Origin: Betaproteobacteria bacterium | GTDB lineage: Bacteria; Pseudomonadota; Gammaproteobacteria; Burkholderiales; SG8-41 | Assembly (NCBI GenBank): GCA_029864385.1 | Contig: JAOTTL010000002.1 | Span: 1 to 49,120 of the forward strand | Reading direction: 5' to 3' | DNA: 49,120 nucleotides | Part shown: positions 1 to 49,120 of the stretch, one piece after another | How positions within the stretch are numbered: the stretch's first letter is position 1 | How the letters are laid out: each line of letters opens with the position of its first letter | Made by a program: the position numbers and the translations under genes | Notes under the pieces: generated by a model | Told to the model about the DNA's origin: nothing | The model's input: only the letters and a program-made list of their open reading frames with translations | Databases searched by the model: none

Positions 1-350
1 GCGCCACCTATGCCGCGCGCATCGGCAAGGGCGAGTCGGAAATCGATTGGCGGCGCCCCGCCGGCGAACTCGAGCGGCAGGTGCGCGCCTTCAATCCCTC
101 CCCGGGCGCTTATACGCAACTCGGCCCTGCAGCACTCAAAATCTGGGGTGCGCGCGTTGAACCACAAATCTCCGGCGCGCCTGGCACTGTCTGTGCTGTG
201 GCGGCCGATAGCGTCGTGGTGGCGTGCGGCAACGGCGCGCTGCGTATCACCGAACTGCAGCGTGCCGGCGGCAAGCGCCTCTCGGCCGAGGCTTTCCTTG
301 CGGGCTTCAACCTCGAACCGGGCATGTGCTTGGGAGGCAGCGATGGTTGA
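1..350 (+). CDS. fmt: methionyl-tRNA formyltransferase, C-terminal part (gene starts upstream of window)
   Basis: Frame 3 is open from the window edge to TGA 348-350. The translation ..TYAARIGKGESEIDWRRPAGELERQVRAFNPSPGAY..LRITELQRAGGKRLSAEAFLAGF matches the conserved Fmt C-terminal domain. It is followed by rsmB, as in the common fmt-rsmB pair. Confidence 0.85.
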   Translation, partial: ATYAARIGKGESEIDWRRPAGELERQVRAFNPSPGAYTQLGPAALKIWGARVEPQISGAPGTVCAVAADSVVVACGNGALRITELQRAGGKRLSAEAFLAGFNLEPGMCLGGSDG

Positions 351-1626
351 AGTCCAGCGGCTCGCGGCCGGCTTAGTCGGCGGCGTCCTGGCCGGGCGCA
401 GCCTGAACGCCGAGCTGGCGGCCCTGTGGCGCCGACGGGCGCAAAGCGCTGCGCGCGACCGCAGTGCCATCCAGGATTTGGCCTATGGGACGCTGCGCTT
501 TCTCGGCTGGCTGGAAGCTGTGCTCGAGGCATTGCTGCAGAAACCGCTCCGCGATACGCGCCTGCGCGCCCTGTTGCTGGTCGCCCTCTATCAGCTCGAA
601 CACACACGCGCCGCACCTCATGCGGTGGTTGACCACGCTGTGCGCACGTGTGAGGTGTTGGGGCTGGCGTCTGCCAAGGGGCTTACCAATGCCGTGCTGC
701 GGAACTTCCTGCGCGACCGCACCGCGCTTGGGGCGCGCGTGCAACGATTGGAAACCGCGCGTTTTTGCCATCCGCAGTGGTGGATCGAAAAGCTCCGCGC
801 GCAGTACCCGTCGCATTATGCAGCGGCACTTGAGGCGGACAACCTACACCCGCCGCTCGCTTTGCGGGTGAACCAGCGTCGAGTCGCCACCGAGACGTAC
901 CTTGCGCTGCTCGCGCAGCAAGGAATCCGCGCAGAGGCGATCGGTGAAACAGGTGTCGTCCTGGCATCGCCGCTCCCCGCCGATCGGATACCGGGGCTGG
1001 CCGACGGGCTGGTGTCCGTGCAGGACACCGCGGCTCAACTTGCCGCGCCGCTTCTCGATTTGCGCGATGGGATGCGGGTGCTGGATGCATGTGCCGCGCC
1101 GGGCGGCAAGACGACGCACGCGCTGGAGTTGGCCGACGTCGATCTCGTCGCGCTGGACAGTGACGAGCGGCGCCTGGAGCGGGTGCACGCCAACCTTGCG
1201 CGGCTGGGTCTGAACGCACGGGTGGTTTGCGGTGATGCGGCTGAGTCGGGGACATGGTGGGACGGAAAACCATTCGAGCGCGTTCTTGCCGACGTACCGT
1301 GCAGCGCATCGGGTGTCGCTCGGCGGCATCCCGATATCAAGTGGCTGCGTCGTGCGGCCGACGTTGCACAGTTCGCGCAAGTGCAAAGGCACATGCTGGA
1401 TGCGTTGTGGCAGCTGCTTGGCAGAGGTGGTAAATTGCTGTACGCGACCTGCTCCGTCTTCCTGGAAGAGAACGGTGAGCAGGTTGCGCACTTTGTGGAG
1501 CGCCACCCCGACGCGACGCGTCTGACCTTGCCCGCACTCGATGACGATCCACGCCTACCCGCGGGGCAACTCCTCCAAACCCCGCGGCATGACGGCTTTT
1601 TCTATGCGCTACTGCAGAAGGCATAG
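343..1626 (+). CDS. rsmB: 16S rRNA (cytosine967-C5)-methyltransferase
   Basis: ATG 343 overlaps the fmt stop (ATGGTTGA). NusB-like N-terminal half, then SAM m5C-methyltransferase motifs VLDACAAPGGKT, DVPCSASGV, LLYATCS, DGFFYA. The longer 10..1626 reading overlaps fmt and is rejected. Confidence 0.9.
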   Translation: MVEVQRLAAGLVGGVLAGRSLNAELAALWRRRAQSAARDRSAIQDLAYGTLRFLGWLEAVLEALLQKPLRDTRLRALLLVALYQLEHTRAAPHAVVDHAVRTCEVLGLASAKGLTNAVLRNFLRDRTALGARVQRLETARFCHPQWWIEKLRAQYPSHYAAALEADNLHPPLALRVNQRRVATETYLALLAQQGIRAEAIGETGVVLASPLPADRIPGLADGLVSVQDTAAQLAAPLLDLRDGMRVLDACAAPGGKTTHALELADVDLVALDSDERRLERVHANLARLGLNARVVCGDAAESGTWWDGKPFERVLADVPCSASGVARRHPDIKWLRRAADVAQFAQVQRHMLDALWQLLGRGGKLLYATCSVFLEENGEQVAHFVERHPDATRLTLPALDDDPRLPAGQLLQTPRHDGFFYALLQKA

Positions 1627-2170
1627 CTGGCTTTTTGTGCTGGCAGTGCTGTGGCTGCTTATCGCCGCCCCCGTTGCGGTACTTGCCGGGGGGGTCGAGG
1701 TTCGGAAGGGAGCGCTGGTGGCCTCGGAGAAGGGCTATTTTCTCGAGGCCGAGTTCGAGATTGCACTTACGCGCACGCTGGAAGAGGCGCTGAGCAAAGG
1801 CGTTCCGCTCTATTTTCTGCTCGAATTCGAGCTCATTCGGCCTCGCTGGTACTGGATAGACGAGCAGATCGCCGACAGCCGGCAGCAATTCCGTCTGTCG
1901 TTCAATTCACTGACCCGGCAGTACCGCGTCGCCGTCGGCGCGCTCTATCAGAATTTCGCCACGCGGCGCGAAGCAATGGGGTTCCTGAGTAAGGTCCGTG
2001 TCGGTGAGATTGCGGGGACCGAAAGTCTGAGCAAGGGCACGAGCTATATCGCCGGCGTGCGATTACGCCTGGACGACGCGCAATTGCCGCGGCCATTTCA
2101 AGTGAGCGCCGTGGGTTCGCGCCAGTGGAGTGTCAGCTCCGACTGGTTCCGCTGGACAGTGACACCGTGA
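1604..2170 (+). CDS. DUF4390-like periplasmic/membrane-anchored protein
   Basis: ATG 1604 gives a signal-anchor (WLFVLAVLWLLIAAPVAVLAG). YFLEAEFEI..GVPLYFLLEFELIRPRWYW resembles the family found between rsmB and ntrY in betaproteobacteria. The stop overlaps the ntrY start (GTGATG). The start choice is an inference. Confidence 0.7.
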   Translation: MRYCRRHSWLFVLAVLWLLIAAPVAVLAGGVEVRKGALVASEKGYFLEAEFEIALTRTLEEALSKGVPLYFLLEFELIRPRWYWIDEQIADSRQQFRLSFNSLTRQYRVAVGALYQNFATRREAMGFLSKVRVGEIAGTESLSKGTSYIAGVRLRLDDAQLPRPFQVSAVGSRQWSVSSDWFRWTVTP

Positions 2171-4377
2171 TGGCTGCGGCGCCGAGAATTCGCCCGCCGC
2201 TCGCGAGCGCCGCGGTCCGCTATCTGCTGATCCTCAGCGTGGGGCTCGGCGCCATTGCGCTGTTCCTGCTCGCCACAGCAAGTAGCGACCCCGCCCTGTT
2301 CGCCGAGTTTTACCCGCTGCTGCTGGTTCTGAACGGCGGCGTCGCCGTCATGTTGACGGGGCTGGTGATCTACCAGCTCGTCAGGCTCCGGGGCAAGCTC
2401 AAGGCGCGGGTTTTTGGGGCCCGGCTGACGCTGCGGCTGGTGCTGCTGTTCGCGTTAATGGCGGTGCTCCCCGGCGCCCTGATCTACGGGATGTCAGTGC
2501 AGTTTCTGGGGCGCTCGATTGAAGCGTGGTTTCAGGTTCCCGTGGACAAGGCACTGGAGGGGGGTATCAATCTCGGCCGCGGGATGCTCGACGCCATGCT
2601 GAGAGACCTCGATGCTAAGGCCGACACGATGGCGCTCACTCTCTCCACGCGCCCGCCCGCGGAACATCTTGCGGTGCTCAACAGTCTTCGCGAGCAGGCT
2701 GCGGTTCAGGAGGTCACGCTGTTCAACATGCGCGGCAAGGTACTCGCTGTCGCGGGCAACGAACAGGTTGGCCTCATGCCGCAGCTGCCCGGGGCCGCGG
2801 CGTTGCGAGAACTGCGTTCGCGTCGCAGCTATAGCGCGGTCGAATCGATCCCGGGCAAGGGACTCTACCTGCGCGTGCTGGTGCCGATATCCATGCTGCG
2901 CCTCGCGGATGAGGTGCGGGTACTCCAGCTGCTGCAGCCCGTGCCCATGCGGCTTGCGCAGGATGCGGAAGCGGTGCAGTCGGGATACCGCGAGTACCAG
3001 GAGCTCGCGCTATCGCGGAGGGGGCTGAAACGGCTCTACGGGCTGACGCTAACGCTCACGTTGTTGCTCGCGTTGCTTTCTGCTGCAGCGCTCGGGTTTC
3101 TACTCTCCGATCGTCTTTCGGCACCGCTCAGCGCGCTGGTCGAGGGCACGCGGGCCGTGGCCCAAGGCGACTACAGCCAACGCGCGGCGGTGGCATCGAG
3201 CGACGAGCTTGGTGTGCTGACGCAATCGTTTAACAGCATGACGCTGCAACTGGCAGAAGCGCGGGCCACAGCGGAGCGGCATCAGGCCGAGCTCGCGCAA
3301 GCGATGGCGTACCTGGAGGGTATCGTGGCCCATTTATCGGCCGGTGTGCTCGCTTTCGACGAGGCGCTGGAGTTGCGCGCGGCCAACCGCAGCGCGGGTA
3401 CGATCCTCGGCGTCGATTTTACGCCTCTCATGGGCGCTACCCCACAGCGCTGGCCCGCGATCGCTCCAGGCCTTTCCGAGCTGGCCCGCAAGATTTCCTC
3501 TGCTTTCGAGGAAGCGGGCGGCCAGGAATGGGAGCAGCAGGTGGAGCGCCGCTCGCGCCGCTCGAATCAGCTGTTGCTCCTGCGCGGCACGCAGCTGCCG
3601 CAGGGCACGGAGCGGGGCTACGTGGTGGTGTTCGACGATATTACCCATCTTGCCGAGGCGCAGCGCGCGGCGGCCTGGGGCGAAGTCGCGCGGCGGCTCG
3701 CGCACGAGATCCGCAACCCGCTTACGCCGATACAGCTCTCGGCCGAGCGGTTGCAGCTGAAGCTCGAGGGCAAGCTCGGGGGCAGAGACGCCGATATCCT
3801 CTCGCGCTCGACCCGGACGATCGTCAACCAGGTCGCGGCGCTGAAGAACATGGTCGACGCCTTCAGCCAGTACGCGCGTAGCCCCGAGGCCGCGATGCGC
3901 GAGCTCGACATCAACGCGCTCGCGCAGGAGGTGCTCGTGCTGTACGAATCTTCGCTGGGCCAGGCGGTTCGGCTGGAGCTCATGCCGGGCCTGCCGCCGG
4001 TGCTGGGCGATGCTGGTCAGCTGCGCCAGGTCATCCACAACCTGCTGCAGAACGCGCAGGACGCGTTGGTGGACACCCCGCAACCGCAGGTGGTCGTAGC
4101 GAGCAGCTTCGTGGACCGCGCCATGCAGCTCACCTTCACCGACAATGGCTGCGGATTTCCCGAGGAATTGATTCAGAGGGCATTCGAGCCCTATGTCACC
4201 ACCAAGCCCAAGGGCACGGGCCTGGGATTGGTGATCGTCAAGAAGATTGTGGAAGAGCATGGGGGCACGGTCGCGATCGCGAACGTGGCGCCCCGCGGGG
4301 CGCAGGTCACCGTCCGGCTGCCCACCGCAATCACGCAAGATTCGGCGCGCCGCTCGGGCGCCCGAGCCAAGGTGTAA
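2170..4377 (+). CDS. ntrY: PAS/HAMP sensor histidine kinase, NtrY type
   Basis: N-terminal TM helices; HAMP (LSAPLSALVEGTRAVAQGDYS..ELGVLTQSFNSM); PAS region; H-box ARRLAHEIRNPLTPI; ATPase G-boxes DNGCGFP and GTGLGL. Directly upstream of ntrX. Confidence 0.85.
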   Translation: MAAAPRIRPPLASAAVRYLLILSVGLGAIALFLLATASSDPALFAEFYPLLLVLNGGVAVMLTGLVIYQLVRLRGKLKARVFGARLTLRLVLLFALMAVLPGALIYGMSVQFLGRSIEAWFQVPVDKALEGGINLGRGMLDAMLRDLDAKADTMALTLSTRPPAEHLAVLNSLREQAAVQEVTLFNMRGKVLAVAGNEQVGLMPQLPGAAALRELRSRRSYSAVESIPGKGLYLRVLVPISMLRLADEVRVLQLLQPVPMRLAQDAEAVQSGYREYQELALSRRGLKRLYGLTLTLTLLLALLSAAALGFLLSDRLSAPLSALVEGTRAVAQGDYSQRAAVASSDELGVLTQSFNSMTLQLAEARATAERHQAELAQAMAYLEGIVAHLSAGVLAFDEALELRAANRSAGTILGVDFTPLMGATPQRWPAIAPGLSELARKISSAFEEAGGQEWEQQVERRSRRSNQLLLLRGTQLPQGTERGYVVVFDDITHLAEAQRAAAWGEVARRLAHEIRNPLTPIQLSAERLQLKLEGKLGGRDADILSRSTRTIVNQVAALKNMVDAFSQYARSPEAAMRELDINALAQEVLVLYESSLGQAVRLELMPGLPPVLGDAGQLRQVIHNLLQNAQDALVDTPQPQVVVASSFVDRAMQLTFTDNGCGFPEELIQRAFEPYVTTKPKGTGLGLVIVKKIVEEHGGTVAIANVAPRGAQVTVRLPTAITQDSARRSGARAKV

Positions 4378-4395
4378 ACTAAGCGCTCGCACTCT

Positions 4396-5658
4396 ATGCA
4401 GCACATACTTGTCGTAGACGACGAAGTCGGTATTCGCGAGCTGCTCTCCGAGATCCTCGGCGACGAGGGTTATCAGGTGCGGCTGGCGGAGAACGCGAGT
4501 GAGGCACGCACGCAGCGAACGCGCGCGCGCCCGGACTTGGTGTTGCTCGATATCTGGATGCCGGATACTGATGGCATCACCCTGCTCAGGGAGTGGTCGA
4601 GCGCCGGCCTCCTCACGATGCCGGTCGTCATGATGTCGGGGCATGGCACGATCGACACGGCGGTCGAGGCCACGCGCATTGGCGCCTACGATTTCCTCGA
4701 GAAGCCAATCGCCCTGCAAAAGCTGCTCGCGACGGTCGGCCGCGCCCTGAAGCACGGTGGCGAGCAGTCACGGCCCGCCCTGTCGCTTGCGAGTCTCGGG
4801 CGGGGCGCCCTGATTACCGAGCTCAAACAGCGCCTGGAGCGGGTCGCGAATCTGCGCACGCCCCTTCTCCTCACTGGCGAGCCCGGCTGCGGCATCGAGC
4901 TGGCCGCGCGCTTTCTTCACCAACGCAATACGCCGTGGGTTGCGCCGGAGAATCACGGCGTGCTGGCCGAGGCGCCGCTCGAGCTGCTCGGGCAGGCGCG
5001 CGAGGGCAACGTGTTCCTGCACGAGATTGCGGACCTTTCGCGCGTCGAGCAGAAGGGCCTCTTGCTGGCCGTCTCAAAGCTCGAGCGCTACAACGTGCGG
5101 CTCATCTGCGGCGCCTCCCGTGACCTGGCCGAGTTGGTGGCGAGTGGTGTCTTTGACAGCCGCCTCTTCGGCGCGCTCGCTGCGACCATGATCCGGGTGC
5201 CGAGCCTGCGCGAGCACCGGGAGGACGTGCCTGACCTCGCAAACCTGATGCTAACTCGGATGGTAGAGGCGAAGGAAATCCCGCCGCGGCAGTTTTCGAC
5301 CGGCGCGCTAAATTCGTTGCGCAATTTCGACTGGCCGGGAAACCTCACTCAGCTCGAAAGTGTGGTGCGCACGCTGGCGACGACGGCCTCCGCAGAGCAG
5401 ATCTCTCTCGAGGACGTGAGCCAAGGTCTCCCGCAACCCCCCCCGGCCGCGAATGTTGCCCACGACCTGCCATTCGACCTGCCGCTGCGGGATGCGCGCG
5501 ACGCCTTTGAGCGCGTCTACTTCGAGTATCACATCGCGCGGGAAGGCGGCAACATCAGCCGTGTCGCCGACAGTGTCGGCCTGGAGCGCACCCACCTCTA
5601 TCGCAAGCTGAAGCAGCTTGGCATCCGGCTCGCAAGAAAGAACGGCGAAGCGGCCTAG
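4396..5658 (+). CDS. ntrX: NtrX-type response regulator (receiver + degenerate AAA+ + Fis-type HTH)
   Basis: Receiver domain (ILVVDDE..DLVLLDIWMPDTDG), central NtrC-like domain, C-terminal HTH (GNISRVADSVGLERTHLYRKLKQLGI). Walker A reads GEPGCGIE and no GAFTGA loop is visible. Confidence 0.85.
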   Translation: MQHILVVDDEVGIRELLSEILGDEGYQVRLAENASEARTQRTRARPDLVLLDIWMPDTDGITLLREWSSAGLLTMPVVMMSGHGTIDTAVEATRIGAYDFLEKPIALQKLLATVGRALKHGGEQSRPALSLASLGRGALITELKQRLERVANLRTPLLLTGEPGCGIELAARFLHQRNTPWVAPENHGVLAEAPLELLGQAREGNVFLHEIADLSRVEQKGLLLAVSKLERYNVRLICGASRDLAELVASGVFDSRLFGALAATMIRVPSLREHREDVPDLANLMLTRMVEAKEIPPRQFSTGALNSLRNFDWPGNLTQLESVVRTLATTASAEQISLEDVSQGLPQPPPAANVAHDLPFDLPLRDARDAFERVYFEYHIAREGGNISRVADSVGLERTHLYRKLKQLGIRLARKNGEAA

Positions 5659-5689
5659 GCGGTAAAGGGAGCGAGCCAGGTCGCGCTCA

Positions 5690-5714
5690 CCGGGTTCTTG
5701 CCCCGGGTTTTTTC
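5690..5714 (+). terminator. weak rho-independent terminator candidate after ntrX
   Basis: CCGGG (5690-5694) / CCCGG (5702-5706) stem followed by the T-run 5708-5713. Confidence 0.35.
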
Positions 5715-5791
5715 AATTCAGCGAGGCAGCCCTACGACCCCGGTTTATAATTGGTGCACTTCCGCTTTGCCCCCCGCAAGGACTAGACAGG

Positions 5792-7792
5792 ATGAGTTCC
5801 CGCGCTGAACTGGCCAACGCGATCCGCGCGCTGGCGATGGACGCCGTGCAACAGGCCAAATCCGGGCACCCGGGCATGCCGATGGGCATGGCGGAGATCG
5901 CGGAGGTCCTCTGGAACGATCACCTGCGTCACAACCCGGGCAATCCGTCCTGGCCGAACCGCGACCGCTTCGTCCTTTCGAACGGGCACGGCTCGATGTT
6001 GTTGTACTCGGTGCTTCATCTCACGGGCTACGACCTGCCCATGGCGGAGCTCAAGCGCTTTCGGCAAATGCACTCGAAGACGCCGGGTCATCCCGAGTAC
6101 GGCTGTGCGCCAGGGATCGAGACGACGACCGGCCCGCTCGGACAAGGCCTCGGCAATGCCGTGGGCCTGGCGCTCGCCGAACGCCTGCTCGCAGCCGAGT
6201 TCAATCGACCGGGGTTCGACATCGTCGACCACCATACCTACGCTTTTCTCGGCGACGGCTGCATGATGGAAGGCATCTCGCACGAGGTTTGCGCGCTCGC
6301 CGGAACTCTGGGACTGGGCAAGCTCGTCGCCATCTACGACGACAACAGCATCTCCATCGATTCGGGAAAAGGCCAGATCCGGCAATGGTACACGGACGAC
6401 GTCAAGCGGCGATTCGAGGCGTATGGCTGGCAGGTGATCCCGAACGTCGATGGTCATGACGTCGACGCGGTGAACCGGGCGATCAGGAAGGCGCGTCGCG
6501 AGAAATCCAGGCCGACGTTGATCTGTGCAAAGACGATCATTGCGAAAGGGGCACCGTCCAAGGCCAACACCGGCGCCGCGCACGGTGAACCGCTCGGCGA
6601 AAAGGAGATTACCGCGACCCGCGAGGCACTGGGCTGGGGGCACCCGCCTTTCGAGCTGCCGGCAGCCGTGTACGAAGGCTGGGACGCGCGCAAGCGCGGC
6701 GCCTCCGCCGAAAGGCGCTGGAAACGCCTGATTTCCGCCTACGAGAAGCAATATCCCGCCGAGGCCGGGGAATTCTGGCGGCGCAGCGCGGGCGAGCTGC
6801 CGAGCGATTTCGCGGCGCGGGTCGAGGCGTTGGTCAAGGAAACGGACTCGAAAGCGGAAACGCTTGCCACGCGCAAGGCATCGCAAAATGCGCTCGAAGT
6901 CCTGGTGGCAATGCTGCCGGAACTCGTGGGCGGCTCGGCCGACCTGACAGTTTCAAACCTGACCATGGTGAATGCATCGAAAGTGGTTGGGCACGAGGGC
7001 GGCGGCAATTATCTTTTCTACGGCGTGCGTGAATTCGGCATGTGCGCGATCATGAGTGGGCTGACACTGCATGGAGGCCTGATTCCGTACGGCGGCACGT
7101 TCCTCGTTTTCTCGGACTACGCGCGGAATGCGTTGCGCATGGCGGCGCTGATGGGGGTGCGCGTAATTTATGTATTTACGCACGACTCGATCGGCTTGGG
7201 CGAGGATGGGCCCACGCATCAGCCGATCGAGCATGCCGCAACGCTCAGGCTCATGCCCAACATGCACGTGTGGCGGCCGTGCGACACGGTGGAGTCGGTC
7301 GTGGCATGGTCTGCCGCGCTAGAGCGCAAAGATGGCCCGACGAGCCTGTTGCTCACGCGCCAGGCCGCGCCGTTCATGAAGCGCGCACCGGAACAGCTCG
7401 ACCTCATCCGGCGCGGCGGGTATGTGCTAGCGGACGCGGCCGGAGTGCCCCCAAGTTGCATCATCATTGCGACCGGCTCCGAGGTTGCGCTGGCGCTCGA
7501 AGCACACCGGCAGCTCGCGGCCGAAGGCATCGGGACACGGGTGGTATCCATGCCCTCAACCAACGTGTTCGATGGGCAGGACGAGGCCTATCGCGCGAGC
7601 GTTTTGCCGCGCGGCGTGCCGCGCGTGGCGGTCGAAGTCGGCGTGCCCGATTATTGGCGTAAGTACGTCGGTCTCGACGGCGCGGTAATCGGCATAGACC
7701 GCTTCGGCGAGTCAGCGCCGGCGGGGGAACTTTTCAAGTACTTCGGCTTCACACCAGAAAACGTTGCCGCCGTGGTGAAGGCGGCGCTTTAA
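5792..7792 (+). CDS. tkt: transketolase
   Basis: [21 protein letters not shown] motif [12 protein letters not shown], full length 666 aa. Confidence 0.95.
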
Positions 7793-7814
7793 GCTTGGCA
7801 ATCAACGGGAATAA

Positions 7815-10009
<2,195 letters not shown>

Positions 10010-10016
10010 CGGCGCC

Positions 10017-10129
10017 GTTCAATGTTCCGGATTCCGAGTTCAAGGTTCTGGGCTTGACGTTCCACGCGACCCGCCAAGCCATTAGACTACAAACCCGGAA
10101 CTTGGAACGTTGAACCCGGAACTCGGAAC
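10017..10129. repeat. inverted heptad word arrays (5 x GTTCnnn / 5 x nnnGGAA) in the pgk-pyk spacer
   Basis: 10017-10051: GTTCAAT GTTCCGG ATTCCGA GTTCAAG GTTCTGG. 10094-10128: CCCGGAA CTTGGAA CGTTGAA CCCGGAA CTCGGAA. The arms are about 72% complementary, with a 41-nt spacer. Confidence 0.9.
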
Positions 10130-10135
10130 AGGCTG

Positions 10136-11563
10136 ATGCCCCGCCGCACCAAGATCGTCGCCACGCTCGGCCCCGCTTCGAGCGACAAGAAGACGCTTGC
10201 GCGCATGATCGATGCCGGGCTTGATGTCGTGCGCATCAACTTCTCGCACGGCGCCCCCGACGAACATCGCAAGCGCGTCGAGCTGGTGCGCGCGCTGGCG
10301 CGCAGGGCGGGCCGCGCGGTCGGCGTTCTGGTCGATTTGCAGGGCCCGAAGATCCGCATCGGCCGTTTCCGCGACGGCAAGGTGAACCTGAAGATGGGCG
10401 GGACATTCATGCTCGATGCGGAGTGTGAGCTTGGGGATGGGCACCGCGTCGGTCTCGACTACCGCAACCTTCCTAAAGACGTGGACGCCGGCGATACGCT
10501 GCTGCTCGACGATGGGCGCATCGTGCTAGGCGTGGCGTCCGTTCGCGGTTCGCGCATTCACTGTGTGGTGGAGCAGGGCGGTGTCTTGTCCAACAACAAG
10601 GGCATCAACCGTAAGGGTGGCGGCCTGACCGCGCCGGCGCTGACGGAAAAGGATATGCGCGACATCAAGCTGGCGGCTGAGTTGAAAGCCGACTTCCTCG
10701 GCGTGTCCTTCCCGCGCTCGGGGTCGGATATCCGCTGGGCGCGGGATCTTATGCACAAAGCCGGCGGCCGCGCACTGACCGTGGCGAAGATAGAGCGCGC
10801 GGAGGCCATTACGGCGCTGGAGGACATTCTTGACGCCGCAGATTGCATCATGGTGGCGCGCGGGGATCTAGCCGTCGAAGTGGGAGACGCCATAGTGCCT
10901 GCGCTGCAGAAGCGCATGATCCGCTTGGCACGCGAAAAGAACCGGATCACGATCACCGCAACGCAGATGATGGAGTCGATGATCAGCAATCCGATTCCGA
11001 CGCGCGCCGAGGTGTCCGACGTGGCCAATGCCGTCCTGGACGGCACCGACGCGGTGATGCTGTCGGCGGAGACGGCGACCGGCGGCTACCCGGTCGAGAC
11101 GGTGGCCGCAATGGCGCGTGTTTGCGCGGAAGCGGACAAGGAGGACGAGCCGGCCACCGACCGGCGGCGTAACCGGCCACCGGCGAATGTCGAGGAGTCA
11201 ATCGCACGGGCGACGGTTTTCACCTGCAATAACCTGAATATCAAGGCGGTATCGGCCATGACCCAGAGCGGGAACACGGTACTGCTGATGTCGCGAATGT
11301 CCACCAACGTGCCGATCTACGCGATGAGCGCGGGGGTCGAGACGCGACGCCGTGTCACGCTGTTCCGGGGCGTCTACCCGGTTAAGTTCAAAGGCGCTCG
11401 CGATCCCGAAAAGGCGCTTCACATGGCGGAGGATGAGCTCCTCAAGCGTGGCGCCGTGCAGATCGGGGACTACATGGTGCTGACGATCGGCGAGCCTTTC
11501 GGCAAGGTCGGCGGCACCAACACGATGAAGATCGTCCAGGTCGGCGAGCATCGGCGGGCCTAA
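10136..11563 (+). CDS. pyk: pyruvate kinase
   Basis: RRTKIVATLGPAS, IMVARGDLAVEVG, 475 aa. Confidence 0.95.
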   Translation: MPRRTKIVATLGPASSDKKTLARMIDAGLDVVRINFSHGAPDEHRKRVELVRALARRAGRAVGVLVDLQGPKIRIGRFRDGKVNLKMGGTFMLDAECELGDGHRVGLDYRNLPKDVDAGDTLLLDDGRIVLGVASVRGSRIHCVVEQGGVLSNNKGINRKGGGLTAPALTEKDMRDIKLAAELKADFLGVSFPRSGSDIRWARDLMHKAGGRALTVAKIERAEAITALEDILDAADCIMVARGDLAVEVGDAIVPALQKRMIRLAREKNRITITATQMMESMISNPIPTRAEVSDVANAVLDGTDAVMLSAETATGGYPVETVAAMARVCAEADKEDEPATDRRRNRPPANVEESIARATVFTCNNLNIKAVSAMTQSGNTVLLMSRMSTNVPIYAMSAGVETRRRVTLFRGVYPVKFKGARDPEKALHMAEDELLKRGAVQIGDYMVLTIGEPFGKVGGTNTMKIVQVGEHRRA

Positions 11564-11670
11564 TGGCTGTAAATGGTGAAGCGTGAATGGTGAATGATGA
11601 GTCGAAAGGGGTAAAATAAAGGGCTCAGGGTTTGTAGCGTTCTTCACCAGTCACAAGCTACCCGTCACGC
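11562..11670. repeat. inverted heptad arrays (GTGAnnn / nTCACnn) in the pyk-fba spacer
   Basis: 11562-11603: AATGGCT GTAAATG GTGAAGC GTGAATG GTGAATG ATGAGTC, starting in the pyk stop codon. 11643-11670: TTCACCA GTCACAA GCTACCC GTCACGC, the reverse-complement word type. Confidence 0.85.
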
Positions 11671-11687
11671 AATTCCGAGGAGTTCAT

Positions 11688-12722
11688 ATGTCCATTCATC
11701 CATTGGAAGCCGTCGCCCGCGCCATGGTCGCGGGCAGCAAGGGAATACTCGCCGCCGACGAGTCCACCGGCACGATCGAGAAACGCTTCACCGGTATCAA
11801 GGTTGAGAACACAGAAGAGAACAGGCGCGCCTACCGTGACCTTTTGTTCTCGGCCAAAGGCCTCGGGCAATACATCAGTGGCGTGATCCTCTATGACGAG
11901 ACGATCCGCCAGAAATCCGCCGACGGCACGCGGTTTGTCGAGCTGCTTGGCGGGGCCGGGATCATTCCCGGTATTAAGGTGGATACCGGCGCCAAGGACC
12001 TCGCGCAATGCCCGGGAGAGAAAGTCACCGAGGGACTCGACAATCTCGCAAAGCGCTGCGCCGAGTACGTGAAGCTGGGTGCCAAATTTGCCAAGTGGCG
12101 CGCGGTCATCGAGATCGGCACCGACATGCCGAGTTCGACGTGCATCGCGGCGAACGCTCACGCGCTGGGCCGCTACGCCGCAATCTGCCAGGAAGCTGGT
12201 TTGGTGCCGATCGTGGAGCCCGAAGTGCTCATGGATGGCAACCACATCATCCACCGCTGCGAAGAGGTTACGGAGTGGACCTTGAACGCCGTATACGAGG
12301 CGCTCTACGTGCATCGCGTCATTCTGGAACGTTCAGTGCTCAAGCCCTCCATGGTGATTTCCGGCAAGGACTGCCCAGAACAGGCGGAGGTCGCGGAGGT
12401 GGCCGAGCGCACGGTACGCGTTCTCAAGCGGTGCGTGCCGGCCGCGGTCACGGGCATCGTGTTCCTGTCGGGTGGCCAGAGCGATGAGCGGGCGACCCAG
12501 CACCTTAACGCTATGAACAAGATGTACAAGGGTCAGCTGCCATGGCCTTTGTCCTTCTCGTATGGGCGGGCGCTTCAGCAGCCCGCGCTGAAGGGTTGGA
12601 AGGGTTCGAGCGCCAACGTTGCGGCGGCGCAGGCGGCGTTGCTTCACCGTGCGCGGATGAACAGCCTGGCGTGCAGCGGGAGCTATACCGCGGACCTCGA
12701 ACGTCAGGCGCGTGCCGCCTAG
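11688..12722 (+). CDS. fructose-bisphosphate aldolase, class I
   Basis: GILAADESTGTIEKRF and the Schiff-base lysine context VLKPSMVISG. RBS GAGGAG. Confidence 0.9.
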   Translation: MSIHPLEAVARAMVAGSKGILAADESTGTIEKRFTGIKVENTEENRRAYRDLLFSAKGLGQYISGVILYDETIRQKSADGTRFVELLGGAGIIPGIKVDTGAKDLAQCPGEKVTEGLDNLAKRCAEYVKLGAKFAKWRAVIEIGTDMPSSTCIAANAHALGRYAAICQEAGLVPIVEPEVLMDGNHIIHRCEEVTEWTLNAVYEALYVHRVILERSVLKPSMVISGKDCPEQAEVAEVAERTVRVLKRCVPAAVTGIVFLSGGQSDERATQHLNAMNKMYKGQLPWPLSFSYGRALQQPALKGWKGSSANVAAAQAALLHRARMNSLACSGSYTADLERQARAA

Positions 12723-12737
12723 GCTGGCGGTTTTGTT
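12715..12737 (+). terminator. weak terminator candidate after the aldolase gene
   Basis: CCGCC (12715-12719) / GGCGG (12726-12730), 6-nt loop containing the stop codon, then TTTTGTT. Confidence 0.35.
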
Positions 12738-12761
12738 GCAGGCTCCCCGCCGCGCGACGAT

Positions 12762-13895
12762 GTGCCGATGCGCCGGCAGGACCACTCGGCTCGCATGAAG
12801 CGCGGCAAGTCACCCGAGCGCCCGCCGGTATCCGTGATTACCGGCTATCTGGGCAGCGGCAAGACGACGCTGCTCAATCGGCTGCTGCGCCATCCGGCAC
12901 TCGCGAACACCGCGGTCATCATCAACGAGTTTGGCGAGATCGCGCTCGACCATCTACTGGTCGCGGCGCCGAGCGAGAACATGGTGCTGCTCGCGAACGG
13001 TTGCATCTGCTGCGCCGTGCGGGGCGACCTCGTCGGCACGCTGGGCGACCTTGCCGACAAGCGCGCACGCGGCGAAACACCCCCCTTTGATCGTGTCTTG
13101 ATCGAAACCACCGGCTTGGCCGACCCGGTCCCGGTTCTGCAGACCCTCATAACCGATCCGGAAGTCGGCCCGCGCTACCGCCTCGACGGGGTCCTGACGC
13201 TCGTGGATGGTGTGCATGGCGCCGCGCAGCTCGACGCCCACCGCGAAGCCGTCAAGCAGGCCGCGCTGGCCGACCGGCTGCTGATCACCAAATGCGACGT
13301 TGCGCCAGATGAATCGATCGCGGCGCTCGAGCGCAGGCTGGGCGCGCTCAATCCGGCCGCGCAGCGTTACCGCATAACACGCGGGGAAATATCCCCGGAG
13401 GAACTGTTCGGCGTCGCGCTCGAAGATCGTGGCGCCAAAGGACTTGCGCGTTGGCTGCGGCAGGAGGCCTATGTTGCGACTGGTGCGCGTCGCGGTGGCT
13501 ACATCGGGGCTGACCGGCACGACAACGGCATCGATGCTTTCAGCGTGCATCTCGACCAGCCGGTCACGCGCGCGGGGCTTGTCACGTGGCTTCATCTGCT
13601 CGCCTCGCTCCGAGGTGCCAACTTGCTGCGCATGAAAGGCCTCCTCAATGTCGAGGGCCGCCCCGTGACGGTGCACGCGGTGCAGACGCTGATCGACGAG
13701 CCGGTTCCGCTGGAGCGGTGGCCGGATGAGGACCGCCGGTCGCGGCTGGTCTTCATCACGCGCGACATGGCGCGCGCTGACATCGAGCGGACCCTGGACG
13801 CGCTGGGTTTTGATGCGGGCGCCGCGCAGCAATCGGGGGCTTTCGATCCGCGCGCCTACGAGCGCTTCGTCGCAGTGGCGGGAAATTTCCGGTGA
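12762..13895 (+). CDS. COG0523-family (CobW-like) G3E GTPase metallochaperone
   Basis: P-loop GYLGSGKTTLLN, metal motif GCICC, CobW_C-like C-terminal domain. The start is ambiguous (GTG 12762, ATG 12768 or ATG 12795). Confidence 0.85.
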   Translation: MPMRRQDHSARMKRGKSPERPPVSVITGYLGSGKTTLLNRLLRHPALANTAVIINEFGEIALDHLLVAAPSENMVLLANGCICCAVRGDLVGTLGDLADKRARGETPPFDRVLIETTGLADPVPVLQTLITDPEVGPRYRLDGVLTLVDGVHGAAQLDAHREAVKQAALADRLLITKCDVAPDESIAALERRLGALNPAAQRYRITRGEISPEELFGVALEDRGAKGLARWLRQEAYVATGARRGGYIGADRHDNGIDAFSVHLDQPVTRAGLVTWLHLLASLRGANLLRMKGLLNVEGRPVTVHAVQTLIDEPVPLERWPDEDRRSRLVFITRDMARADIERTLDALGFDAGAAQQSGAFDPRAYERFVAVAGNFR

Positions 13896-13931
13896 ACCAG
13901 GGCAGTAAGTGATGAGGGAGGTATACGGGAA

Positions 13932-15278
13932 ATGGAGATGAAGTTTCCGGAGGAGAAGGGCCCGCAGCAGTTCGTCAAGGGCGGAACGTTGATCGACGGC
14001 TCGGGCAAGAAGCCGATCAAGGATCCCGTCATCGAGTTGAACGGACGTCGCATCAAGCGCGTCGGCACCAAGGCGAGCATCAGGATCCCGCCGCGCGCCA
14101 CCGTGATCGATTGCGGCAACAACACGCTCATGCCGGGGATGATGGATCTGCACATCCACACGGCCATGTACAACTGCATGACTTTCCACAACCACCGGGT
14201 CGCGCAGTTCGAGATCATGCCGCACTTGCAGCAGATGTACTCGTTGTTCCACGCGCAGAACTGCTTCGACATGGGTTTCACGACCCTGCGCGATCTCGGC
14301 ATGAACGGACCCTACGGCCTGCTCGTCAACGAGCTGTGCGCGGTGCGCGACGCCATCAATGCCGGCATCGTGGAAGGCCCGCGCATGCTGGTCGCCGGCT
14401 TCACGACCATGACCGGATCGCACCTGGATCTCATCCAGCCGCGGGCGATGCATCGCTGGGGCTTCAACACGGCTGATGGGCCTTGGGAGCTCAGAAAGCT
14501 CGCGCGGAAGAACATGCTCGCCGGCTGTGACGTCATCAAGACGTGCGCGTCCGGAGGCGGAGGCACGGACAAGGAAGAGCCCGACATCCGCAATCTCACG
14601 CAGGAAGAGCTCGATGCGCTCGTCGACGAAGCGCACGCCCTGCACAAGCACGCGGCGGTGCACTGCTTCACCACCCAGGCGCAACGCATGGCGATAAAGG
14701 CCGGCACCGACACGATCGAGCACATGGTTTTTCACGACGACAAGACCATCGACCTGATTGCCGAGGTGGGCGTGCCCGTTACGCCCACCCTGTCGCATCG
14801 CACGGATCACGCGATCCAACTGCGGCGCGAGCAGGGCACTGCGGAGTTCGTGCTGCGCAAGATGAAGTATCTGCAGCCCTTCTGCTTCCAGACCTTCCAG
14901 AAGATGTACAAGGCTGGCGTCAAGATCGCCATGGGAACCGACATGGGCTTCGAGCCCCACATGGGGACGAACGGCGCGGAGCTGGAAATCTATGTCAAGC
15001 TCGGGATGAAGCCGATGGACGCGATTCTGACCGCGACTCGCAACGCGGCGCAGGCGCTGAAGATGGACAAGGATCTCGGCACGATTGTGGCCGGGAAGCT
15101 CGCCGACATCATCGCCATCAACGGCGATCCGCTAAAGAACATCCGTTGCATTCAGGACAAGAAAAACATCCAGCTGGTGATGAAGGAAGGCAAGATCTAC
15201 GCCGATCGCCGCCCGGGAAAGAACAAGAATGTCGTCAACGTAAAGCCGGGGGAGTGGAAGATCGTTGATTATCTGTAA
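13932..15278 (+). CDS. metal-dependent amidohydrolase-superfamily hydrolase
   Basis: HxH metal motif in LMPGMMDLHIHT, TIM-barrel amidohydrolase layout, C-terminal ADIIAINGDPL. RBS GAGGGAGG. Confidence 0.85.
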   Translation: MEMKFPEEKGPQQFVKGGTLIDGSGKKPIKDPVIELNGRRIKRVGTKASIRIPPRATVIDCGNNTLMPGMMDLHIHTAMYNCMTFHNHRVAQFEIMPHLQQMYSLFHAQNCFDMGFTTLRDLGMNGPYGLLVNELCAVRDAINAGIVEGPRMLVAGFTTMTGSHLDLIQPRAMHRWGFNTADGPWELRKLARKNMLAGCDVIKTCASGGGGTDKEEPDIRNLTQEELDALVDEAHALHKHAAVHCFTTQAQRMAIKAGTDTIEHMVFHDDKTIDLIAEVGVPVTPTLSHRTDHAIQLRREQGTAEFVLRKMKYLQPFCFQTFQKMYKAGVKIAMGTDMGFEPHMGTNGAELEIYVKLGMKPMDAILTATRNAAQALKMDKDLGTIVAGKLADIIAINGDPLKNIRCIQDKKNIQLVMKEGKIYADRRPGKNKNVVNVKPGEWKIVDYL

Positions 15279-15299
15279 TTCGCTCTGCGAATTACAGAT
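15271..15299. other. perfect 13-bp stem / 3-nt loop hairpin spanning the amidohydrolase stop codon
   Basis: ATCTGTAATTCGC tct GCGAATTACAGAT. It is AT-rich compared with its surroundings and has no trailing T-run. Confidence 0.9.
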
Positions 15300-15338
15300 T
15301 AATGAGGGAACGGAACGAACAGTAACTTTTAACTCAGG

Positions 15339-15866
15339 GTGAGGCACATGGCGATGCGCAAGAGTTCAGCCGGGAAATCCTCCAATGTCGGCGCGCGCAA
15401 GCGCGCCGGTGGTCAGTTTTCGTCGCGTGGCGCGACGAAAACTAAGGGCGCGACGAAGGGCGGTAACGGGCGTTACCAGTTCAAGCTGGCGGGCCTGAAG
15501 AAGGTTCCAGCCGGAACTGGCTACTCGACGTCGCATGGCGGCGTTGTGGAAGGCAAACGGATGCTCGTAGGCTACATCCACAAGCCGCGCGGCACCGGCT
15601 CGCGCATGCACACGCACAAGAACGAGCAGTTCAACTTCGTGGTCCAGGGCACACTGAAGGGCTCGGTCAATGGCAAGCGCGTGCTGGCACCCGCTGGCAC
15701 GCTGATCTATATTCCGGCAAACGTGCCGCACACGCTCGTCGCCACGCCGGAAAAGAACGTGATCTTCATCGCCATCAAGGATCTCTCGCAGGGCATTATC
15801 GGAAAGGCGGTCGACGGCACGATGGCGGGGCCGCTCTACGAGCGCGGCTACGGCCCGCGCGATTAG
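15339..15866 (+). CDS. cupin-domain protein with basic low-complexity N-terminus
   Basis: Cupin motifs GSRMHTHKNEQFNFVVQG and IYIPANVPHT. The first ~55 aa are K/R/G/S-rich. Confidence 0.7.
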   Translation: MRHMAMRKSSAGKSSNVGARKRAGGQFSSRGATKTKGATKGGNGRYQFKLAGLKKVPAGTGYSTSHGGVVEGKRMLVGYIHKPRGTGSRMHTHKNEQFNFVVQGTLKGSVNGKRVLAPAGTLIYIPANVPHTLVATPEKNVIFIAIKDLSQGIIGKAVDGTMAGPLYERGYGPRD

Positions 15867-15877
15867 GTCCAGCCGGC

Positions 15878-17413
15878 GTGTCCCACGAAGACCTCCTGAG
15901 GCAGCTCGAGGAGAACACCACCGCCGCGCTTGCGATGGGCGGGCCCGAGAAACTCGCCGAGCGCAAGGCCCAGCGGCTGCTCAATGCGCGCGAGCGCATC
16001 GATTATCTCGTCGACCCGGGGTCCTTCGTCGAATCGGGCCGCTTTGCCCGCGCGATCCGCCCCGAGGTGAGGCACAAGACGCCGGCTGACGGCAAGGTCG
16101 TGGGTTTCGCGCGGATCGGCGGGCGGGAAGTTGCGCTCGTCTCGAACGACTTCACCGTGCTCGGCGCCTCGTCGAGCGTGGTCAACATGAAGAAGATCAA
16201 GCATGTCAAGCAGACCGCGTCCAAGCGCGGTTTGCCGCTGGTCCTGCTTGGCGAGTCCTCGGGCGCACGCATGCCGGACCGCATGGGCGCGGCCGGGCGC
16301 GCGATCATCGCGCAGGATTCCACTGAGTACCAGCGGCTGCGCGAGACCCCCTGGGTTTCTGCGTTGCTCGGCCAGTGCTACGGCTCTTCAACGTGGTACT
16401 CGGCTATGTCCGATTTCGTCGTGATGCGCAAAGGTGCCATCATGGCGATCGCCAGCCCTAGCGTTACCTCCATCGCGATTGGCAAGCCGATCGACCCGGA
16501 GGACCTGGGCGGCTGGAAGCTCCTGACCGGTATCTCCGGGCTGGCCGATCTGGCGGTCGACACTGACGAGCAGGCGCTCGACGCCATCAGGCGATTCCTG
16601 TCCTACCTGCCGAGCCACAGCATGGAGCCGCCGCCGGAGTACCCCGTGCCGGCCGGCTCGGATGAGCCGTGCCGCAAGGTTCTCGATGTCCTGCCCGAGT
16701 CGCGCAACAAGGTCTATGACGGGCGCAAGATCATCGCCGCGATCGCGGATCTCGAGTCGCCCTTCGAACTGAAAGAGCGCTACGGCCGTTCCGTGTCGAC
16801 TGTGTTCGCGCGCCTCGACGGCAAGAGCGTGGGCTTCGTCGCCAACAACCCCCTGTTCAAAGGCGGGGCGCTTGATGCAGACGCGTGCCAGAAGGTCACG
16901 AGCTTCATGGTGCTGTGCGATTCCTTCAACATCCCTCTCGTGTTCCTGGTGGATGTGCCCGGATTCCTGATCGGGCTTGAGGGCGAGATGCGCGGCATGC
17001 CCGGCAAGGTGATCAACTGGATGAATGCACTGACGCAGGTTACCGTGCCCAGGATCACGGTCATCATGCGCAAGAACTATGGCCAGGCGTTCATCAACAT
17101 GGGCGGCGGCAAGAACACCGACGAGGTGGCGTGCTGGCCGATGGCGGATCTGGGATTCATGGATCCGGCGGTCTCCGTCAACGTGCTCTACGGATTGAAG
17201 CGCGAAGACGATCCGGAGCGCTTCAAGGAACTCGTGGCCGAGGTCGAGCGCGACACGGCGCCTTGGGGTCTCGCCGAACTCTACGAAGCACAGAACGTGA
17301 TCGATCCGCGCGATACGCGTCAATTCCTGATTCGCACGTTGCAGGTCCACCGCATGCGCATGAAAAGAGGCGTGGGCGAGCACCTGTTGCGCAACTGGCC
17401 GACGAGCTATTAG
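15878..17413 (+). CDS. acyl-CoA carboxylase carboxyltransferase subunit (paralog 1)
   Basis: GTG start 11 nt after the cupin stop. Carboxyl-transferase domain motifs VSNDFTVLGASSS, FVANNPLFKGGALD, ACWPMADLGFM. About half the residues are shared with 25831..27366, including the identical C-terminus WPTSY. Confidence 0.9.
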   Translation: MSHEDLLRQLEENTTAALAMGGPEKLAERKAQRLLNARERIDYLVDPGSFVESGRFARAIRPEVRHKTPADGKVVGFARIGGREVALVSNDFTVLGASSSVVNMKKIKHVKQTASKRGLPLVLLGESSGARMPDRMGAAGRAIIAQDSTEYQRLRETPWVSALLGQCYGSSTWYSAMSDFVVMRKGAIMAIASPSVTSIAIGKPIDPEDLGGWKLLTGISGLADLAVDTDEQALDAIRRFLSYLPSHSMEPPPEYPVPAGSDEPCRKVLDVLPESRNKVYDGRKIIAAIADLESPFELKERYGRSVSTVFARLDGKSVGFVANNPLFKGGALDADACQKVTSFMVLCDSFNIPLVFLVDVPGFLIGLEGEMRGMPGKVINWMNALTQVTVPRITVIMRKNYGQAFINMGGGKNTDEVACWPMADLGFMDPAVSVNVLYGLKREDDPERFKELVAEVERDTAPWGLAELYEAQNVIDPRDTRQFLIRTLQVHRMRMKRGVGEHLLRNWPTSY

Positions 17414-17440
17414 CAGCGGCTGCCAGAATCACGCAGGATT

Positions 17441-17458
17441 TAGCCGCAGATAAGCGCC
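17441..17458 (-). repeat. copy of the GCGTTTATCTGCGGCY motif (reverse strand)
   Basis: The plus strand reads TAGCCGCAGATAAGCGCC, whose reverse complement is GGCGCTTATCTGCGGCTA. Confidence 0.8.
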
Positions 17459-17534
17459 GATTAGATCAATAAGTGGTTAGAGGGTGAGCTGGCAGGCTTG
17501 CGCGAAATCGTTTCCAGTCCAGGGAGGGTGTGAA

Positions 17535-17954
17535 ATGCAGTGCGGGTGTCTGACAAGTACGAGGTCCGGTGATGCTGGCGCCGATACCGGCGACGCACCG
17601 GCGCGCCCAGGCCCAGCGCTGGGGCTGGCATTGATCGTGGCGCTCGTGGCGGGCTGCGTCTACGTTGACGATGTGCGGGAATCCGTTCTCCCGGCCCGCA
17701 TCGATTACTCATGCGCGGGAAACAAGGTCCTGCCGGTGTCGCGCGCGCCCGGTCAGAAGCACGCCGCAGTCCTCCTCGATGGAAAGTGGGTGAAGCTGGC
17801 GCGCGCCGATAGCGCGGCGCAGGAAAAGTACAGCAATGGAACCTACGCCCTGTACCTGCATGATGAACGCGCGATGTTGGAGGACCAAGGGCGGGTCCTG
17901 TACGGGCCGTGCACCTCGCCGGTTGATCTCCCGACGGCTCGCCGTTATCGCTGA
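17535..17954 (+). CDS. MliC-like lipoprotein (candidate lysozyme-inhibitor fold)
   Basis: RBS GGGAGGG before ATG 17535; lipobox LVAGC. The pattern Y.C..N.VLPV....(hydrophobic strand)...L..ADSAAQEKYSNG.YALY.....L.......Y.PC resembles MliC. Weak, based on recalled family features only. Confidence 0.5.
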   Translation: MQCGCLTSTRSGDAGADTGDAPARPGPALGLALIVALVAGCVYVDDVRESVLPARIDYSCAGNKVLPVSRAPGQKHAAVLLDGKWVKLARADSAAQEKYSNGTYALYLHDERAMLEDQGRVLYGPCTSPVDLPTARRYR

Positions 17955-17986
17955 GAGTTCCGCGTGGCGGCGCACAGCGGCGCGTA

Positions 17987-18283
17987 GTGACGCCTGAGGT
18001 TGTCGCGATGAAGCCGCGCTTGTTCTACGTTATCGCTTGGCTGCCGCTCGCCCTCCTGCTTGGAGTCCAACTCTACGCGCGCCAGTTCGATGGTTGGGGT
18101 CGGTGGGCGGCCGCACCCTTGTTTCTGCTGCCGGTCATCTTGAGCGCGGTGTTGGTCGTGTTCGGCGTCGCGATCTGCCGTCGTGAGGCCGCAGCGGGTC
18201 GCGCGCTGGCCGCTATGGCTACCGCAACGCTGGCCGCCGCCATTCCCGCGCTCTGGTTTGTGGTGCGCGTGCTCGCGAGCTGA
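17987..18283 (+). CDS. hypothetical small membrane protein (3 predicted TM helices)
   Basis: Three hydrophobic helices (LFYVIAWLPLALLLGV, LFLLPVILSAVLVVFGVAI, ATLAAAIPALWFVVRVL). The antisense ORF looks spurious. Confidence 0.45.
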   Translation: MTPEVVAMKPRLFYVIAWLPLALLLGVQLYARQFDGWGRWAAAPLFLLPVILSAVLVVFGVAICRREAAAGRALAAMATATLAAAIPALWFVVRVLAS

Positions 18284-18331
18284 GCAGCACGCGGCGTTTC
18301 GTAGCGGCGTTATTGCCCGGCGCCACGCCAA

Positions 18332-19309
18332 TCAGGGAGCGACGGGCGTCGGCGGCGGCAAAACCGCGCCCTTCTCACCGGCGACGCGGCGTAGAACGTC
18401 GGGACGGTCGCTGATGATGCCGTCGACTCCCCAGTCGATGAGGCGCCGCATGTCGGCGGGCTCGTTCACCGTCCATACCACGACTTTTAAACCGAACGCG
18501 TGTGCTTCCTTGACCGCTTCGCGCGTGAGATCGCCGCTATACGGCGACCACACGGCCCCTCCCGCCGCCTTGACCATCCGGGGAATGGCCCCCTCGAACT
18601 GACTTACATGTAAGCCAGCCGTCCAAGGTGAGGATGGACGGCTGGCTTGAATGTTGTCCATGAAGTCGCTGACCGTCGTGAGATAAACGGTCGCGATTTC
18701 CGGCGCGTCCGCCTGCACGACGGCGAGCGTGCGCCAGTCGAACGACTGGATAGCCGTGCGATCGGCCATTCCGGCCGCCCGCACGGCTGAAATGAGTACA
18801 CGGGCAAAGACCTCTGGGGCGACCGTCTCATCCGGCGCCAACGGGGATGTCTTCGTCTCGATGTTGAAGCGCACCGTGTCGTTGGCGGCCTTGCGCACGA
18901 GATTAAACACGTCTGATAGTCGCGGGATGCGTGCACCGTCGACCGCCTGCTGCTCCGGCCAGCGCTTCGCGTAGGCGCTCGCCGGGTTGATGCGGCCTAC
19001 GTCGTAGCGCTGCAGTTCTTCGTAAGTGAGGTCACGAATACGGGGACCGGGGTTCGTCAGCCAGTTCCCGTCTGGCCCGCGAGTCAGGTCCGGGTTCAGG
19101 ACGGAGTCGTGACCGATTACGGCCACGCCGTCCTTTGTGACCGCGCAATCCATCTCGAGCGTGGTGACGCCGATCGAGAGCGCGCGGGCGAAGGCCGCCA
19201 GCGTGTTCTCGGGTGCGAGCCCGCGCGCGCCACGGTGGCCCTGCAAATCAAGCGCGTATGTGCCAGTGGCGGCCATGGTGAATGCTGCACAAATTATCGC
19301 GAAGCGCAT
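18332..19309 (-). CDS. glycerophosphodiester phosphodiesterase family protein, secreted
   Basis: Start at internal Met (MRFAIICAAFTMAATGTYA signal peptide), then DLQGHRGARGLAPENT and WGVDGIISDRPD. The upstream 58 codons of ORF 18332..19483 run through a tandem repeat and are rejected. Confidence 0.85.
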   Translation of the reverse strand: MRFAIICAAFTMAATGTYALDLQGHRGARGLAPENTLAAFARALSIGVTTLEMDCAVTKDGVAVIGHDSVLNPDLTRGPDGNWLTNPGPRIRDLTYEELQRYDVGRINPASAYAKRWPEQQAVDGARIPRLSDVFNLVRKAANDTVRFNIETKTSPLAPDETVAPEVFARVLISAVRAAGMADRTAIQSFDWRTLAVVQADAPEIATVYLTTVSDFMDNIQASRPSSPWTAGLHVSQFEGAIPRMVKAAGGAVWSPYSGDLTREAVKEAHAFGLKVVVWTVNEPADMRRLIDWGVDGIISDRPDVLRRVAGEKGAVLPPPTPVAP

Positions 19310-19330
19310 GCCCGATGGGTCGAGGGAGCC

Positions 19331-19418
19331 CGTGAAGTTGGGAGATCGGGAGATGGAAAACCGGGAGATCGTGAGATCGGAAAATCGTGAGATCGGGAAA
19401 TCGGGAGATGGAAAAAAC
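19331..19418. repeat. ~11 units of a degenerate 8-nt repeat (GGGAGATC / GTGAGATC / GGAAAATC) upstream of the GDPD gene
   Basis: CGTGAAGT TGGGAGAT CGGGAGAT GGAAAAC CGGGAGAT CGTGAGAT CGGAAAAT CGTGAGAT CGGGAAAT CGGGAGAT GGAAAAAAC. Confidence 0.9.
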
Positions 19419-19463
19419 GCAGTCTCCCTCTCACGCTCTGACGCGCTCCCGTTCTCACGGATC

Positions 19464-20150
19464 TTATCCGCCGCCGGGCGCAAGCCCTGTCATCCGCCAT
19501 CCACCTTCGGTCTTGACGAAGCAGGCGGCGTGCTCGATCGGGCTGCGGATCTGTTCTTCCGGAACATAACCCTCGCCGTTCCTTACCTTGACTTTGACCC
19601 AGCGCTGCTTCACGTCCGCGGCCTTATCGGTGACCTCCCAGTCGGAGATCGTGACGATGTCGTAGGAGAGCACCTGCACCGTCGCCGACCTCGACGACGG
19701 CCCCGCTTTTACCAGGACCTCGCGCGCGACCGCCGCGCCGTGCTGGAACGGATCCACGTCCTGCGGCCACTTCGCGAGCAGGTACGGTGCGCAGAGCTCG
19801 CGGCGGCCATTTTCACGCTCGAGGTACGCGGAACCGAGAAAGAGCGCGGAGCGCAGCGCGTGCCACAGGGGACCCTTCTCGGCATCGACTTCCCATCGCT
19901 TTCTGAATTCCGCGGCGCCGCGGGGCGCTTCGAGGCCGGTGCGCACGTCCTGCGCGAGGATCCCCATCACGTGTTTACGGTCGCGCACCTCCGCGGCGTT
20001 GAGCAGCCGGTTACGGAAGCTGACCCAGGACGGGTCGCGCGCGGCCTCGTCCACGGGCTCGAGCCGGCCCTCCTGACCGAGCGCGGGCGCCGGGGGCGGG
20101 CCAACCAGCATGGCCACCAGAACGAAGGGCAGCGCGATTTTTGCGGTCAT
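19464..20150 (-). CDS. hypothetical secreted protein with SH3-like C-terminal region
   Basis: Signal peptide MTAKIALPFVLVAMLVG. ATGA overlap with the upstream enoyl-CoA hydratase gene. No recognisable catalytic motif. Confidence 0.6.
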   Translation of the reverse strand: MTAKIALPFVLVAMLVGPPPAPALGQEGRLEPVDEAARDPSWVSFRNRLLNAAEVRDRKHVMGILAQDVRTGLEAPRGAAEFRKRWEVDAEKGPLWHALRSALFLGSAYLERENGRRELCAPYLLAKWPQDVDPFQHGAAVAREVLVKAGPSSRSATVQVLSYDIVTISDWEVTDKAADVKQRWVKVKVRNGEGYVPEEQIRSPIEHAACFVKTEGGWRMTGLAPGGG

Positions 20151-20962
20151 TTGCCCTTGAAGTCACCGGCGCGCTTTTCGAAGAACGCGCCGAGCGCTTC
20201 GAGGTGGTCCCCCGTTTTCTGCAATATCGCCTGAAACGACGCGCAGGTCTCGAGATGGTCCTCGAGACTCTGTTCCTGAGCCAGCTTGAGCGTGCGCTTG
20301 GCGTAGCGCACGGCTAGCGGCGGCTTTGCCGCGATCTGCGCGGCGATTTCCTGCGCGCGCGGCATGAGCGCCTCGGGCTCGGTCACCTCGAGCAGGATGC
20401 CGATGGCGCGCGCTTCCTCGGCTTTAATGACACGGCCGGTCAAGGTCAGCTCGGCGGCGCGTTGTGTCCCGACGAGGCGCTGGAGAAACCAGGCGCCACC
20501 GTCGCCGGCAATCAGGCTCAGGTTGATGAACGATTCGCCGAACTGCGCACGAGTCGAGCCGATACGGATATCGCACATATTCGCGAGATCGAAGCCTGCG
20601 CCCATTGCCGGGCCGTTTACCGCGGCAATAATGGCGATTTCGGAGCGGCGCATTGCCACTGGAATGCGTTGAATGCCGCGGCGGTAGTATTGCTCGAGCT
20701 CAAAAGACGCTGCGGTACCGGAACGCTCGCGCATTACCTTAATGTTGCCTCCGGCGGAGAACGCGCTGCCGGCGCCGGTCAGAATCAGCACCGAGAGGCC
20801 CTCGCATGCATTCGCCCATTCCAGCGCCGCACAAATGTCGTCAACGAGGCCGGTCCCAGTGAGCGTGTTGCGTACGTCGTCGCGTCGCAACGTGAGTACC
20901 GCCACGCGCCCGTCGCGAGCGAGCGTGGCATCCTTGAGGGTTGGCAGGCTTGTGGTGCTCAT
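20147..20962 (-). CDS. enoyl-CoA hydratase/isomerase (crotonase) family protein
   Basis: ILTGAGSAFSAGGNI oxyanion-hole motif and crotonase fold length (271 aa). Confidence 0.9.
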   Translation of the reverse strand: MSTTSLPTLKDATLARDGRVAVLTLRRDDVRNTLTGTGLVDDICAALEWANACEGLSVLILTGAGSAFSAGGNIKVMRERSGTAASFELEQYYRRGIQRIPVAMRRSEIAIIAAVNGPAMGAGFDLANMCDIRIGSTRAQFGESFINLSLIAGDGGAWFLQRLVGTQRAAELTLTGRVIKAEEARAIGILLEVTEPEALMPRAQEIAAQIAAKPPLAVRYAKRTLKLAQEQSLEDHLETCASFQAILQKTGDHLEALGAFFEKRAGDFKGK

Positions 20963-21093
20963 TTGATAGCGAGAAGAAAGGCTGTTGTTGCAAGCGCGCT
21001 ATGTTACGCAGCGCACGCGGCAGGCACAACCCGCCGTGCTATACTCGCCGCGGCATTTTTTGCAGGACATCGTAAGATTTCACATACGTACGC

Positions 21094-21315
21094 ATGGCAC
21101 GTATCGATATCAAGTCCGAAATCACCGGGACGGTCTGGAAGGTCACGACGGGGCCTGGAGACAAGGTCGACTCCGGCGACGCGCTGCTCATCATAGAGTC
21201 GATGAAGATGGAAATTCCGGTGATTACGGAAGATGCAGGAACGGTCGTGGAAATCCTCGTCCAAGAGAAGGAAGCTGTGGCCGAAGGCCAGGTGGTCGCC
21301 GTCCTTGATGGCTAG
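21094..21315 (+). CDS. stand-alone biotin carboxyl carrier protein (biotinyl domain only)
   Basis: 73 aa with the biotinylation motif ..LLIIESMKMEIPV.. Confidence 0.85.
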   Translation: MARIDIKSEITGTVWKVTTGPGDKVDSGDALLIIESMKMEIPVITEDAGTVVEILVQEKEAVAEGQVVAVLDG

Positions 21316-21344
21316 AACGTGTGTCGAAAACCGAAAGACATTCC

Positions 21345-21371
21345 TAGCCGCGTTTATCTGCGGCTAAATCG
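21345..21371 (+). repeat. copy of the GCGTTTATCTGCGGCY motif, here a 7-bp hairpin TAGCCGC gtttatct GCGGCTA
   Basis: TAGCCGCGTTTATCTGCGGCTAAATCG. It overlaps the GntR stop codon (21354-21356). Confidence 0.85.
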
Positions 21372-22154
21372 GGTTTTTGACCTGCTTGGCGGCGATCGGC
21401 GGTTGCACTGAGTAGGCGGGTTAGCGGTTTCAGTCCACTCACGACTCACGATGGACGCTTTTTCCAGTAGCTTGATTGCGGCGTCGCGCGAATCGCGGAC
21501 GCGTCGCTCCGCGGCCTGTTGGGCCGCTTCCCCGTCTCCCTCACGGATGGCTCGCACCAGCTGCTGCCAGCTCTTGAGAGATTGACGTCGCCGTTCCGGA
21601 GTGGAAAGGCCGAGCCGCGAGTAACGCAGGGTTTGCAGGGCGAGCGAGCCGAGGATGCTGCTTAGTCGCTTGTTGGGTGTCGCCTCGTTGAGCAGCCGGT
21701 TCACTTCGGATACCGTTTCGACGTAACGCGCGCCGTCCCCTGCCTCGCGCACGAGACGGGTGAGCTTGCCGACCTCGGCCTCGATCACCGGCAGCAAGTT
21801 CAGCCGCGCCGGGTGATCGGCGAGCTGGCGGTCACGCAATCCGTTGAGCACCGCCCGAATGTCAAAGATCTCTCGCACCTCATCGACCGAGAGATTGGTG
21901 ACCTGCGCGCCGCGGCGCGGCAGGATGGTGACCAGGCCTTCTTTCTCCAGCAGGCGCAGCGCTTCGCGCACCGGCCCGCGGCTCACTGCAAACTCCGCGG
22001 CGACTGCCTGCTCGAGTACGCGCTGCCCCGGTCCGTAAGCACCGCTCGCGATGCGTCGCGAAAGCTCCGCGGCGATCTGCTCGGACAAGGATTGGGTGAG
22101 TGAGGTCGCGCCGGCCGGCTCGCTCCTGCCGCGCGCCTCAAGGGGGTGCGCCAT
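21354..22154 (-). CDS. GntR-family (FadR/FCD-type) transcriptional regulator
   Basis: wHTH LEQAVAAEFAVSRGPVREALRLLEKEGLV followed by a helical FCD-like domain. The start is placed at ATG 22154 because an earlier Met would read through the operator-like palindrome. The last ~35 codons lie in repeat-element DNA. Confidence 0.85.
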   Translation of the reverse strand: MAHPLEARGRSEPAGATSLTQSLSEQIAAELSRRIASGAYGPGQRVLEQAVAAEFAVSRGPVREALRLLEKEGLVTILPRRGAQVTNLSVDEVREIFDIRAVLNGLRDRQLADHPARLNLLPVIEAEVGKLTRLVREAGDGARYVETVSEVNRLLNEATPNKRLSSILGSLALQTLRYSRLGLSTPERRRQSLKSWQQLVRAIREGDGEAAQQAAERRVRDSRDAAIKLLEKASIVSREWTETANPPTQCNRRSPPSRSKTRFSRR

Positions 22155-22183
22155 GCAGGGGACGATACTGGCCGCTTGTAATA

Positions 22184-22205
22184 TTGTCAACAATATTATT
22201 GACAA
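22184..22205. promoter_or_regulatory. near-palindromic AT-rich operator candidate in the GntR / Mo-enzyme divergent region
   Basis: TTGTCAACAATATTATTGACAA has 20 of 22 positions dyad-symmetric and contains GT..AC-type half sites typical of GntR-family operators. It lies 30-50 nt upstream of the regulator start. Confidence 0.55.
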
Positions 22206-22381
22206 CAATAAGGGCTATGCCTACCATGACCTTCCCCGCGCCGCCTTGCGCAGCCTCGCGTTTCCAATCCCATGAGCTCGATGCCCGAGATCAAGGAAAT
22301 TCATCGACGCGTTACAGCCGCGGTTGAGAATGCAGCTGGGGCCGAAGTACAAGGCGGGCGTCCGGCCTTAGGTTCAAGAGC

Positions 22382-22416
22382 GTGATGGGTGACGAGTGAC
22401 TGGTGAGGCGTGAGCA
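22382..22416. repeat. 5 heptads GTGATGG GTGACGA GTGACTG GTGAGGC GTGAGCA just upstream of the Mo-enzyme RBS
   Basis: Read directly; 7-nt period. Confidence 0.9.
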
Positions 22417-22434
22417 AGTAAAGGGAGGGCGTAG

Positions 22435-23679
22435 ATGCCAAAGCGGGAAATCGAAGGCGATTGGGTTCTCGGCTGGCCGGACCGGAAACGACCGGCGATC
22501 ATACCGGGCAAGGATGCCGAAGGCCGCGTGATCAATGGCCGTGCGCCGGTGACTGAGCTCGCCGGCTTGATCACCCCGAATGAGGCGTACTACATCGTCA
22601 ATCAACTCGAGGCGCCGGATGCGGTGCATCCGGACGACTGGAAGCTCTCGATCAAGGGTGAGGTCGAGCGCCCGTTCGAGCTCGATTTCGAAAGCCTCAT
22701 GAAACTGCCTGGCCGCAGCGTGCGTGGGGTGACCGAATGTGCTGGCAACGACGCCGGCTTCTTCGACTATCTGCGCAAAGGCGCGAAGAAGCCCTCGCGC
22801 GTCAACCAGCAAGACATGCAGAAGCGCGCCGAGCAACGCGTGAAGGGCGAGCTCCCGTCCAGCGAGGAAATCAGCTCCGAGTCGACGACAACGTGCGCGG
22901 TGAGCGCGGGCGAGTTCACGGGCGTGCCCCTCGTGGAGGTGCTCAAGCGTGCCGGCATGAAGCCGGGTGCCGTCTGCGTGCGCGCGCAGGGATTCGATAC
23001 CGGTCATCCGGACACGGCGGTGATCTATCGCTCGGTGGGGACTCGAGATTTCGAGATTCCGGATCCCGGCGTGATCCACTACGAGAAGGCGCTGCCGCTC
23101 GAGAAAGCGCTCGATCCGGACACGATCCTTGCCTGGGCGCAGAACGGCGAATACTTGTGGCATGTACACGGATCGCCCGTGCGTCTCATCGTGCCGGGAT
23201 GGTCGGGCAACTGGTGGGTGAAGTGGGTCGAGGAGCTCGAAGTGATGAGCACCATGCCCACGCCCTTCTACCAGAGGGAGTACTTCGTTTACGGGGAATC
23301 GGCGCAGGATCCGGAAAAGCCACCGCTGATGGCCATGGGGGTGCGCAATATCATCACTGAGCCGCTCGACGAGGACTCACCGCTTCCGCGCGGCTCCCAC
23401 ATGATTCGCGGGCGTGCCTGGAGCGGAAAGGGTGCGATCACGCGCGTGGAGGTGAGCTTCGACGAGGGCAAGACCTGGACCGACGCTCATCTGGAGGAGC
23501 CGCGCGAGCGGTGGTTGTGGCGGCGCTGGTCATTTCTGTGGGAGGTAGACAAGCCCGGCCAGTACAAGATCATGGCCCGGGCCACTGACGAGACCGGCCG
23601 CGTCCAGCCGCAGACCCCGTGGAATTTCCAGCGCAAGCACTTCGATTGGATCGTGCCCACTGAGATCACTATCGTTTAG
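22435..23679 (+). CDS. sulfite-oxidase-fold molybdopterin oxidoreductase (no signal peptide)
   Basis: Mo-ligand cysteine motif VTECAGN, oxidoreductase molybdopterin-binding domain plus C-terminal Mo-co dimerisation-like domain (ITRVEVSFDEGKTW). RBS AGGGAGGG. No Tat or Sec signal. Confidence 0.85.
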   Translation: MPKREIEGDWVLGWPDRKRPAIIPGKDAEGRVINGRAPVTELAGLITPNEAYYIVNQLEAPDAVHPDDWKLSIKGEVERPFELDFESLMKLPGRSVRGVTECAGNDAGFFDYLRKGAKKPSRVNQQDMQKRAEQRVKGELPSSEEISSESTTTCAVSAGEFTGVPLVEVLKRAGMKPGAVCVRAQGFDTGHPDTAVIYRSVGTRDFEIPDPGVIHYEKALPLEKALDPDTILAWAQNGEYLWHVHGSPVRLIVPGWSGNWWVKWVEELEVMSTMPTPFYQREYFVYGESAQDPEKPPLMAMGVRNIITEPLDEDSPLPRGSHMIRGRAWSGKGAITRVEVSFDEGKTWTDAHLEEPRERWLWRRWSFLWEVDKPGQYKIMARATDETGRVQPQTPWNFQRKHFDWIVPTEITIV

Positions 23680-23768
23680 TGATGAGTGATGAGTGATGAG
23701 TGATGAGTGACGAGTGACGAGTGACGAGTGACGAGTGACCAGCGACCAGTTACCAGTGACGAGTGAGT
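23678..23768. repeat. 13 tandem heptads: 4 x AGTGATG, 4 x AGTGACG, then AGTGACC AGCGACC AGTTACC AGTGACG AGTGAGT
   Basis: Starts inside the Mo-enzyme stop codon (TAG 23677-23679). The complementary words AGCCACC CGTCACC CATCACG lie at 23894-23914, just before etfB. Confidence 0.95.
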
Positions 23769-23929
23769 GGTGCGCAGAAGTCATCTCATTAATCCCCTCT
23801 CCCCGCTGCCGCGGGACGAGGAGTATTGTTGAGACAAGCCCTGGCGACCCGTCAGCGGTGGCCTGTGAATCGAAGCGCCCCGCGCGGTTTGCGAGCCACC
23901 CGTCACCCATCACGCCGTTAGGTCTTGAG

Positions 23930-24733
23930 ATGCACATTATTGTTTGCGTAAAACAGGTACCGAACCCCGAGGCGGCCTTCAGCATGTTCAAGGTCGACGA
24001 GCAGGGGAAGAAGGTAATCCCGGCCTCTGGTCTGCAGATGGTCATGAGTCCGTTCGACGAACAGGCGCTCGAAGCGGCACTGCGCATCCGGGATGCAGGA
24101 AGCGACACGCGGATCACCGTCATGACCCTTGGGGCGGAATCCGTGCGCTCGGTCCTCAAGCATGGCCTTGCCATGGGTGCCGATGACGGCGTGCTGCTCG
24201 GGGACGCCGCTTTCCAGGATGGCGATGCCTGCAGCACCGCCCGTGTTCTGTCCGCGGCAATCGGCAAGCTCGGTGATTGCGATTTGGTGTTGACCGGCCG
24301 GCAGGCGGCCGATTGGGACGCCGGCATCGTAGGCTGTGGAATCGCGGAGCTCTTGCACTTGCCGGTCATCACCTTCGCTCGCGACCTCAAAGTGAGCGAC
24401 GGCGTCGCGCGCGTCGAGCGTGTTGTGGAAAACGGTTTTGACGTGGTCGAGGCGCCGCTCCCGGCGGTGGTGACGGTTTCAAACGAGCTTGGTGCGGCCC
24501 GTGCTCCGAGCCTGCGCGAAACCATGCGGGCTGCCCGCAAACCCATCGCGATCTGGTCTGCCGCGGACCTGGGTCTTGAGCTGAACGAAGTCGGCGCGGC
24601 TGGTGCGCGGCGCGTGCTGGACCGGTTGTTCATCCCGCCGAAGAAAGGCGCGTGCGAGCTGGTGGACGGGGCAACGCCGGAGGAACAAGGTTCGAACCTC
24701 GCGCAGCGGCTGCTTCAGGCGAAACTGCTATGA
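23930..24733 (+). CDS. etfB: electron transfer flavoprotein beta subunit
   Basis: MHIIVCVKQVPNPE.., with typical EtfB length from ATG 23930. The upstream part of ORF 23735.. runs through the repeat array. Confidence 0.9.
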   Translation: MHIIVCVKQVPNPEAAFSMFKVDEQGKKVIPASGLQMVMSPFDEQALEAALRIRDAGSDTRITVMTLGAESVRSVLKHGLAMGADDGVLLGDAAFQDGDACSTARVLSAAIGKLGDCDLVLTGRQAADWDAGIVGCGIAELLHLPVITFARDLKVSDGVARVERVVENGFDVVEAPLPAVVTVSNELGAARAPSLRETMRAARKPIAIWSAADLGLELNEVGAAGARRVLDRLFIPPKKGACELVDGATPEEQGSNLAQRLLQAKLL

Positions 24734-25725
24734 GCGCGAACGGCGTCACGGTCGTTGCCGAGCTCGCCGCCGGAAACCTGACGGGGCTCTCCTGTGAGCT
24801 TCTCGGGCTGGCGCGGCGGCTTGCAGAGCAGATCGGCGGGCCGGTCTGCGCGGTCTGTCCCGGCGCAGACGAGCGGGCGGCGGTGGAACTGATTGCGCAT
24901 GGGGCGGACCGGGTCTATGCGGCAGGCGAGCCGGCATTGGCGGATTACGACAGCGACGGCTGGACGGCCTGCGTGGCCGCGGCAGCGCGCGAGGCTCGTC
25001 CGGCTGCCGTATTGATCGGCCAAACCACGAGCGGTGCCGATCTGGCACCACGGCTCGCGTTTCGACTCGAGGCCGCGGTTGCGACGGGTTGTGTTGCCGT
25101 TGCGGTTGAAGGCGGTGCGCTGCGCTTCACCCGACCGTGTTACGGAGGAAATGTGCGCGAGACGGTGTCCTTCAAAACTTCTTTTGCAGTTGCCACGGTT
25201 CGCGCCGGCTGCTACGACGCGCTCCAGCGCGATCCACAGCGCGCCGGTGAGACCACGACAATCGAGCTCGACAAGACGGCCCAGCGCGCGCGAGTGCTCG
25301 AGCGCCAGCGCGATAGCGGCAGTGATGTGCGGCTGGAGGAGGCGCGGGTCGTCATAGCGGGCGGGCGCGGGATGAACGGCCCGGAGGGCTTCGAAGTCCT
25401 CGCGGAGCTCGCCCGCGAATTGCACGGAGCTGTCGGCGCCAGCCGTGTTCCGTGCGATCTGGGCTGGTGCCCGCACTCGATGCAGATCGGGCTCACGGGA
25501 AAGACGGTGACACCGGAGCTCTATATTGCCGTTGGAATCTCCGGCGCCGGTCAACACATGGCAGGCTGCGGCAACGCGCGCAATATCATCGCGATCAACA
25601 CCGACGCTGCGGCCGCAATCTACAAGGACGCGCGCTGGGGCGTAGTCGGCGACTATCGCAAGGTGATTCCGTCGCTTGTCGAGGCAATCCGCGCGATTCG
25701 TTCAGCCGCGGAGAAGAGCGAGTGA
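24730..25725 (+). CDS. etfA: electron transfer flavoprotein alpha subunit
   Basis: ATGA overlap with the etfB stop; FAD-binding motif ELYIAVGISGAGQHMAG. Confidence 0.9.
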   Translation: MSANGVTVVAELAAGNLTGLSCELLGLARRLAEQIGGPVCAVCPGADERAAVELIAHGADRVYAAGEPALADYDSDGWTACVAAAAREARPAAVLIGQTTSGADLAPRLAFRLEAAVATGCVAVAVEGGALRFTRPCYGGNVRETVSFKTSFAVATVRAGCYDALQRDPQRAGETTTIELDKTAQRARVLERQRDSGSDVRLEEARVVIAGGRGMNGPEGFEVLAELARELHGAVGASRVPCDLGWCPHSMQIGLTGKTVTPELYIAVGISGAGQHMAGCGNARNIIAINTDAAAAIYKDARWGVVGDYRKVIPSLVEAIRAIRSAAEKSE

Positions 25726-25726
25726 A

Positions 25727-25811
25727 GCCGCAGATACACGCAGATAGAAACAGATATTCTGGCTCCAGACGCACAATCGGGAGTTGGTTTCATGGGCGTT
25801 TATCTGCGGCC
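25727..25811. repeat. 3 x 10-nt array (GCCGCAGATA CACGCAGATA GAAACAGATA) facing an inverted GCGTTTATCTGCGGCC motif
   Basis: Left arm 25727-25756, right arm 25796-25811, in the etfA-CT2 spacer. Confidence 0.9.
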
Positions 25812-25830
25812 ATTTTCTTGGGGGTTTAGC

Positions 25831-27366
25831 ATGGCATTTGAATCGTTATTGGCAGAGTACGAAGCGCGGCGCGCAAAGGCGCTCGCGGGCGGCGGCGCTG
25901 AGAAGTACGCCAAACGCAAGGCGGCTGGCGTCTGGAACGCGCGTGAGCGGATCGACTATCTCGTCGACCAAGGAACATTCATCGAGTCGGGCTTGTTCGG
26001 CTCCTCGGGCGTTTATCCGGAGCAGGAAAACGAAACCCAGACCGATGGCAAGCTCGCGGGCTACGCGAAGATCAGCGGGCGCGACGCGTGCGTGGTGGTG
26101 AACGACTTCACGGTGAAGGGCGCTTCCACCAGCTCGACCAACAGCAAGAAGATCGCACAGATGAAGCGCACTGCGACCGAGCGCGGCATGCCGTTGGTTG
26201 TCATCGGAGAGTCCACCGGTGCGCGGCTGCCCGACGCCATGGGCTCGCGCGGCATGGGTCAGCTGCTTGGAAATGACATCACGCAATTCCGGCGCCTGCG
26301 CGAGACGCCGATGGCAGCCGCGGCGTTCGGGCCCTCGTTTGGCTCGTCGACCTGGCTCATGTGTCAGGCCGATTTCGCGGTGATGAAAAAAGGCGCGACG
26401 ATGGCCGTGTCGAGCCCGGGGCTCGTGTCGATGGCCCTTAACGAAAAAGTGGACGCGGAGGAGCTCGGCGGTTGGCGGCTGCATGCCGAGACCACCGGCC
26501 TCATTGACCAGGCGGCGGATACCGAGGAAGAAGTTTTCGACGCGATAAAGAAGTTTCTCTCGTACCTGCCCAGCCATCACATGGAAGCGCCACCCGATGC
26601 GGCGGTGCTGGCCGGTTCGGGTGCCGATATGGAGAAGGTCTTCTCTGTGCTGCCGGAGAGTCGCACGCAGGTGTACGACATGAAGCGCATCATCCGGGCG
26701 ATCGCCGACAAGGATACCGTCTTCGAGTTGAAACCGCGCTTTGGCAAGAGTGCGGTGACGGCGCTCGCGCGCCTCGGCGGGAAAAGCGTGGGTATCGTCG
26801 CCAACAACCCGTTACATCGGGGCGGGGCGCTCGACGGCGATGCCTGCCGCAAGATCGTGGATTTCCTCGTGCTGTGCGACTCGTACAACGTGCCCCTCAT
26901 GATCCTGGCCGACACGCCGGGCTTCCAGATCGGAACCGAAGCCGAGAAGGCGGGGGCGCCGGGTAAGATCATGAACTTCATGAACGCGATGACACTGGTC
27001 ACGGTGCCGCGCGTATCCGTCATCATTCGCAAAAGCTATGGCCGCGCCTACGTCTGCATGGGAGGTGGCCGGCACTCCGATGAGATCGCAGCGTGGCCCA
27101 CGGCCGAAGTGAGCTTCATGAGCCCCGAGTTCGCGACCAAGATCGTCCACGGCGTGGGAGCGGGCGAGCCGGGGTTCGAAGAGGCGCTGGCCAAGATCCG
27201 GAAGGGCGCCGATGTCTGGGGGCTTGCCGCCGTTTACGCTGCGCAGGCGGTGATCCGGCCCGAACAGACGCGCGATTACCTGATTCGCATGCTCGATGTG
27301 CACCGGTTGCGGATCACGAAAGGCGTCGGGCAGCACTTGATGCGCGCCTGGCCCACTTCTTACTAA
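25831..27366 (+). CDS. acyl-CoA carboxylase carboxyltransferase subunit (paralog 2)
   Basis: VVNDFTVKGASTS, IVANNPLHRGGALD, AAWPTAEVSFM, C-terminus WPTSY. Start at ATG 25831 (MAFESLLAEYE..). Confidence 0.9.
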   Translation: MAFESLLAEYEARRAKALAGGGAEKYAKRKAAGVWNARERIDYLVDQGTFIESGLFGSSGVYPEQENETQTDGKLAGYAKISGRDACVVVNDFTVKGASTSSTNSKKIAQMKRTATERGMPLVVIGESTGARLPDAMGSRGMGQLLGNDITQFRRLRETPMAAAAFGPSFGSSTWLMCQADFAVMKKGATMAVSSPGLVSMALNEKVDAEELGGWRLHAETTGLIDQAADTEEEVFDAIKKFLSYLPSHHMEAPPDAAVLAGSGADMEKVFSVLPESRTQVYDMKRIIRAIADKDTVFELKPRFGKSAVTALARLGGKSVGIVANNPLHRGGALDGDACRKIVDFLVLCDSYNVPLMILADTPGFQIGTEAEKAGAPGKIMNFMNAMTLVTVPRVSVIIRKSYGRAYVCMGGGRHSDEIAAWPTAEVSFMSPEFATKIVHGVGAGEPGFEEALAKIRKGADVWGLAAVYAAQAVIRPEQTRDYLIRMLDVHRLRITKGVGQHLMRAWPTSY

Positions 27367-27372
27367 TCGAGA

Positions 27373-27468
27373 AGTGATGATAGAGGGTGATGAGAAATGG
27401 TGATGAAAAATGGTGATGAGAAAGCCGCACCGCCGACTTAACGGTTGGCCATCACCAGTACTCGTCAC
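27373..27468. repeat. 4 x 13-nt array (AGTGATGATAGAG GGTGATGAGAAAT GGTGATGAAAAAT GGTGATGAGAAAG) plus inverted arm CCATCACCAGTACTCGTCAC
   Basis: Left arm 27373-27424, right arm 27449-27468, in the CT2-BC spacer. Confidence 0.9.
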
Positions 27469-27521
27469 TCTTGGCGGTCGGCGGGCGCGAGCCGCAATCC
27501 TCAACACGTATATGCGTATCC

Positions 27522-28871
27522 ATGTTCAATAAGGTTTTGGTGGCGAATCGGGGGGCGGTGGCGGCAAGGGTGCTGCGCGCGCTCTACGAGCTCGGCGTGA
27601 AGAGCGCGGCGGTGTACTCCGAGGCGGACTATGGCGCGCCCTATCTCGAACTCGCGAGCGAGACGTACGCGATTGGGGCGGCGCCAGCACGCGAAAGCTA
27701 CCTTAACCAGGACGCACTGCTTGAGGTGATCGGGCGTTCAGGGGCGGAGGGCGTGCATCCGGGCTACGGTTTCTTGTCGGAGAACGCCGAGTTTGCGCAG
27801 CGTGTGCTCGATGCCGGGGCGCGCTTCATCGGTCCTTCTCCCAAGTGGATCTCGGCGATGGGTCACAAGACCAGGGCGCGCGAGCTCGCGGCGCACTACG
27901 GCATGCCGGTCGCGCGGGGCTCAGAGGTGCTGCCTGCGGAGAGCGACGCGGTGCTGGCGGCGGCGCGCGCAATCGGGTTTCCGGTGCTGGTCAAGCCCGC
28001 CGGTGGGGGCGGCGGCATCGGAATGCTGCCCGCCAAGGACGAAAGCCAGCTCCTCGAGGCCGTCGAGCGCTCGCGGTCGATGGCGTCGCGCGGCTTCGGC
28101 AATGCCGAGGTTTACCTCGAGCGCCTGATCGAGCGGCCGCGCCATATCGAGTTCCAGGTTTTGGGCGACACGCACGGCGGCGCGGTGCATCTTTTTGAGC
28201 GGGACTGCTCGACACAGCGGCGCAACCAGAAAGTGATCGAAGAAGCGCCGGCACCGGCAATCCTTCGCAGCGACGTGGAATCGATGGCTGCGCGCGTGGC
28301 ATCCATCGTCCGCGAGATAGGATACGACAACATCGGTACGGTGGAGATGCTCTACGGCCCTGACGGCTCGTTCAGCTTTCTGGAAATGAACACCCGCCTC
28401 CAGGTCGAGCACGGCGTGACCGAGGAGGTGACTGGGGTGGATCTCGTCAAGGCGCAGGTACGTTGCGCCGCGGGCGAGTCGTTGGCAGAGATCCTTCCGC
28501 CGGCCATCGAGTTAAAAGGCCATGCGATCCAGGCGCGGGTTTACGCCGAGGACCCGACAAGCTTCTTTCCGTCGCCCGGAAAGCTGAAAGTGTTCCGGCC
28601 GCCGCAGGATCCGGAAATTCGGGTCGAGACTGGCTATGCCGAGGGCCGTGACGTGACGCCCCATTACGACCCGATGATCGCCAAAGTGATCGTGCATGCC
28701 GCAACGCGGGCGCAGGCGATCGAGCGGCTGATCGAGGCGCTGGAGGTGTTCGAGATTCAGGGCCCCAAGAACAACATTCCAGCGGTGCTGGCCGTCCTGC
28801 GATCGGACGCATTCCGCTCCGGCGAGGTGCATACGGGACTGATCCCGCAAGTGCTCGGCAAGAAGCCGTGA
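27522..28871 (+). CDS. biotin carboxylase (AccC-like, no BCCP domain)
   Basis: MFNKVLVANRGAVAARV, ATP-grasp glycine loop PAGGGGGIGM, FLEMNTRLQVEHGVTE. Confidence 0.95.
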   Translation: MFNKVLVANRGAVAARVLRALYELGVKSAAVYSEADYGAPYLELASETYAIGAAPARESYLNQDALLEVIGRSGAEGVHPGYGFLSENAEFAQRVLDAGARFIGPSPKWISAMGHKTRARELAAHYGMPVARGSEVLPAESDAVLAAARAIGFPVLVKPAGGGGGIGMLPAKDESQLLEAVERSRSMASRGFGNAEVYLERLIERPRHIEFQVLGDTHGGAVHLFERDCSTQRRNQKVIEEAPAPAILRSDVESMAARVASIVREIGYDNIGTVEMLYGPDGSFSFLEMNTRLQVEHGVTEEVTGVDLVKAQVRCAAGESLAEILPPAIELKGHAIQARVYAEDPTSFFPSPGKLKVFRPPQDPEIRVETGYAEGRDVTPHYDPMIAKVIVHAATRAQAIERLIEALEVFEIQGPKNNIPAVLAVLRSDAFRSGEVHTGLIPQVLGKKP

Positions 28872-28910
28872 ATCGTAAAACGTGAATCGTGAATCGTGAA
28901 TCGTGAATCG
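28867..28910. repeat. 6 heptads CGTGAAT CGTAAAA CGTGAAT x4 starting in the BC stop codon
   Basis: Read directly; four consecutive perfect CGTGAAT units. Confidence 0.95.
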
Positions 28911-28922
28911 AAAGAAATCTTA

Positions 28923-29080
28923 GCCACGGAAACACACGGAAGCACACGGAATGAAAATCAAAGCGATGAAGGTTACTTTCGGATTGAGCGGTGGTTGCTA
29001 TTGCTCGTTCTTCCGTGTATTTCCGTGTGATTCCGTGGCCAATGTCTTTGATCTGATGAATCTATTTTTATTCCGTGGCT
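28923..29080. repeat. 29-nt CACGGAA-word element in inverted pair, plus an extra TTCCGTGGCT
   Basis: 28923-28951 GCCACGGAAACACACGGAAGCACACGGAA versus the reverse complement of 29012-29040 GCCACGGAATCACACGGAAATACACGGAA (26 of 29 match), 60-nt spacer. Extra TTCCGTGGCT at 29071-29080. Confidence 0.9.
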
Positions 29081-29103
29081 ACCCTATTCCGAGAGGATTC
29101 TGA

Positions 29104-29814
29104 ATGGACTCGCGGGACCTGATCGTTGAAGCACGCAAGCGGGGGCGGGCGACGCTCGATGAGCAAGCCGGGAAGTGGCTGCTCGCCGCCTACGGCGTCG
29201 CCGTTCCTGCGTCGGTGATCGTGCCGGGCGCTGCGGGGGCCGCTGCAGCGTTCGAGTGCCTCAAGCCGCCGGTGGTGGTCAAGGTCATGTCTCCCGACAT
29301 CCTGCACAAGAGCGAAGCGCGCGCGGTACGGCTCAACGTGGCATCCGCTGTGGAACTGGCGGCGGCATGCGAGGAGATTCTTGCGAACGCGCGCGCTTAC
29401 AAAAACAATGCCCGAATCGACGGGTTCCTGGTGGAGGAGATGGCGCCGGCTGGCCAGGAGATGGTGATCGGCGGCCTGCGCGATCCGCAGTTCGGCCCCC
29501 TCGTCATGGTGGGGCTGGGCGGAATTTTCGTCGAGGTGCTGGCGGATGTCGCTTTCCGCATCTGCCCGATTGAGCGGCGCGACGCCGAGGAAATGCTGGA
29601 CGAGTTGAAGGGCGCGGCAATTCTCAAAGGCGCGCGCGGCAGAAAGCCGGTCTCGCGCGAGGCGATCGTCGAGACGTTGCTCCGGATCGGTGGCGAGCGG
29701 GGGCTTCTCATGGATCACGCGGCCGACATCAAGGAGGCGGACATCAACCCCCTCATCGTTTCCGAACGCGGGGCGGTCGCGGTGGACGCCCGCTTCGTGC
29801 TTTCGAAAGAGTGA
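29104..29814 (+). CDS. ADP-forming acyl-CoA synthetase, beta (ATP-grasp) subunit
   Basis: ATP-grasp pattern VVVKVMSPDILHKSEARAVRLNV..VEEM..GQEMVIGG..DPQFGP..MVGLGGIFVEVL and INPLIV tail. RBS GAGAGGA. Confidence 0.85.
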   Translation: MDSRDLIVEARKRGRATLDEQAGKWLLAAYGVAVPASVIVPGAAGAAAAFECLKPPVVVKVMSPDILHKSEARAVRLNVASAVELAAACEEILANARAYKNNARIDGFLVEEMAPAGQEMVIGGLRDPQFGPLVMVGLGGIFVEVLADVAFRICPIERRDAEEMLDELKGAAILKGARGRKPVSREAIVETLLRIGGERGLLMDHAADIKEADINPLIVSERGAVAVDARFVLSKE

Positions 29815-29943
29815 TGAGTACTGGTGATGAGAGATGGTGATGGGAGATGGTGATGAGAAGCTTTCTCCAACCTGCACCGATGCGAGCGGTTTTCCATCAC
29901 CAGTTTCCATCACCATTAATCATCACCATTAATCATCACCATC
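29811..29943. repeat. inverted 13-nt word arrays between the acyl-CoA synthetase beta and alpha genes
   Basis: Left 29811-29860: GTGATGAGTACTG GTGATGAGAGATG GTGATGGGAGATG GTGATGAGAAG. Right 29894-29943: CCATCACCAGTTT CCATCACCATTAAT CATCACCATTAAT CATCACCATC. 33-nt spacer. Confidence 0.95.
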
Positions 29944-29953
29944 TCGGATTTCA

Positions 29954-31399
29954 ATGAGCGAGAGCATCCTCCAGGAATTCGGACCGTTATTCGCACCGAA
30001 GACGGTGGCAGTCGTCGGCGCCTCAACGAAGGGAACGGCGCTGCCCAATGTGTTCATTCGCCGTATACGGGAATTCGGTTATACCGGTGAGATCTATCCG
30101 ATTCACCCCTCGGCCGCCGAGATCGACGGATTTAAGGCCTACAAGAGCCTCGGCGAGACGCCGCGGCCGATAGACTACGCCTACATCGCCATCGGGGCGG
30201 CGCAGGTCGCGCCGTTGCTCGCGGTTGGCAAGGGGCGGGTGCGCTTCGCACAGGTGATCTCGAGTGGTTTCGGGGAAGTCGACGAGGGCAAGACGCTGGA
30301 GGAAGAACTGGCGGCGGCGGCTCGCGCCGGCGGCATGCGGCTCATCGGCCCCAACTGTCTTGGCATCTACACGCCTCGCGGCCACGTAACTTTTACCGAG
30401 ATCGGTCCCAAGGAATTGGGGTCCATTGGCATCATCTCGCAGAGTGGCGGCCTCGGCACCGACATCATTCGCCGCGGCTATGCGCGCGGCTTGAAGTACT
30501 CCGGGTTGATTACCGTTGGCAACTGCGCCGACGTCGAGCCGCACGAATTGCTTCAGTTTTATCTGGCCGATGCCGAGACCCGGGTCGTCGGCATGTACAT
30601 CGAAACCGCAAAGGACGGCCGGCGGCTGTTCGAGATTCTTCGCGAGGCGCGAGCGAAGAAGCCTGTCGTGATCCTCAAAGGCGGCCGCACGCAACAAGGC
30701 TTGCTTGCCGCCGCCTCGCACACCGGATCGCTTGCCGGCGACGATCGGGTGTGGGTGGCGTTGTCGCGGCAGACGGGCTGCGTGCTGGTGAACACCCTCG
30801 ACGAATTCATCGACGCGCTGCTCATCTTCCAGGCCCTTGCGCCGCACGCGCAGCGCCCGATGCGTCGCGTCGTGCTGTTCGGCAATGGCGGCGGCACTAG
30901 CGTTCTGGCGACGGACTACTATGCACGCCTCGGTCTCGACGTGCTGCCATTCGACCGTGCCGCGATCGCCGCGTTGGCCGACCTGAAATTGCCTCCGGGA
31001 ACGAGCATCACGAATCCCGTGGATTGCCCGGTGGGCACGCTGCAGCAGGAGGACGGCCGGGTCGCGGAGAAGATTCTCGATATCATCTACGAAAAGGGCG
31101 ACCCGGACGTGCTCGTGATGCATCTCAATCTCTCAGCTTTCGTCGGTCGAACCAAGGACGAGGTGCTCGACAACCTCATGCAGGTGGTGCTCCGGGTGCA
31201 GTCGCGGCACCCGGGCCGGGCGCATTTCGTGCTGGTGCTGCGTTCCGACGGCGACCCGCCGCTCGAAGAGCGCAAGCGCGCATTCCGCAGCACGGCCACT
31301 GCGCTGGGTATTCCGGTCTACGACGAGATGGCAAATGCCGGCGTGGCGCTCGCGGCATTGGCGGCGCACGAGCGCTTTATTCATGCTCGAAATGCGTGA
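29954..31399 (+). CDS. ADP-forming acyl-CoA synthetase, alpha (CoA-binding/ligase) subunit
   Basis: CoA-binding VAVVGAS..., phosphohistidine motif AASHTGSLAG, 481 aa. Confidence 0.85.
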   Translation: MSESILQEFGPLFAPKTVAVVGASTKGTALPNVFIRRIREFGYTGEIYPIHPSAAEIDGFKAYKSLGETPRPIDYAYIAIGAAQVAPLLAVGKGRVRFAQVISSGFGEVDEGKTLEEELAAAARAGGMRLIGPNCLGIYTPRGHVTFTEIGPKELGSIGIISQSGGLGTDIIRRGYARGLKYSGLITVGNCADVEPHELLQFYLADAETRVVGMYIETAKDGRRLFEILREARAKKPVVILKGGRTQQGLLAAASHTGSLAGDDRVWVALSRQTGCVLVNTLDEFIDALLIFQALAPHAQRPMRRVVLFGNGGGTSVLATDYYARLGLDVLPFDRAAIAALADLKLPPGTSITNPVDCPVGTLQQEDGRVAEKILDIIYEKGDPDVLVMHLNLSAFVGRTKDEVLDNLMQVVLRVQSRHPGRAHFVLVLRSDGDPPLEERKRAFRSTATALGIPVYDEMANAGVALAALAAHERFIHARNA

Positions 31400-31446
31400 C
31401 CCGTGACCAGCGTTTTCTAAAAACCGGTGAAACCAGAAGACCATTA

Positions 31447-31536
31447 ACCACGGAATCAAACGGAAATACACGGACAATGACCTGAACCGGGAGGCGCGCC
31501 GTAGGCGATCCACAATTTCAGTGTGCTTCCGTGGCT
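31447..31536. repeat. third copy of the CACGGAA-word element plus an inverted GCTTCCGTGGCT
   Basis: 31447-31476 ACCACGGAATCAAACGGAAATACACGGACA (27 of 29 identical to the reverse complement of 29012-29040); 31525-31536 GCTTCCGTGGCT. Confidence 0.85.
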
Positions 31537-31563
31537 GTGTTGTTCTCGACATAGGTTTTAGTG

Positions 31564-32775
31564 ATGCAGTACGCACACGATTTTCGCGCAGTCGGGTATC
31601 CCTTCCGGCTCTATAGCGGCAAGAATGCGCTCGACAAGCTGCCCGACGAGATTGCGCGTCATCGCGCCAGCCGCGCGTTTATCGTCTGCGGCCGCACCGT
31701 TTCGCGCCAGACGCCGCTGATCCGCCAGATGAGCGCCCTGCTCGGCGACAAGCTTGCCGGCTCGTACGATGAAATCGACAAGGACACGACGCTGTCATCG
31801 GTGCTCCGCGCTACCGACGCCGCACGCGCCGCGCAGGCGGATCTCATCATCGGCGTGGGGGCGGGCAGCGTGATCCAGGGTGCCCGGGTGGTCACCATAC
31901 TGCTTGCCGAAAAGCGTCCGCTCGAGGAGCTGATAACGAAGTACCCGGAGCACGGCCCGGCAATCAGCGCGCGGCTCATGGCGCCGAAACTGCCGATCAT
32001 CAACGTGCTCACGGCCCCGACTACAGCGCAGAATCGGGCCGGCTCGCGGATCAAGGACGACGCCACGGGGCGCGGCATGGAATTTTTCGATCCGAAGACC
32101 CGCCCAGGCGCGATCTTCTGGGATGCGGATGCGCTCTCGACGGCGCCGGCGAGCCTCATCCGCACGGGCGCAGCGACCACTTACTGCCGCTGCGTAATGA
32201 ACCTCGGCGGCCTGGCGGTCAATCCTCTGGTGGAAGGAAATCGGCTGCAGGCGTTTCGCCTCGCTGCCGGCGCACTGCCGCGCATTGGCGACAAGGCTGA
32301 TCCGGGGCCGCGGCTCGAGCTCTGCGCGGCGACACTGCTCCAGAACCGCGAGGCCGATGACGGCGGCACGCAATTCGAGCGCCACTGGGCGGGGCGCGTG
32401 ATCTATGCGTTCTCGACCGCGCTGTTCAGCGTGTTTCCTCACGTCGGGCAAGGAGAGGGAACGAGCGCTGTCACCGGGACCGTCCTGCGCCAGCTCGGCA
32501 CGCGGGATCCGGAAGCCATGGTGCGAATGGGCAAGGCCCTCGACGTGTGGCGCGACGGCATGCCGGTCGAGGAGGCGCCGCTGCGCGTTGCCGATGCGCT
32601 CGAGGAAGTGCTCTGCTCCCTTGGGATGCCCACCCGGCTCTCGGCACTCGGCATCGAGCGCGAGGGGCTGCTCCGCGTCATCGAGCACTCGCTGCGGAAC
32701 TTCAACGCCGATCCCAAGCGGGAGTTCGCGCGGGAGCGCGAGCTTCTCACGCGCGTGCTGGAGGCGGCCTGGTAA
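31564..32775 (+). CDS. iron-containing (group III) alcohol dehydrogenase family / maleylacetate-reductase-like oxidoreductase
   Basis: Fe-ADH fold features: IVCGRTV, IIGVGAGSVIQGARVV, ~400 aa. The start could be GTG 31561 or ATG 31564. Confidence 0.75.
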   Translation: MQYAHDFRAVGYPFRLYSGKNALDKLPDEIARHRASRAFIVCGRTVSRQTPLIRQMSALLGDKLAGSYDEIDKDTTLSSVLRATDAARAAQADLIIGVGAGSVIQGARVVTILLAEKRPLEELITKYPEHGPAISARLMAPKLPIINVLTAPTTAQNRAGSRIKDDATGRGMEFFDPKTRPGAIFWDADALSTAPASLIRTGAATTYCRCVMNLGGLAVNPLVEGNRLQAFRLAAGALPRIGDKADPGPRLELCAATLLQNREADDGGTQFERHWAGRVIYAFSTALFSVFPHVGQGEGTSAVTGTVLRQLGTRDPEAMVRMGKALDVWRDGMPVEEAPLRVADALEEVLCSLGMPTRLSALGIEREGLLRVIEHSLRNFNADPKREFARERELLTRVLEAAW

Positions 32776-32934
32776 CAGCCGCGAGCGCGCCGTTTTTCAC
32801 GGCACGCTTCAGATGGCCGCTTCGGCGTTACACGTTCTTACACTTCCTTACGCCTTAATCATTCCTTTTCGGCGGCGCCTCGCTACGATCGAGTCGGCAA
32901 TGTTGCCAACCGACCGATGGACGAGGAGACACCC

Positions 32935-33240
32935 ATGATGGACCCGACGAACTTGTTGATCGTGCTCATGTTGGGCGCGCTTCCGGCGACGGGGCCCGCT
33001 CATTCCGAAACTTTTTCCACTCCACGCATCGAGCACCGGCAGGAATGGCAGCAGCAGCGCATCAGCCACGGCGTTGCCTCGGGCGCGCTCACCAGAAGAG
33101 AAGCGGCGCGCCTGCAGCAAAAGCAGGCGCGCATCGAGCGAGCCGAGCACCGGGCACTGGGCGATGGCAAGTTGACCAGAAAGGAACGCGCCCGAATCGA
33201 GCACCGGCAGGACCAGGCGAGCAAGCACATTTATCGCTAA
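32935..33240 (+). CDS. small secreted protein with two LTxxExARI-type helical repeats
   Basis: RBS GGAG before ATG 32935; signal peptide MMDPTNLLIVLMLGALPATGPAHS. Internal repeat RIEHRQ.....G.LTRREAARL / G.LTRKERARIEHRQ. Confidence 0.5.
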   Translation: MMDPTNLLIVLMLGALPATGPAHSETFSTPRIEHRQEWQQQRISHGVASGALTRREAARLQQKQARIERAEHRALGDGKLTRKERARIEHRQDQASKHIYR

Positions 33241-33254
33241 AAGCACGACTGAGC

Positions 33255-33290
33255 AACGGCGGGAAAGTGATTGTCTCGCCGTTTGTTATC
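33255..33290 (+). terminator. terminator-like hairpin after the small secreted protein gene
   Basis: AACGGCG (33255-33261) / CGCCGTT (33277-33283), followed by TGTTAT. Confidence 0.35.
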
Positions 33291-33389
33291 GGCCGCGCCA
33301 AAGCGCAGCCGGATCCTCATCGCTATGGCGCTGAGTATTCACCGTTGGTTCTTACCAGGCTCTGATTGGCGAGCTCTGCCTCATGTACA

Positions 33390-33755
33390 ATGACCGGCGG
33401 TCAATACAGCCAGGCGCGTGAGGAGAGCGTGGACACGCTGCAAGTCGGGATGAGGCACACCGTGGAGTGGGAAGTCACGGAAAAACTTTGTACGAGCCGA
33501 GGCGAATACAAAGTTTTCTCCACGCCGTCGATGACGCAGTTCGTCGAGATGGCGTCCCAGAGCCTCGCCGCGCCGCATCTCAAGCCCGGCCAGGGGCAGG
33601 TCGGCATCTCGGTCAACATCCGGCATCTCGCGCCCACTCCGATCGGCAAGAACGTGCGGGCCGACGTGGAGCTGATCGGCATCGACCGGCGCAGGCTCGC
33701 CTTCAAGGTCAAGGTGTTCGACGACGTCGAACAGGTGGGCGAAGCCGAGCACTAG
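33390..33755 (+). CDS. hotdog-fold thioesterase (FlK-like), apparently 3'-truncated
   Basis: VGMRHTVEWEVTE..FSTPSMTQFVEMAS..GISVNIRHLAPTPIG..V.A.VELIGIDRRRLAFKVKVFDDVEQVGEAEH-stop. As I recall them, family members continue with ERxxV plus ~15-20 aa after this His. Confidence 0.65.
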   Translation: MTGGQYSQAREESVDTLQVGMRHTVEWEVTEKLCTSRGEYKVFSTPSMTQFVEMASQSLAAPHLKPGQGQVGISVNIRHLAPTPIGKNVRADVELIGIDRRRLAFKVKVFDDVEQVGEAEH

Positions 33756-34045
33756 CAGCCTGTCGGACTCGACGGTCCACAGGCTGCTTAGGGCAAAACC
33801 GCCTGAGGATTTGGCATGAATCTGAACCAAATGACCTCCTCTTGCCCCGCTCCGTTGGAGTCGGATCGAATTCATGTTCCTCTAAGTCTTTCTTGTCGTT
33901 GTAATGCCGGCGGTTTTGCCTCAGGAGTTTGTCAGACCAAAGTCCGACAAACTCCTCGCGGTTCGTGATCGATATGGACAAGTACCTCGAGCGGTTAAGG
34001 AAGAAACTCGAACCGAAGAGATAGAGAGAGAAACAAGAAGTCTAA

Positions 34046-34077
34046 TTGAACCGCCAAGACGCGAAGCACGCCAGGAA
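34046..34077 (-). repeat. reverse-oriented copy of the TTGGCG..GGCGGTTCAG block
   Basis: The reverse complement TTCCTGGCGTGCTTCGCGTCTTGGCGGTTCAA matches 37922-37953 at 26 of 32 positions. Confidence 0.8.
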
Positions 34078-34092
34078 TTCAAGAATTAAATG

Positions 34093-34167
34093 GCTTAACG
34101 CCCCCGATGAGGGGCTGCGGGGACCGCGCAGCGCGTCACGCAGTTCCTCTCGATCGGCATGTTAGGC
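34093..34167 (-). mobile_element. attC-like recombination site (candidate)
   Basis: On the minus strand the site reads GCCTAAC...61 nt...GTTAAGC, matching RYYYAAC / GTTRRRY. The 75-nt site folds by hand into an imperfect hairpin with paired outer and inner boxes, a CCC bulge and one extrahelical G (34152). Confidence 0.55.
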
Positions 34168-34631
34168 GGCGCTAAGGCCGTTATTCCAGCGGCCTCAAGA
34201 CGTAGCGGTCGAGCGAACCGAAGCCTTACTGGTACGCCAACTCCAGATGGCTGACGCAATTAAAGCCAGAAGTCCAAGGGTCTCGACGATCTTGTTGAAG
34301 AAGATGTACATGCTCCCGACGATAACAACCGCGCCGAGAACCGACAGAATCATTGGCCCAAGAACGTGATGTTTTCTATATCCCAGAAAAACGAAACCCA
34401 GCGTGAGCACCGCAAACAGGCTGACCACCGCTGCTTGAATGTGCGGGTTAATGGCGATGGTGATGCCAAAAACTGAAAGAACAGCGACGACTATAAACAG
34501 GCCATTACATGCAATGAACGCCAGAATAGCCGCGGCACCCGGCAGCCAACCCAGTTTTCCCGAGCCCTTTTGCGTGTCAGCGGCCATAGCTCACCTCTTT
34601 CACATTGCGAACTGTTTTGTCAAAAGCCTAA
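34099..34631 (-). mobile_element. candidate integron-type gene cassette (533 nt, G|TT to G|TT) carrying the MerC-like ORF
   Basis: GTTAGGC core (plus 34626-34632) lies 38 nt upstream of the ORF start, and the attC-like site begins 27 nt after the ORF stop. GC content is visibly lower than in flanking DNA. No integrase in the window. Confidence 0.5.
34195..34587 (-). CDS. small 4-TM membrane protein, MerC-like
   Basis: Four hydrophobic helices with a central GYRKHH motif, resembling MerC-domain proteins as recalled. Own RBS GAGGTGAGCT-ATG. Lower GC than neighbours. Confidence 0.5.
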   Translation of the reverse strand: MAADTQKGSGKLGWLPGAAAILAFIACNGLFIVVAVLSVFGITIAINPHIQAAVVSLFAVLTLGFVFLGYRKHHVLGPMILSVLGAVVIVGSMYIFFNKIVETLGLLALIASAIWSWRTSKASVRSTATS

Positions 34632-34633
34632 CG

Positions 34634-35674
34634 TCATGTTGAGCGGCGCGCGCTTGTCGCGCGGCCGCTCGAACTAAAGTCAGCCGTGCTGTCAGCGAAT
34701 TTGAGCGTCGCCCCACGCGCGAGAAGTCTCTGGGCCTGTGTCACCATGGCGTCTAGGATGCTCGCCGCACTCGGGCGGTCGTGGATGAGGCCGACGCATT
34801 CGCCGGCCCCCACCGCGACCATATCGAAATCTTGTCGCGACCTCGCTTCCGCGTAAGCTGCGGCGACTGATCCGAACGCCGCGGTTGCGTCCGCTTCACG
34901 GTGCGCCCACTGCTCCGTCAGCTTGTTCTTGAGAACCCGGTACGAGAACTCTGCGGGCCACGAAACGCCCCGCAGAGCGTCAATCGCCTTCGTACGCACC
35001 GTGTCGTCGCCAGTGGCGCGTGCCGCCCTGTCCGATGCGGCCACCGGGATAAGAGCTTCCTCGGAAGACAGGAATCTTGTGCCGACAACGACACCGTCAG
35101 CGCCCAGCATCAACGCCGCGGCAAGCCCTCGACCGTCCGCAATTCCCCCCGCTGCGAGGAGCAGTGTGGTTGGCGCTCTCCTGGCCAGATAGTCGGCCAC
35201 CTCCGGCACGAACGGCAGGGTCGAGCGAAGGGCACCATGACCTCCGGCCTCTGCCCCCTGGGCAACGATCGCGGCGGCGCCAGCCTCAATCGCTTGGTCC
35301 ACATGTCGCAGCGATTGCACCTGGCAGATCAGCTTGGCGCTGCTCCGCAGGATCCGTTCAGCGAACGGCCTCGGGTCACCGAAAGAGAGAAATACGCAAT
35401 AGGGGGAATGGCTAAGCACCTCATCGAGCACGTGGGGAGCGCGTGCCAGCGCCCAGGTGATAAAGCCGACACCGAACTTCTGCCCCTGGACATGTGAGAG
35501 TTCCTGCGTGAGATCAGGTTCGCCGCCAAGGATACCGGCGTAACCTCCACCGACGATTCCGAGCCCACCAGCACCAGACACAGCCGCCGCCAATCGGCCC
35601 CCGGTAATGAGTGCCATGGGGGCGCAAATGATTGGGTGCTGGATTCCGAAAGCATCAGTCAATCGCGTTCGCAT
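34634..35674 (-). CDS. nitronate monooxygenase (NMO / 2-nitropropane dioxygenase family, FMN-dependent)
   Basis: HPIICAPMALITGGRLAAAVSGAGGLGIVG, TIM-barrel FMN motifs, 346 aa. The C-terminal ~20 codons run through a GC hairpin at 34641-34670. Confidence 0.9.
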   Translation of the reverse strand: MRTRLTDAFGIQHPIICAPMALITGGRLAAAVSGAGGLGIVGGGYAGILGGEPDLTQELSHVQGQKFGVGFITWALARAPHVLDEVLSHSPYCVFLSFGDPRPFAERILRSSAKLICQVQSLRHVDQAIEAGAAAIVAQGAEAGGHGALRSTLPFVPEVADYLARRAPTTLLLAAGGIADGRGLAAALMLGADGVVVGTRFLSSEEALIPVAASDRAARATGDDTVRTKAIDALRGVSWPAEFSYRVLKNKLTEQWAHREADATAAFGSVAAAYAEARSRQDFDMVAVGAGECVGLIHDRPSAASILDAMVTQAQRLLARGATLKFADSTADFSSSGRATSARRST

Positions 35675-35696
35675 GTCGATTTCCTACATTAACTTC

Positions 35697-35901
35697 CGTG
35701 AATCGTGAGTCGTAAATCGACGATATCTTGGCGCGCTTGGCGTCTTGGCGGTTCAGTTCTGGTTCTTATCGGCGTGTATCGGCGTCCATCGGCGGCGAAA
35801 AAAACCGTAAATCGTGAATCGAATCTTTGTTCCTCCTCTGTGTTCTCTGTGCTCTCTGTGGCCAATTGCTTTTGACTTTATCCGCGTTCATCTGCGGCTC
35901 A
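35697..35901. repeat. composite modular repeat element, copy A
   Basis: Blocks in order: CGTGAAT-type heptads 35697-35724; TCTTGGCGCGCTTGGCGTCTTGGCGGTTCAG 35726-35756; TATCGGCG x3 35767-35797; heptads 35806-35826; CTCTGTG x3 (9-nt) 35835-35863; GCGTTCATCTGCGGCT 35884-35899. Confidence 0.9.
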
Positions 35902-36780
35902 TTTCCGCTTTGCCATGGTGGACGGATTAAGCGACCGGGGATCGCGCGGCCGCCAACGCCCCGAGTCCACGAGGGACAGGAATTCATCCGTGATGCCGTG
36001 GAAGAGATCCGGCTCCTCGACGTTGACCGCGTGGCCAGTCGCGGGCACGACCGTCAGGCGTGCCGCGGGGCAGACGCGCTTGATGAAGATCGCGGGATCC
36101 AGGCAGTTGTTGTCCTCGTCACCCGTGATGATGTGGGTCGGCACCTTCATCCGCCGCAGTGACCGCTCCAGGCTGTAGAGCGTCGGGCGGCGCGCCTGGA
36201 CACCGCGCAGGGTGTTCGCCGAGCCGAGCGCCGAGTGCGTGGCGAACATCATGCAGAATTCGCGGAAACTCCGCGGGTCCTTGTTCTGCAGCTGCACCCG
36301 GGCCGGCCCGATCTGGTAGACCTTGATGGCTTGTGGCGTGCCAAGCTCGTCGAAGCGACGCGCCATCACCTCGGTGTCGCGCTGGAATTGGTGGCGTTTG
36401 TCCGGGTCTGATCCATAGCCGACGCCAATCGACGTGACTGAGCGCGCCATGTGGGGGTAGCGCAGCCCGAAGTGGAGCGCCGCAAAACCCCCCATCGAGC
36501 AGCCGATGACGTGCGCCTTGCGGATCTTCAGATGCCGCAGCACGTTGGCGATATCGTCGGTCGCGATCGCCTGTGAGTATTGGGAACCCGCCTTCGGCAC
36601 TTCCGAGGGCGGATAGCCGCGCGCGTTGAACACGATGCAGCGATAACGGCGGCTAAAGTAGCGGATCTGCGGCTCCCAGCCGCGCATATCGTGGGCGAAC
36701 TCGTGCACAAAGATGAGGGGTGTGCCGCGGCCCGCTTCTTCGTAGTAAAGCCTCACCCCGTTGGAATCAGCAAAAGGCAT
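35899..36780 (-). CDS. alpha/beta-fold hydrolase (paralog 1)
   Basis: Nucleophile elbow GCSMGG and HEF..D oxyanion region. ATG 36780 is preceded by GGAG. C-terminal tail WRPRDPRSLNPSTMAKRK is shared with paralog 2. Confidence 0.85.
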   Translation of the reverse strand: MPFADSNGVRLYYEEAGRGTPLIFVHEFAHDMRGWEPQIRYFSRRYRCIVFNARGYPPSEVPKAGSQYSQAIATDDIANVLRHLKIRKAHVIGCSMGGFAALHFGLRYPHMARSVTSIGVGYGSDPDKRHQFQRDTEVMARRFDELGTPQAIKVYQIGPARVQLQNKDPRSFREFCMMFATHSALGSANTLRGVQARRPTLYSLERSLRRMKVPTHIITGDEDNNCLDPAIFIKRVCPAARLTVVPATGHAVNVEEPDLFHGITDEFLSLVDSGRWRPRDPRSLNPSTMAKRK

Positions 36781-36800
36781 CACTTACTCCGTTATAGATG

Positions 36801-36990
36801 TGTGAGTCGTGAATCGTAAAAGGTGAATCGTGTTTCTCTCTTTTTGGCGCGCATGGCGCGCATGGCGCCGTGGCGGTTCAGTCCGGAAACTTATCGGCGT
36901 TCATCGGCGGCGAATCAGATCTGTTCGGGGTTCGAAGTTCTGGGTTCTCTATTTCTTTGTATGTATTGATCCGCGTTTATCTGCGGCTCA
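36801..36990. repeat. composite modular repeat element, copy B
   Basis: Heptads TGTGAGT CGTGAAT CGTAAAA GGTGAAT 36801-36832; TGGCGCGCA x2 ..TGGCGGTTCAG 36845-36881; TTATCGGCGTTCATCGGCGGCG 36891-36912; GTTCGGG GTTCGAA GTTCTGG GTTCTCT 36923-36950; GCGTTTATCTGCGGCT 36973-36988. Confidence 0.9.
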
Positions 36991-37869
36991 ATTCCGCTTT
37001 GCCATGGTGGACGGATTAAGCGAACGCGGATCGCGCGGCCGCCAGCGCCCCGAGTCCACGAGCGCGAGGAACTCGTCGGTGATGCGGTTGAAGAAATCCG
37101 GCTCCTCGGCATTCACCACGTGACCGCTGGCAGAGACCACGGTGAGGCGCGCAGCAGGACACATGCGCTTGACAAAGAGGCCGGGGGCGAGCGCGCCTTC
37201 GTCTTCGTCGCCGACCACGATGTGAGTCGGTACGTTCATGCGGCGCAGCCCGGCCTCGAGCTGATAGATGCTGGGCCGCCGTGCCTGCAGCCCGCGCAGC
37301 GTATTGGCGTGGCCGGCAGCCGAGCCCTGCGCAAACTTCGTCCAGAAATCACGGTAGCCGCGCGGGTCCTTGTTCTGCATCTGCACCCGGTTGGGCGCGA
37401 GCTGGTAGACCTTCTTCGCCGCCAGAATGCCGCGCTCTTCGAACAACCGCGCCATCGCTTCGTTGTTGCGCAGAAACTCCTTGCGCTTCGCGGGGTCGGA
37501 ACCCGACCCGGCGCCGACCGCGGTGAGCGAGAGCGCCATTTTCGGATAGCGTATGCCGAAATGCAGCGTTGCCGCCGCGCCCATGGAGCAGCCGATGATG
37601 TGGGCCTTGCGCACGCCCAGGTGTCGCATCACGTTGGCGATGTCGCCGGTTGCGATGTTCTGGGAATAGCCGGCGGGCGTCCGCGGCACGTTTGAGGGCG
37701 GGTAGCCGCGCGCGTTGTAGGCGATGCAGCGGTAGCGCCGGCTGAAGTGCCGCAGTTGCGGCTCCCAGCTGCGCATGTCGCCGGAAAATTCGTGCACGAA
37801 CACGATCGGCGTGCCGCGTCCCGCTTCTTCGTAGTAAAGCTTTACGCCATTGGAATCAGCATAGGGCAT
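36988..37869 (-). CDS. alpha/beta-fold hydrolase (paralog 2)
   Basis: GCSMGA nucleophile elbow. Roughly two-thirds identical to paralog 1 by eye, with a near-identical last ~30 aa. Confidence 0.85.
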   Translation of the reverse strand: MPYADSNGVKLYYEEAGRGTPIVFVHEFSGDMRSWEPQLRHFSRRYRCIAYNARGYPPSNVPRTPAGYSQNIATGDIANVMRHLGVRKAHIIGCSMGAAATLHFGIRYPKMALSLTAVGAGSGSDPAKRKEFLRNNEAMARLFEERGILAAKKVYQLAPNRVQMQNKDPRGYRDFWTKFAQGSAAGHANTLRGLQARRPSIYQLEAGLRRMNVPTHIVVGDEDEGALAPGLFVKRMCPAARLTVVSASGHVVNAEEPDFFNRITDEFLALVDSGRWRPRDPRSLNPSTMAKRN

Positions 37870-37888
37870 CGTTCTCTTCCTTCAAAAG

Positions 37889-38025
37889 CGTGAATCGTGA
37901 ATGGTGAATCGTCTTTCCTTCATCTTGGCGTGCTTGGCGTTATGGCGGTTCAGTTTAATCCAGGTTCTCTCGGCGTCTCGGCGGTTCCCCCGTTGAATAA
38001 TCTGTGTGTATCTGTGGCTAAATCG
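37889..38025. repeat. composite modular repeat element, copy C
   Basis: CGTGAAT CGTGAAT GGTGAAT 37889-37912; TCTTGGCGTGCTTGGCGTTATGGCGGTTCAG 37923-37953; TCTCGGCGTCTCGGCGGTT 37967-37985; AATCTGTGTGTATCTGTGGCTAAATCG 37999-38025. Confidence 0.9.
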
Positions 38026-38950
38026 TATCAGACCTTTCCGGCGCGCTTGGCGCCAGCTCGGCGCGGTGGGTGATGAAAATACCGACGAGAACCACGATGC
38101 CCCCGATGATCCCGGTTGCGCCCAGCGTCTCGCCCAGCAGAATCCAGGCGAACACCGCGGCCATGACCGGCTGAAAAAGCAGGCCGACGGAAGAAAACGT
38201 CGCCGGCAGGTGCGCCATCGCGTACGCGATCAAGCTCTGGCCCGCTACCTGCGCGATGATAGCCAGCGCGAGCAGCTTGACCCATCCCATCGCAGTAAAC
38301 GGCAGGATCTGCTCGCCCGAGGCGAGCGCAACCGGCAGCAGCAGCACCGCCATCACCGTGCAGCTCCAGGCCATGATACTCGAGGTCGGGACGCGAGCGC
38401 GCAGGCGCGTGACCGCGAGCTGGTAGGCCGCGTAGAACATGGCGGTCACCACGCCGAGCAGATCGCCAAGCACCGCCAAGCCGCCGACGCGGAAATCCGT
38501 CCCGAGCAACGTCGCAGTACCTGTCAGCGCGGTAACGAGGCCCAGCGCGAATAGTCCGGATGGGCGCCTCGCAAACAGGAGCCACGTCGCAAGCGTTACG
38601 AAGATCGGAGCGAGATTTGCGAGGAGTGTTGCGTTCGCGACCGAGGTGAGCACGATCGACCAGTGCCAGAACGCAAGGTCTCCGGCAAAAAAGAAGCCCG
38701 CAGCGATGATGAGCCCGCGATGAGCGACGAAAGCGGACCACAGCGCTCCGCGTTGCTCGATGATCGCCCAAGCCCAGAGGAACGGGAGCGCGAGCGAAAC
38801 GCGCCAGAAGGCAGTGGCGACAGGCCCGGCCTCGCTGACCTTGACGAACAGCGCTGACGTGGCAATAGCGAGCGCACCGGCGAGCAGCGCGGCGACCGCC
38901 ACGCCACGCCGGCGATCGTGACGTCGCGACAACACCGCGCCGTCAGCCAT
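38018..38950 (-). CDS. DMT-superfamily (EamA-like) transporter
   Basis: ~10 hydrophobic helices in two EamA-like halves; 310 aa. Confidence 0.85.
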   Translation of the reverse strand: MADGAVLSRRHDRRRGVAVAALLAGALAIATSALFVKVSEAGPVATAFWRVSLALPFLWAWAIIEQRGALWSAFVAHRGLIIAAGFFFAGDLAFWHWSIVLTSVANATLLANLAPIFVTLATWLLFARRPSGLFALGLVTALTGTATLLGTDFRVGGLAVLGDLLGVVTAMFYAAYQLAVTRLRARVPTSSIMAWSCTVMAVLLLPVALASGEQILPFTAMGWVKLLALAIIAQVAGQSLIAYAMAHLPATFSSVGLLFQPVMAAVFAWILLGETLGATGIIGGIVVLVGIFITHRAELAPSAPERSDTI

Positions 38951-39044
38951 CTAAAAGCACGCCGGTTAGAGCGCAAACCACTGGCACAGCTTGATATCCG
39001 GGCAACTGACGACCGGGATGGGTCGATGCCTTAATCTTCCCATT

Positions 39045-39079
39045 AAATTTTCCGGATGGCGTCAGCGTCCGGAAAATTT
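39045..39079. terminator. perfect 12-bp inverted repeat spanning the enoyl-CoA hydratase stop codon (possible bidirectional terminator or protein site)
   Basis: AAATTTTCCGGA tggcgtcagcg TCCGGAAAATTT. A/T runs sit at the stem ends. Confidence 0.4.
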
Positions 39080-39835
39080 GGGCTTGCGCTTCTCGATGAA
39101 GGCGCGCATGCCTTCCTTTTGGTCATGCGAGGAGAAGAGCATCTGCGCCGACTTTGCTTCGAGCGCGAGCGCGATCGTGAGGGGGGCTTCCATCCCGGCG
39201 AGCACCGCTTCTTTGGCGAGCTGCACCGCCAGCGGCGGCATCTCAGCAATCTGCCGGGCAAGCGCCACCGACCGCTGCTCGACATCGGCGTCCGGCACTA
39301 CTTCACACACCAGCCCCATCTCGACCGCCTCCCTGGCGCCGAAGGGCTCACCGCTCAGGATGTATTTCATCGCTTGGTACTTGCCGACGGCGCGTGTAAG
39401 ACGTTGGGTCGCGCCGCCGCCGGGGATGATTCCGATCTTTACTTCGGGCTGGCCGAATTTCGCCGATTCGCCCGCGATGATGATGTCGCAGGTCATGGCA
39501 AGCTCGCATCCGCCGCCGAGCGCGAAGCCGTTCACCGCGGCGACCACCGGCTTGGGGCAGGCGGCGATCGTGCGCCAAAGCTTGTGCACGCCGCGCTGAA
39601 GCATATCGATCGTGCCGGCATCCGCCATTTCCTTGATGTCGGCGCCGGCGGCGAAGCTCTTCTCGTTGCCCGTGAGCACGATCGCCCGCGTGGCGGCGTC
39701 CTCGCCGAGCTCCGTCAAATGCCGCGCGAGCTGCTTGCGCACCTCGAGATTGAGCGCGTTACGCGCCTCGGGCCGGTTGATGCGCAGGAGCGCCACACCC
39801 TCCGCCGGGCGCTCGAGCAGGACCACTTCTGCCAT
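39062..39835 (-). CDS. enoyl-CoA hydratase (short-chain crotonase type)
   Basis: VLTGNEKSFAAGADIKEM, GGGCELAMTCD, 257 aa. Confidence 0.9.
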   Translation of the reverse strand: MAEVVLLERPAEGVALLRINRPEARNALNLEVRKQLARHLTELGEDAATRAIVLTGNEKSFAAGADIKEMADAGTIDMLQRGVHKLWRTIAACPKPVVAAVNGFALGGGCELAMTCDIIIAGESAKFGQPEVKIGIIPGGGATQRLTRAVGKYQAMKYILSGEPFGAREAVEMGLVCEVVPDADVEQRSVALARQIAEMPPLAVQLAKEAVLAGMEAPLTIALALEAKSAQMLFSSHDQKEGMRAFIEKRKPKFSGR

Positions 39836-39899
39836 GAGTCTGTCTCTTCGTTGAAGGTGACGGATACGACGCGACCTTTACCGACTTCCTCTCTTGCTT

Positions 39900-40970
39900 T
39901 CACTGTGCCGTGATGGTGGGCCAAAATTGCTCCGCACCGCCTCTCTGAATGGCTCCGCCAAGCGCCGCTGTCCACTCGGCCTCGTTGCCATACTCCTCCC
40001 GCCACGCCCACAGCCTCAGCGTGGAATGGTGCAGGGCGTACTCGTCCGTCACGCCGATCGCGCCATGGATCTGGTGCGCGATGAGCGCGCCTTCGCGCGC
40101 CGCCTCTGCAGTGCGGATTTTGGCCGAAGCGACCGCCAGAGTCACGTCCCCGCCACGTTCCATGGTGCCTGCGGCGGATAGCGCCGCCGCGACCGCCGCG
40201 GCGGTCTCTCCACCCAGACGGGCGATCTCGTGCTGGATCGCCTGGAACTGCCCGATCTTGCGCCCGAACTGAACCCGCTGCTGCGCGTACTCCACCGAGA
40301 GCTCGAGCGTGCGTTCAAGCGCGCCCGCCATGAGCAGCGAGCGGGCAAGCGCGCCGCGCAGCCTGAGCGCATCGCGGGTGACGCCGGCGCCAGCACGGGC
40401 GGCCTGTTCCGCGGGAACGTCCTCGAGCACGACGGCATCGCGCGGCTCGCCGGCGAGATTGCGGCCGGCTACGATCCGGCACCGCGCCGGATCGACGCTC
40501 GCGACGATCGCTTCCGTGGCCGTCTGCGCCAGCAGTACCAGGCGCGAGGCTATCCGCGCCCACGGCACACGCGAGAGCTTTCCGCTGACGATCCAACGCG
40601 AGCCTTCGCGCCGCGCCGTCACCGTTTCCTCATGCACTGGACCCGCGGCGAGCGCGCCGCGCGGGATCGAGAGACCCGACGCGGCGAGCATCCAGCCGGC
40701 GAGCATGGCCGTCTCGGCGAGCGGCACCGGGGCCGCGAAACGCCCGGCAATACGCAGGACAGCAGCGAGATCCGAGAGCGTGCCGCCCGCGCCGCCCACC
40801 TCCTCTGGCAGCGAGACACGCGGAAACTCCGCCTGATCCAGATTCTGCCACAGTTCCTGCGACCATCCGTCTTGTTTCGCGGCATCCAGCAATTTTTGGT
40901 CGACGTAATCCTGCAGGAGCCGCGTCACCGACTCCACCAGCATCGAGCGGACGTCGTTCGGTGCGTTCAA
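39900..40970 (-). CDS. acyl-CoA dehydrogenase family protein, short beta-like subunit
   Basis: ACAD fold (VEYAQQRVQFGRKIGQFQAIQHEIA) but only 356 aa, with no Glu at either usual catalytic-base position. TTG start with AAGGA RBS; Met 40943 is an alternative. Confidence 0.75.
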   Translation of the reverse strand: MNAPNDVRSMLVESVTRLLQDYVDQKLLDAAKQDGWSQELWQNLDQAEFPRVSLPEEVGGAGGTLSDLAAVLRIAGRFAAPVPLAETAMLAGWMLAASGLSIPRGALAAGPVHEETVTARREGSRWIVSGKLSRVPWARIASRLVLLAQTATEAIVASVDPARCRIVAGRNLAGEPRDAVVLEDVPAEQAARAGAGVTRDALRLRGALARSLLMAGALERTLELSVEYAQQRVQFGRKIGQFQAIQHEIARLGGETAAAVAAALSAAGTMERGGDVTLAVASAKIRTAEAAREGALIAHQIHGAIGVTDEYALHHSTLRLWAWREEYGNEAEWTAALGGAIQRGGAEQFWPTITAQ

Positions 40971-41017
40971 AACTCATCCTTGTGCAAATGGTCGCTCGAC
41001 CCTTTGCACCACACACC

Positions 41018-41056
41018 TTCCCTCTCCTTCCGGGAGAGGGGCGGGGGTGAGGGTAA
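41018..41056. repeat. GC-rich REP-like palindrome between the two ACAD genes
   Basis: CCCTCTCC ttccg GGAGAGGG followed by GCGGGGGTGAGGGTAA. This resembles the widespread proteobacterial CCCTCTCC..GGAGAGGG..GGGTGAGGG extragenic element. Confidence 0.6.
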
Positions 41057-41081
41057 CGCGGCGTAATTCACTGCAATGCGC

Positions 41082-42269
41082 TCACATGCGACCCAATAGC
41101 CGCCGCGCGATCAGCGTGCGCAATACCTCGGTCGTGCCGCCGCGGATGGTGGAAACGGGTGAGCACACGATGGTCTCGGCAAGATAGCGCTCGAACGTGT
41201 CGGTGGCATCCGGGGTAGGCTCGACTGCCACGAGCAGCCGCGCCGCATCGATGATTTCGCGCTCGTAGAACGTGCCCATGTCCTTGACCAGTGCCGCCTC
41301 GGTCCCGAGGTCGGGGCCGGCGCGCGCAACGTCCTGCTGCGCGCCCGGCCCGGGATCGAGCGTGAGCGCGATCGCGAGCGACATGCGTCGCAAAGACCAG
41401 AGCCGTGCCGTCAACCTTCCCACCATCTCGCGTGCGCGGGCCTCCGGCGCGGCGCCCAGCCGGCGGATGAGCTCGACCAGCAGCGGGAACGTCGTCATGT
41501 AGCGCTCCGGACCGCTACGCTCGAGCGCGAGCTCGGAGGTCACCTGCCGCCACCCCTGGCCTATCTCGCCGACCACCCTCTCGTCGGGAACGAAGACGTT
41601 GTCGAGAAAGACCTCGTTGAAGTGATGGTGGCCATTCATGAAACGGATTGGGCGCACGGTGACGCCGGGCGCCGCAAGCTCCACGATGAGCTGCGACAGG
41701 TCCTCGTGGCGATTGCCGGTATCGGGCGCGGTGCGGCACAGGACGAAGAAGGCGTCCGCCCGGTGCGCCCAGCTCGTCCACACTTTCTGCCCGGTGACGC
41801 GCCAGCCGCCTGCGGCGCGCTCGGCACGGGTGCGCACCGAAGCGAGATCCGAGCCCGAGCCGGGCTCGCTCATGCCGAGGGCGAAAAAACATTCACCGCG
41901 CGCGATTGCCGGGAGGAAGTGTTGCTTGAGTTCTTCGCTGCCGTAGCGCAGCAGACTGGGGCCGGTCTGGCGGTCGCCGAACCAGTGCGCGGCGCAGGGC
42001 GCGGCCGCGGCCAGCAGCTCCTCGGTGACGACGAAGCGCTCGAGGTACGAGCGTTCCTCGCCTCCGTAGCGCCTGGGCCAGGTCATTCCGATCCAGCCGC
42101 GGGCCGCTACTTTGCGTGTGAACGCGGCGTCGAACTCGGTGTGCCCCAGGTGGGGCGTGAACGCGCCGGCGGCGAGCTCTGCCTGGAGGAATGCGCGCAC
42201 CTGCTCGCGCAGGTCGCGCGCGGCGGGCGGCAACTCGAGCGCGGAAAAGTCAACACGCTCGAAGAGCAC
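41082..42269 (-). CDS. acyl-CoA dehydrogenase family protein, alpha-like subunit
   Basis: GTG start with GGAGG RBS. ALGMSEPGSGSD and WTSWA motifs. Candidate catalytic Glu in SELALERSG (the isovaleryl-CoA dehydrogenase-type position), while the usual YEG site reads RGG. Confidence 0.85.
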   Translation of the reverse strand: MLFERVDFSALELPPAARDLREQVRAFLQAELAAGAFTPHLGHTEFDAAFTRKVAARGWIGMTWPRRYGGEERSYLERFVVTEELLAAAAPCAAHWFGDRQTGPSLLRYGSEELKQHFLPAIARGECFFALGMSEPGSGSDLASVRTRAERAAGGWRVTGQKVWTSWAHRADAFFVLCRTAPDTGNRHEDLSQLIVELAAPGVTVRPIRFMNGHHHFNEVFLDNVFVPDERVVGEIGQGWRQVTSELALERSGPERYMTTFPLLVELIRRLGAAPEARAREMVGRLTARLWSLRRMSLAIALTLDPGPGAQQDVARAGPDLGTEAALVKDMGTFYEREIIDAARLLVAVEPTPDATDTFERYLAETIVCSPVSTIRGGTTEVLRTLIARRLLGRM

Positions 42270-42292
42270 CGAACCTCCGAGTTGACAGAGTG

Positions 42293-42308
42293 TGCCGGCG
42301 CGCCGGCA
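42293..42308. other. perfect 16-nt palindrome TGCCGGCGCGCCGGCA directly after the tctC stop
   Basis: Read directly. It lies between the tctC stop (42309) and the ACAD RBS. Confidence 0.85.
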
Positions 42309-43274
42309 TCACAGCTGTTTCACCTTTGCCATTTTCACGACCTTGGCGTACTTCTCGATCTCCTCCTGGATAAACCTTGCGAAGTGCTCTGGCGAGCCCC
42401 CGCGCGGTTCCAGGCCGGAGTTGAGAAACCGGTTCTTCAGGTCCGGGCTCGCCAGGATCTTGTCGACCTCGCTGTTGAGCCGGGCGACGATGGCGCGCGG
42501 GGTCTTGATCGGGGCCATCAGGCCAAACCAATTGGTAGATTGGTAACCGGGCAGGCCGGCCTCGTCAAATGTCGGCACCTCCGGAATCGCGGCGAAGCGC
42601 TTGAGGCTTCCGATTGCGATCGCCCGGAGCCTGCCCGACCTGATGTGGGGCAACAGCGCGGGCACGCCCGAGATGATCATCTCAACGTGGCCCCCGACGG
42701 CATCGGCGAGCGCCGGCGTGTTGCCCTTGTACGGGATGTGCACGATGTTGATCCCGGCCATTACCTTGAAGAGCTCACCGCCCATGTGGTTGGAGCCGCC
42801 GATGCCGGAGGAAGCGAAGTTCAGCTCGCCCGGACGGGCCTTCGCGAGCGCGATGAGCTGTTTCAACGTGGTCACCGGGACCGAGGGGTGGACCGAAAGC
42901 ACGTTCGCGCCCTGAACGCACCACACCACGGGGGCGAGATCGCGCTGCGTGTTATAGGGCGGTTTCGCGAAGAGACTCATATTGACGGCATTGGCAGCGC
43001 CGCCCATGAGCAGCGTGTAGCCATCGGCCGGGGCCCGTACGACCAGCACCGTGCCGATGTTGGTGCCGGCGCCAGGGCGGTTCTCGACCACAATTTGCTT
43101 GCCCAGGACCTGGCTCAACTTCGTGCCGACTGCACGCGCCGTGATGTCGGTGTTGCCGCCGGCCGCGTACGGCACGATCACGCGGATGGGCTTGGTGGGG
43201 TAGCTCTGGCCGGCTGCCGGCATGGCCAGCAGCGAGGCAGTCAGAACGGTGAGCAGCAGGTTGCATGGCTTCAT
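42309..43274 (-). CDS. Bug-family tripartite tricarboxylate transporter substrate-binding protein (TctC-like)
   Basis: Signal peptide, then KPIRVIVPYAAGGNTDITARAV. ATG 43274 is preceded by GGAGGAG. Confidence 0.9.
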   Translation of the reverse strand: MKPCNLLLTVLTASLLAMPAAGQSYPTKPIRVIVPYAAGGNTDITARAVGTKLSQVLGKQIVVENRPGAGTNIGTVLVVRAPADGYTLLMGGAANAVNMSLFAKPPYNTQRDLAPVVWCVQGANVLSVHPSVPVTTLKQLIALAKARPGELNFASSGIGGSNHMGGELFKVMAGINIVHIPYKGNTPALADAVGGHVEMIISGVPALLPHIRSGRLRAIAIGSLKRFAAIPEVPTFDEAGLPGYQSTNWFGLMAPIKTPRAIVARLNSEVDKILASPDLKNRFLNSGLEPRGGSPEHFARFIQEEIEKYAKVVKMAKVKQL

Positions 43275-43295
43275 GGTTTTCTCCTCCATGGCGCT

Positions 43296-45039
<1,744 letters not shown>

Positions 45040-45050
45040 CCATTGACGAA

Positions 45051-45230
45051 GTGATGAGTAATGGTTATGAAATACTGGTGATGAAATACTGGTGATGACA
45101 ACTGGTGATGTACACGAATTTCCTTGTTACTTTTCTTTATCACCACCTCTCATCACCATTTCTCGTCACCCTCTTTCATCACTTCGTCACCCGTCACCCG
45201 TCACGCGTCATTTCATCCCCTCATCACGCG
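45051..45230. repeat. convergent-gene spacer made of inverted GTGATGA / TCATCAC word arrays
   Basis: Left 45051-45116: GTGATGAGTAATG GTTATGAAATACTG GTGATGAAATACTG GTGATGACAACTG GTGATGTACACG. Right 45138-45230: TATCACC..CATCACC..CGTCACC..CATCAC..CGTCACC CGTCACC CGTCACG..TCATCACG. Confidence 0.95.
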
Positions 45231-45247
45231 GTGAGCAGTTGCGATCA

Positions 45248-46138
45248 TCAGCGCACCGCGCGCAAGCGCTCGGGGACGTCATAGCGTTCCTCGAGCTTCT
45301 GGATCTCCGGCAATCCCGCGATGTCCGTGAAGTCCTTGAAGCTCGCGACCTTGTCGCGCAGGTGGGCAACGGTGCCGGAGCGCTTGAGCTCACGCAGGAG
45401 GTTTTCCATGGCAGGAATCGCCGCAAGGATTACCCAGTTCGGGAAGATCACGAGGCGGAATCCGAGCCGGCCCAGCTCTTCCACGGGCAGGTCAAGCGTC
45501 TTGCAGTTTGCCGCCGTGTTGTAGAGAAGCGGGACACCTTTGAAGCGGCGCGCGATGCGCTCGACGTCGGTGCGTCCGACCGGCGCCTCGATGAAGAGCA
45601 TATCCGCACCCGCTTCGCGGTAGCGCATGCCGCGCTCGAGCGCCGCGTCGAGCCCCTCCACGGCGATCGCGTCGGTGCGCGTGATGATGAGGAAATCCGG
45701 GTCGTGGCGCGCGTCGCATGCGGCCTTGATCTTCGCCACCATGTCGGCCGTCGCGATGACGCGCTTGCCTGAAAAATGGCCGCAGCGCTTGGGCCAGTCC
45801 TGGTCCTCGATGTGCACGCCGGCAACGCCCGCTTTCTCGTAGTCACGGATGGTGCGCCAGGTGTTGACCGGGTTGCCGTAGCCGGTATCGGCGTCGGCGA
45901 TGACGGGAAGCCCCGACGAGTCGACGATGCGCCCCGCGTTGTCCACCATCTCGGAAGCCGTGAGGAGCCCGACGTCAGGCATGCCAAGGCGCGTGAGGCT
46001 CGTGCCGAACCCGCTCATGTACACGGCTTCGAATCCTTCGCGGGCGACAAGCCTTGCAGCGAGGGCGTCGGCAACGCCGGGCGCAATAGTGCAGACGGGA
46101 CGCACGATCAACTCGCGCATACGGGAGGTCGGTCTCAT
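45248..46138 (-). CDS. isocitrate lyase / PEP mutase family enzyme (methylisocitrate-lyase or oxaloacetate-decarboxylase-like)
   Basis: IADADTGYG and EDQDWPKRCGH (the K[KR]CGH signature); 296 aa. Confidence 0.85.
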   Translation of the reverse strand: MRPTSRMRELIVRPVCTIAPGVADALAARLVAREGFEAVYMSGFGTSLTRLGMPDVGLLTASEMVDNAGRIVDSSGLPVIADADTGYGNPVNTWRTIRDYEKAGVAGVHIEDQDWPKRCGHFSGKRVIATADMVAKIKAACDARHDPDFLIITRTDAIAVEGLDAALERGMRYREAGADMLFIEAPVGRTDVERIARRFKGVPLLYNTAANCKTLDLPVEELGRLGFRLVIFPNWVILAAIPAMENLLRELKRSGTVAHLRDKVASFKDFTDIAGLPEIQKLEERYDVPERLRAVR

Positions 46139-46152
46139 GGCGGAGTGCCTCC

Positions 46153-46180
46153 GTGGGGTGGGAAGGGTGGGGTGGGAAGG
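46153..46180. repeat. 2 x 14-nt direct repeat GTGGGGTGGGAAGG
   Basis: Read directly, just upstream (minus sense) of the PEP-mutase-family gene start. Confidence 0.85.
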
Positions 46181-46256
46181 AATATTATAGGCGCCTTGCC
46201 GCCCGCCTTCACTACGGGTGAAGAAGCGATAACTGACGAGAGCTTGATACGGCGTA

Positions 46257-46284
46257 ACTCGTGGCGGGTGACTCGTGACTCGTC
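46257..46284. repeat. 4 heptads AACTCGT GGCGGGT GACTCGT GACTCGT
   Basis: Read directly. Confidence 0.85.
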
Positions 46285-46346
46285 GCGCGATGCGCGGTCT
46301 TCCCGGTTCACGACAGACGTTTCACGAATTTTGTCTGTTTGTATAT

Positions 46347-46362
46347 GGGTTTATCTGCGGCC
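46347..46362 (+). repeat. copy of the GCGTTTATCTGCGGCY motif (GGGTTTATCTGCGGCC)
   Basis: Preceded by TGTCTGTTTGTATAT, similar to the TCTGTG block of the composite element. Confidence 0.8.
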
Positions 46363-46448
46363 AACCTCGGGTCCTGAACTGGTTTCGAGTCAGGACTCGG
46401 GGGCTGTCAGCCCGCGGCGAGAGCGGGCTGGCGCGCCGCCTGCCCAGC

Positions 46449-46700
46449 TCAGTGCTCGCTCTCGGTCCCCGCTGGGCCGCCATCTTGCGGGATCGGCTCC
46501 CTCGTGACCTGTTCATCCCGCCCCGTGGTAAACACGACGTATGCGACGACTGCCGGGGCGGTTCGCAGCACGACGAAGGCGAAGGTATTGAACTGCGTCA
46601 CGTGCAGGTGCAGCGAGTTCATCCATATGAACAATCCGGCGATGATGGGCCACGGCAGCCAGTGAATCGGCTTGCCGAGAAAGACGCTGCGCAGCTTCAT
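46449..46700 (-). CDS. hypothetical small membrane protein (2 TM), 5 nt downstream of the TRAP permease gene
   Basis: ATG 46700 is preceded by GGAGG. MKLRSVFLGKPIHWLPWPIIAGLFIWM..FNTFAFVVLRTAPAVVAYVVF. Confidence 0.45.
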   Translation of the reverse strand: MKLRSVFLGKPIHWLPWPIIAGLFIWMNSLHLHVTQFNTFAFVVLRTAPAVVAYVVFTTGRDEQVTREPIPQDGGPAGTESEH

Positions 46701-46705
46701 GGCGT

Positions 46706-48733
46706 TCAACCTCCGGCTGGCACAAGGGTACCGCGCGCCCGGTAGCGGGCGAAGTAGAGTAGCGCAACGCAGGCGCCGCCCACGATCGTGACCAGGTAAC
46801 CCGAAAGGCCGAGCAGGGTAAGCTGCGGCGGGTACAGCAGCAGGATCGCGCAGCCCATCAACACGCCGCGCAACGCGACGTTGAGGCGGCCGCACAACCA
46901 GCCTTCGATCGCCGCGGAAAGCGCCCATACGCCCGCGAGCGCGGTGAGAAAGGAAAACGCGGTCAACCACAGCGGGCCCTCAAACAGGAGCGTCGGGTTG
47001 TACACGAAGATGAACGGCACGAGATACTTCGCGATCCCCACCTTTGCGGATTCGAGCGCCGTGCTCATCGGCGGGCTACCGGCGATCGCGGCGGCGGCAA
47101 ACGACGCGAGCGCCACCGGGGGCGTGATGGTCGATACCACGCCGTAGTAGAACGCGAACAGGTGCGCCGCAATCGGCGTCACCCCCATCTGCTCGAGCGA
47201 CGGGATAATCAGCGCCGCGAGCGTGATGTAAACCGCGGTCGTCGTCAGTCCCATGCCGAGCAGGATCGAGGCAAACGCGGTCAGCGCGAGCAGCACCAAC
47301 AGGTAGCCGCCCGACAGGTCGATCACCGACTGGGTGAACTTCAGGCCGAGCCCGGAGACGAACACCGAGCCGATGATGATGCCGGCGCAGGCGCAGGCGA
47401 TGGTCACCGGTATGGTGCTGCGCACGCCGCCTTCCAGGGCTGCGAACAGGTCCACCGAACTCATCCGGGTGTTACTGTTGATGAAGCTCAGCGTCACGAT
47501 GGTGACGATCCCCCAGAACGCGGACATCATCGCGCTGTAGCCGATCGCCAGCAGCGTAATCAGCACCACCAGCGAAAACAGCAAATGCCAACCCCGTTTC
47601 AGGACTGCGCCGAAGCTCGGAAGTTTCTCCTTCGGAATGCGGACCAGGCCATGCTTTTCGGCTTCCATGTGAACCATGAAGTACACGGTCGCGTAGTACA
47701 GGATGGCTGGAATGGTCGCTGCGACGATGACGACCAGCAGGTTGACGCGCAGGAATTCGGCGATGATGAAGGCCGCGGCACCCATGATCGGCGGGGTGAT
47801 CTGCCCGCCCGATGACGCGCAGGCCTCGACCGCGGCCGCGAAGCGCGCCCGGTAACCGAGCCGCTTCATCAACGGAATCGTGAACGCACCCGTCGTGACG
47901 ACGTTCGCCACGGCGGAGCCCGAAACGGTCCCCATCATCGCGCTCGCCACCACCGCGGCTTTCGCCGGCCCGCCGGTACGGTGCCCGGTCAGGGCGATGG
48001 CGAGATCGATGAAAAAGCGTCCTGCGCCCGAGCGGATTAGCAGGGCACCGAAGATGATGAACAACAGGATGTAGGTCGCGACCACCATCAGCGGGATGCC
48101 GAAGATCCCGTCGGCTCGCATAAAAATCACGTCGATGTATTTGCGAAACGAGGTCGGCGGACCGTACAGAAAGCCGAAGAAGTAATTCGAATACAGGCTG
48201 TGCACCACGAAGAAGCCGGTGACGAAGACCATCGCCCATCCGACCACGCGCCGGGTCGCCTCGAGCACCAGCAGAATAAATCCCAGCCCGACCCACAGAT
48301 CCAGCGGCGTGATGTCCCCGCCGCGCATGTTGAACCCGTCGATGTCCCACAACGTATAGCCCTGCACGAACAGGCCGAAGCCCACGAGCACGAGATCGAT
48401 CAGCAATCCGGATACGCGCAGCGCATTGCCCCGACCATCCGGATTGACGAGCGGATCACGGTAAGAGCGCCGAAACAGCGGGTTAAGCAGCAGGGCCAGC
48501 ACCAGCATGACGGTCAGGTGCGTGGCGCGAAAAGAGCGTGTCTCCGGCGTACCGTAGACCGCGGTATACAAATGGAACAGCGCCAGCGCGATCGCGAACA
48601 CCGCGCAAACGACGGCAATCACGACCGGCAGGCGCGCGCCGCGATCGCGCAACACCGTCTCGAACATCGAGGCTTCCTTGACCTCGTTGTACTCGATGCG
48701 CTCTTCTACGATCTGTGGCGCGGTGTCAGCCAT
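46706..48733 (-). CDS. TRAP transporter fused permease (TAXI-type, DctQ-like plus DctM-like)
   Basis: 675 aa and highly hydrophobic throughout; adjacent to a TAXI solute receptor gene. Confidence 0.9.
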   Translation of the reverse strand: MADTAPQIVEERIEYNEVKEASMFETVLRDRGARLPVVIAVVCAVFAIALALFHLYTAVYGTPETRSFRATHLTVMLVLALLLNPLFRRSYRDPLVNPDGRGNALRVSGLLIDLVLVGFGLFVQGYTLWDIDGFNMRGGDITPLDLWVGLGFILLVLEATRRVVGWAMVFVTGFFVVHSLYSNYFFGFLYGPPTSFRKYIDVIFMRADGIFGIPLMVVATYILLFIIFGALLIRSGAGRFFIDLAIALTGHRTGGPAKAAVVASAMMGTVSGSAVANVVTTGAFTIPLMKRLGYRARFAAAVEACASSGGQITPPIMGAAAFIIAEFLRVNLLVVIVAATIPAILYYATVYFMVHMEAEKHGLVRIPKEKLPSFGAVLKRGWHLLFSLVVLITLLAIGYSAMMSAFWGIVTIVTLSFINSNTRMSSVDLFAALEGGVRSTIPVTIACACAGIIIGSVFVSGLGLKFTQSVIDLSGGYLLVLLALTAFASILLGMGLTTTAVYITLAALIIPSLEQMGVTPIAAHLFAFYYGVVSTITPPVALASFAAAAIAGSPPMSTALESAKVGIAKYLVPFIFVYNPTLLFEGPLWLTAFSFLTALAGVWALSAAIEGWLCGRLNVALRGVLMGCAILLLYPPQLTLLGLSGYLVTIVGGACVALLYFARYRARGTLVPAGG

Positions 48734-48900
48734 TGGGCCTGCCGAAGAATTCTGCGATCAGAGGTCCGTGATCATGCCGCGTCGAAGGTACACGGTTGCG
48801 CGGCGCGTTGGTCGCTCCGTAGCACGCGGAAGTCATGAAAGTGGAACGTTCGCGCAGCGGCCCGTGCTTAACGCGTGGACCGTTGCGCGCGCGTCCGGCG

Positions 48901-49120
48901 TTACATCTTCTTGACGCCCATTTCCGTGTAGCAGCGCTCGGCGCCCGGATGAACCGGAATCGCGGCTGCCGCCAGCGCGTCTTCCTTCTTGACCTTGTTC
49001 CACACCTTCTTCACCGCCGCGAAGGTGGCGTGCTCCTTCCAGAAGACCTTGCACATCTTGTAGACGAGGTCCGCCGGCAGGTCCTTGTTCACCACCATGA
49101 CCGTCGCCGTCGCGAGGGTC
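48901..49120 (-). CDS. TAXI-family TRAP solute-binding protein, C-terminal part (gene continues beyond window)
   Basis: The frame is open to the window edge. ..TLATATVMVVNKDLPADLVYKMCKVFWKEH..AAAIPVHPGAERCYTEMGV is the typical TAXI C-terminus. Confidence 0.8.
   Translation of the reverse strand, partial: TLATATVMVVNKDLPADLVYKMCKVFWKEHATFAAVKKVWNKVKKEDALAAAAIPVHPGAERCYTEMGVKKM

Follow-up and report, generated by a model that had tools for sequence, protein, structure and literature searches.

Long simple-sequence repeats with units of 5-11 nt, among which heptamers dominate, were described by Mrazek (2007) and, in the accounts of that survey given in PMC4679880 and PMC4692102, are enriched between the genes of large, high-GC genomes, for example those of Burkholderia and Xanthomonas. 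Polymerase slippage has been proposed as the cause of heptamer repeats in other bacteria, as stated in PMC4679880 (citing Mrazek 2007). The GGGAATC arrays of Xanthomonas form convergent inverted pairs beside stop codons, vary in length between species, and are for the most part transcribed (PMC4692102); the STRR heptamers of cyanobacteria are a further example of this class.

We analysed a stretch of 49,120 nt (hereafter the window) from an uncultured soil/sediment betaproteobacterium, in which about half of the longer intergenic gaps hold fast-changing arrays of 7-14-base words, mostly as mirror-image array pairs able to form long hairpins. These arrays resemble those of Xanthomonas in polarity, inverted pairing, adjacency to stop codons, and length variation between species (PMC4692102). 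The original prediction assigned them to no named repeat family. They were indeed rejected as REP, ERIC, CRISPR, or classical MITE sequences, but a described class does exist in the heptamer-dominated long simple-sequence repeats.

Arrays are concentrated between genes

Arrays were defined with TRF as repeats of period 5-30 with at least 2.5 copies. By this definition they cover 827 of the 4418 intergenic nt of the window (18.7%), but only 171 of its 44702 coding nt (0.38%). Of the 34 spacers that measure 30 nt or more, 13 carried an array, whereas 100 dinucleotide shuffles averaged 0.81 such spacers and never exceeded 2; array-covered bases numbered 809, compared with 27 +/- 22 in the shuffles. 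In an independent autocorrelation test of the 29 spacers of 40 nt or longer, 14 were significant at p<0.02, where 0.6 would be expected, and four more fell at p=0.027-0.043. The enrichment of tandem-word arrays in spacers is real and far above chance, and the dominant period is 7, as in other bacteria. The original prediction had counted at least 18 array-bearing spacers, which is roughly right (14-18 of 29 by autocorrelation), and arrays were found at essentially every position that it listed, from 10017 through 46256. Its statement that almost all intergenic DNA is built in this way was overstated, since about 11 spacers gave no array signal and about 80% of the intergenic bases of the window lie outside TRF-detectable arrays. 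Two finer points held: the unit drifts gradually along arrays, as at 23678-23772 (Table 1), and arrays touch or overlap stop codons and reach up to start codons.

Inverted array pairs form long hairpins

What the earlier reading missed was the main organization: most arrays are the two arms of inverted pairs, which form long hairpins (Table 1). A module is a short tandem array of a word of 7-8 nt, usually in 3-6 units but in as many as 13; successive words either adjoin (period 7) or have 1-6 unconstrained linker bases between them (periods 8-10 and 13-14). Typically, both members of an inverted array pair share a spacer, and on either strand the purine-rich member lies 5' of the loop. The long stem, foldable as RNA or single-stranded DNA, is made of 7-9-bp helices broken by small internal loops, and the hairpin folds in the window are bulged, with z of -3 to -8. 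Among 163 related sequences we found 74 inverted array pairs, nearly all with the purine-rich arm first. The arrays of the three abhydrolase spacers are serial and unpaired, show less structure than shuffles do (Table 1), and are unexplained by a hairpin model.

Table 1. Array-bearing features of the window and what was observed at each. Positions are those of the window; z values compare folds with shuffles.
Position	Strand	Feature	Array organization	Further observations
10017-10129	+	pgk->pyk spacer, inverted array pair/hairpin	GTTCnnn x7 (10017-10065) vs nnnGAAC x5 (10095-10129)	RNA fold -51.4 kcal/mol, z -3.3; autocorrelation p=0.017
11572-11670	+	pyk->fba spacer	GTGAAnn x4 (11572-11601), TCAC-type partner arm (11643-11670)	autocorrelation p=0.003
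17443-17461	+	copy of dispersed 19-mer GCCGCAGATAAnCGCnGAT	two CGCnGAT words, period 10	
19340-19463	-	spacer between two minus-strand genes	GGGAGATC/CGTGAGATC x9 (19340-19411) vs CTCTCACG-type x4 (19424-19463)	p=0.013; outside genes per L081 gene calls
21346-21364	-	GCCGCAGATAAACGCGGCT word-pair copy		directly after GntR stop codon; small hairpin
22380-22414	+	between stop codon of deleted-gene remnant and Mo-oxidoreductase gene RBS	GTGAnnn x5	L001: (GACGACA)x5 + (AAAAGTG)x9.4 instead
23678-23772	+	longest array; begins within Mo-oxidoreductase gene stop codon	AGTGATG x4, AGTGACG x5, degenerate units	weak partner arm CCGTCACCCATCACGCC at 23900-23916; other GTGA/TCAC words in L001 and L003 orthologues; copy number polymorphic inside the population
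25727-25810	+	ETFa->carboxyltransferase spacer	GCCGCAGATAcaCGCAGATAgaAACAGATA (25727-25756) vs inverted copy TTTATCTGCGGC (25792-25810)	p=0.003
27373-27468	+	GGTGATG/13 hairpin	(nnnnnGGTGATGA)x4 vs CCATCACC..CGTCAC	L001 and L003 orthologues: 3-4 right-arm units
28867-28910	+	CGTGAAT array	CGTGAAT x6	TGA stop codon of biotin carboxylase gene lies in unit 1
28923-29039	+	C[AG]C-family hairpin	GC(CACGGAAnnn)x3, 59-nt loop, (nnnTTCCGTG)x3GC	different modules in this spacer of L001 and L003
29810-29943	+	GGTGATG/13 hairpin filling the ATP-grasp_5 -> CoA-binding subunit-gene junction	5' arm overlaps stop codon	RNA fold -70.3 kcal/mol, z -8.0; junction 2-20 nt in relatives without arrays
31448-31535	+	CACGGAAnnn array	CACGGAAnnn x3 with single TTCCGTGGC partner	autocorrelation p=0.027
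35697-35898	-	serial unpaired modules, abhydrolase-1 / NMO gene	(+ strand reading) CGTGAAT x3, CTTGGCG x3, ATCGGCG x3, CGTAAATCGTGAATCG, CTCTGTG x3 + GGCCAATTGCTTTTGAC, ATCCGCGTTCATCTGCGGC	less structured than shuffles, z +2.8; individual modules 93-100% identical to other-species modules
36801-36987	-	paralogous copy of the 35697 module series, abhydrolase-2 / abhydrolase-1		z +0.15
37889-38017	-	third copy of the 35697 module series, EamA gene / abhydrolase-2		z +3.7
43865-43892	+	divergent spacer, just upstream of probable M20 peptidase start (43907)	nAGTCAC x4, pyrimidine-type arm only	p=0.010
45050-45210	.	convergent spacer, M20 stop / PEP-mutase stop	(GGTGATGAnnnnnn)x4-5 vs (ATCACCAnnnnnn)x3 + (CGTCACC)x4	GTGA-type arm follows own stop codon for each flanking gene; RNA fold -72.2 kcal/mol, z -6.5; seen again in Logan contigs L165 and L166
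46256-46361	-	array, words, and 19-nt copy	ACTCGTG/GTGACTC array (46256-46285), TTCACGA words, GCCGCAGATAAAC copy (46343-46361)	

The modules draw on a small common vocabulary of dispersed elements and are not independent local words. The words fall into a small number of families: GGTGATG (period 13 nt), heptamers of the form GTGAnnn, and C[AG]CNNNN words (period 8-10 nt). These families recur from spacer to spacer and between related uncultured Burkholderiales MAGs. GTGATGA is present in five spacers, CGTGAAT is 67-fold enriched, and the 19-mer GCCGCAGATAAnCGCnGAT has eight copies in the window at no more than 3 mismatches, where none is expected; a relative with 78% amino-acid identity has one 30-nt module in 100% identical form. 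Across the eight copies of the GGTGATG/13 type the words are invariant and the linkers variable, and two further copies lie just beyond the window. Words and inter-arm complementarity are conserved, whereas linkers and loops drift. The arms co-vary: free word positions are complementary between arms at 88-100% in 26 pairs, 94.9% of cells are paired, and the covariation score was 0.36 compared with 0.149 in shuffles, none of 500 of which reached 0.36. Such complementarity could come from copying by template switching, without selection. Sense and antisense strands did not differ in how well they folded (27 vs 25 of 52 pairs, Wilcoxon p=0.66; G-U pairs, 189 vs 161), and thus the sense transcript is not singled out as the selected molecule.

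One word family raises G-quadruplex formation, as proposed for the GGGNATC arrays of Xanthomonas and Nostoc, since the GGGAGATC array is closely similar to GGGAATC and has several GGG tracts (PMC4692102). However, all other families (GTGATGA, CGTGAAT, CACGGAA, CACAGAG, CGCCAAG, CGCAGAT, and GTTCnnn) are devoid of G-tracts of at least 3, and we regard this explanation as very improbable.

Arrays turn over faster than the flanking genes

The arrays change size by replication slippage of whole units. Over 20.7 kb, the only difference between the window and a contig from the same population (L081) is one heptamer unit, a 7-nt indel in the array at 23678-23772, indicating that slippage is active and giving a length polymorphism between two assemblies of one population. 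Array turnover also far outpaces that of the flanking genes: the orthologous spacers of L001 (93-95% nucleotide identity) and L003 carry other units or even other word families, and a perfect AAAAGTG array stands in L001 where the window has degenerate GTGAnnn. The trait is limited to part of the clade. At operon junctions, spacers have a median length of 2-10 nt where arrays are absent and of 102-166 nt where they are present, and arrays occur in 86 of the 107 spacers that reach 100 nt versus 2 of the 234 shorter than 20 nt. The arrays have widened stop-start junctions of 2-10 nt, as seen in array-free relatives, to spacers of 100-170 nt.

One Logan contig (L082) ends inside arrays at both sides, and assemblers struggle there. 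However, the arrays were reproduced in ENA assembly ERZ27296398 and in Logan contigs of SRR7132224 and SRR7134473, and MAGs of unrelated studies carry arrays in their orthologous spacers. Their presence in independent assemblies and sequencing runs rules out an assembly artefact, and the chance of an assembly or binning artefact is next to nil.

One could also envisage the arrays as a mutational by-product, in which frequent polymerase slippage in this lineage, on units of 7-10 nt, leads to neutral accumulation wherever coding constraint is lacking, with neither function nor mobility. This would agree with the unit-level indel polymorphism, the young, perfect arrays of L001, the way in which identical variant units cluster in blocks within arrays, the dominance of period 7, as where slippage was proposed according to PMC4679880 (citing Mrazek 2007), the occurrence of the trait in only part of the clade, and the operon junctions of relatives, which function without arrays. 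Random slippage does not predict that numerous spacers, and species with only ~77-80% protein identity, would share words, nor does it predict invariant words beside free linkers, complementary arrays with covarying words in the same spacer, or a uniform purine-first polarity. We consider a pure by-product rather unlikely.

Possible mobility and transcription termination

The termini TTAGCC(word x3)...(word' x3)GGCTAA are extended and conserved, as are the outer flanks, and may end in TA. Such features are consistent with tandem words offering several sites to which a transposase, or some other sequence-specific DNA-binding protein, would bind. The inverted pairs would then be non-autonomous elements inserting at stop-start junctions, akin to transposon-end subterminal repeats, REP/RAYT systems, and Correia-type MITEs. 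Modules of 93-100% identity in both orientations at non-orthologous sites, solitary arms (77 left and 111 right, with only 26 pairs), and presence, absence, or replacement at one junction among near relatives point the same way. In contrast, neither loops nor internal sequence are conserved between copies, even inside one genome (L014). No unambiguous target-site duplication or mobilising enzyme was identified for the modules, and Pfam revealed no transposase gene in the 49-kb window or its flanks. Moreover, the many word families would each need their own cognate protein, and arm complementarity across families is better explained by a constraint on structure than by a single binding specificity. 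Mobility by protein recognition appears an unlikely explanation.

The modules lie directly behind stop codons, in convergent as well as co-directional spacers, and have very stable stems, as would suit bidirectional transcription terminators of the lineage whose A-rich and U-rich tracts are spread over arms and flanks. A-rich sequence comes first and T-rich second on both strands, and A- or T-runs flank about one third of the pairs, especially in the CACAGAG family: upstream, A-runs were seen at 19 of 53 pairs and T-runs at 1 of 53; downstream, T-runs at 16 of 53 and A-runs at 8 of 53. Unconventional terminators made of hairpin clusters, proposed elsewhere, provide a precedent (PMC8355165). 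However, many hairpins reside within operons that are tight and probably translationally coupled in relatives, even between the two subunits of one enzyme, and efficient termination there would be harmful. In addition, a scan for canonical terminators gave no enrichment (17 sites, 16.1 expected), most hairpins in the window have no T-run adjoining the stem, and unpaired arrays exist. We judge a terminator function to be quite improbable. Rfam gave no match for the arrays, in keeping with the earlier view that they are non-coding and that gene, promoter, and canonical terminator models fail to account for them.

Discussion

We lean, with confidence only a little above even, towards the arrays being lineage-specific, REP/BIME-like, slippage-driven tandem-repeat hairpin modules that colonise the stop-start junctions of an uncultured Burkholderiales clade. 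The A- and T-runs at the flanks of the pairs also fit this reading. The modules would behave like REP/BIME elements, as tolerated or mildly useful transcript stem-loops right behind stop codons. We infer a role as stem-loops or attenuators in the transcript: they may block 3' exonucleases and/or serve as partial attenuators, poor in U-tracts, by which adjacent cistrons are uncoupled. Within the genome, the modules would spread and be renewed by copying, through ectopic conversion or template switching, together with slippage, and their origin may be selfish or neutral. The purine-first order may perhaps be kept because it leaves A-rich sequence with many stops behind the upstream gene, and T-rich sequence free of start codons ahead of the downstream start. 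The arrays of the window are best read as a lineage-specific version of a kind of repeat known from Xanthomonas, Burkholderia, and cyanobacteria.

Gene content and relatives of the window

The window has a GC content of 64% and ordinary gene content, which Pfam resolved into rsmB, ntrYX and a tkt-gap-pgk-pyk-fba block, a long acyl-CoA/carboxylase/ETF cluster and, on the minus strand, a block of hydrolases, enoyl-CoA hydratase, acyl-CoA dehydrogenases, TctC and DctM. Its relatives were, without exception, MAGs of uncultured Betaproteobacteria/Burkholderiales, the nearest being MAG_442_bin-18 (locus L001; 93-95% nucleotide identity) and SG8_41 (locus L003; 80-85%). Two sources represented the population of the window itself: one ENA contig of 173.5 kb, ERZ27296398:k141_669057, and Logan contigs of the runs SRR7132224 and SRR7134473. 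The population-level polymorphism reported here is based on that one ENA contig and three short Logan contigs. A scan of JGI metagenomes returned no near-identical strain, with 89% as the best match. When window positions 22260-22385 were compared with L001 880-2445, a carboxyltransferase gene of about 1.5 kb that is intact in L001 was found to retain only its first and last few dozen bases in the window; a short AATTC microhomology marks the site of the deletion, and a small remnant ORF ends at the original stop codon. The 177-aa ORF at 43296-43829 matches the C-terminal half only of a D-2-hydroxyacid dehydrogenase NAD-binding domain (profile positions 82-177 of 178) and is probably a truncated gene fragment.

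Tandem word arrays are concentrated in intergenic DNA

According to the original prediction, almost all intergenic DNA of the window is built of short tandem word arrays. TRF (period 5-30, at least 2.5 copies) recovered nearly all of the predicted arrays, and direct reading added the remainder, including those at 25727 and 43865. On the curated gene map, TRF arrays covered 827 of 4418 intergenic nucleotides (18.7%) and 171 of 44702 coding nucleotides (0.38%). An array was present in 13 of the 34 spacers of at least 30 nt; in 100 shuffles that preserved dinucleotides, the count averaged 0.81 and never exceeded 2. By autocorrelation over three units, p<0.02 was reached in 14 of the 29 spacers that measure 40 nt or more, where 0.6 would be expected, and p was 0.027-0.043 in another four. 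Measured against both shuffled and coding DNA, the arrays are therefore longer than chance and enriched in intergenic sequence. The words "almost all" proved too strong, given that about 11 spacers of the window, including those at 5659, 15279, 33241, 33756, 38951 and 48734, gave no array signal. What survives of the claim concerns the long spacers: at the operon junctions compared between relatives, arrays were present in 86 of the 107 spacers that are 100 nt or longer and in only 2 of 234 spacers shorter than 20 nt, and long spacers in these operons are therefore essentially arrays in this clade.

The arrays are no assembly artefact: they are reproduced by independent assemblies, and orthologous spacers of other MAGs also bear arrays. 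Across 160 loci the commonest period was 7; the coding/non-coding split for these loci was left out, because the automatic GC3-based mask makes too many coding calls where stop-to-stop ORFs run into arrays. The distribution was patchy, with at least one array in about 45 of the first 80 related MAG loci, none in 36, and a density of at least 5 array bases per kb in about 20. L001, L003, L044, L024 and L014 belong to the array-rich relatives, and L007, L009 and L012 to those free of arrays. We conclude that the arrays are real, highly non-random and lineage-specific.

Three other repeats were noted. At 41016-41053, between two acyl-CoA dehydrogenase genes, lies a classical-looking palindromic repeat, CCTTCCCTCTCC..GGGAGAGGGGCGGGGGTGAGGG, unlike the arrays, and similar CCCTCTCCC/GGGAGAGGG/GGGTGAGGG elements occur in spacers or hairpin loops of the related loci L013, L078, L102, L124 and L133. 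A perfect 14-nt direct repeat, (GTGGGGTGGGAAGG)x2, at 46153-46180 is directly upstream of the start of a PEP-mutase/isocitrate-lyase-family gene, as read on the opposite strand, and, unlike the other arrays, is rich in G-tracts. At the start of a GntR-family gene, 22162-22227 holds a TATTGACAACAATAT x1.9 dyad with two divergent TTGACA-type promoter-like matches, likely an autoregulatory operator/promoter unrelated to the arrays.

Most arrays are arms of inverted pairs

The main anatomy of the arrays was absent from the original description: most of them have an inverted partner array in the spacer where they lie, as listed in the table.

Array-bearing spacers of the window, with the repeat units of each arm
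Position	5' arm	3' arm	Arrangement
10017-10129	GTTCnnn x7	nnnGAAC x5	inverted pair
19340-19463	GGGAGATC-type	CTCTCACG-type	inverted pair
25727-25810	GCCGCAGATA..	..TATCTGCGGC	inverted pair
27373-27468	GGTGATGA	CATCACC	inverted pair
28923-29039	CACGGAAnnn x3	nnnTTCCGTG x3	inverted pair
29810-29943	GGTGATGA	CATCACC	inverted pair
35675-35898			unpaired; abhydrolase spacer
36784-36987			unpaired; abhydrolase spacer
37870-38017			unpaired; abhydrolase spacer
45050-45210	GGTGATGA	CATCACC	inverted pair

The paired spacers were predicted to fold into long stems of 7-9-bp helices separated by small internal loops, with fold energies of -70.3 kcal/mol at 29810-29943 (z -8.0), -72.2 kcal/mol at 45050-45210 (z -6.5) and -51.4 kcal/mol at 10017-10129 (z -3.3). 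The window and 162 related loci together yielded 74 inverted array pairs, in which the purine-rich arm was nearly always 5' of the loop. This purine-first polarity was identical on both strands, which is the "convergent" layout of the Xanthomonas GGGAATC pairs; the purine-type arm adjoins stop codons and the pyrimidine-type arm start codons in either gene orientation. Because the polarity is strand-symmetric, we rejected a tie to the direction of transcription, and for the same reason it is uninformative on which strand matters. Neither folding nor the number of G-U pairs differed between sense and antisense over 52 pairs.

The unpaired arrays of the three abhydrolase spacers form a fixed series of different arrays, and these spacers folded less than shuffled sequence. 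Two tandem abhydrolase paralogues (35899-37869; about 75% nucleotide identity) were duplicated along with their array-filled spacers, and the three spacers are therefore not independent occurrences.

A shared vocabulary of words and covariation of the arms

Identical 7-mers were found in up to 5-6 spacers of the window and were enriched 10- to 67-fold over coding DNA. The 19-mer GCCGCAGATAAACGCGGAT, which consists of two CGCnGAT words at a period of 10, occurred in 8 copies where 0 were expected, and several copies immediately follow a stop codon. The window contains three hairpins built from GGTGATG at a 13-nt period (GGTGATG/13), and two more lie just past its end. Modules of about 30 nt were 93-100% identical, in either orientation, between species that share only about 75-80% protein identity. 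Ten loci defined the layout of the CACAGAG element: from 5' to 3', an A-rich flank leads into (T)TAGCC(ACAGAGnnC)x3, a loop of 25-115 nt with unrelated sequence comes next, and (nnCTCTGTG)x3GGCTAA follows, with a T-run after it. The CACGGAA hairpin of the window has the same kind of ends (AGC.../...GGC(C/T)AA), and the shared ends make CACAGAG, CACGGAA, CGCCAAG, CGCCGAT and CGCAGAT look like one superfamily, C[AG]CNNNN.

A pattern search with four positions left free gave 26 unique pairs; at the free word positions, the arms were complementary in 88-100% of these pairs. In the outermost words, 94.9% of cells were paired and 4 of 9 pairs contained double changes, whereas slid controls paired at 32-53%. 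The covariation score was 0.36 against 0.149 in shuffles and was reached by 0 of 500 shuffles; the pseudo-alignment from which it was calculated contains outermost words only, and since the search pattern fixed part of each arm, weight can be placed on the variable positions alone. RNAalifold applied to eight GGTGATG/13 copies gave no informative covariation, because the words are invariant. Only the C[AG]C superfamily, compared as a whole, showed covariation. The words are invariant while linkers and loops vary, a pattern that either a pairing constraint or concerted copying would produce.

Arrays change by whole units and expand tight junctions

Over 20.7 kb (19097-39814), the window and the ERZ27296398 contig differ solely by one AGTGATG unit (4 versus 3 copies); elsewhere, five substitutions lie outside a patch at 48000-49000, and some 48 kb outside this patch differ at six sites. 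The length polymorphism expected of such arrays was thus observed, as a one-unit indel within the population and as differences in copy number in L001 and L003. The patch at 48000-49000, which covers the DctM N-terminus and its upstream spacer, holds 106 of 114 mismatches and 9 of 9 indels relative to ERZ27296398:k141_669057 and looks recombined or strain-mixed.

Between relatives the words themselves are replaced. L001 carries (GACGACA)x5 and (AAAAGTG)x9.4 where the window has a degenerate GTGAnnn x5, GTGAACG x3 ... TCACGGA x5 where the window has AGTGATG/AGTGACG, and a mosaic of CGCAGAT, GAACCGCC, CGCCAAG and ATTCACG where the window has CGTGAAT and CACGGAA/TTCCGTG. Depending on the species, the junction between the ATP-grasp_5 gene (AG5) and the CoA-binding gene (CoA) is occupied by GTGATGA/13, GTGACGA/13, CGTGAAT, CACAGAG, CGCCGAT, ACAGGATT or nothing. 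The array-free junctions are tight (for example ...GTGATGAGC...): median lengths for biotin carboxylase to AG5, AG5 to CoA and CoA to ADH were 10, 2 and 3 nt without arrays and 166, 150 and 102 nt with them. In the related locus L063, the AG5-CoA junction holds a short AGTGACG x4 array that runs from the upstream TGA stop into the downstream GTG start; it may be an incipient array, grown in place from a tight stop-start junction. The arrays thus gain or lose whole units by slippage, turn over rapidly and expand tight junctions, and they combine conserved words and complementary arms with the potential to form hairpins.

Comparison with known repeat systems

The closest known system is the GGGAATC arrays of Xanthomonas. 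These and the Nostoc GGGGA(C/T)T heptamer arrays are strongly enriched in non-coding DNA near ordinary metabolic genes, and their function is unknown (Rehm et al. 2015; PMC4692102). In Xanthomonas there are 70-75 convergent inverted pairs. Gene context is kept between species while length and sequence are highly variable, and most of the Xanthomonas arrays are transcribed (PMC4692102). The present arrays share with them position, polarity, inverted pairing and variation in length between species; the convergent pairs lie beside stop codons at conserved positions, and the window's GGGAGATC array has nearly the same word. Unlike the single G-rich word of Xanthomonas and Nostoc, however, several families are present here, mostly without G-tracts. 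A quadruplex needs at least four tracts of at least three G; GGG is confined to the array at 19340-19411, and with most families lacking G-tracts, G4 formation cannot be a common property. Also unlike Xanthomonas, many arrays have unconstrained linkers and a period of 8-10 or 13-14, serial mosaics of different modules occur in some spacers, and the vocabulary, with covarying arms, is common to many species of an uncultured clade.

Long SSRs with 5-11-nt units are, as summarised in PMC4679880 and PMC4692102, most commonly heptamers, characteristic of large high-GC genomes that are not host-adapted, including Burkholderiales, and polymorphic in copy number, with polymerase slippage as the proposed cause (Mrazek, Guo & Shah 2007). 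Short-repeat satellites are also known in Burkholderia (PMC6749651). The arrays described here consist of head-to-tail units of 5-11 nt, are predominantly heptameric and enriched in non-coding DNA, and show slippage instability. They are best filed with the long, mainly heptameric SSRs that large high-GC genomes such as Burkholderia and Xanthomonas carry, a known kind that is functionally unexplained. In those summaries the class is defined by tandem repetition alone; inverted pairing, arm covariation, a cross-species vocabulary and junction expansion are features of the arrays studied here. The cyanobacterial STRR heptamers and the TAACTGA repeats of Beggiatoaceae are likewise intergenic, near gene ends or starts and phylogenetically sporadic, with proposed post-transcriptional roles and unknown function (PMC4679880). 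TAACTGA arrays consist of a single word, nearly always direct (one inverted case), just upstream of start codons (PMC4679880), unlike the many words found here, mostly as inverted pairs that span the whole spacer.

CRISPR arrays (24-48-nt repeats with unique spacers of similar length) were rejected, as the periods here are 7-14 nt without unique spacers. A functional analogy is offered by the REP/BIME/REPIN elements of enterobacteria and pseudomonads, short extragenic repeats that lie after stop codons within and between operons, vary between strains and occur as singles, hairpin-forming inverted doublets or motif mosaics, with roles in mRNA 3'-end protection and attenuation. The present arrays are also dispersed in many extragenic copies after stops, as singles, inverted doublets or mosaics. 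The REP unit, however, is a 20-40-nt imperfect palindrome with a GTAG/CGTC-type tag that is mobilised by RAYT, a Y1 transposase, whereas the unit of the present arrays, a tandemly repeated word of 7-8 nt, is not palindromic and has no tag; only the inverted pair is palindromic. No RAYT gene was found in the 49-kb window or in about 7 kb of flanking sequence. Correia/NEMIS-type MITEs of Neisseria form hairpins, are co-transcribed with their neighbours, and have a conserved interior and a clear TA target duplication. The modules resemble them in size (100-170 bp), terminal inverted repeats of about 26-30 nt, of the form TTAGCC(word x3)...(word' x3)GGCTAA, and TA ends. Unlike Correia elements, they have termini of tandem words and loops that are unrelated between copies, differing in length (25-115 nt) and sequence even within the single related locus L014. 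The TA at both ends of the modules is palindromic and hence indistinguishable from part of the inverted repeat. A permissive Rfam search of the whole window gave a lone chance miRNA-like match on the hairpin at 29813-29940, and a search of the literature returned no description of these particular elements.

Possible functions

The position after stop codons, the stability of the predicted folds, the A-rich and T-rich flanks and the transcribed Xanthomonas precedent point, indirectly, to an RNA role. The modules would be REP/BIME-like transcript stem-loops that might block 3' exonucleases or act as leaky attenuators between cistrons; alternatively, they might persist simply as tolerated selfish DNA. 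The purine-first orientation may be a filter, in that it would leave stop-rich and A-rich sequence after the upstream gene and G-poor, start-codon-free sequence before the next start.

Several observations speak against a simple terminator role. A canonical scan for intrinsic terminators (GC-rich stem plus U-tract) found 17 sites against 16.1 expected, none at array hairpins; T-runs lie within 20 nt of the stem in 16 of 53 pairs, usually 5-10 nt away, and most copies in the window have none. The hairpins also occur inside operons, even between two subunits of one enzyme, and their folding lacks sense/antisense asymmetry. A canonical promoter scan gave no enrichment, and the spread over unrelated metabolic junctions argues against a regulon of response-regulator or Fur-type operators. 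Selection for stop codons in all frames suits the GTGA/TGA words, but the T-free CACAGAG, CGCCAAG and CACGGAA contain no stops. CsrA-type GGA sites are suggested by CACGGAAG, which fits CANGGANG, yet pairing within the hairpin occupies these sites, and GGA is missing from most families. The words are almost absent from coding DNA, unlike DUS/USS, which speaks against an uptake-sequence analogy. In a phase-variable contingency locus, expression of a surface or virulence gene is switched by the copy number of an SSR in its ORF or promoter spacer. The present arrays do not fit this definition, since the genes whose stop and start codons flank them serve central metabolism and CoA metabolism.

Nothing yet shows a new mechanism at these arrays. 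We regard as unlikely, but would name, the idea that dedicated machinery recognises or copies the words kept identical across species (GGTGATG, CACAGAG, CACGGAA, CGCCAAG, CGCCGAT, CGCAGAT and others), which would make them a new class of mobile non-coding element with tandem-word termini that targets stop-start junctions. That machinery could be a transposase/RAYT-like enzyme or a protein that binds the hairpins or the words; an uptake-type bias would be another candidate.

Implications

The arrays could serve as strain-resolving VNTR markers for MAG populations, and they also break short-read assemblies: both ends of the Logan contig matching window 28883-29937 (L082) fall within arrays, CGTGAAT at its start and CATCACC at its end, from which it follows that short-read assemblers break at these repeats. 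Stop-codon-free arrays can mislead the calling of start codons. The longest ORFs of ETF-beta, the M20 peptidase and GDPD reach upstream into arrays, over 23735-23929, 43828-43906 and 19277-19483, whereas by homology and the gene calls of the pipeline the real starts are near 23930, 43907 and 19276, respectively.

If our description holds, a widespread uncultured Burkholderiales clade has turned many 2-10-nt junctions into structured spacers of 100-170 nt, employing a small conserved vocabulary of tandem words. Why heptamer-type repeats occur between genes is a question that has stayed open for Xanthomonas, Burkholderia and cyanobacteria alike, and the clade would be an unusually clean natural experiment for answering it. 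The same junction can be followed through dozens of species, array-free or with different word families, and what the repeats do thereby becomes directly testable.

Follow-up and report, generated by a model that had tools for sequence, protein, structure and literature searches.

Among biotin-dependent acyl-CoA carboxylases, the archaeal AccC/AccB/PccB-type enzymes carry the biotin carboxylase (BC) and the biotin carboxyl carrier protein (BCCP) on separate chains and have a carboxyltransferase (CT) of ~510 aa composed of two crotonase-fold domains. The mycobacterial AccA3-AccD4-AccD5-AccE5 enzyme (PDB 9t97) combines one BC/BCCP supply with two co-encoded CT paralogues, BC and BCCP being fused in AccA3 and joined by an epsilon subunit, while the Liu/Atu clusters (methylcrotonyl-/geranyl-CoA) unite a carboxylase with a hydratase and include a fused alpha chain, HMG-CoA lyase and isovaleryl-CoA dehydrogenase. 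The locus described here, found in a window (the whole stretch of DNA analysed) of 49,120 nucleotides, shares the separate subunits, BC catalytic residues and MKM biotinylation site of the archaeal type, the two CT paralogues of the mycobacterial enzyme and the carboxylase-hydratase logic of Liu/Atu. Unlike the mycobacterial enzyme, it has separate BC and BCCP and no recognised epsilon subunit, and unlike Liu/Atu it lacks the fused alpha chain, HMG-CoA lyase and isovaleryl-CoA dehydrogenase. Pfam and NCBIfam scans found every gene named in a preliminary description of the locus present, intact and in its place, and the features are as follows.

13932-15278, plus strand: amidohydrolase (Amidohydro_1), Xaa-Pro-dipeptidase-like, below cut-off
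15339-15866, plus strand: Cupin_2 protein, 11 nt upstream of CT1
15878-17413, plus strand: CT1, family-A carboxyltransferase, 511 aa, WPTSY tail
18332-19483, minus strand: periplasmic-type GDPD phosphodiesterase, between CT1 and crotonase
19464-20150, minus strand: signal-peptide protein, 228 aa, between CT1 and crotonase
20147-20962, minus strand: crotonase (enoyl-CoA hydratase family), divergent from BCCP
21094-21315, plus strand: free BCCP, 73 aa, biotinylation motif IESMKME
21354-22208, minus strand: GntR/FCD regulator
22183-22209: two copies of the 12-mer ATTGWCAACAAT, putative GntR operators
22262-22372, plus strand: scar of a deleted family-B carboxyltransferase (CT3), mapped at nucleotide level
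22435-23679, plus strand: cytoplasmic SUOX-fold molybdoenzyme (Mo enzyme)
23930-24733, plus strand: EtfB
24730-25725, plus strand: EtfA, overlapping EtfB by 4 nt
25831-27366, plus strand: CT2, family-A carboxyltransferase, WPTSY tail
27522-28871, plus strand: BC, 449 aa, without a carrier domain
29104-29814, plus strand: beta (ATP-grasp_5) part of a split ADP-forming acyl-CoA synthetase (ACD)
29954-31399, plus strand: alpha (CoA-binding/ligase) part of the split ACD
31561-32775, plus strand: divergent Fe-dependent alcohol dehydrogenase (Fe-ADH)-family protein
33366-33755, plus strand: FlK-type hotdog acyl-CoA thioesterase, last conserved gene of the set
39900-42269: acyl-CoA dehydrogenase (ACAD) pair, 7 kb downstream of the span 13932-32775

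Operon order among related loci

Gene order was compared across GTDB species representatives at loci gathered through the Mo enzyme, so that all counts are conditional on the Mo gene; the close relatives of the window locus are all MAGs. Related MAG species carry these genes as a single operon, all running in one direction and headed by a divergent GntR gene, usually in the order BCCP, CT3, Mo enzyme, EtfB, EtfA, CT2, BC, ACD-beta, ACD-alpha, Fe-ADH or CaiB, thioesterase, and contiguous operons were observed at four loci (L001, L003, L089 and L090). Directly behind the Mo gene stands EtfB in 52 of 56 betaproteobacterial loci, with CT2 following in 44 of the 46 assessable loci, BC in 37 of 39 and the ACD ligase in all 33-35; upstream of the Mo gene, BCCP is found in 46 and CT3 in 32 of 54 loci. 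The operon, conserved in ~45 uncultured Betaproteobacteria from sediment and soil, is co-inherited as a unit, and the co-conservation of neighbours that the preliminary description had put forward as a check on its reading is thus seen across species.

The carboxylase had also been called distributed. Its genes are indeed dispersed in the window, but one operon is the usual state, and the region at 15.3-33.8 kb is best read as a locally rearranged copy of it. The usual CT pair is a family-A protein plus the family-B CT3, which this genome has lost: the scar is the 110 bp remaining from a 1.46-kb deletion and joins 13 N-terminal to 19 C-terminal codons out of frame at a 13-nt microhomology. The deletion junction was seen in independent metagenome contigs of X1, X2 and X3, and in a contig of a close relative (X4) the match to the window ends at the junction and the contig continues for ~450 nt, as it would if CT3 were intact in that relative. 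The gene order of 15000-23710 is matched, with one mismatch each, by independent contigs from two public sediment metagenomes and is therefore not an assembly artefact.

Several genes around this core vary among relatives. The crotonase is conserved in 28 loci, and crotonase-less loci carry a 705-aa FadB-like hydratase/dehydrogenase between BC and ACD (n=12), while Fe-ADH is swapped for a CaiB-family protein in ~9 loci. In 11 species an orthologue of CT1 (72-85% identical) marks the upstream edge of the locus, and the cupin-CT1 pair recurs at L033 and L058, with cupins 80-81% identical. Among the loci examined, the amidohydrolase stands beside CT1 elsewhere only in L090, and appears to be a context gene weakly linked to the operon. 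The GDPD and signal-peptide proteins are syntenic with the cluster, likely periplasmic and probably outside the pathway; both had been missed in the preliminary description, as had the thioesterase, the CT3 scar and the downstream ACAD pair.

The start of the GntR protein probably lies downstream of 22162 on the minus strand. Both copies of ATTGWCAACAAT overlap the -35 boxes of back-to-back promoter-like sites, and the 12-mer is carried by 22 related loci in all, just upstream of the GntR gene wherever its coordinates were checked (L001, L003, L005, L033 and L089), which makes it a candidate GntR operator.

The carboxylase and its carboxyltransferase families

The locus is predicted to encode a four-part biotin carboxylase consisting of BC, free BCCP and family-A CTs, normally with a family-B CT, as the preliminary description had recognised for the separate BC, free BCCP and single-chain CTs. 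The BC protein begins at residue M18 of its ORF and keeps the EMNTRLQVEH motif, and the 73-aa BCCP scores above the cut-off of the NCBIfam model for stand-alone carrier proteins. CT1 and CT2, rightly described as paralogues ending in WPTSY, are 53% identical over 511 aa, and CT2 is the best-conserved protein of the operon (median identity 84%). By sequence comparison they form a separate, uncharacterised family A near PccB/AccD5/12S. Their closest structural relatives are PccB, AccD5, 12S and MmdA (245-300 bits), from which they differ by the WPTSY tail, unique to them, and by an identity to any PccB of only ~33-38%; scores against MccB and GCC reach only 138-163 bits. In the N-domain, YGSSTW takes the place of AGGAVY in PccB, and in the C-domain YG[QR]A takes that of (Y/F)GGA. 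Both CT families deviate in the oxyanion hole as it is in PccB (GS instead of GG; G[QRM]A instead of GGA), and their catalytic competence is assumed here. The PccB specificity residue D422 is V in CT2 and I in CT1.

An ordinary propionyl- or acetyl-CoA carboxylase of odd- or branched-chain catabolism, with unrelated neighbours and redundant CT paralogues, would account for the structural kinship with PccB, for the high conservation of CT2 and for the V or I at position 422, as in promiscuous acyl-CoA carboxylases, a trait that we presume from S. coelicolor PccB/AccB. This reading is unlikely, though it is the strongest of the alternatives: besides the low identity to PccB, TIGR01117 scores of the CTs are 304-333 against a cut-off of 999 and none of CT1, CT2 and BC passed a curated NCBIfam equivalog model, which bears out the earlier view that this is not a liu/atu, propionyl-CoA or acetyl-CoA carboxylase cluster. 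The carboxylase is moreover interleaved with the Mo and Etf genes in 44 of 46 species, behind a dedicated putative GntR operator. Several carboxylase sets in Variovorax, every one accompanied by a regulator, a TctC and a CoA-transferase of its own, also fit substrate-specific enzymes rather than one housekeeping carboxylase.

The same carboxylase parts, 54-62% identical to CT1/CT2, occur in likewise uncharacterised clusters on plasmid pBB2 of Cupriavidus necator N-1 and, twice, in Variovorax sp. SRS16, where family A, family B, BCCP and BC accompany a CoA-transferase, TctC and MaoC. On pBB2 they share the order BCCP, CT-B, X, CT-A, BC with the MAG operon (the Variovorax order differs), but X is a MaoC dehydratase plus TctC in these clusters and the Mo enzyme plus EtfBA in the MAGs. 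Activation would proceed there through the CoA-transferase, an orthologue of which closes the operon in ~9 MAG loci, and in the window through the ADP-forming ligase. Ligase and transferase are orthologous between the MAG operon and the related clusters (52-58% identity). In Sulfitobacter, a plasmid encodes the family-A CT beside a fused ACD to which the split ACD of the window is 56% identical; MaoC and a CitE-type lyase accompany them. Crotonase homologues directly follow a fused ACD ligase on Paraburkholderia and Variovorax plasmids.

The molybdoenzyme and the neighbouring electron transfer flavoprotein

The Mo enzyme shares with SorA, SorT and SoxC, its closest named matches, the Oxidored_molyb and Mo-co_dimer domains and the Mo-ligand Cys in C-x-G-N (here ECAGND). 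Unlike them it is cytoplasmic, no Tat or signal sequence being found, lacks haem or a cytochrome partner, neighbours an ETF and contains a conserved insertion of ~45 aa. All five SorA substrate-pocket residues checked (R55, H57, R109, W231 and Y236) are replaced, by V, Q, A, Y and F, and an invariant Asp directly follows CAGN beside the Mo-binding Cys; with all five replaced, the protein is unlikely to oxidise sulfite. The suggestion of a substrate releasing an S- or N-oxyanion, made earlier as speculation, is weakened by these replacements, which include both arginines, and by the Asp.

The same residues tell against an organosulfur (sulfonate/sulfinate) locus in which a cytoplasmic sulfite dehydrogenase detoxifies sulfite and the carboxylase takes propionyl-CoA. 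Four alphaproteobacterial loci do have a 244-aa multi-pass membrane protein, TauE/SafE-like by eye, beside the Mo gene, as well as TRAP transporter and Rieske oxygenase genes (named by eye), and the fold and top matches of the Mo enzyme point the same way. In 3-sulfinopropionate catabolism a ligase or CoA-transferase works with a PCC-like enzyme, a pattern that the locus resembles. Yet NCBIfam scores of the Mo enzyme are 151-206 against cut-offs of 420-600, and no desulfinase, Xsc, SuyAB or CDO-type dioxygenase occurs at the locus, the cupin being Cupin_2; this reading is very improbable.

By similarity, EtfBA is of the bifurcating type: the best sequence relatives of both subunits are CarDE, Acidaminococcus/Clostridium EtfAB and FixAB, with 223 and 174 bits against CarE and CarD compared with 155 and 78 against human ETF. 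Acyl-CoA dehydrogenases are the classical partners of bifurcating-type ETFs. Unlike in those systems, no acyl-CoA dehydrogenase, CarC or FixCX adjoins EtfBA in the window, the neighbour being the Mo enzyme; we know of no ETF partner of a SUOX-fold enzyme. The earlier statement that no acyl-CoA dehydrogenase is adjacent holds within the span then considered and fails beyond it, as ACAD1/ACAD2 lie with another crotonase and TctC at 39062-43289. The pair at 39.9-42.3 kb could be the real ETF client.

A beta-oxidation-like pathway in which the ETF serves this heteromeric pair, 14 kb downstream of it, and the Mo enzyme is an unrelated operon passenger would suit the enoyl-CoA step implied by the crotonase or FadB-like genes, and the pair abuts BCCP in L019, with ACAD1 downstream in L001. 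It is nonetheless rather improbable, given the betaproteobacterial Mo-EtfB-EtfA adjacency (52/56), its recurrence in 7 of 17 loci outside Betaproteobacteria (plus 2 inverted) with no ACAD seen nearby, and related loci most of which have no ACAD within 10 kb. Mo-EtfBA pairs without the carboxylase occur in Alphaproteobacteria, Binatia and Polaromonas MAGs, an ETF:quinone oxidoreductase adjoining two of them. The two modules are thus separable: plasmids have the carboxylase but no Mo enzyme, and other phyla have the Mo enzyme but no carboxylase. That they share one pathway in the operon we infer solely from the interleaved gene order.

Proposed catabolic pathway

The explanation that we consider reasonably probable is an operon under GntR control that serves the catabolism of a carboxylic acid. 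A carboxylic acid would be converted to its CoA thioester by the ADP-forming ligase (by a CaiB transferase in relatives), and the crotonase would hydrate or dehydrate an enoyl-/3-hydroxyacyl-CoA intermediate. BC would carboxylate biotinyl-BCCP with ATP and bicarbonate, and a family-A CT hexamer would place CO2 on the alpha-carbon of a short acyl-CoA. Two co-encoded paralogues suggest a hetero-hexameric core, in which family A would probably be joined by family B or by CT1, on the model of mycobacterial AccD4/AccD5, of which the CT families here are not orthologues. The thioesterase and alcohol dehydrogenase may act on the products, while the Mo enzyme would oxidise a heteroatom centre, other than an oxyanion, in an intermediate or by-product of the pathway and pass electrons singly to the ETF and on to the quinone pool. 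The GntR/FCD protein would act as a repressor by binding both ATTGWCAACAAT copies, which overlap the divergent -35 elements.

Of the substrates first suggested (acid, amide or lactam), an organic acid fits the ADP-forming CoA ligase and the CaiB-type CoA-transferases and TctC binding proteins of related clusters; an amide or lactam has little in its favour, since the pairings of amidohydrolase and cupin with CT1 recur so rarely. A C3-C4 saturated or unsaturated acid akin to acrylate, 3-hydroxypropionate or propionate is a weak guess from generic enzyme classes. The operon would give a lineage of uncultured sediment Burkholderiales, SG8-41-like, a route for the carboxylation-dependent catabolism of a carboxylic acid.

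Gene content and conservation of the operon

The preliminary description had assembled a distributed carboxylase with duplicated carboxyltransferases from dispersed genes, and its observation stands, as Pfam and NCBIfam scans confirm every gene that it listed. These genes, together with a thioesterase gene that it did not mention, are the following:

13932-15278, amidohydrolase
15339-15866, cupin
15878-17413, carboxyltransferase CT1
20147-20962, minus strand, crotonase
21094-21315, free biotin carrier protein (BCCP) of 73 aa with the biotinylation motif IESMKME
21354-22208, minus strand, GntR/FCD regulator (PF00392, winged helix-turn-helix; PF07729, FCD)
22435-23679, sulfite oxidase (SUOX)-fold molybdoenzyme (Mo enzyme), without a signal peptide
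23930-24733, electron-transfer flavoprotein (ETF) subunit EtfB
24730-25725, ETF subunit EtfA
25831-27366, carboxyltransferase CT2
27522-28871, biotin carboxylase (BC), without a carrier domain and with EMNTRLQVEH intact
29104-29814 and 29954-31399, split ADP-forming acyl-CoA synthetase (ACD)
31561-32775, divergent Fe-ADH-family protein
33366-33755, FlK-type thioesterase

The preliminary description also left out two minus-strand genes located between CT1 and the crotonase, which encode a GDPD and a signal-peptide protein, as well as the region at 39-43 kb, where an acyl-CoA dehydrogenase (ACAD) pair is encoded together with a crotonase and TctC. Housekeeping genes lie upstream (transketolase, GAPDH, pyruvate kinase, class-I aldolase, and a CobW-like GTPase). 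The ACD domains are carried on two adjacent genes (ATP-grasp_5, 238 bits; CoA_binding_2, 65 bits; Succ_CoA_lig, 151 bits). The GDPD ORF is listed as 383 aa and its relatives measure ∼314 aa, so that its true start is probably later; an 8/24-nt tandem repeat (GGGAGATC) occupies 19340-19415, between this gene and that of the signal-peptide protein. The ORF at 43296-43829, whose match to the D-2-hydroxyacid dehydrogenase NAD-binding domain is confined to the C-terminal half, may be a truncated gene or pseudogene, and a nitronate monooxygenase-family gene (34634-35674, minus strand), not conserved in related loci, lies just past the operon.

CT2 and the Mo enzyme share 85-99% identity with proteins of uncultured Burkholderiales and Betaproteobacteria MAGs, the nearest genome entries being MAG_442_bin-18 (99%) and SG8_41, from White Oak River estuary sediment (94%). 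Two public sediment metagenomes cover the window almost completely, and independent contigs of both match positions 15000-23710 with one mismatch each; a search for RNA runs returned none. The papers on SG8-41 describe general metabolism only (β-oxidation, nirS/norBC, and mtrABC). A profile scan for the Mo enzyme across one genome per GTDB species allowed the window proteins to be placed on 80 loci; because these loci were found through the Mo enzyme, the synteny counts are conditional on its presence. Among assessable betaproteobacterial loci, the Mo gene is followed by EtfB in 52 of 56, EtfA in 47 of 50, CT2 in 44 of 46, BC in 37 of 39, and the ACD genes in every case (33-35 of 33-35), while BCCP is encoded upstream in 46 of 54 betaproteobacterial loci. 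These counts bear out gene-neighbourhood conservation, which the preliminary description had proposed to check: the genes are co-conserved across related species as one operon, which is co-inherited as a unit.

The usual gene order is seen on four long contigs (L001, L003, L089, and L090), where one strand carries GDPD, the signal-peptide protein, crotonase, and GntR, and the other BCCP, a third carboxyltransferase (CT3), Mo enzyme, EtfB, EtfA, CT2, BC, ACD-beta, ACD-alpha, Fe-ADH, and FlK. In 12 loci, a 705-aa FadB-like hydratase/dehydrogenase lies between BC and ACD and the separate crotonase is absent, in about nine a CaiB-family protein takes the place of Fe-ADH, and genes for TctC binding proteins have been inserted at various positions. 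Median identity is highest for CT2 (84%), followed by BC and ACD-alpha (76-77%), the Mo enzyme (71%), and EtfA (59%). A link to arylmalonate decarboxylases or the enolase superfamily, members of which lie beside the cluster in L090, L089, and Sulfitobacter, was rejected, being conserved in no other locus; in L090 the arylmalonate-decarboxylase-family gene (18867-19550) sits at the operon end beside thioesterase and TctC genes. Most spacers between genes of the operon are filled with short tandem arrays of GTGAYGA-type heptamers and 13-mers (GTGATGAAAAATG; 22380-22413, 23678-23766, 27374-27423, 28867-28910, 29809-29858, 29891-29942, 37889-37912, and 45051-45210), including an AGTGACG array of 12.7 copies directly after the Mo stop codon. 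Over 23683-23739, depth in the source metagenomes is ∼30 times that of the contig, which indicates that the same repeat is present at many genomic places.

The carboxylase and its carboxyltransferase families

The operon encodes a complete multi-subunit biotin carboxylase with new carboxyltransferase families, accompanied by a CoA ligase, a hydratase, a thioesterase, an ADH-family protein, and the Mo-ETF pair, and to this extent the earlier interpretation of the locus holds. BC contains three biotin carboxylase Pfam domains and has the glycine loop GGGGIGM, BCCP scores 80.2 against NF004547 (cut-off 75), and CT1 and CT2, which are 53% identical and share a WPTSY end, are two-domain crotonase-fold proteins that match PF01039 over their full length (317 and 304 bits). 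Since a CoA ligase or transferase adjoins the carboxylase in all related clusters, the predicted reaction is an ATP- and bicarbonate-dependent carboxylation of an acyl-CoA.

The carboxyltransferases fall into two families, A (CT1 and CT2) and B (CT3), which were placed by ranking bit scores against solved structures in place of a phylogeny with MccB, AtuC, and GcdA. Both score best against PccB, AccD5, 12S, and MmdA-type structures (245-300 bits for family A and up to 325 for family B), as would be expected if the enzyme were an ordinary propionyl-CoA carboxylase. CT1 and CT2 reach neither a PccB/MmdA-level model nor orthologue-level identity to PccB, and no carboxyltransferase attains a curated NCBIfam cut-off (TIGR01117, 304-356, with 333 and 304 for the window's two, against 999). 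In an alignment with S. coelicolor PccB, the AGGAVY motif (G182-G183) is YGSS(T/S)W in family A, with GS for GG, whereas family B keeps AGG; (Y/F)GGA (G419-A420) is YG(Q/R)A in family A and YGMA in family B; and D422 is replaced by V in CT2 and I in CT1. In PccB structures, G182-G183 and G419-A420 form the oxyanion holes. The low model scores and these motif differences set families A and B apart as separate uncharacterised clades beside the PccB group. Both are more distant from the beta subunits of methylcrotonyl- and geranyl-CoA carboxylases (138-217 bits; 138-163 for CT1 and CT2) and from GcdA (83-89 bits). Liu and Atu systems combine a carboxyltransferase of the MccB/AtuC clade with a fused BC-BCCP alpha chain and an HMG-CoA lyase, whereas in the window BC and BCCP are separate and no HMG-CoA lyase is encoded, in agreement with the earlier view that this is not a liu/atu cluster.

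In 32 of 54 loci, the gene immediately 5' of that for the Mo enzyme encodes CT3, a 522-aa protein only ∼32% identical to CT1 and CT2; this gene has been deleted from the window. Relative to the closest relative (L005), in which CT3 is present and the best-matched genes are ∼95% identical in DNA, the window lacks 1456 bp of the gene; in the scar at 22262-22372, 13 codons from the N-terminal end are fused out of frame to 19 from the C-terminal end, and the join falls at a 13-nt microhomology (AATTCATCGACGC). Contigs of three metagenomes contain the deletion junction. A fourth metagenome has a contig of a slightly different strain whose match to the window ends at the junction; this contig continues for ∼450 nt, which is read as intact CT3. 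The same scar-like sequence occurs in SG8_41, which is more distant than L005; that L005 keeps CT3 while SG8_41 has a similar scar suggests recurrent loss or recombination. In 11 species, the upstream border of the locus is occupied by a CT1 orthologue (72-85% identical), whose neighbors include a cupin (L033, L058), an amidohydrolase (L090), an enolase-family protein (L089), and TctC (L009, L012). Strict replacement of CT1 and CT3 by one another was considered and rejected, as all four combinations of presence and absence occur.

Families A and B are encoded together in the 32 of 54 loci with CT3 and on plasmids, while the window has two family-A genes. Such a pairing of two distinct carboxyltransferase paralogues with one BC/BCCP resembles mycobacterial LCC, and by analogy with AccD4/AccD5 (PDB 9t97) the carboxylating hexamer is probably mixed. 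The ketone carboxylases XccABC and AcvCDE were rejected as a two-carboxyltransferase precedent, having a single, PycB-like carboxyltransferase that is not of the crotonase fold.

Translated plasmid searches recover family-A carboxyltransferases of 54-60% identity from cultured bacteria. Plasmid pBB2 of Cupriavidus necator N-1 encodes GntR, TctC, a CaiB CoA-transferase, a 73-aa BCCP, CT-B, a MaoC dehydratase, TctC, CT-A, and BC, so that MaoC and TctC occupy the slot held by the Mo enzyme and EtfBA in the MAG operon; its CoA-transferase is 52-57% identical to the one at the operon end of about nine MAG loci. Variovorax sp. SRS16 carries two sets, each with TctC, CoA-transferase, CT-A, CT-B, and BCCP under different regulators, with a BC gene in the first only. 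A Sulfitobacter plasmid encodes CT-A, a fused ACD ligase (56% identical to the window's ACD), BC, BCCP, MaoC, and a CitE-type CoA-ester lyase, and homologues of the window crotonase lie directly 3' of fused ACD ligases in Paraburkholderia and Variovorax. The gene sets shared by plasmids and MAGs therefore define a recurrent minimal unit of a carboxylate binding protein, CoA activation, a (de)hydratase, and the A/B carboxylase. A literature search found no characterisation of these carboxylase clusters, and for the Mo enzyme and Fe-ADH the plasmid searches returned distant relatives only (36% or less and 30% or less identity, respectively).

The molybdoenzyme and its putative flavoprotein partner

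The Mo enzyme comprises a molybdenum cofactor domain (PF00174, 129 bits) and a dimerisation domain (PF03404, 59 bits), with a conserved ∼45-aa insertion after the D106 region. Its best solved relative is the sulfite dehydrogenase SorA, and its Mo-ligand cysteine C102 aligns with SorA C104 (ECAGND), a kinship that would suit an organosulfur pathway linked to sulfite or the S- or N-oxyanion substrate on which the preliminary description had speculated. Both ideas are made unlikely by the pocket, in which all five aligned SorA residues are replaced: R55 by V55 and H57 by Q57 (both nearly invariant in the family), R109 by A107 and W231 by Y279 (variable, never Arg or Trp), and Y236 by F284 (invariant), with an invariant D106 just before the R109 position. 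The protein scores 151-206 against the curated models for SoxC, SorA, and SorT, whose cut-offs are 420-600. Bacterial sulfite dehydrogenases are exported to the periplasm and have a cytochrome c or haem partner, whereas this enzyme has no Tat or signal peptide and its operon has no cytochrome gene, the neighbor being EtfBA. With the active site not conserved, a role as sulfite dehydrogenase was rejected; the replaced residues and sub-cut-off scores place the protein in the SUOX fold and outside the sulfite dehydrogenases, and it is almost certainly not a sulfite oxidase. An AlphaFold model built on a shallow alignment of 10 sequences reaches a pLDDT of 46, too low to be informative. Two tandem Mo paralogues, 63-72% identical to the window's, precede EtfBA in four loci (L033, L035, L058, and L089), a hint that some lineages have a heterodimeric form of the enzyme.

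By score, both ETF subunits are closer to bifurcating than to classical ETFs: EtfA scores 223 bits against CarE, 202 and 201 against other bifurcating ETFs, and 155 against the human protein, and EtfB 174 against CarD, 125 against another bifurcating ETF, and 78-97 against classical ETFs (human 78). The ETF could possibly serve the nearby ACADs instead of the Mo enzyme. The stretch 39062-43289 encodes a crotonase, TctC, and two ACAD-family proteins, one of which lacks a middle-domain match, as is seen in heteromeric ACADs. In L019 the two ACAD genes adjoin that of BCCP, and in L001 ACAD1 is encoded 3' of the cluster. Among 17 loci outside the Betaproteobacteria, EtfBA is found beside the Mo gene in seven and inverted in two more, and a carboxylase in none. 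In two of these loci, a gene read as ETF:quinone oxidoreductase adjoins EtfBA; others have genes named by eye as hydantoinase A/B, amidase, and PrpD, or as a TauE-like membrane protein, TRAP transporter, and Rieske oxygenase, and L088 has Pfam-annotated CoA-transferase, Rieske, and Amidohydro_2 genes. From these neighborhoods we infer that the Mo enzyme and ETF form a portable dehydrogenase module feeding the quinone pool. We know of no ETF-type redox partnership for the sulfite oxidase fold. Literature searches on the gene combination, on SUOX with ETF, and on hypotaurine dehydrogenase genes returned nothing relevant.

Regulation and a tentative pathway

The two best promoter-like sites in 20 kb lie back to back at 22162-22227, and the -35 TTGACA of each falls inside a copy of ATTGWCAACAAT (22183-22194 and 22198-22209), which in its sequence is a GntR/FadR-type half-palindrome. 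One or two copies of this 12-mer are present in each of 22 related loci; wherever GntR coordinates were checked, it sits immediately 5' of the GntR gene. The pair is likely the GntR operator, its arrangement fits a putative repressor acting on its own gene and on the operon from the Mo enzyme to Fe-ADH, and the operon is probably GntR-repressed. In the window, BCCP is encoded beyond GntR and has a separate upstream region.

In the proposed pathway, a carboxylic acid would be converted to its CoA ester by the ligase and processed by the hydratase, the acyl-CoA would be carboxylated at Cα, and the Mo enzyme would oxidise a heteroatom and pass electrons to the ETF. A C3-C4 acid of the acrylate, 3-hydroxypropionate, or propionate type is a weak guess at the substrate, made because the enzyme classes map onto such a route (ligase or transferase, hydratase, thioesterase, alcohol dehydrogenase, and a PCC-like step). 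We regard as possible, though somewhat doubtful, a broader reading in which an undescribed carboxylation-dependent pathway joins a new class of cytoplasmic SUOX-fold molybdoenzyme, with an acidic, non-oxyanion site and a bifurcating-type ETF as its physiological partner, to a family A/B hetero-carboxyltransferase carboxylase acting on one organic acid, the Mo-ETF module being portable into hydantoinase/amidase-like and Rieske-oxygenase-like clusters of other phyla.

The known element here is an acyl-CoA carboxylase, and what is unusual is a sulfite oxidase-fold enzyme apparently wired to an ETF, possibly a new partnership. The two uncharacterised carboxyltransferase families defined here are found with a single BC and a single BCCP across many Burkholderiales, cultured Cupriavidus and Variovorax among them; a hetero-carboxyltransferase would be the second example after mycobacterial LCC and possibly offer a new substrate class for engineering carboxylations. 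With cultured surrogates and a predicted operator, the question is directly testable. Within a widespread, uncultured betaproteobacterial lineage of estuaries and soils, this operon ranks with the better conserved loci, and its substrate therefore likely matters for sediment carbon turnover.

Follow-up and report, generated by a model that had tools for sequence, protein, structure and literature searches.

[quoted passage not shown] 2016, PMC4889954), and two-cassette CALINs are their commonest size class, with 1362 of 2961 (bioRxiv 10.1101/2022.09.11.507474). The solitary counterpart, or SALIN, carries one attC site, and its insertion at genomic attG sites has been described (Loot et al., bioRxiv 10.1101/2022.09.11.507474). 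The locus studied here lies in a window of 49,120 nt, the whole stretch of DNA that was analysed, from the chromosome of an uncultured high-GC soil bacterium. Positions 34093-35692 on its minus strand most probably (roughly 0.88 by our estimate) form a two-cassette CALIN, placed between native alpha/beta-hydrolase and thioesterase genes. With SALINs inserted at attG it shares cassettes outside an integron platform and a left junction at a genomic GTT, but it has two attC sites instead of one. [quoted passage not shown] We see no essential difference from that class, the particulars here being the host, a degenerate R'' box in attC1 and a relative with cassette turnover; the two-cassette CALIN is a common, already described class, of which this element is an ordinary example.

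CALINs are thought to be cassette reservoirs that incoming integrons can mobilise. An earlier note on this DNA had proposed a solitary cassette with a MerC-like ORF, so that a real attC site was recognisable from raw sequence read without tools; the picture is now that of a two-cassette CALIN and no longer of one stranded cassette, and close relatives give evidence of cassette turnover. Since integron specialists would expect an element of this kind, its value is that of a well-documented example and not of a surprise. The features of the locus are as follows.

33366..33755, plus strand: FlK-type thioesterase, a host flank, convergent with the cassettes and orthologous in the relative L083
34093..34167, minus strand: attC2, attC site of the MerC-like cassette (two covariance models, strict pattern, aacA4-like arms, fold)
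34099..34631, minus strand: MerC-like gene cassette, a predicted recombination unit of 533 nt that starts with TTAGGC and ends at the G of the attC2 R' box
34195..34587, minus strand: MerC-like cassette ORF, 130 aa (Pfam PF03203, homologues, GC3)
34626..34685, minus strand: attC1, attC site of the NMO cassette (second-best match in both models; homologous sites in L001 and L006)
34632..35692, minus strand: NMO gene cassette, a predicted recombination unit of 1061 nt that starts with TTAATG and ends at the G of the attC1 R' box
34634..35674, minus strand: NMO-family (nitronate monooxygenase / FabK-like) ORF, 346 aa (Pfam NMO, E 5e-35)
35691..35700, minus strand: left junction between cassette pair and host, CACGGAAG|TT, within an intergenic repeat element of the host
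35899..36783, minus strand: alpha/beta hydrolase, the other host flank, GC3 0.83 (native), with an L083 orthologue at 89% nucleotide identity

Covariance models for attC detection

To identify attC sites we used two covariance models, R1, trained on nine attC sites of class 1 integrons with aacA4, arr-3, dfrA14 and dfrA27 held out, and R2, built from 32 attC sites, none of them from the window. R1 was run over every position of the window on both strands with filters off. Both models are self-built and differ from IntegronFinder's curated model, and their calibration was shortened, so the E-values given below are rough. The arr-3, dfrA14 and dfrA27 sites had been dropped from training after being misplaced in MAFFT alignments, and served as held-out positives where detected; the dfrA14 site was not detected under default filters. 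Held-out true attC sites scored 20.7-40.2 bits with R1, while the third-best match in the window reached 11.4 bits (R1) and 11.3 bits (R2). On 876 kb of unrelated loci, R1 exceeded 14 bits outside obvious arrays only at a lone site in L052 and at the NMO-associated attC of L001 (17.6 bits). The host repeats in the intergenic DNA that separates the hydrolase genes from NMO were also considered as attC candidates and rejected, as neither model matched them.

The attC site behind the MerC-like ORF

The earlier note had described a 75-nt imperfect palindrome, starting 27 nt past the stop codon of the MerC-like ORF, with the outer boxes of an attC site. Its coordinates, its boxes and the extrahelical G34152 were all verified on the minus strand, and the covariance check that the note had called for, run on the whole window, placed 34093-34167 at the top in both models. 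With R1 this match had 22.7 bits (E 0.0028) over the full model length on the ORF strand; with R2 it had 38.1 bits (E 6e-8) on the minus strand versus 10.3 bits on the plus strand. Read 5' to 3', attC2 consists of R'' GCCTAAC, a spacer ATGCC, L'' GAT[C]GAG and a GC-rich variable tip, followed on the 3' side by L' CTCATC, a spacer GGGGGC and R' GTTAAGC. Six of the seven R-box positions pair, the L boxes pair with one extra base, which is G34152 on the plus (bottom) strand, the spacers measure 5 and 6 nt, and the predicted crossover point is G34099|T34098. The site also passes a strict box-and-bulge pattern that matched seven times in 2.46 Mb of strand, three of these matches being copies of attC2 itself, and its bottom-strand fold pairs the R boxes at -19.1 kcal/mol. 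Compared with shuffled sequences, the folding energy of the palindrome is modest (z -1.4 to -2.25), which by itself is weak and non-discriminating evidence. A permissive Rfam scan of 33000-36000 gave chance matches only (Ysr49 and radC, E > 3), with no attC family among them. Judged by model scores and box pattern, the layout of attC2 is far from chance expectation, and we regard the palindrome as a genuine attC-type site.

The closest described site is the attC of aacA4, or aac(6')-Ib, from class 1 integrons. Its R'' box GCCTAAC is identical to that of attC2, its inner boxes, (C/G)ATCGAG.GG.AC and GCCCCTCAT, are nearly equal, with the extra C at the same position, and the arms as a whole (GCCTAAC..ATCGAG.GG.AC / GCCCCTCAT..CGTTA) are a near-match. 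The lengths are 72 nt for aacA4 and 75 nt for attC2. The two cassettes differ in variable tip, spacers and cargo gene, and that of attC2 comes without an integrase or mobile platform.

A complete attC at the upstream junction

A GTTAGGC core at 34632-34626, 38 nt ahead of the MerC-like start codon, had been taken by the earlier note as part of a hybrid or secondary insertion site, too short to be a full attC. The second-best match in the window, at 34626-34685, ends exactly on this GTTAGGC, so the junction is instead the 3' end of a complete 60-nt attC, lying within the 3' tail of the NMO ORF. This match covers the full model length in both models, with 19.8 bits (E 0.016) on the ORF strand in R1 and 23.8 bits (E 5e-4) in R2. 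The 5' side of attC1 reads R'' GGCTGAC, spacer TTTA, L'' GTT[C]GAGCGG and tip, and the 3' side reads L' CCGCTC-AAC, spacer ATGAC, R' GTTAGGC; the two spacers measure 4 and 5 nt. The GCTCAAC of the junction, formerly read as an R'' box (RYYYAAC), thus belongs to the inner repeat L' on the 3' side, and the true R'' lies 50 nt further upstream. In both sites the L boxes, the extra base and the unequal spacers match the layout of real attC sites from class 1 arrays.

The R''/R' boxes are fully of attC type in attC2 and only partly so in attC1, because R' GTTAGGC is canonical whereas R'' GGCTGAC departs at two positions, with GAC replacing AAC. In the minimum-energy fold of its bottom strand the R boxes of attC1 stay unpaired. 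Recombination at attC1 may therefore be impaired. Homologues of attC1 at the 3' end of NMO genes score 29.4 bits in L001 and 29.8 bits in L006.

The NMO gene as a second cassette

The MerC-like cassette is hence not solitary, as had been proposed: the NMO gene immediately upstream is a second cassette with its own complete attC1. In L001 the surroundings of NMO are unrelated; homology of the window with L001 sets in at 35692, on the TT of G|TTAATG, and it meets there the end of the window's identity with the syntenic relative L083 at ...CACGGAAGTT (35691). L083 has the same ...CACGGAAGTT and then continues into the host repeat (GGTGAACCGCCAAG...), whereas the window runs into the NMO leader. 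Elsewhere the gene occurs between the last two sites of a seven-attC array (L006), or is followed by an attC and then a different gene (L001), so that the unit breaking at G|TTAATG has different neighbours in L001, L006 and the window. With this G|TT boundary at 35693|35692 and NMO homologues inside attC arrays, the NMO gene is, as judged from its boundaries, a cassette owning attC1. The last ~17 residues of the ORF are encoded by attC1; relatives match residues 1 to about 326-332, and distant NMO relatives without attC end at ~327-336 aa.

Both ORFs are compositionally foreign. Against 30 other genes of the window (64.6% GC, GC3 0.81±0.033), the MerC-like ORF has 52.7% GC and a GC3 of 0.58 (z = -6.9), which confirms the lower GC content seen in the first reading; the GC3 of the NMO ORF is 0.68 (z = -3.9).

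Boundaries of the MerC-like cassette

The MerC-like ORF begins with an ATG at 34587 and has its own ribosome-binding site, AAGAGG, at 34599-34594; this site and the GTTAGGC ahead of it were found on the minus strand as the earlier note had given them. In the window, L083, L084 and L088/L094, which are four independent upstream contexts, homology of the ORF leader sets in at (G)TTAGRC, and these breakpoints bear out the proposal of a 533-nt unit bounded by G|TT. In L083 this homology starts at TT because a C replaces the G ahead of the leader, and the blastn alignment with L084 spans window positions 34633-34156. The suggested search for the ORF in other cassette loci was also positive, as distant homologues on marine contigs are placed between attC sites, those ahead of them scoring 19-34 bits and ending ~60 nt before their start codons.

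Comparison with the syntenic relative

A comparison of the NMO-thioesterase junction among relatives, likewise proposed in that first reading, succeeded in part. None of 80 NMO relatives from species-representative genomes is accompanied within 6 kb by the MerC-like gene or the thioesterase, and synteny of the region was recovered only through exact-protein look-ups, which led to L083 (GCA_032125385.1). This relative shares the hydrolase, MerC-like, thioesterase and Fe-ADH genes at 87-89% nucleotide identity. In place of NMO it carries a 278-aa nucleotidyltransferase-like ORF with an attC site on either side (27.8 and 25.7 bits), so the junction exists there with a different attC-flanked ORF. 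Its locus holds three attC sites in all, with first-cassette content unlike that of the window, and its array begins ~120 nt further in. In the site of L083 that corresponds to attC2 both R boxes are gone and only a partial match of 15 bits is left, which suggests that the cassette pair is decaying rather than active.

Searches for integrase, promoter and terminator

The absence of an integrase nearby, as first reported, held up. A tblastn search of the window with IntI1 gave no match at E < 10 and no integrase pseudogene signal, and among the genes called over a further 7 kb past the end of the window none had an integrase Pfam match; together, these searches covered about 21 kb on the upstream side of the cassettes and 34 kb on the downstream side (~56 kb of the 173.5-kb contig, k141_669057 in ENA ERZ27296398) and found no integrase. 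The IntI1 probe was verified at 100% identity and picked up a distant Xer-like recombinase in L074. The left junction at 35691..35700 contains neither an attI nor an integrase, and the part of the window upstream of NMO is likewise free of attC and attI sites. The combination of intI, attI and Pc that marks a complete integron is thus missing beside the array, which abuts the native hydrolase gene. A scan of 33700-36100 for one promoter type, the sigma-70 consensus, returned no promoter. A terminator scan returned nothing at 34093-34167, and no T-tract follows the palindrome. What the locus does contain is two attC sites within 4 kb, no integron integrase nearby, and in each cassette one ORF oriented like its attC.

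Proposed organisation and mobility

Cassette 1 (35692-34632, 1061 nt) contains the NMO-family oxidoreductase gene and ends in attC1, and cassette 2 (34631-34099, 533 nt) contains the gene for the MerC-family membrane protein, which has a ribosome-binding site of its own, and ends in attC2. From established integron biology, the bottom strand of each attC is predicted to form, when single-stranded, a hairpin in which the R boxes pair and which also has an unpaired spacer, an L box and an extrahelical G; G|TT would be the point of cleavage for an integron integrase provided in trans. Recombination between attC1 and attC2 would free the MerC-like cassette as a 533-nt circle, which could re-insert at an attI, an attC or a genomic site. 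Transcription of both cassettes presumably reaches them from upstream by read-through. The data show that both sites are attC sites, with G|TT boundaries, that both genes are cassettes in other genomes and foreign in composition, and that the DNA searched holds no integrase, whereas recombination competence at the present day, expression and a function for the membrane protein are inferred.

Origin of the cassette pair and alternative explanations

How the pair came to lie here admits two main accounts. In the first, which we give close to an even chance, an integrase acting in trans placed the cassettes at a secondary GTT site of the genome (attC x attG), after which they were inherited vertically. 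The left junction has the form expected of such an event, host ...CACGGAAG | TTAATG..., and L083 keeps the GTT, followed by the host repeat, at that point; two-cassette CALINs, the commonest kind, have been proposed to arise by such insertion (bioRxiv 10.1101/2022.09.11.507474). However, no empty site was recovered, and since the L083 array starts ~120 nt further in, one shared insertion fails to explain both loci.

The second account, which we hold plausible though somewhat short of even odds, sees the pair as the remnant of a complete integron whose integrase, attI and other cassettes were lost or split off by rearrangement. Integrase loss is a recognised route to CALINs (PMC4889954), and the three attC sites of L083, with different first-cassette content at the same locus, imply that an integrase was active there in this lineage. 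Against it stand the lack of any integrase pseudogene signal in the window tblastn and a left junction directly in a host intergenic repeat, beside a native hydrolase gene conserved in L083.

In a more speculative proposal, which we consider unlikely, the hydrolase-thioesterase locus would be a recurrent integrase-less docking site for cassettes, served by integrases in trans at the GTT of the host repeat, and the aacA4-like attC2 may mark this uncultured soil lineage or its integron pool as a source of the attC type found on the clinical aac(6')-Ib cassette. Insertion or exchange in trans at that GTT would then be the reason why two relatives differ in their first cassette at the same spot.

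Far less probable is the solitary cassette of the earlier note, a SALIN whose one attC would have entered the 3' end of a native NMO gene through a secondary or hybrid site. Single cassettes are documented to insert into genomes (bioRxiv 10.1101/2022.09.11.507474), and attC2 is the stronger of the two sites, attC1 having a degenerate R'' and a less canonical fold. Nevertheless, attC1 fits the full 60-position model at 19.8 and 23.8 bits over a background of at most 11.4, and this second full-length site stands 459 nt upstream of attC2. Furthermore, the NMO gene has a foreign GC3 and its own G|TT boundary at the 5' side, its close homologues carry the homologous attC inside arrays, and L083 has another attC-flanked ORF in its place. 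Because attC1 belongs to NMO, itself a cassette, the element is a two-cassette CALIN and not a SALIN.

That the palindrome is nothing more than a transcription terminator, a REP-like host repeat or a chance hairpin, as its position downstream of an ORF, its GC richness and its modest folding z might suggest, has a negligible chance given the missing T-tract and empty terminator scan, arms that are both unique in the window even at three mismatches, and attC model scores that are strand-specific in R2 (38.1 versus 10.3 bits), and the terminator and REP-like readings were rejected.

Cargo of the cassettes

The two cassettes carry an oxidoreductase of NMO/FabK type and a MerC-family membrane protein with a single cysteine, neither of them an antibiotic resistance function. 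Both genes are found again as cassettes in metagenome-assembled genomes, whose labels name many different phyla.

The label MerC-like stands in part. The protein matches Pfam PF03203 (MerC) with 35.1 bits (cutoff 27.6) but falls below the NCBIfam MerC equivalog NF033784 (11 bits, cutoff 140), and by these model scores the name is valid only at the level of the Pfam family. It shares with the MerC of Tn21 this family and the form of a small membrane protein with ~4 hydrophobic segments, whereas the pairwise alignment of the two is marginal (E = 0.27, the Tn21 sequence being verified at 100%). The vicinal cysteine pair of MerC is needed for mercury binding. Tn21 MerC has this pair in its first transmembrane segment (GCAAC); the protein encoded here has a single cysteine at position 27, in the motif IACNG, and no Cys-x-x-Cys pair. 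The mer operon context of Tn21 is likewise absent, with no mer genes near the ORF. Of its homologues (n=83), 36 were aligned, and C27, N28, P48, Q51, E102 and W115 are invariant in all 36. MerC-like homologues adjoin rhodanese/CDF, CzcCBA and ArsM-like genes.

The MerC-like cassette and its attC site

Reading of the minus strand across 33600-35200 confirmed all the elements that the earlier note had claimed around the MerC-like ORF:

34632-34626, minus: GTTAGGC, read from sequence, then a 38-nt leader with an AAGAGG ribosome-binding site
34587-34195, minus: MerC-like ORF, 130 aa
34167-34093, minus: attC2, a 75-nt imperfect palindrome from GCCTAAC to GTTAAGC, beginning 27 nt past the ORF stop

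The low GC content ascribed to the ORF (52.7%, GC3 = 0.58) is also real, with a GC3 z of -6.9 against the 30 other window genes (mean GC 64.6%, GC3 0.81±0.033). As a plain hairpin, attC2 is unremarkable (folding z -1.4 to -2.25 against shuffles), and a scan detected neither a terminator nor a sigma-70 promoter consensus at the palindrome. A repeat reading was rejected, since neither arm recurs in the window even when 3 mismatches are tolerated.

A permissive scan of the region against Rfam matched no attC family and gave chance matches only. Our reference set comprised 14 class 1 integron loci, in which true attC sites were read 3' of their cassette genes. The covariance model R1, built from nine class 1 attC sites with aacA4, arr-3, dfrA14 and dfrA27 held out, was run over every window position on both strands with filters off. 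The two best matches, both at full model length, were 34093-34167 (minus; 22.7 bits, E 0.0028) and 34626-34685 (minus; 19.8 bits, E 0.016), the latter terminating precisely at the upstream GTTAGGC; the third reached 11.4 bits. On held-out true sites, R1 gave 36.7-40.2 bits for aacA4, 24.4-24.7 for arr-3 and 20.7 for dfrA27, while in 876 kb of unrelated loci it stayed at or below 14 bits outside obvious arrays, except at the lone site of contig L052 and an NMO-associated attC in L001 (17.6 bits). The model R2, trained on 32 attC sites that came from class 1 integrons, the array of L006, marine arrays and L052 but included no window site, scored attC2 at 38.1 bits (E 6e-8) and the second site, attC1, at 23.8 bits (E 5e-4). 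Its next window match reached 11.3 bits, and either site read on the opposite strand gave about 10 bits. By the R1 and R2 scores, the 49-kb window therefore has two attC sites and no more, oriented alike on either side of the MerC-like ORF, attC2 being the best match under both models. A strict attC architecture pattern matched seven times in 2.46 Mb of strand; three matches are copies of attC2 and one lies in a genuine array (L006). Both models, this pattern and the leader boundaries described below bear out the cassette reading of the palindrome and ORF. The lone L052 site (10418-10506, minus; 35 bits) lies on a contig labelled Gammaproteobacteria that encodes an NMO relative.

The clinical aacA4 / aac(6')-Ib attC (L148 4617-4688) has arms almost like those of attC2:

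aacA4 attC: GCCTAAC CCTTC CAT[C]GAGGGGGAC ... GCCCCTC ATG TCAAAC GTTAGAT
attC2: GCCTAAC ATGCC GAT[C]GAGAGGAAC ... GCCCCTC ATC GGGGGC GTTAAGC

The two share the boxes (R'' and L''/L' agree), the extra C (bottom-strand G) in the same position, and the 5- and 6-nt spacer lengths; they differ in the tip and the spacer sequences only.

A second cassette carrying NMO

The upstream junction (GCGCC GCTCAAC ATGAC GTTAGGC), previously taken for a truncated or hybrid site, proved on model alignment to be the 3' part of a complete 60-nt attC. Its 3' half comprises the L' box CCGCTC-AAC, the spacer ATGAC and the R' box GTTAGGC; its 5' half (L'' box GTT[C]GAGCGG, R'' box GGCTGAC) falls in the final ~17 codons of the ORF of the nitronate monooxygenase (NMO) family. 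The closest NMO relatives have a similar attC-encoded C-terminal tail, and more distant relatives without attC end at about 327-336 aa. The MerC-like cassette is thus not solitary, as had been proposed: this second full-length attC (19.8 and 23.8 bits) belongs to NMO, itself a cassette.

The syntenic relative L083 (87% protein identity) has, by blastn, the same hydrolase gene (89% nt) and host repeat, a non-homologous block, and then the MerC-like gene, thioesterase and Fe-ADH (86-89%). The block holds NMO in the window and, at L083 1155-2128, a nucleotidyltransferase-like ORF of 278 aa with an attC site on each side (27.8 and 25.7 bits), so that the relative carries a different attC-flanked ORF at this place. 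The first of these two sites lacks an upstream ORF of its own. Window-L083 identity stops at ...CACGGAAGTT (35691), and homology to L001, where NMO (86%) lies in an unrelated context, starts at 35692, the TT of G/TTAATG; together these set where the NMO cassette begins. An attC (29.4 bits) and then another gene come after NMO in L001. The L006 NMO homolog (78%) lies between the last two sites of an array (2188-7072) at the contig end, whose seven attC sites (20-35 bits) are all on one strand. Each cassette there carries a single ORF; besides the NMO homolog, these ORFs include an alpha/beta hydrolase and a methyltransferase. This contig, from a metagenome-assembled genome labelled beta-proteobacterium, has no integrase in the 7.6 kb covered. 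NMO has an aberrant GC3 of 0.68 (z = -3.9), and the two hydrolase genes upstream of it have native composition (GC3 0.83). The latter are tandem alpha/beta-hydrolase paralogs (35899-36783 and 36988-37869; 76% nt identity). In a more distant relative (L091 4036-6411), two hydrolase genes are followed directly by the MerC-like gene, with no NMO and no attC detected.

The MerC-like protein has 83 homologs, whose contexts were obtained by exact-protein look-ups and one metagenome scan. Its 5' leader is kept in four independent upstream contexts, homology always starting at (G)TTAGRC:

Window: ...CATGAC / GTTAGGCTTTTGAC
L083: ...GCAACC / TTAGGCTTTTGGC
L084: ...CAGCCC / GTTAGGC
L088/L094: ...ATATTGC / GTTAGAC

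L088 and L094 retain this boundary with the attC gone. Occurrence of the ORF in other cassette arrays is supported by distant homologs (43-48% identity) in marine contigs (L120, L123/124, L137-139), where attC sites of 19-34 bits end ~60 nt before the MerC-like start codons. Around another homolog, L092 1-12384 is a long series of small ORFs all read in one direction (acetyltransferase, ABM, GFA, glyoxalase, DM13 and tautomerase among them) that looks like a cassette array, yet its attC-like matches are weak (14 and 11 bits).

Integrase and host surroundings

As previously noted, no integrase lies nearby: tblastn with IntI1 gave no match in the window at E < 10, and none is encoded in the 7 kb of source contig past the window end, which holds purC, purE, PrpD-type proteins, acyl-CoA dehydrogenases and transporters. 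The probe matched annotated intI1 genes of a plasmid collection at 100% identity, and the search was sensitive enough to pick up, in L074, an Xer-like recombinase of 32% identity. At its left end the cassette pair adjoins an intergenic repeat of the host and a native gene; no attI site lies there.

Short repeats specific to the host crowd the intergenic regions of the window and form several families (runs of the heptamers GTGAATC/GTGATGA; CTTGGCG...GGCGGTTCA; GTTTATCTGCGGC). These repeats recur at orthologous places in L083 and adjoin the cassette pair at both ends. They were rejected as attC sites, neither R1 nor R2 matching there.

Host repeats in the window
19331-19415
23664-23775
27351-27422
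28864-28905
29788-29859
34040-34075
35694-35898
36805-36987
37886-37991
46330-46384

Elsewhere in the window, paralogous carboxyltransferase-type genes (15983-16851 and 25936-26810) share 81-85% identical stretches ~10 kb apart, surrounded by acyl-CoA metabolism genes.

Classification, mobility and origin

[quoted passage not shown] 2016 (PMC4889954). This class is already well described and abundant, and two cassettes are its commonest size (bioRxiv 10.1101/2022.09.11.507474). Integron biology suggests that, given an integrase in trans, attC1 could recombine with attC2 at G/TT, releasing the 533-nt MerC-like cassette. The pair may nevertheless be a relic, given several signs of decay: the attC1 R'' box has GAC where AAC is expected, its bottom-strand fold leaves the R boxes unpaired, neither R box survives in the L083 counterpart of attC2 (3' of the MerC-like gene), and the L084 attC is cut off after the first spacer. 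As to origin, a remnant of a former integron and an in-trans insertion at a genomic GTT appear about equally plausible; published work describes cassette insertion into genomes at attG sites (bioRxiv 10.1101/2022.09.11.507474).

The MerC-like protein

The ORF matches the Pfam MerC family (35.1 bits; cutoff 27.6) and scores 11 bits with the NCBIfam MerC equivalog, below its cutoff of 140. A verified Tn21 MerC sequence aligned only marginally (E = 0.27); the protein is therefore a MerC family member by profile. Its hydrophobic segments number about four, and its only cysteine is the invariant C27 in the motif IACNG, whereas mercury transporters have a Cys-x-x-Cys pair. Circumstantial hints of a metal or thiol handling role come from the neighbours of its homologs, namely rhodanese with a CDF transporter, CzcCBA, ChaC and ArsM-like methyltransferases. 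At L088 6001-7935, L084 341-6733 and L106-L108, homologs lie outside cassettes and have as immediate neighbours a rhodanese with a CDF transporter, the CzcCBA efflux system or ArsM-like methyltransferases.

Follow-up and report, generated by a model that had tools for sequence, protein, structure and literature searches.

Composite spacers of short tandem arrays in a co-directional gene row of a Burkholderiales-like sediment genome

REP/BIME elements of Enterobacteria and REPINs of Pseudomonas are high-copy, short and extragenic, sit after stop codons and inside operons, singly or as convergent hairpin doublets, and form mosaics with linker motifs, without target-site duplication and with persistence at orthologous sites (PMC3116915, PMC3733652). 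The repeat modules described here, from a Burkholderiales-like sediment genome, share these properties, although they are tandem arrays of 7-10 nt units, whereas REP units are individual palindromes of 20-40 nt. The Gmet_I classes 1-3 of Geobacter metallireducens, like our modules, consist of 3-5 tandem units of 7-9 nt and are intergenic, including inside operons, mostly as opposite-strand pairs at variable distance; reverse-complementing the class 2 unit TCTCCGTS(Y) gives the CACGGAGA family found here, and the consulted part of the source describes Gmet_I as species-unique, interprets it as DNA sites of an IHF/HU-like global regulator and, unlike what we find, reports no leader word, stop-codon link or linear mosaics (PMC2700814). 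GGGAATC arrays in Xanthomonas and GGGGA(C/T)T arrays in Nostoc amount to about 190 intergenic heptamer arrays per genome, with 70-75 convergent inverted pairs, and, as here, species agree in whether an array is paired or single but differ in unit number; however, they represent one G-rich unit, studied as a G-quadruplex former, with neither a mosaic of families nor a cross-phylum leader (PMC4692102).

TAACTGA heptamers resemble our modules in two ways: distant phyla (marine Beggiatoaceae, Cyanobacteria and Bacteroidetes) share an identical unit although no mechanism of transfer is known, and, as with our block a, only a few nt separate the arrays from the start codons downstream. A post-transcriptional role has been proposed for them. 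Unlike our modules, they form, in the consulted part of that account, a single AT-rich heptamer family with one inverted-pair case only and no composite spacers (PMC4679880). Long simple-sequence repeats with units of 5-11 nt, treated as slippage products or contingency loci in the passage of the same paper that cites them, have 7-nt and neighbouring units over-represented intergenically, as here, with Burkholderia and cyanobacteria among the richest genomes (Mrazek 2007, via PMC4679880). Our arrays are indeed head-to-tail repeats of 5-11 nt units, intergenic and over-represented, but differ from simple-sequence repeats as that passage portrays them in having leader words, strand rules and conservation and in showing no length polymorphism in the three metagenomes compared. 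Cyanobacterial STRR heptamers are a related simple-sequence repeat type. BOX elements of Streptococcus pneumoniae, which are intergenic, transcribed composites of the form boxA-(boxB)n-boxC with variable tandem internal units and modules of 45-59 nt in fixed order, are to our knowledge confined to one genus; they resemble our modules in the modular composite build, the intergenic position and probable transcription, with no sequence similarity.

The window, which is the whole 49,120-nt (49 kb) stretch of DNA that was analysed, carries on its minus strand one co-directional gene row: EamA (38018-38950, stop TAG), hydrolase 2 (hyd2, 36988-37869), hydrolase 1 (hyd1, 35899-36780, TGA stop at 35899-35901), NMO (34634-35674) and MerC. 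Relatives of its proteins carry the names Burkholderiales or Betaproteobacteria, and an early assignment to Rokubacteria was dropped on this ground. An initial annotation had read the spacers upstream of NMO (S1, 35675-35898), hyd1 (S2, 36781-36987) and hyd2 (S3, 37870-38017) as three tandem copies of one composite element. The likeness that it noticed is real, with pairwise local alignment scores of 57-68 against 17-18 ± 2-3 for dinucleotide shuffles (z = 15-20) and with mutual scores above those of S1-S3 against every other spacer in the 49 kb window. The copies are not tandem in the strict sense, since genes separate them. The proposed block order stood for a, b, c and f, which are in register across the aligned spacers with all arrays in sense orientation, but not for block e, a clear array in S1 only (degenerate in S2 and the same stretch as f in S3); block c of S3 is a CGCCGAG variant. 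Its junction words are conserved, GGCGGTTCAG having exactly one occurrence in each of the three spacers and none elsewhere in the 49 kb window, and ATCTGYGGCT adjoining the three stop codons of hyd1, hyd2 and EamA. The blocks also occupy the spacers as described, block f beginning at the upstream stop codon and block a ending 19-22 nt before the next start codon. The implied promoter/5'-UTR role did not fare as well: a scan for sigma-70-type promoters found 0 sites in S1-S3, where no intrinsic terminator-like site (GC-rich stem plus T run) was found either, and because the genes are co-directional, the three spacers more probably lie between the cistrons of one operon transcript than serve as promoter or 5'-UTR elements.

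Tandem Repeats Finder, used for the array calls in S1-S3, reported CGTGAAT arrays at 35697, 36802 and 37889, TTGGCG-type arrays at 35726 and 36845, an ATCGGCG-type array at 35767, a TCTCGGCG array at 37968 and a CTCTGTG array at 35836. All blocks lie on the minus strand. S1 holds block a (35697-35719), a heptad array (gene-strand type ATTCACG) whose end lies 22 nt short of the NMO start; block b (35727-35756), which reads CTGAACC-GCCAAGA-CGCCAAGCG-CGCCAAG in sense; block c (35767-35797), a sense (CGCCGATNNN)x3 array; block d (35805-35825), a second short run of ATTCACG-type heptads; block e (35836-35863), a sense GGCC-(ACAGAGNNC)x3 array; and block f (35880-35898), GCCGCAGATGAACGCGGAT, immediately after the hyd1 stop (TGA). 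In S2, the block a heptads (36800-36832) end 19 nt before the hyd1 start and are followed by block b (36844-36881, CTGAACC-GCCACGG-CGCCATGCG x2-CGCCAAA), block c (36890-36912, (CGCCGATNNN)x2), a block d of GTTCnnn-type heptads (36923-36949; gene strand GAACnnn) that is absent from S1 and S3, and block f (36969-36987, GCCGCAGATAAACGCGGAT) immediately after the hyd2 stop. S3 has a heptad block a (37889-37911) ending 19 nt before the hyd2 start, block b (37924-37953, CTGAACC-GCCATAA-CGCCAAGCA-CGCCAAG), the variant block c (37966-37990, GGAACC-GCCGAGA-CGCCGAGAG) and a combined block e/f (38000-38017, CCACAGATACACACAGAT) immediately after the EamA stop (TAG). K-mer depth is 164-481 over S1 compared with 10-13 over genes, being highest in block c (377-481) and 164-216 in block b; depth rises 15-40-fold over spacers, and 95 of 146 contigs run on into unlike sequence, indicating mosaic joints and dispersed copies.

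A search with the composite model (R1), of a kind the initial annotation had suggested, found additional copies beyond S1-S3 and dispersed modules. The copy that it had placed at 34046-34077 is present and extends over 34008-34077 on the plus strand (30.5 bits, E = 8e-9), where a g module (TCGAACC-GAAGAGATAGAGAGAGAAAC) and a b module (TTGAACC-GCCAAGA-CGCGAAGCA-CGCCAGG) lie downstream of the relic 3' end of the FlK thioesterase gene. Two further plus-strand arrays lie near stop codons, namely an f-type array, GCCGCAGATACACGCAGATAGAAACAGATA, adjoining the ETF-alpha stop codon (25727-25756) and an f/c-type array, TAGCCGCAGATAAGCGCCGATTAGATC (17441-17472), separated by 24 nt from the carboxyltransferase stop upstream of it (17411-17413). 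The repetition unit is the individual module, which re-mixes with others elsewhere, and not a discrete 140-205 nt element tied to three genes. Nearly every spacer above about 60 nt in length, in this genome and its relatives, is built from short tandem arrays with units of 7-14 nt; few spacers lack them, whether in the window or in relatives L004-L007 and L130-L146, and about 85% of arrays with at least 2.5 copies fall in the non-coding ~10% of the window. Many different unit sequences coexist within one genome. Modules also lie between unrelated housekeeping genes (for example pgk, pyk and fba), between convergent and divergent genes, and in single cases inside ORFs, in frame or with read-through. 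Such arrays make up most of the intergenic non-coding DNA of this lineage, including the spacers of glycolytic genes.

Block b is a dispersed module of the form TTGAACC(GCCAAGNN)n, with at least 137 copies in about a dozen phyla, plus 11 viral contigs, and with at least 120 stretches in GTDB genomes against a chance expectation below about 3. Its hosts include Planctomycetota, Verrucomicrobiota, Lentisphaerae, Myxococcota, Cyanobacteria, Chloroflexota, NC10, WOR-3, Desulfobacterota and alpha-, beta- and gamma-Proteobacteria, and one 10.5 kb phage-like contig carries four sense copies. The leader word (TTGAACC, TGAGCC or TAGCC, then RC) is conserved across phyla, 7 of every 8-9 positions are conserved per unit, and the 30-nt b word is nearly identical between phyla, its GC-rich sequence unchanged in 40%-GC cyanobacteria. 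Sister families of the module are CGCAGAG, CACAGAG, CACGGAG, CGCAGAT and CGCCGAT, of which the CACAGAG family (S1 block e) is present also at Sorangium, Pirellulales, Chloroflexota and Cyanomargarita loci. The modules recombine, and relatives and other phyla have different mosaics of them. Searches of plasmid and phage records with the module returned matches, all unannotated. As text, the b word matched only an unrelated primer in the searchable literature, and literature on MITEs, STRRs and Rokubacteria and Sorangium/Planctomycetes repeats yielded background papers only. The module is kept nearly letter for letter across phyla and phage-like contigs without an Rfam family: nothing in the window reached the gathering score of an Rfam 15 model, 33800-38200 had no match even at E ≤ 1, b-b hairpins gave sub-threshold miRNA-like matches only, and a tRNA scan found nothing.

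Two spacer layouts can be distinguished. Outside S1-S3, arrays are usually convergent inverted pairs that fold into very stable hairpins (z = -6 to -13), the left array being GTGA-type and the right one TCAC-type, with its end immediately 5' of the Shine-Dalgarno sequence. S1-S3 are instead linear, several U-poor sense arrays (f, e, c, b) being followed by TCACG heptads; S1 and S3 fold worse than shuffles (z = +1.2 and +2.9) and have the lowest folding energy per nt among all long spacers, the stretch is unstructured (AT skew +0.35 to +0.43, GC skew only -0.14 to +0.01), and only block f has a mini-stem (4 bp). These direct tandem arrays are therefore not REP palindromes, and their same-strand, non-folding layout is unlike REP/BIME doublets. 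The leader words replace the REP head GTAG or CGTC, which is absent here, and the b module is cross-phylum whereas REPs are species-specific. Paired b copies, spanning 63-216 nt, are convergent in 17 cases and divergent in none, and their arms co-vary; this terminal-inverted-repeat layout is present in b-b pairs of other genomes, whereas S1-S3 hold single arms only, and single arms are commoner than pairs. Orientation is sense rather than other by 57:7 around the hydrolase genes, and all unpaired type-II arrays of the window are in sense; across phyla the sense bias is 42:19, based on gene calls from a crude ORF caller. The leader often supplies or adjoins the stop codon of the upstream gene, a link that is strong in this lineage only: across phyla, the module stop is in frame with a long ORF in 25 of 137 cases against 17-18 in control frames, a weak enrichment. 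Several resemblances were tried and set aside: an SD-like "standby site" (SD-like 4-mers are not enriched), stops in three frames (not distinctive for S1-S3), and a tRNA T-loop (GGTTCAAT), an ops element (GGCGGTAG) and an ECF -35 box, for each of which the following bases or the strand do not fit.

Part of the similarity among S1-S3 stems from shared ancestry. The two hydrolases are tandem paralogues (70% amino-acid identity), the last ~80 nt of both genes together with block f are 93-95% identical compared with about 70% over the remaining gene, and relative L004 preserves the order f-c-b-a in its orthologous spacers. To judge from the sequence, however, one tandem duplication of the hydrolase gene falls short of a full explanation, as the initial annotation had anticipated, because S1 has c-b-a before NMO, the g and b modules at 34008-34077 stand beside an unrelated gene, and modules are dispersed; the c and b junction of S1 is identical over 53 nt in L005. 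Orthologues of that g and b copy in L005, L137 and L139 are 77-87% identical, like neighbouring coding sequence, whereas the 60-130 nt beyond them are unalignable intergenic flank (21-65%). We caution that this conservation could reflect gene conversion among copies instead of selection for function. Modules are gained and lost and unit number differs between relatives, L006 and L138 having completely different spacers at the locus. In three metagenomes that contain this strain, the spacers show neither insertions nor deletions, which is weak evidence as contigs drop rare variants.

The reading we favour, at a probability of roughly 0.5, is that S1-S3 are intercistronic spacers with a BIME/REP-like mosaic build, which in part were inherited when the hydrolase gene was duplicated and which probably act on the operon RNA. 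Their building blocks would be non-coding repeat modules from a large family whose members are dispersed; in each module, a fixed leader word opens a short array of 2-6 tandem units measuring 7-10 nt. The hydrolase gene would have been duplicated together with its flanks, its 3' end and block f being homogenized by conversion or constraint, and a shared module grammar would be the second source of the three-fold similarity. Multicopy, spacer-restricted, free of target-site duplications and subject to lineage turnover, yet conserved once placed, such modules would be transcribed with the operon and may act on the RNA as intercistronic insulators and not as promoters, a hairpin or an unpairable array separating the upstream stop from the next ribosome-binding site and keeping that site accessible. 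An insulating or structural role alone leaves the near-identity of the 30-nt b word across phyla and in 40%-GC cyanobacteria unexplained, and the modules between convergent and divergent genes or inside ORFs also speak against this reading. Alternatively, the modules may be nothing but selfish, non-autonomous mobile elements akin to REPINs or MITEs, copied by a transposase or recombinase encoded elsewhere and without host function, the similarity of S1-S3 recording insertions into tolerant spacers plus gene duplication. High copy number, mosaic joints, the TIR-like co-varying pairs, the GC-rich sequence retained in low-GC cyanobacteria, viral contigs, occurrences within genes and module turnover between relatives all accord with it, but we consider it rather unlikely because target-site duplications, which MITEs carry, are absent from all 17 b-b pairs, single arms outnumber pairs, sense-strand and stop-codon bias is strong, orthologous sites are conserved as much as coding DNA, and the four copies in the phage-like contig are all in sense. 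Nor was a transposase found beside or between the arms: the 49-kb window holds neither a transposase gene nor a RAYT (Y1 transposase) gene, of the kind associated with REPs, and an autonomous element between distant arm pairs was rejected, the intervening DNA consisting of small ORFs or a 6-phosphogluconolactonase-like ORF (a label read from the translation and not from a domain search) without obvious transposase-like translation.

Binding factors offer two other accounts. Arrays might be sense-strand loading sites on the nascent transcript for an RNA-binding factor (Rho, cold-shock, S1 or CsrA-type) that tunes polarity or translation between cistrons, in the Rho version as rut-like attenuators placed right after stop codons. 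The sense RNA is indeed unstructured and U-poor and begins at the stop codon, and Rho contacts roughly 9-10 nt per protomer, so that the 8-10 nt array periodicity with a YC dinucleotide per unit would suit it. A post-transcriptional role has likewise been suggested for the Beggiatoaceae heptamers upstream of starts in the part of that account consulted (PMC4679880). Even so, we find this account improbable, given that the GC skew shows no C>G rut bubble, SD-like 4-mers are not enriched, Rho needs no conserved sequence and the genome's hairpin-type spacers are at odds with it. Close to the initial annotation, the arrays could be DNA operators for a global regulator or nucleoid-associated protein (IHF/HU-like), making the spacers promoter/operator regions of the three genes; the per-unit conservation is typical of protein recognition, arrays fill the entire space upstream of each gene, and similar paired tandem sites are annotated as putative global-regulator sites in Geobacter metallireducens in the consulted part of PMC2700814. 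We doubt this strongly in view of the lack of a sigma-70-like promoter in S1-S3, the variety of unit sequences in one genome, unit periods of 7-9 bp that do not keep one helix face, the housekeeping-gene neighbours, and a strand bias relative to the upstream gene and embedded stop codons that are unexpected for double-stranded sites. That the arrays are neutral by-products of replication slippage, with S1-S3 alike only through duplication of the hydrolase and its flanks, is very unlikely, even though the paralogy and near-identical 3' ends, the variable unit number and the richness of Burkholderia-type genomes in 5-11 nt repeats (Mrazek 2007, as cited in PMC4679880) point that way. The duplication predates the split from lineages with completely different spacers (L006, L138), so that any alignment between neutral spacers should by now have been lost; the gene behind S1 is a different one, and length polymorphism is absent from the three metagenomes. 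Two findings largely refute the slippage account: the b word and its leader are shared by about a dozen phyla, with many more occurrences than chance predicts, and orthologous modules are conserved like coding sequence.

A bolder reading, which we regard as doubtful, is that the b module and its sister families form an undescribed cross-phylum class of gene-boundary element, read on the sense transcript or single-stranded DNA by a conserved candidate factor; modules would then punctuate operons between stop and next ribosome-binding site in a dozen phyla and phages. Whatever their role, the locus ties together the Geobacter "global regulator sites", the Xanthomonas GGGAATC arrays and the Beggiatoa TAACTGA repeats, and adds testable rules: the leader word, the stop-codon link, the sense bias, hairpin versus unpairable layouts and conservation at orthologous sites. 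Modules break short-read assemblies, could mislead promoter and small-RNA annotation, and can extend or truncate ORFs. At 21345-21452 (minus strand), the shuffled copy proposed by the initial annotation (heptads, a b/c-like stretch, then f) is recognizable by eye but weak (R1 E = 0.04), and the 3' end of a GntR/FCD gene reads through it to a stop codon inside f.

The spacers upstream of the minus-strand NMO, hydrolase 1 and hydrolase 2 genes (S1, 35675-35898; S2, 36781-36987; S3, 37870-38017) are mosaics. Their modules, each a short tandem array with a leader word, are dispersed, biased in strand and, at an orthologous site, conserved. Tandem Repeats Finder reported arrays in the same places as the initial annotation, and when the three spacers were aligned, blocks a (CGTGAAT heptads), b (TTGGCG-type), c (ATCGGCG-type) and f fell in register in the common order proposed there, with the junction word GGCGGTTCAG occurring once in each of the three spacers and nowhere else in the window. 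Pairwise local alignment scores among S1-S3 were 57-68, compared with ~18 for dinucleotide shuffles (z = 15-20), and exceeded their scores against every other spacer of the window. The spacers are indeed filled end to end, f starting at the stop codon and a ending 19-22 nt before the start codon. Block e (CTCTGTG-type) is convincing in S1 only, e and f forming a single stretch in S3; of the extra copies suggested earlier, a model of the conserved portion, based on sequence alone, recovered the one at 34008-34077 (E = 8e-9) and matched weakly at 21366-21404 (E = 0.04). The hydrolase 1 coding sequence holds one further occurrence of the f junction word, ATCTGCGGCT (36665-36674), probably by chance.

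The window derives from a 173-kb contig of a sediment metagenome, has a GC content of 63.8% and encodes proteins whose closest named relatives are in Burkholderiales/Betaproteobacteria MAGs. Its genes are ordinary chromosomal ones (rsmB, an NtrBC-like pair, tkt, gap, pgk, pyk, fba, acyl-CoA carboxylase and ETF genes and, on the minus strand, ACAD, ACAD, ECH, EamA, hydrolase 2, hydrolase 1, NMO and MerC), with no transposase among them.

The spacers had been described as copies of one discrete composite element of 140-205 nt, a description that gives way here to the individual module as the repeating unit. In two metagenomes containing this strain, k-mer depth was 10-13 over genes but 164-481 in S1, 37-62 in S3 and 46-125 at the f end of S2. 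Two-thirds of the matching metagenome contigs continue into unlike sequence, ‘joints’ connect block b of one spacer with other blocks, and the same positions in close relatives hold other module combinations, for example the succession TGAACC-GCGGAG arrays, b, heptads. Each sense-oriented array is led by TGAACC, TGAGCC, or TAGCC then RC, and very often, within this lineage, the leader's TGA or TAG serves as the stop codon that ends the upstream gene. A 92% relative (L004, GCA_032123035.1; 7630-10586) carries three tandem hydrolase copies compared with two in the window, and its EamA-hydrolase spacer has expanded to a 505-nt mosaic with modules in both orientations.

Descent accounts for part of the likeness, since hydrolases 1 and 2 are paralogues (70% identical) and the f-c-b-a order is retained in the orthologous L004 spacers. 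Their DNA is ~70% identical, except that the final ~80 nt together with block f reach 93-95%, pointing to conversion or constraint there. A single duplication of a hydrolase gene with its spacer is nonetheless insufficient, as the initial annotation had anticipated, because the duplication is older than lineages with wholly different hairpin spacers (L006 and L138) and because S1 precedes a different gene.

Arrays with periods of 7-14 nt are present in nearly all spacers of the window, not in S1-S3 alone (units include CGTGAAT, GTGATGA..., AGTGACG x12.7, CACGGAAACA, GGGAGATC and GCCGCAGATA...), and array-filled spacers recur in syntenic loci of relatives with 92%, 86% and 82% hydrolase identity and in 80 additional metagenomic relatives. 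The commonest layout is a convergent inverted array pair. GTGA is found in its left arm, which often takes in the upstream stop codon, and TCAC in its right arm, which stops ~8 nt short of the Shine-Dalgarno sequence; in seven window spacers folding is much stronger than in shuffles (z = -3.5 to -7.4, with single pairs down to z = -8). S1-S3 are the opposite, with every array on the gene strand: their RNA is A-rich and U-poor (AT skew +0.35 to +0.43), folds worse than shuffles, or at most no better (z = +1.2, -1.6 and +2.9, respectively), and has the weakest folding energy per nucleotide among all long spacers.

The longest array in the window, (AGTGATG/AGTGACG) x12.7 at 23678-23766, starts from the stop codon of a molybdopterin oxidoreductase gene; this spacer folds with z = -5.3 and thus has a TCAC-type partner before the ETF-beta start. 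An inverted repeat at 25727-25810 has as its left arm an f-type array after the ETF-alpha stop and as its right arm GGGCGTTTATCTGCGGC, within the first codons of a carboxyltransferase gene, so that both the ribosome-binding site and the start codon would fall within the hairpin. Core glycolytic genes are also parted by array-built spacers (10010-10135 and 11564-11687), the pgk/pyk spacer having inverted arrays GTTC.../...GAAC (z = -3.5) and the pyk/fba spacer GTGAAT-type heptads.

Orientation, conservation and stability all speak for constraint on the modules. Within 250 nt of hydrolase genes, two-unit type-II arrays were sense in 57 cases and antisense in 7, many of these being orthologous and hence not independent, and all unpaired type-II arrays of the window are sense; across phyla, co-directional spacers gave 42 sense and 19 antisense, a count made with a crude ORF caller and in which pairs give one arm to each class. 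The module g and block b that follow the FlK-type thioesterase gene occupy the same site in four lineages and are 77-87% identical pairwise, much like the adjacent coding sequence (82-95%), the next 60-130 nt being only 21-65% identical. Three metagenomes showed no polymorphism in unit number, which is weak evidence.

Block b extends well beyond this lineage. The search word TGAACCGCCA-N3-5-CGCCAAG-N1-3-CGCCA (22 fixed bases), for which our own arithmetic predicts fewer than about 3 chance matches in 596 Gb, was found in GTDB (one genome per species) in at least 120 stretches and at least 137 instances. The matches listed include Planctomycetota, Verrucomicrobiota, Lentisphaerae, Myxococcota (with several words per Sorangium genome), Cyanobacteria, Chloroflexota, NC10, WOR-3, Armatimonadetes, Desulfobacterota and alpha-, beta- and gamma-Proteobacteria. 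The module edge is sharp, a purine-rich flank being followed by T-TGAACC. Under a relaxed pattern, 17 pairs were convergent and none divergent (span 63-216 nt), with no target-site duplication at any of the 17; paired arms have variable positions in common and fold with z of about -12. Sister families (CACAGAG, CGCAGAG, CGCAGAT, CACGGAG and CGCCGAT) share these loci in other phyla and are nested in some cases. Complete genomes with the modules include Sorangium CP150344, Scytonema AP018194, a 4-Mb ENA contig (P0084) and GCA_032123035.1. The word is also present in 11 IMG/VR viral contigs, one of which (10.5 kb) carries it four times, always on the same strand, alongside many further U-poor arrays between its genes. 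Rfam holds a family neither for the single arm nor for the hairpin, and the word as text appears in no paper of the searchable literature.

In a Dehalococcoidia MAG (L027, 1400-2000), five tandem ~115-nt units each comprise a b module and an adjoining parS-like palindrome, TGTTTCACGTGAAAC. In Scytonema sp. HK-05 (L053, 7527-7553), a 972-codon open frame contains an in-frame b module (…NEPPSRQGRQEEE…); this frame resembles a Mg-chelatase H/CobN-type gene, judged from the translation alone, and has other repeat-like inserts (NQTPLSSPLTKGG, twice). Vibrio parahaemolyticus plasmid pVP2HP (L129, 1501-1532) matches four CGCCAAGN units over 32 nt (94%) in an unannotated stretch, as do ten similar shrimp-pathogen plasmids.

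S1-S3 yielded no sigma-70-like promoter, no terminator-like site and no known RNA family. Most likely, the spacers are transcribed together with the operon and work at the RNA level, either as a self-contained hairpin or as an array unable to pair; both layouts would keep the region of the upstream stop apart from the following ribosome-binding site, whose position is always immediately outside the arrays, and hairpins could also protect 3′ ends. RNA insulation leaves the cross-phylum identity of block b unexplained, and this identity points to a sequence-specific partner, be it a copying enzyme or a binding factor. We keep four alternatives, namely that the modules are selfish REPIN/MITE-like DNA and nothing more, that they are DNA operator arrays, that they are loading sites for Rho or another RNA-binding factor, or that they arose by neutral slippage. 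Neutral slippage is the least likely of these, given that the b word exceeds chance by far across phyla and that orthologous modules are conserved like coding sequence.

Among known systems the closest are REP/BIME/REPIN elements, the tandem sites that occur in pairs in Geobacter metallireducens (with a class 2 unit of the CACGGAGA family), the GGGAATC arrays of Xanthomonas (70-75 convergent pairs) and the TAACTGA repeats upstream of start codons that are common to Beggiatoaceae, Cyanobacteria and Bacteroidetes. Unlike REP sequences, the S1-S3 locus has neither a palindromic unit nor a GTAG/CGTC head, and unlike MITEs its modules lack a target-site duplication. It does have the defining features of long simple-sequence repeats. 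We class the locus with the mosaic extragenic repeats made of tandem arrays; its leader word, strand and stop-codon rules, linear layout and cross-phylum module are new.

The FlK-type thioesterase gene, uninterrupted in relatives L005, L137 and L139, is broken by a ~209-nt insertion (33753-33961) whose first bases give a TAG stop and which holds internal palindromes (CAGCCTGT...ACAGGCTG and GGAGTTTGTC...GACAAACTCC) and an inverted 12-mer (GGCAAAACCGCC / GGCGGTTTTGCC), leaving the last ~20 codons as a relic at 33962-34025. In the minus-strand GntR/FCD regulator gene (21354-21452), the C-terminal ~33 residues past the FCD domain are encoded by two CGTGAGT heptads, a b/c-like stretch and f, with the stop codon within f, and this C-terminus looks like an ORF extended through repeats.
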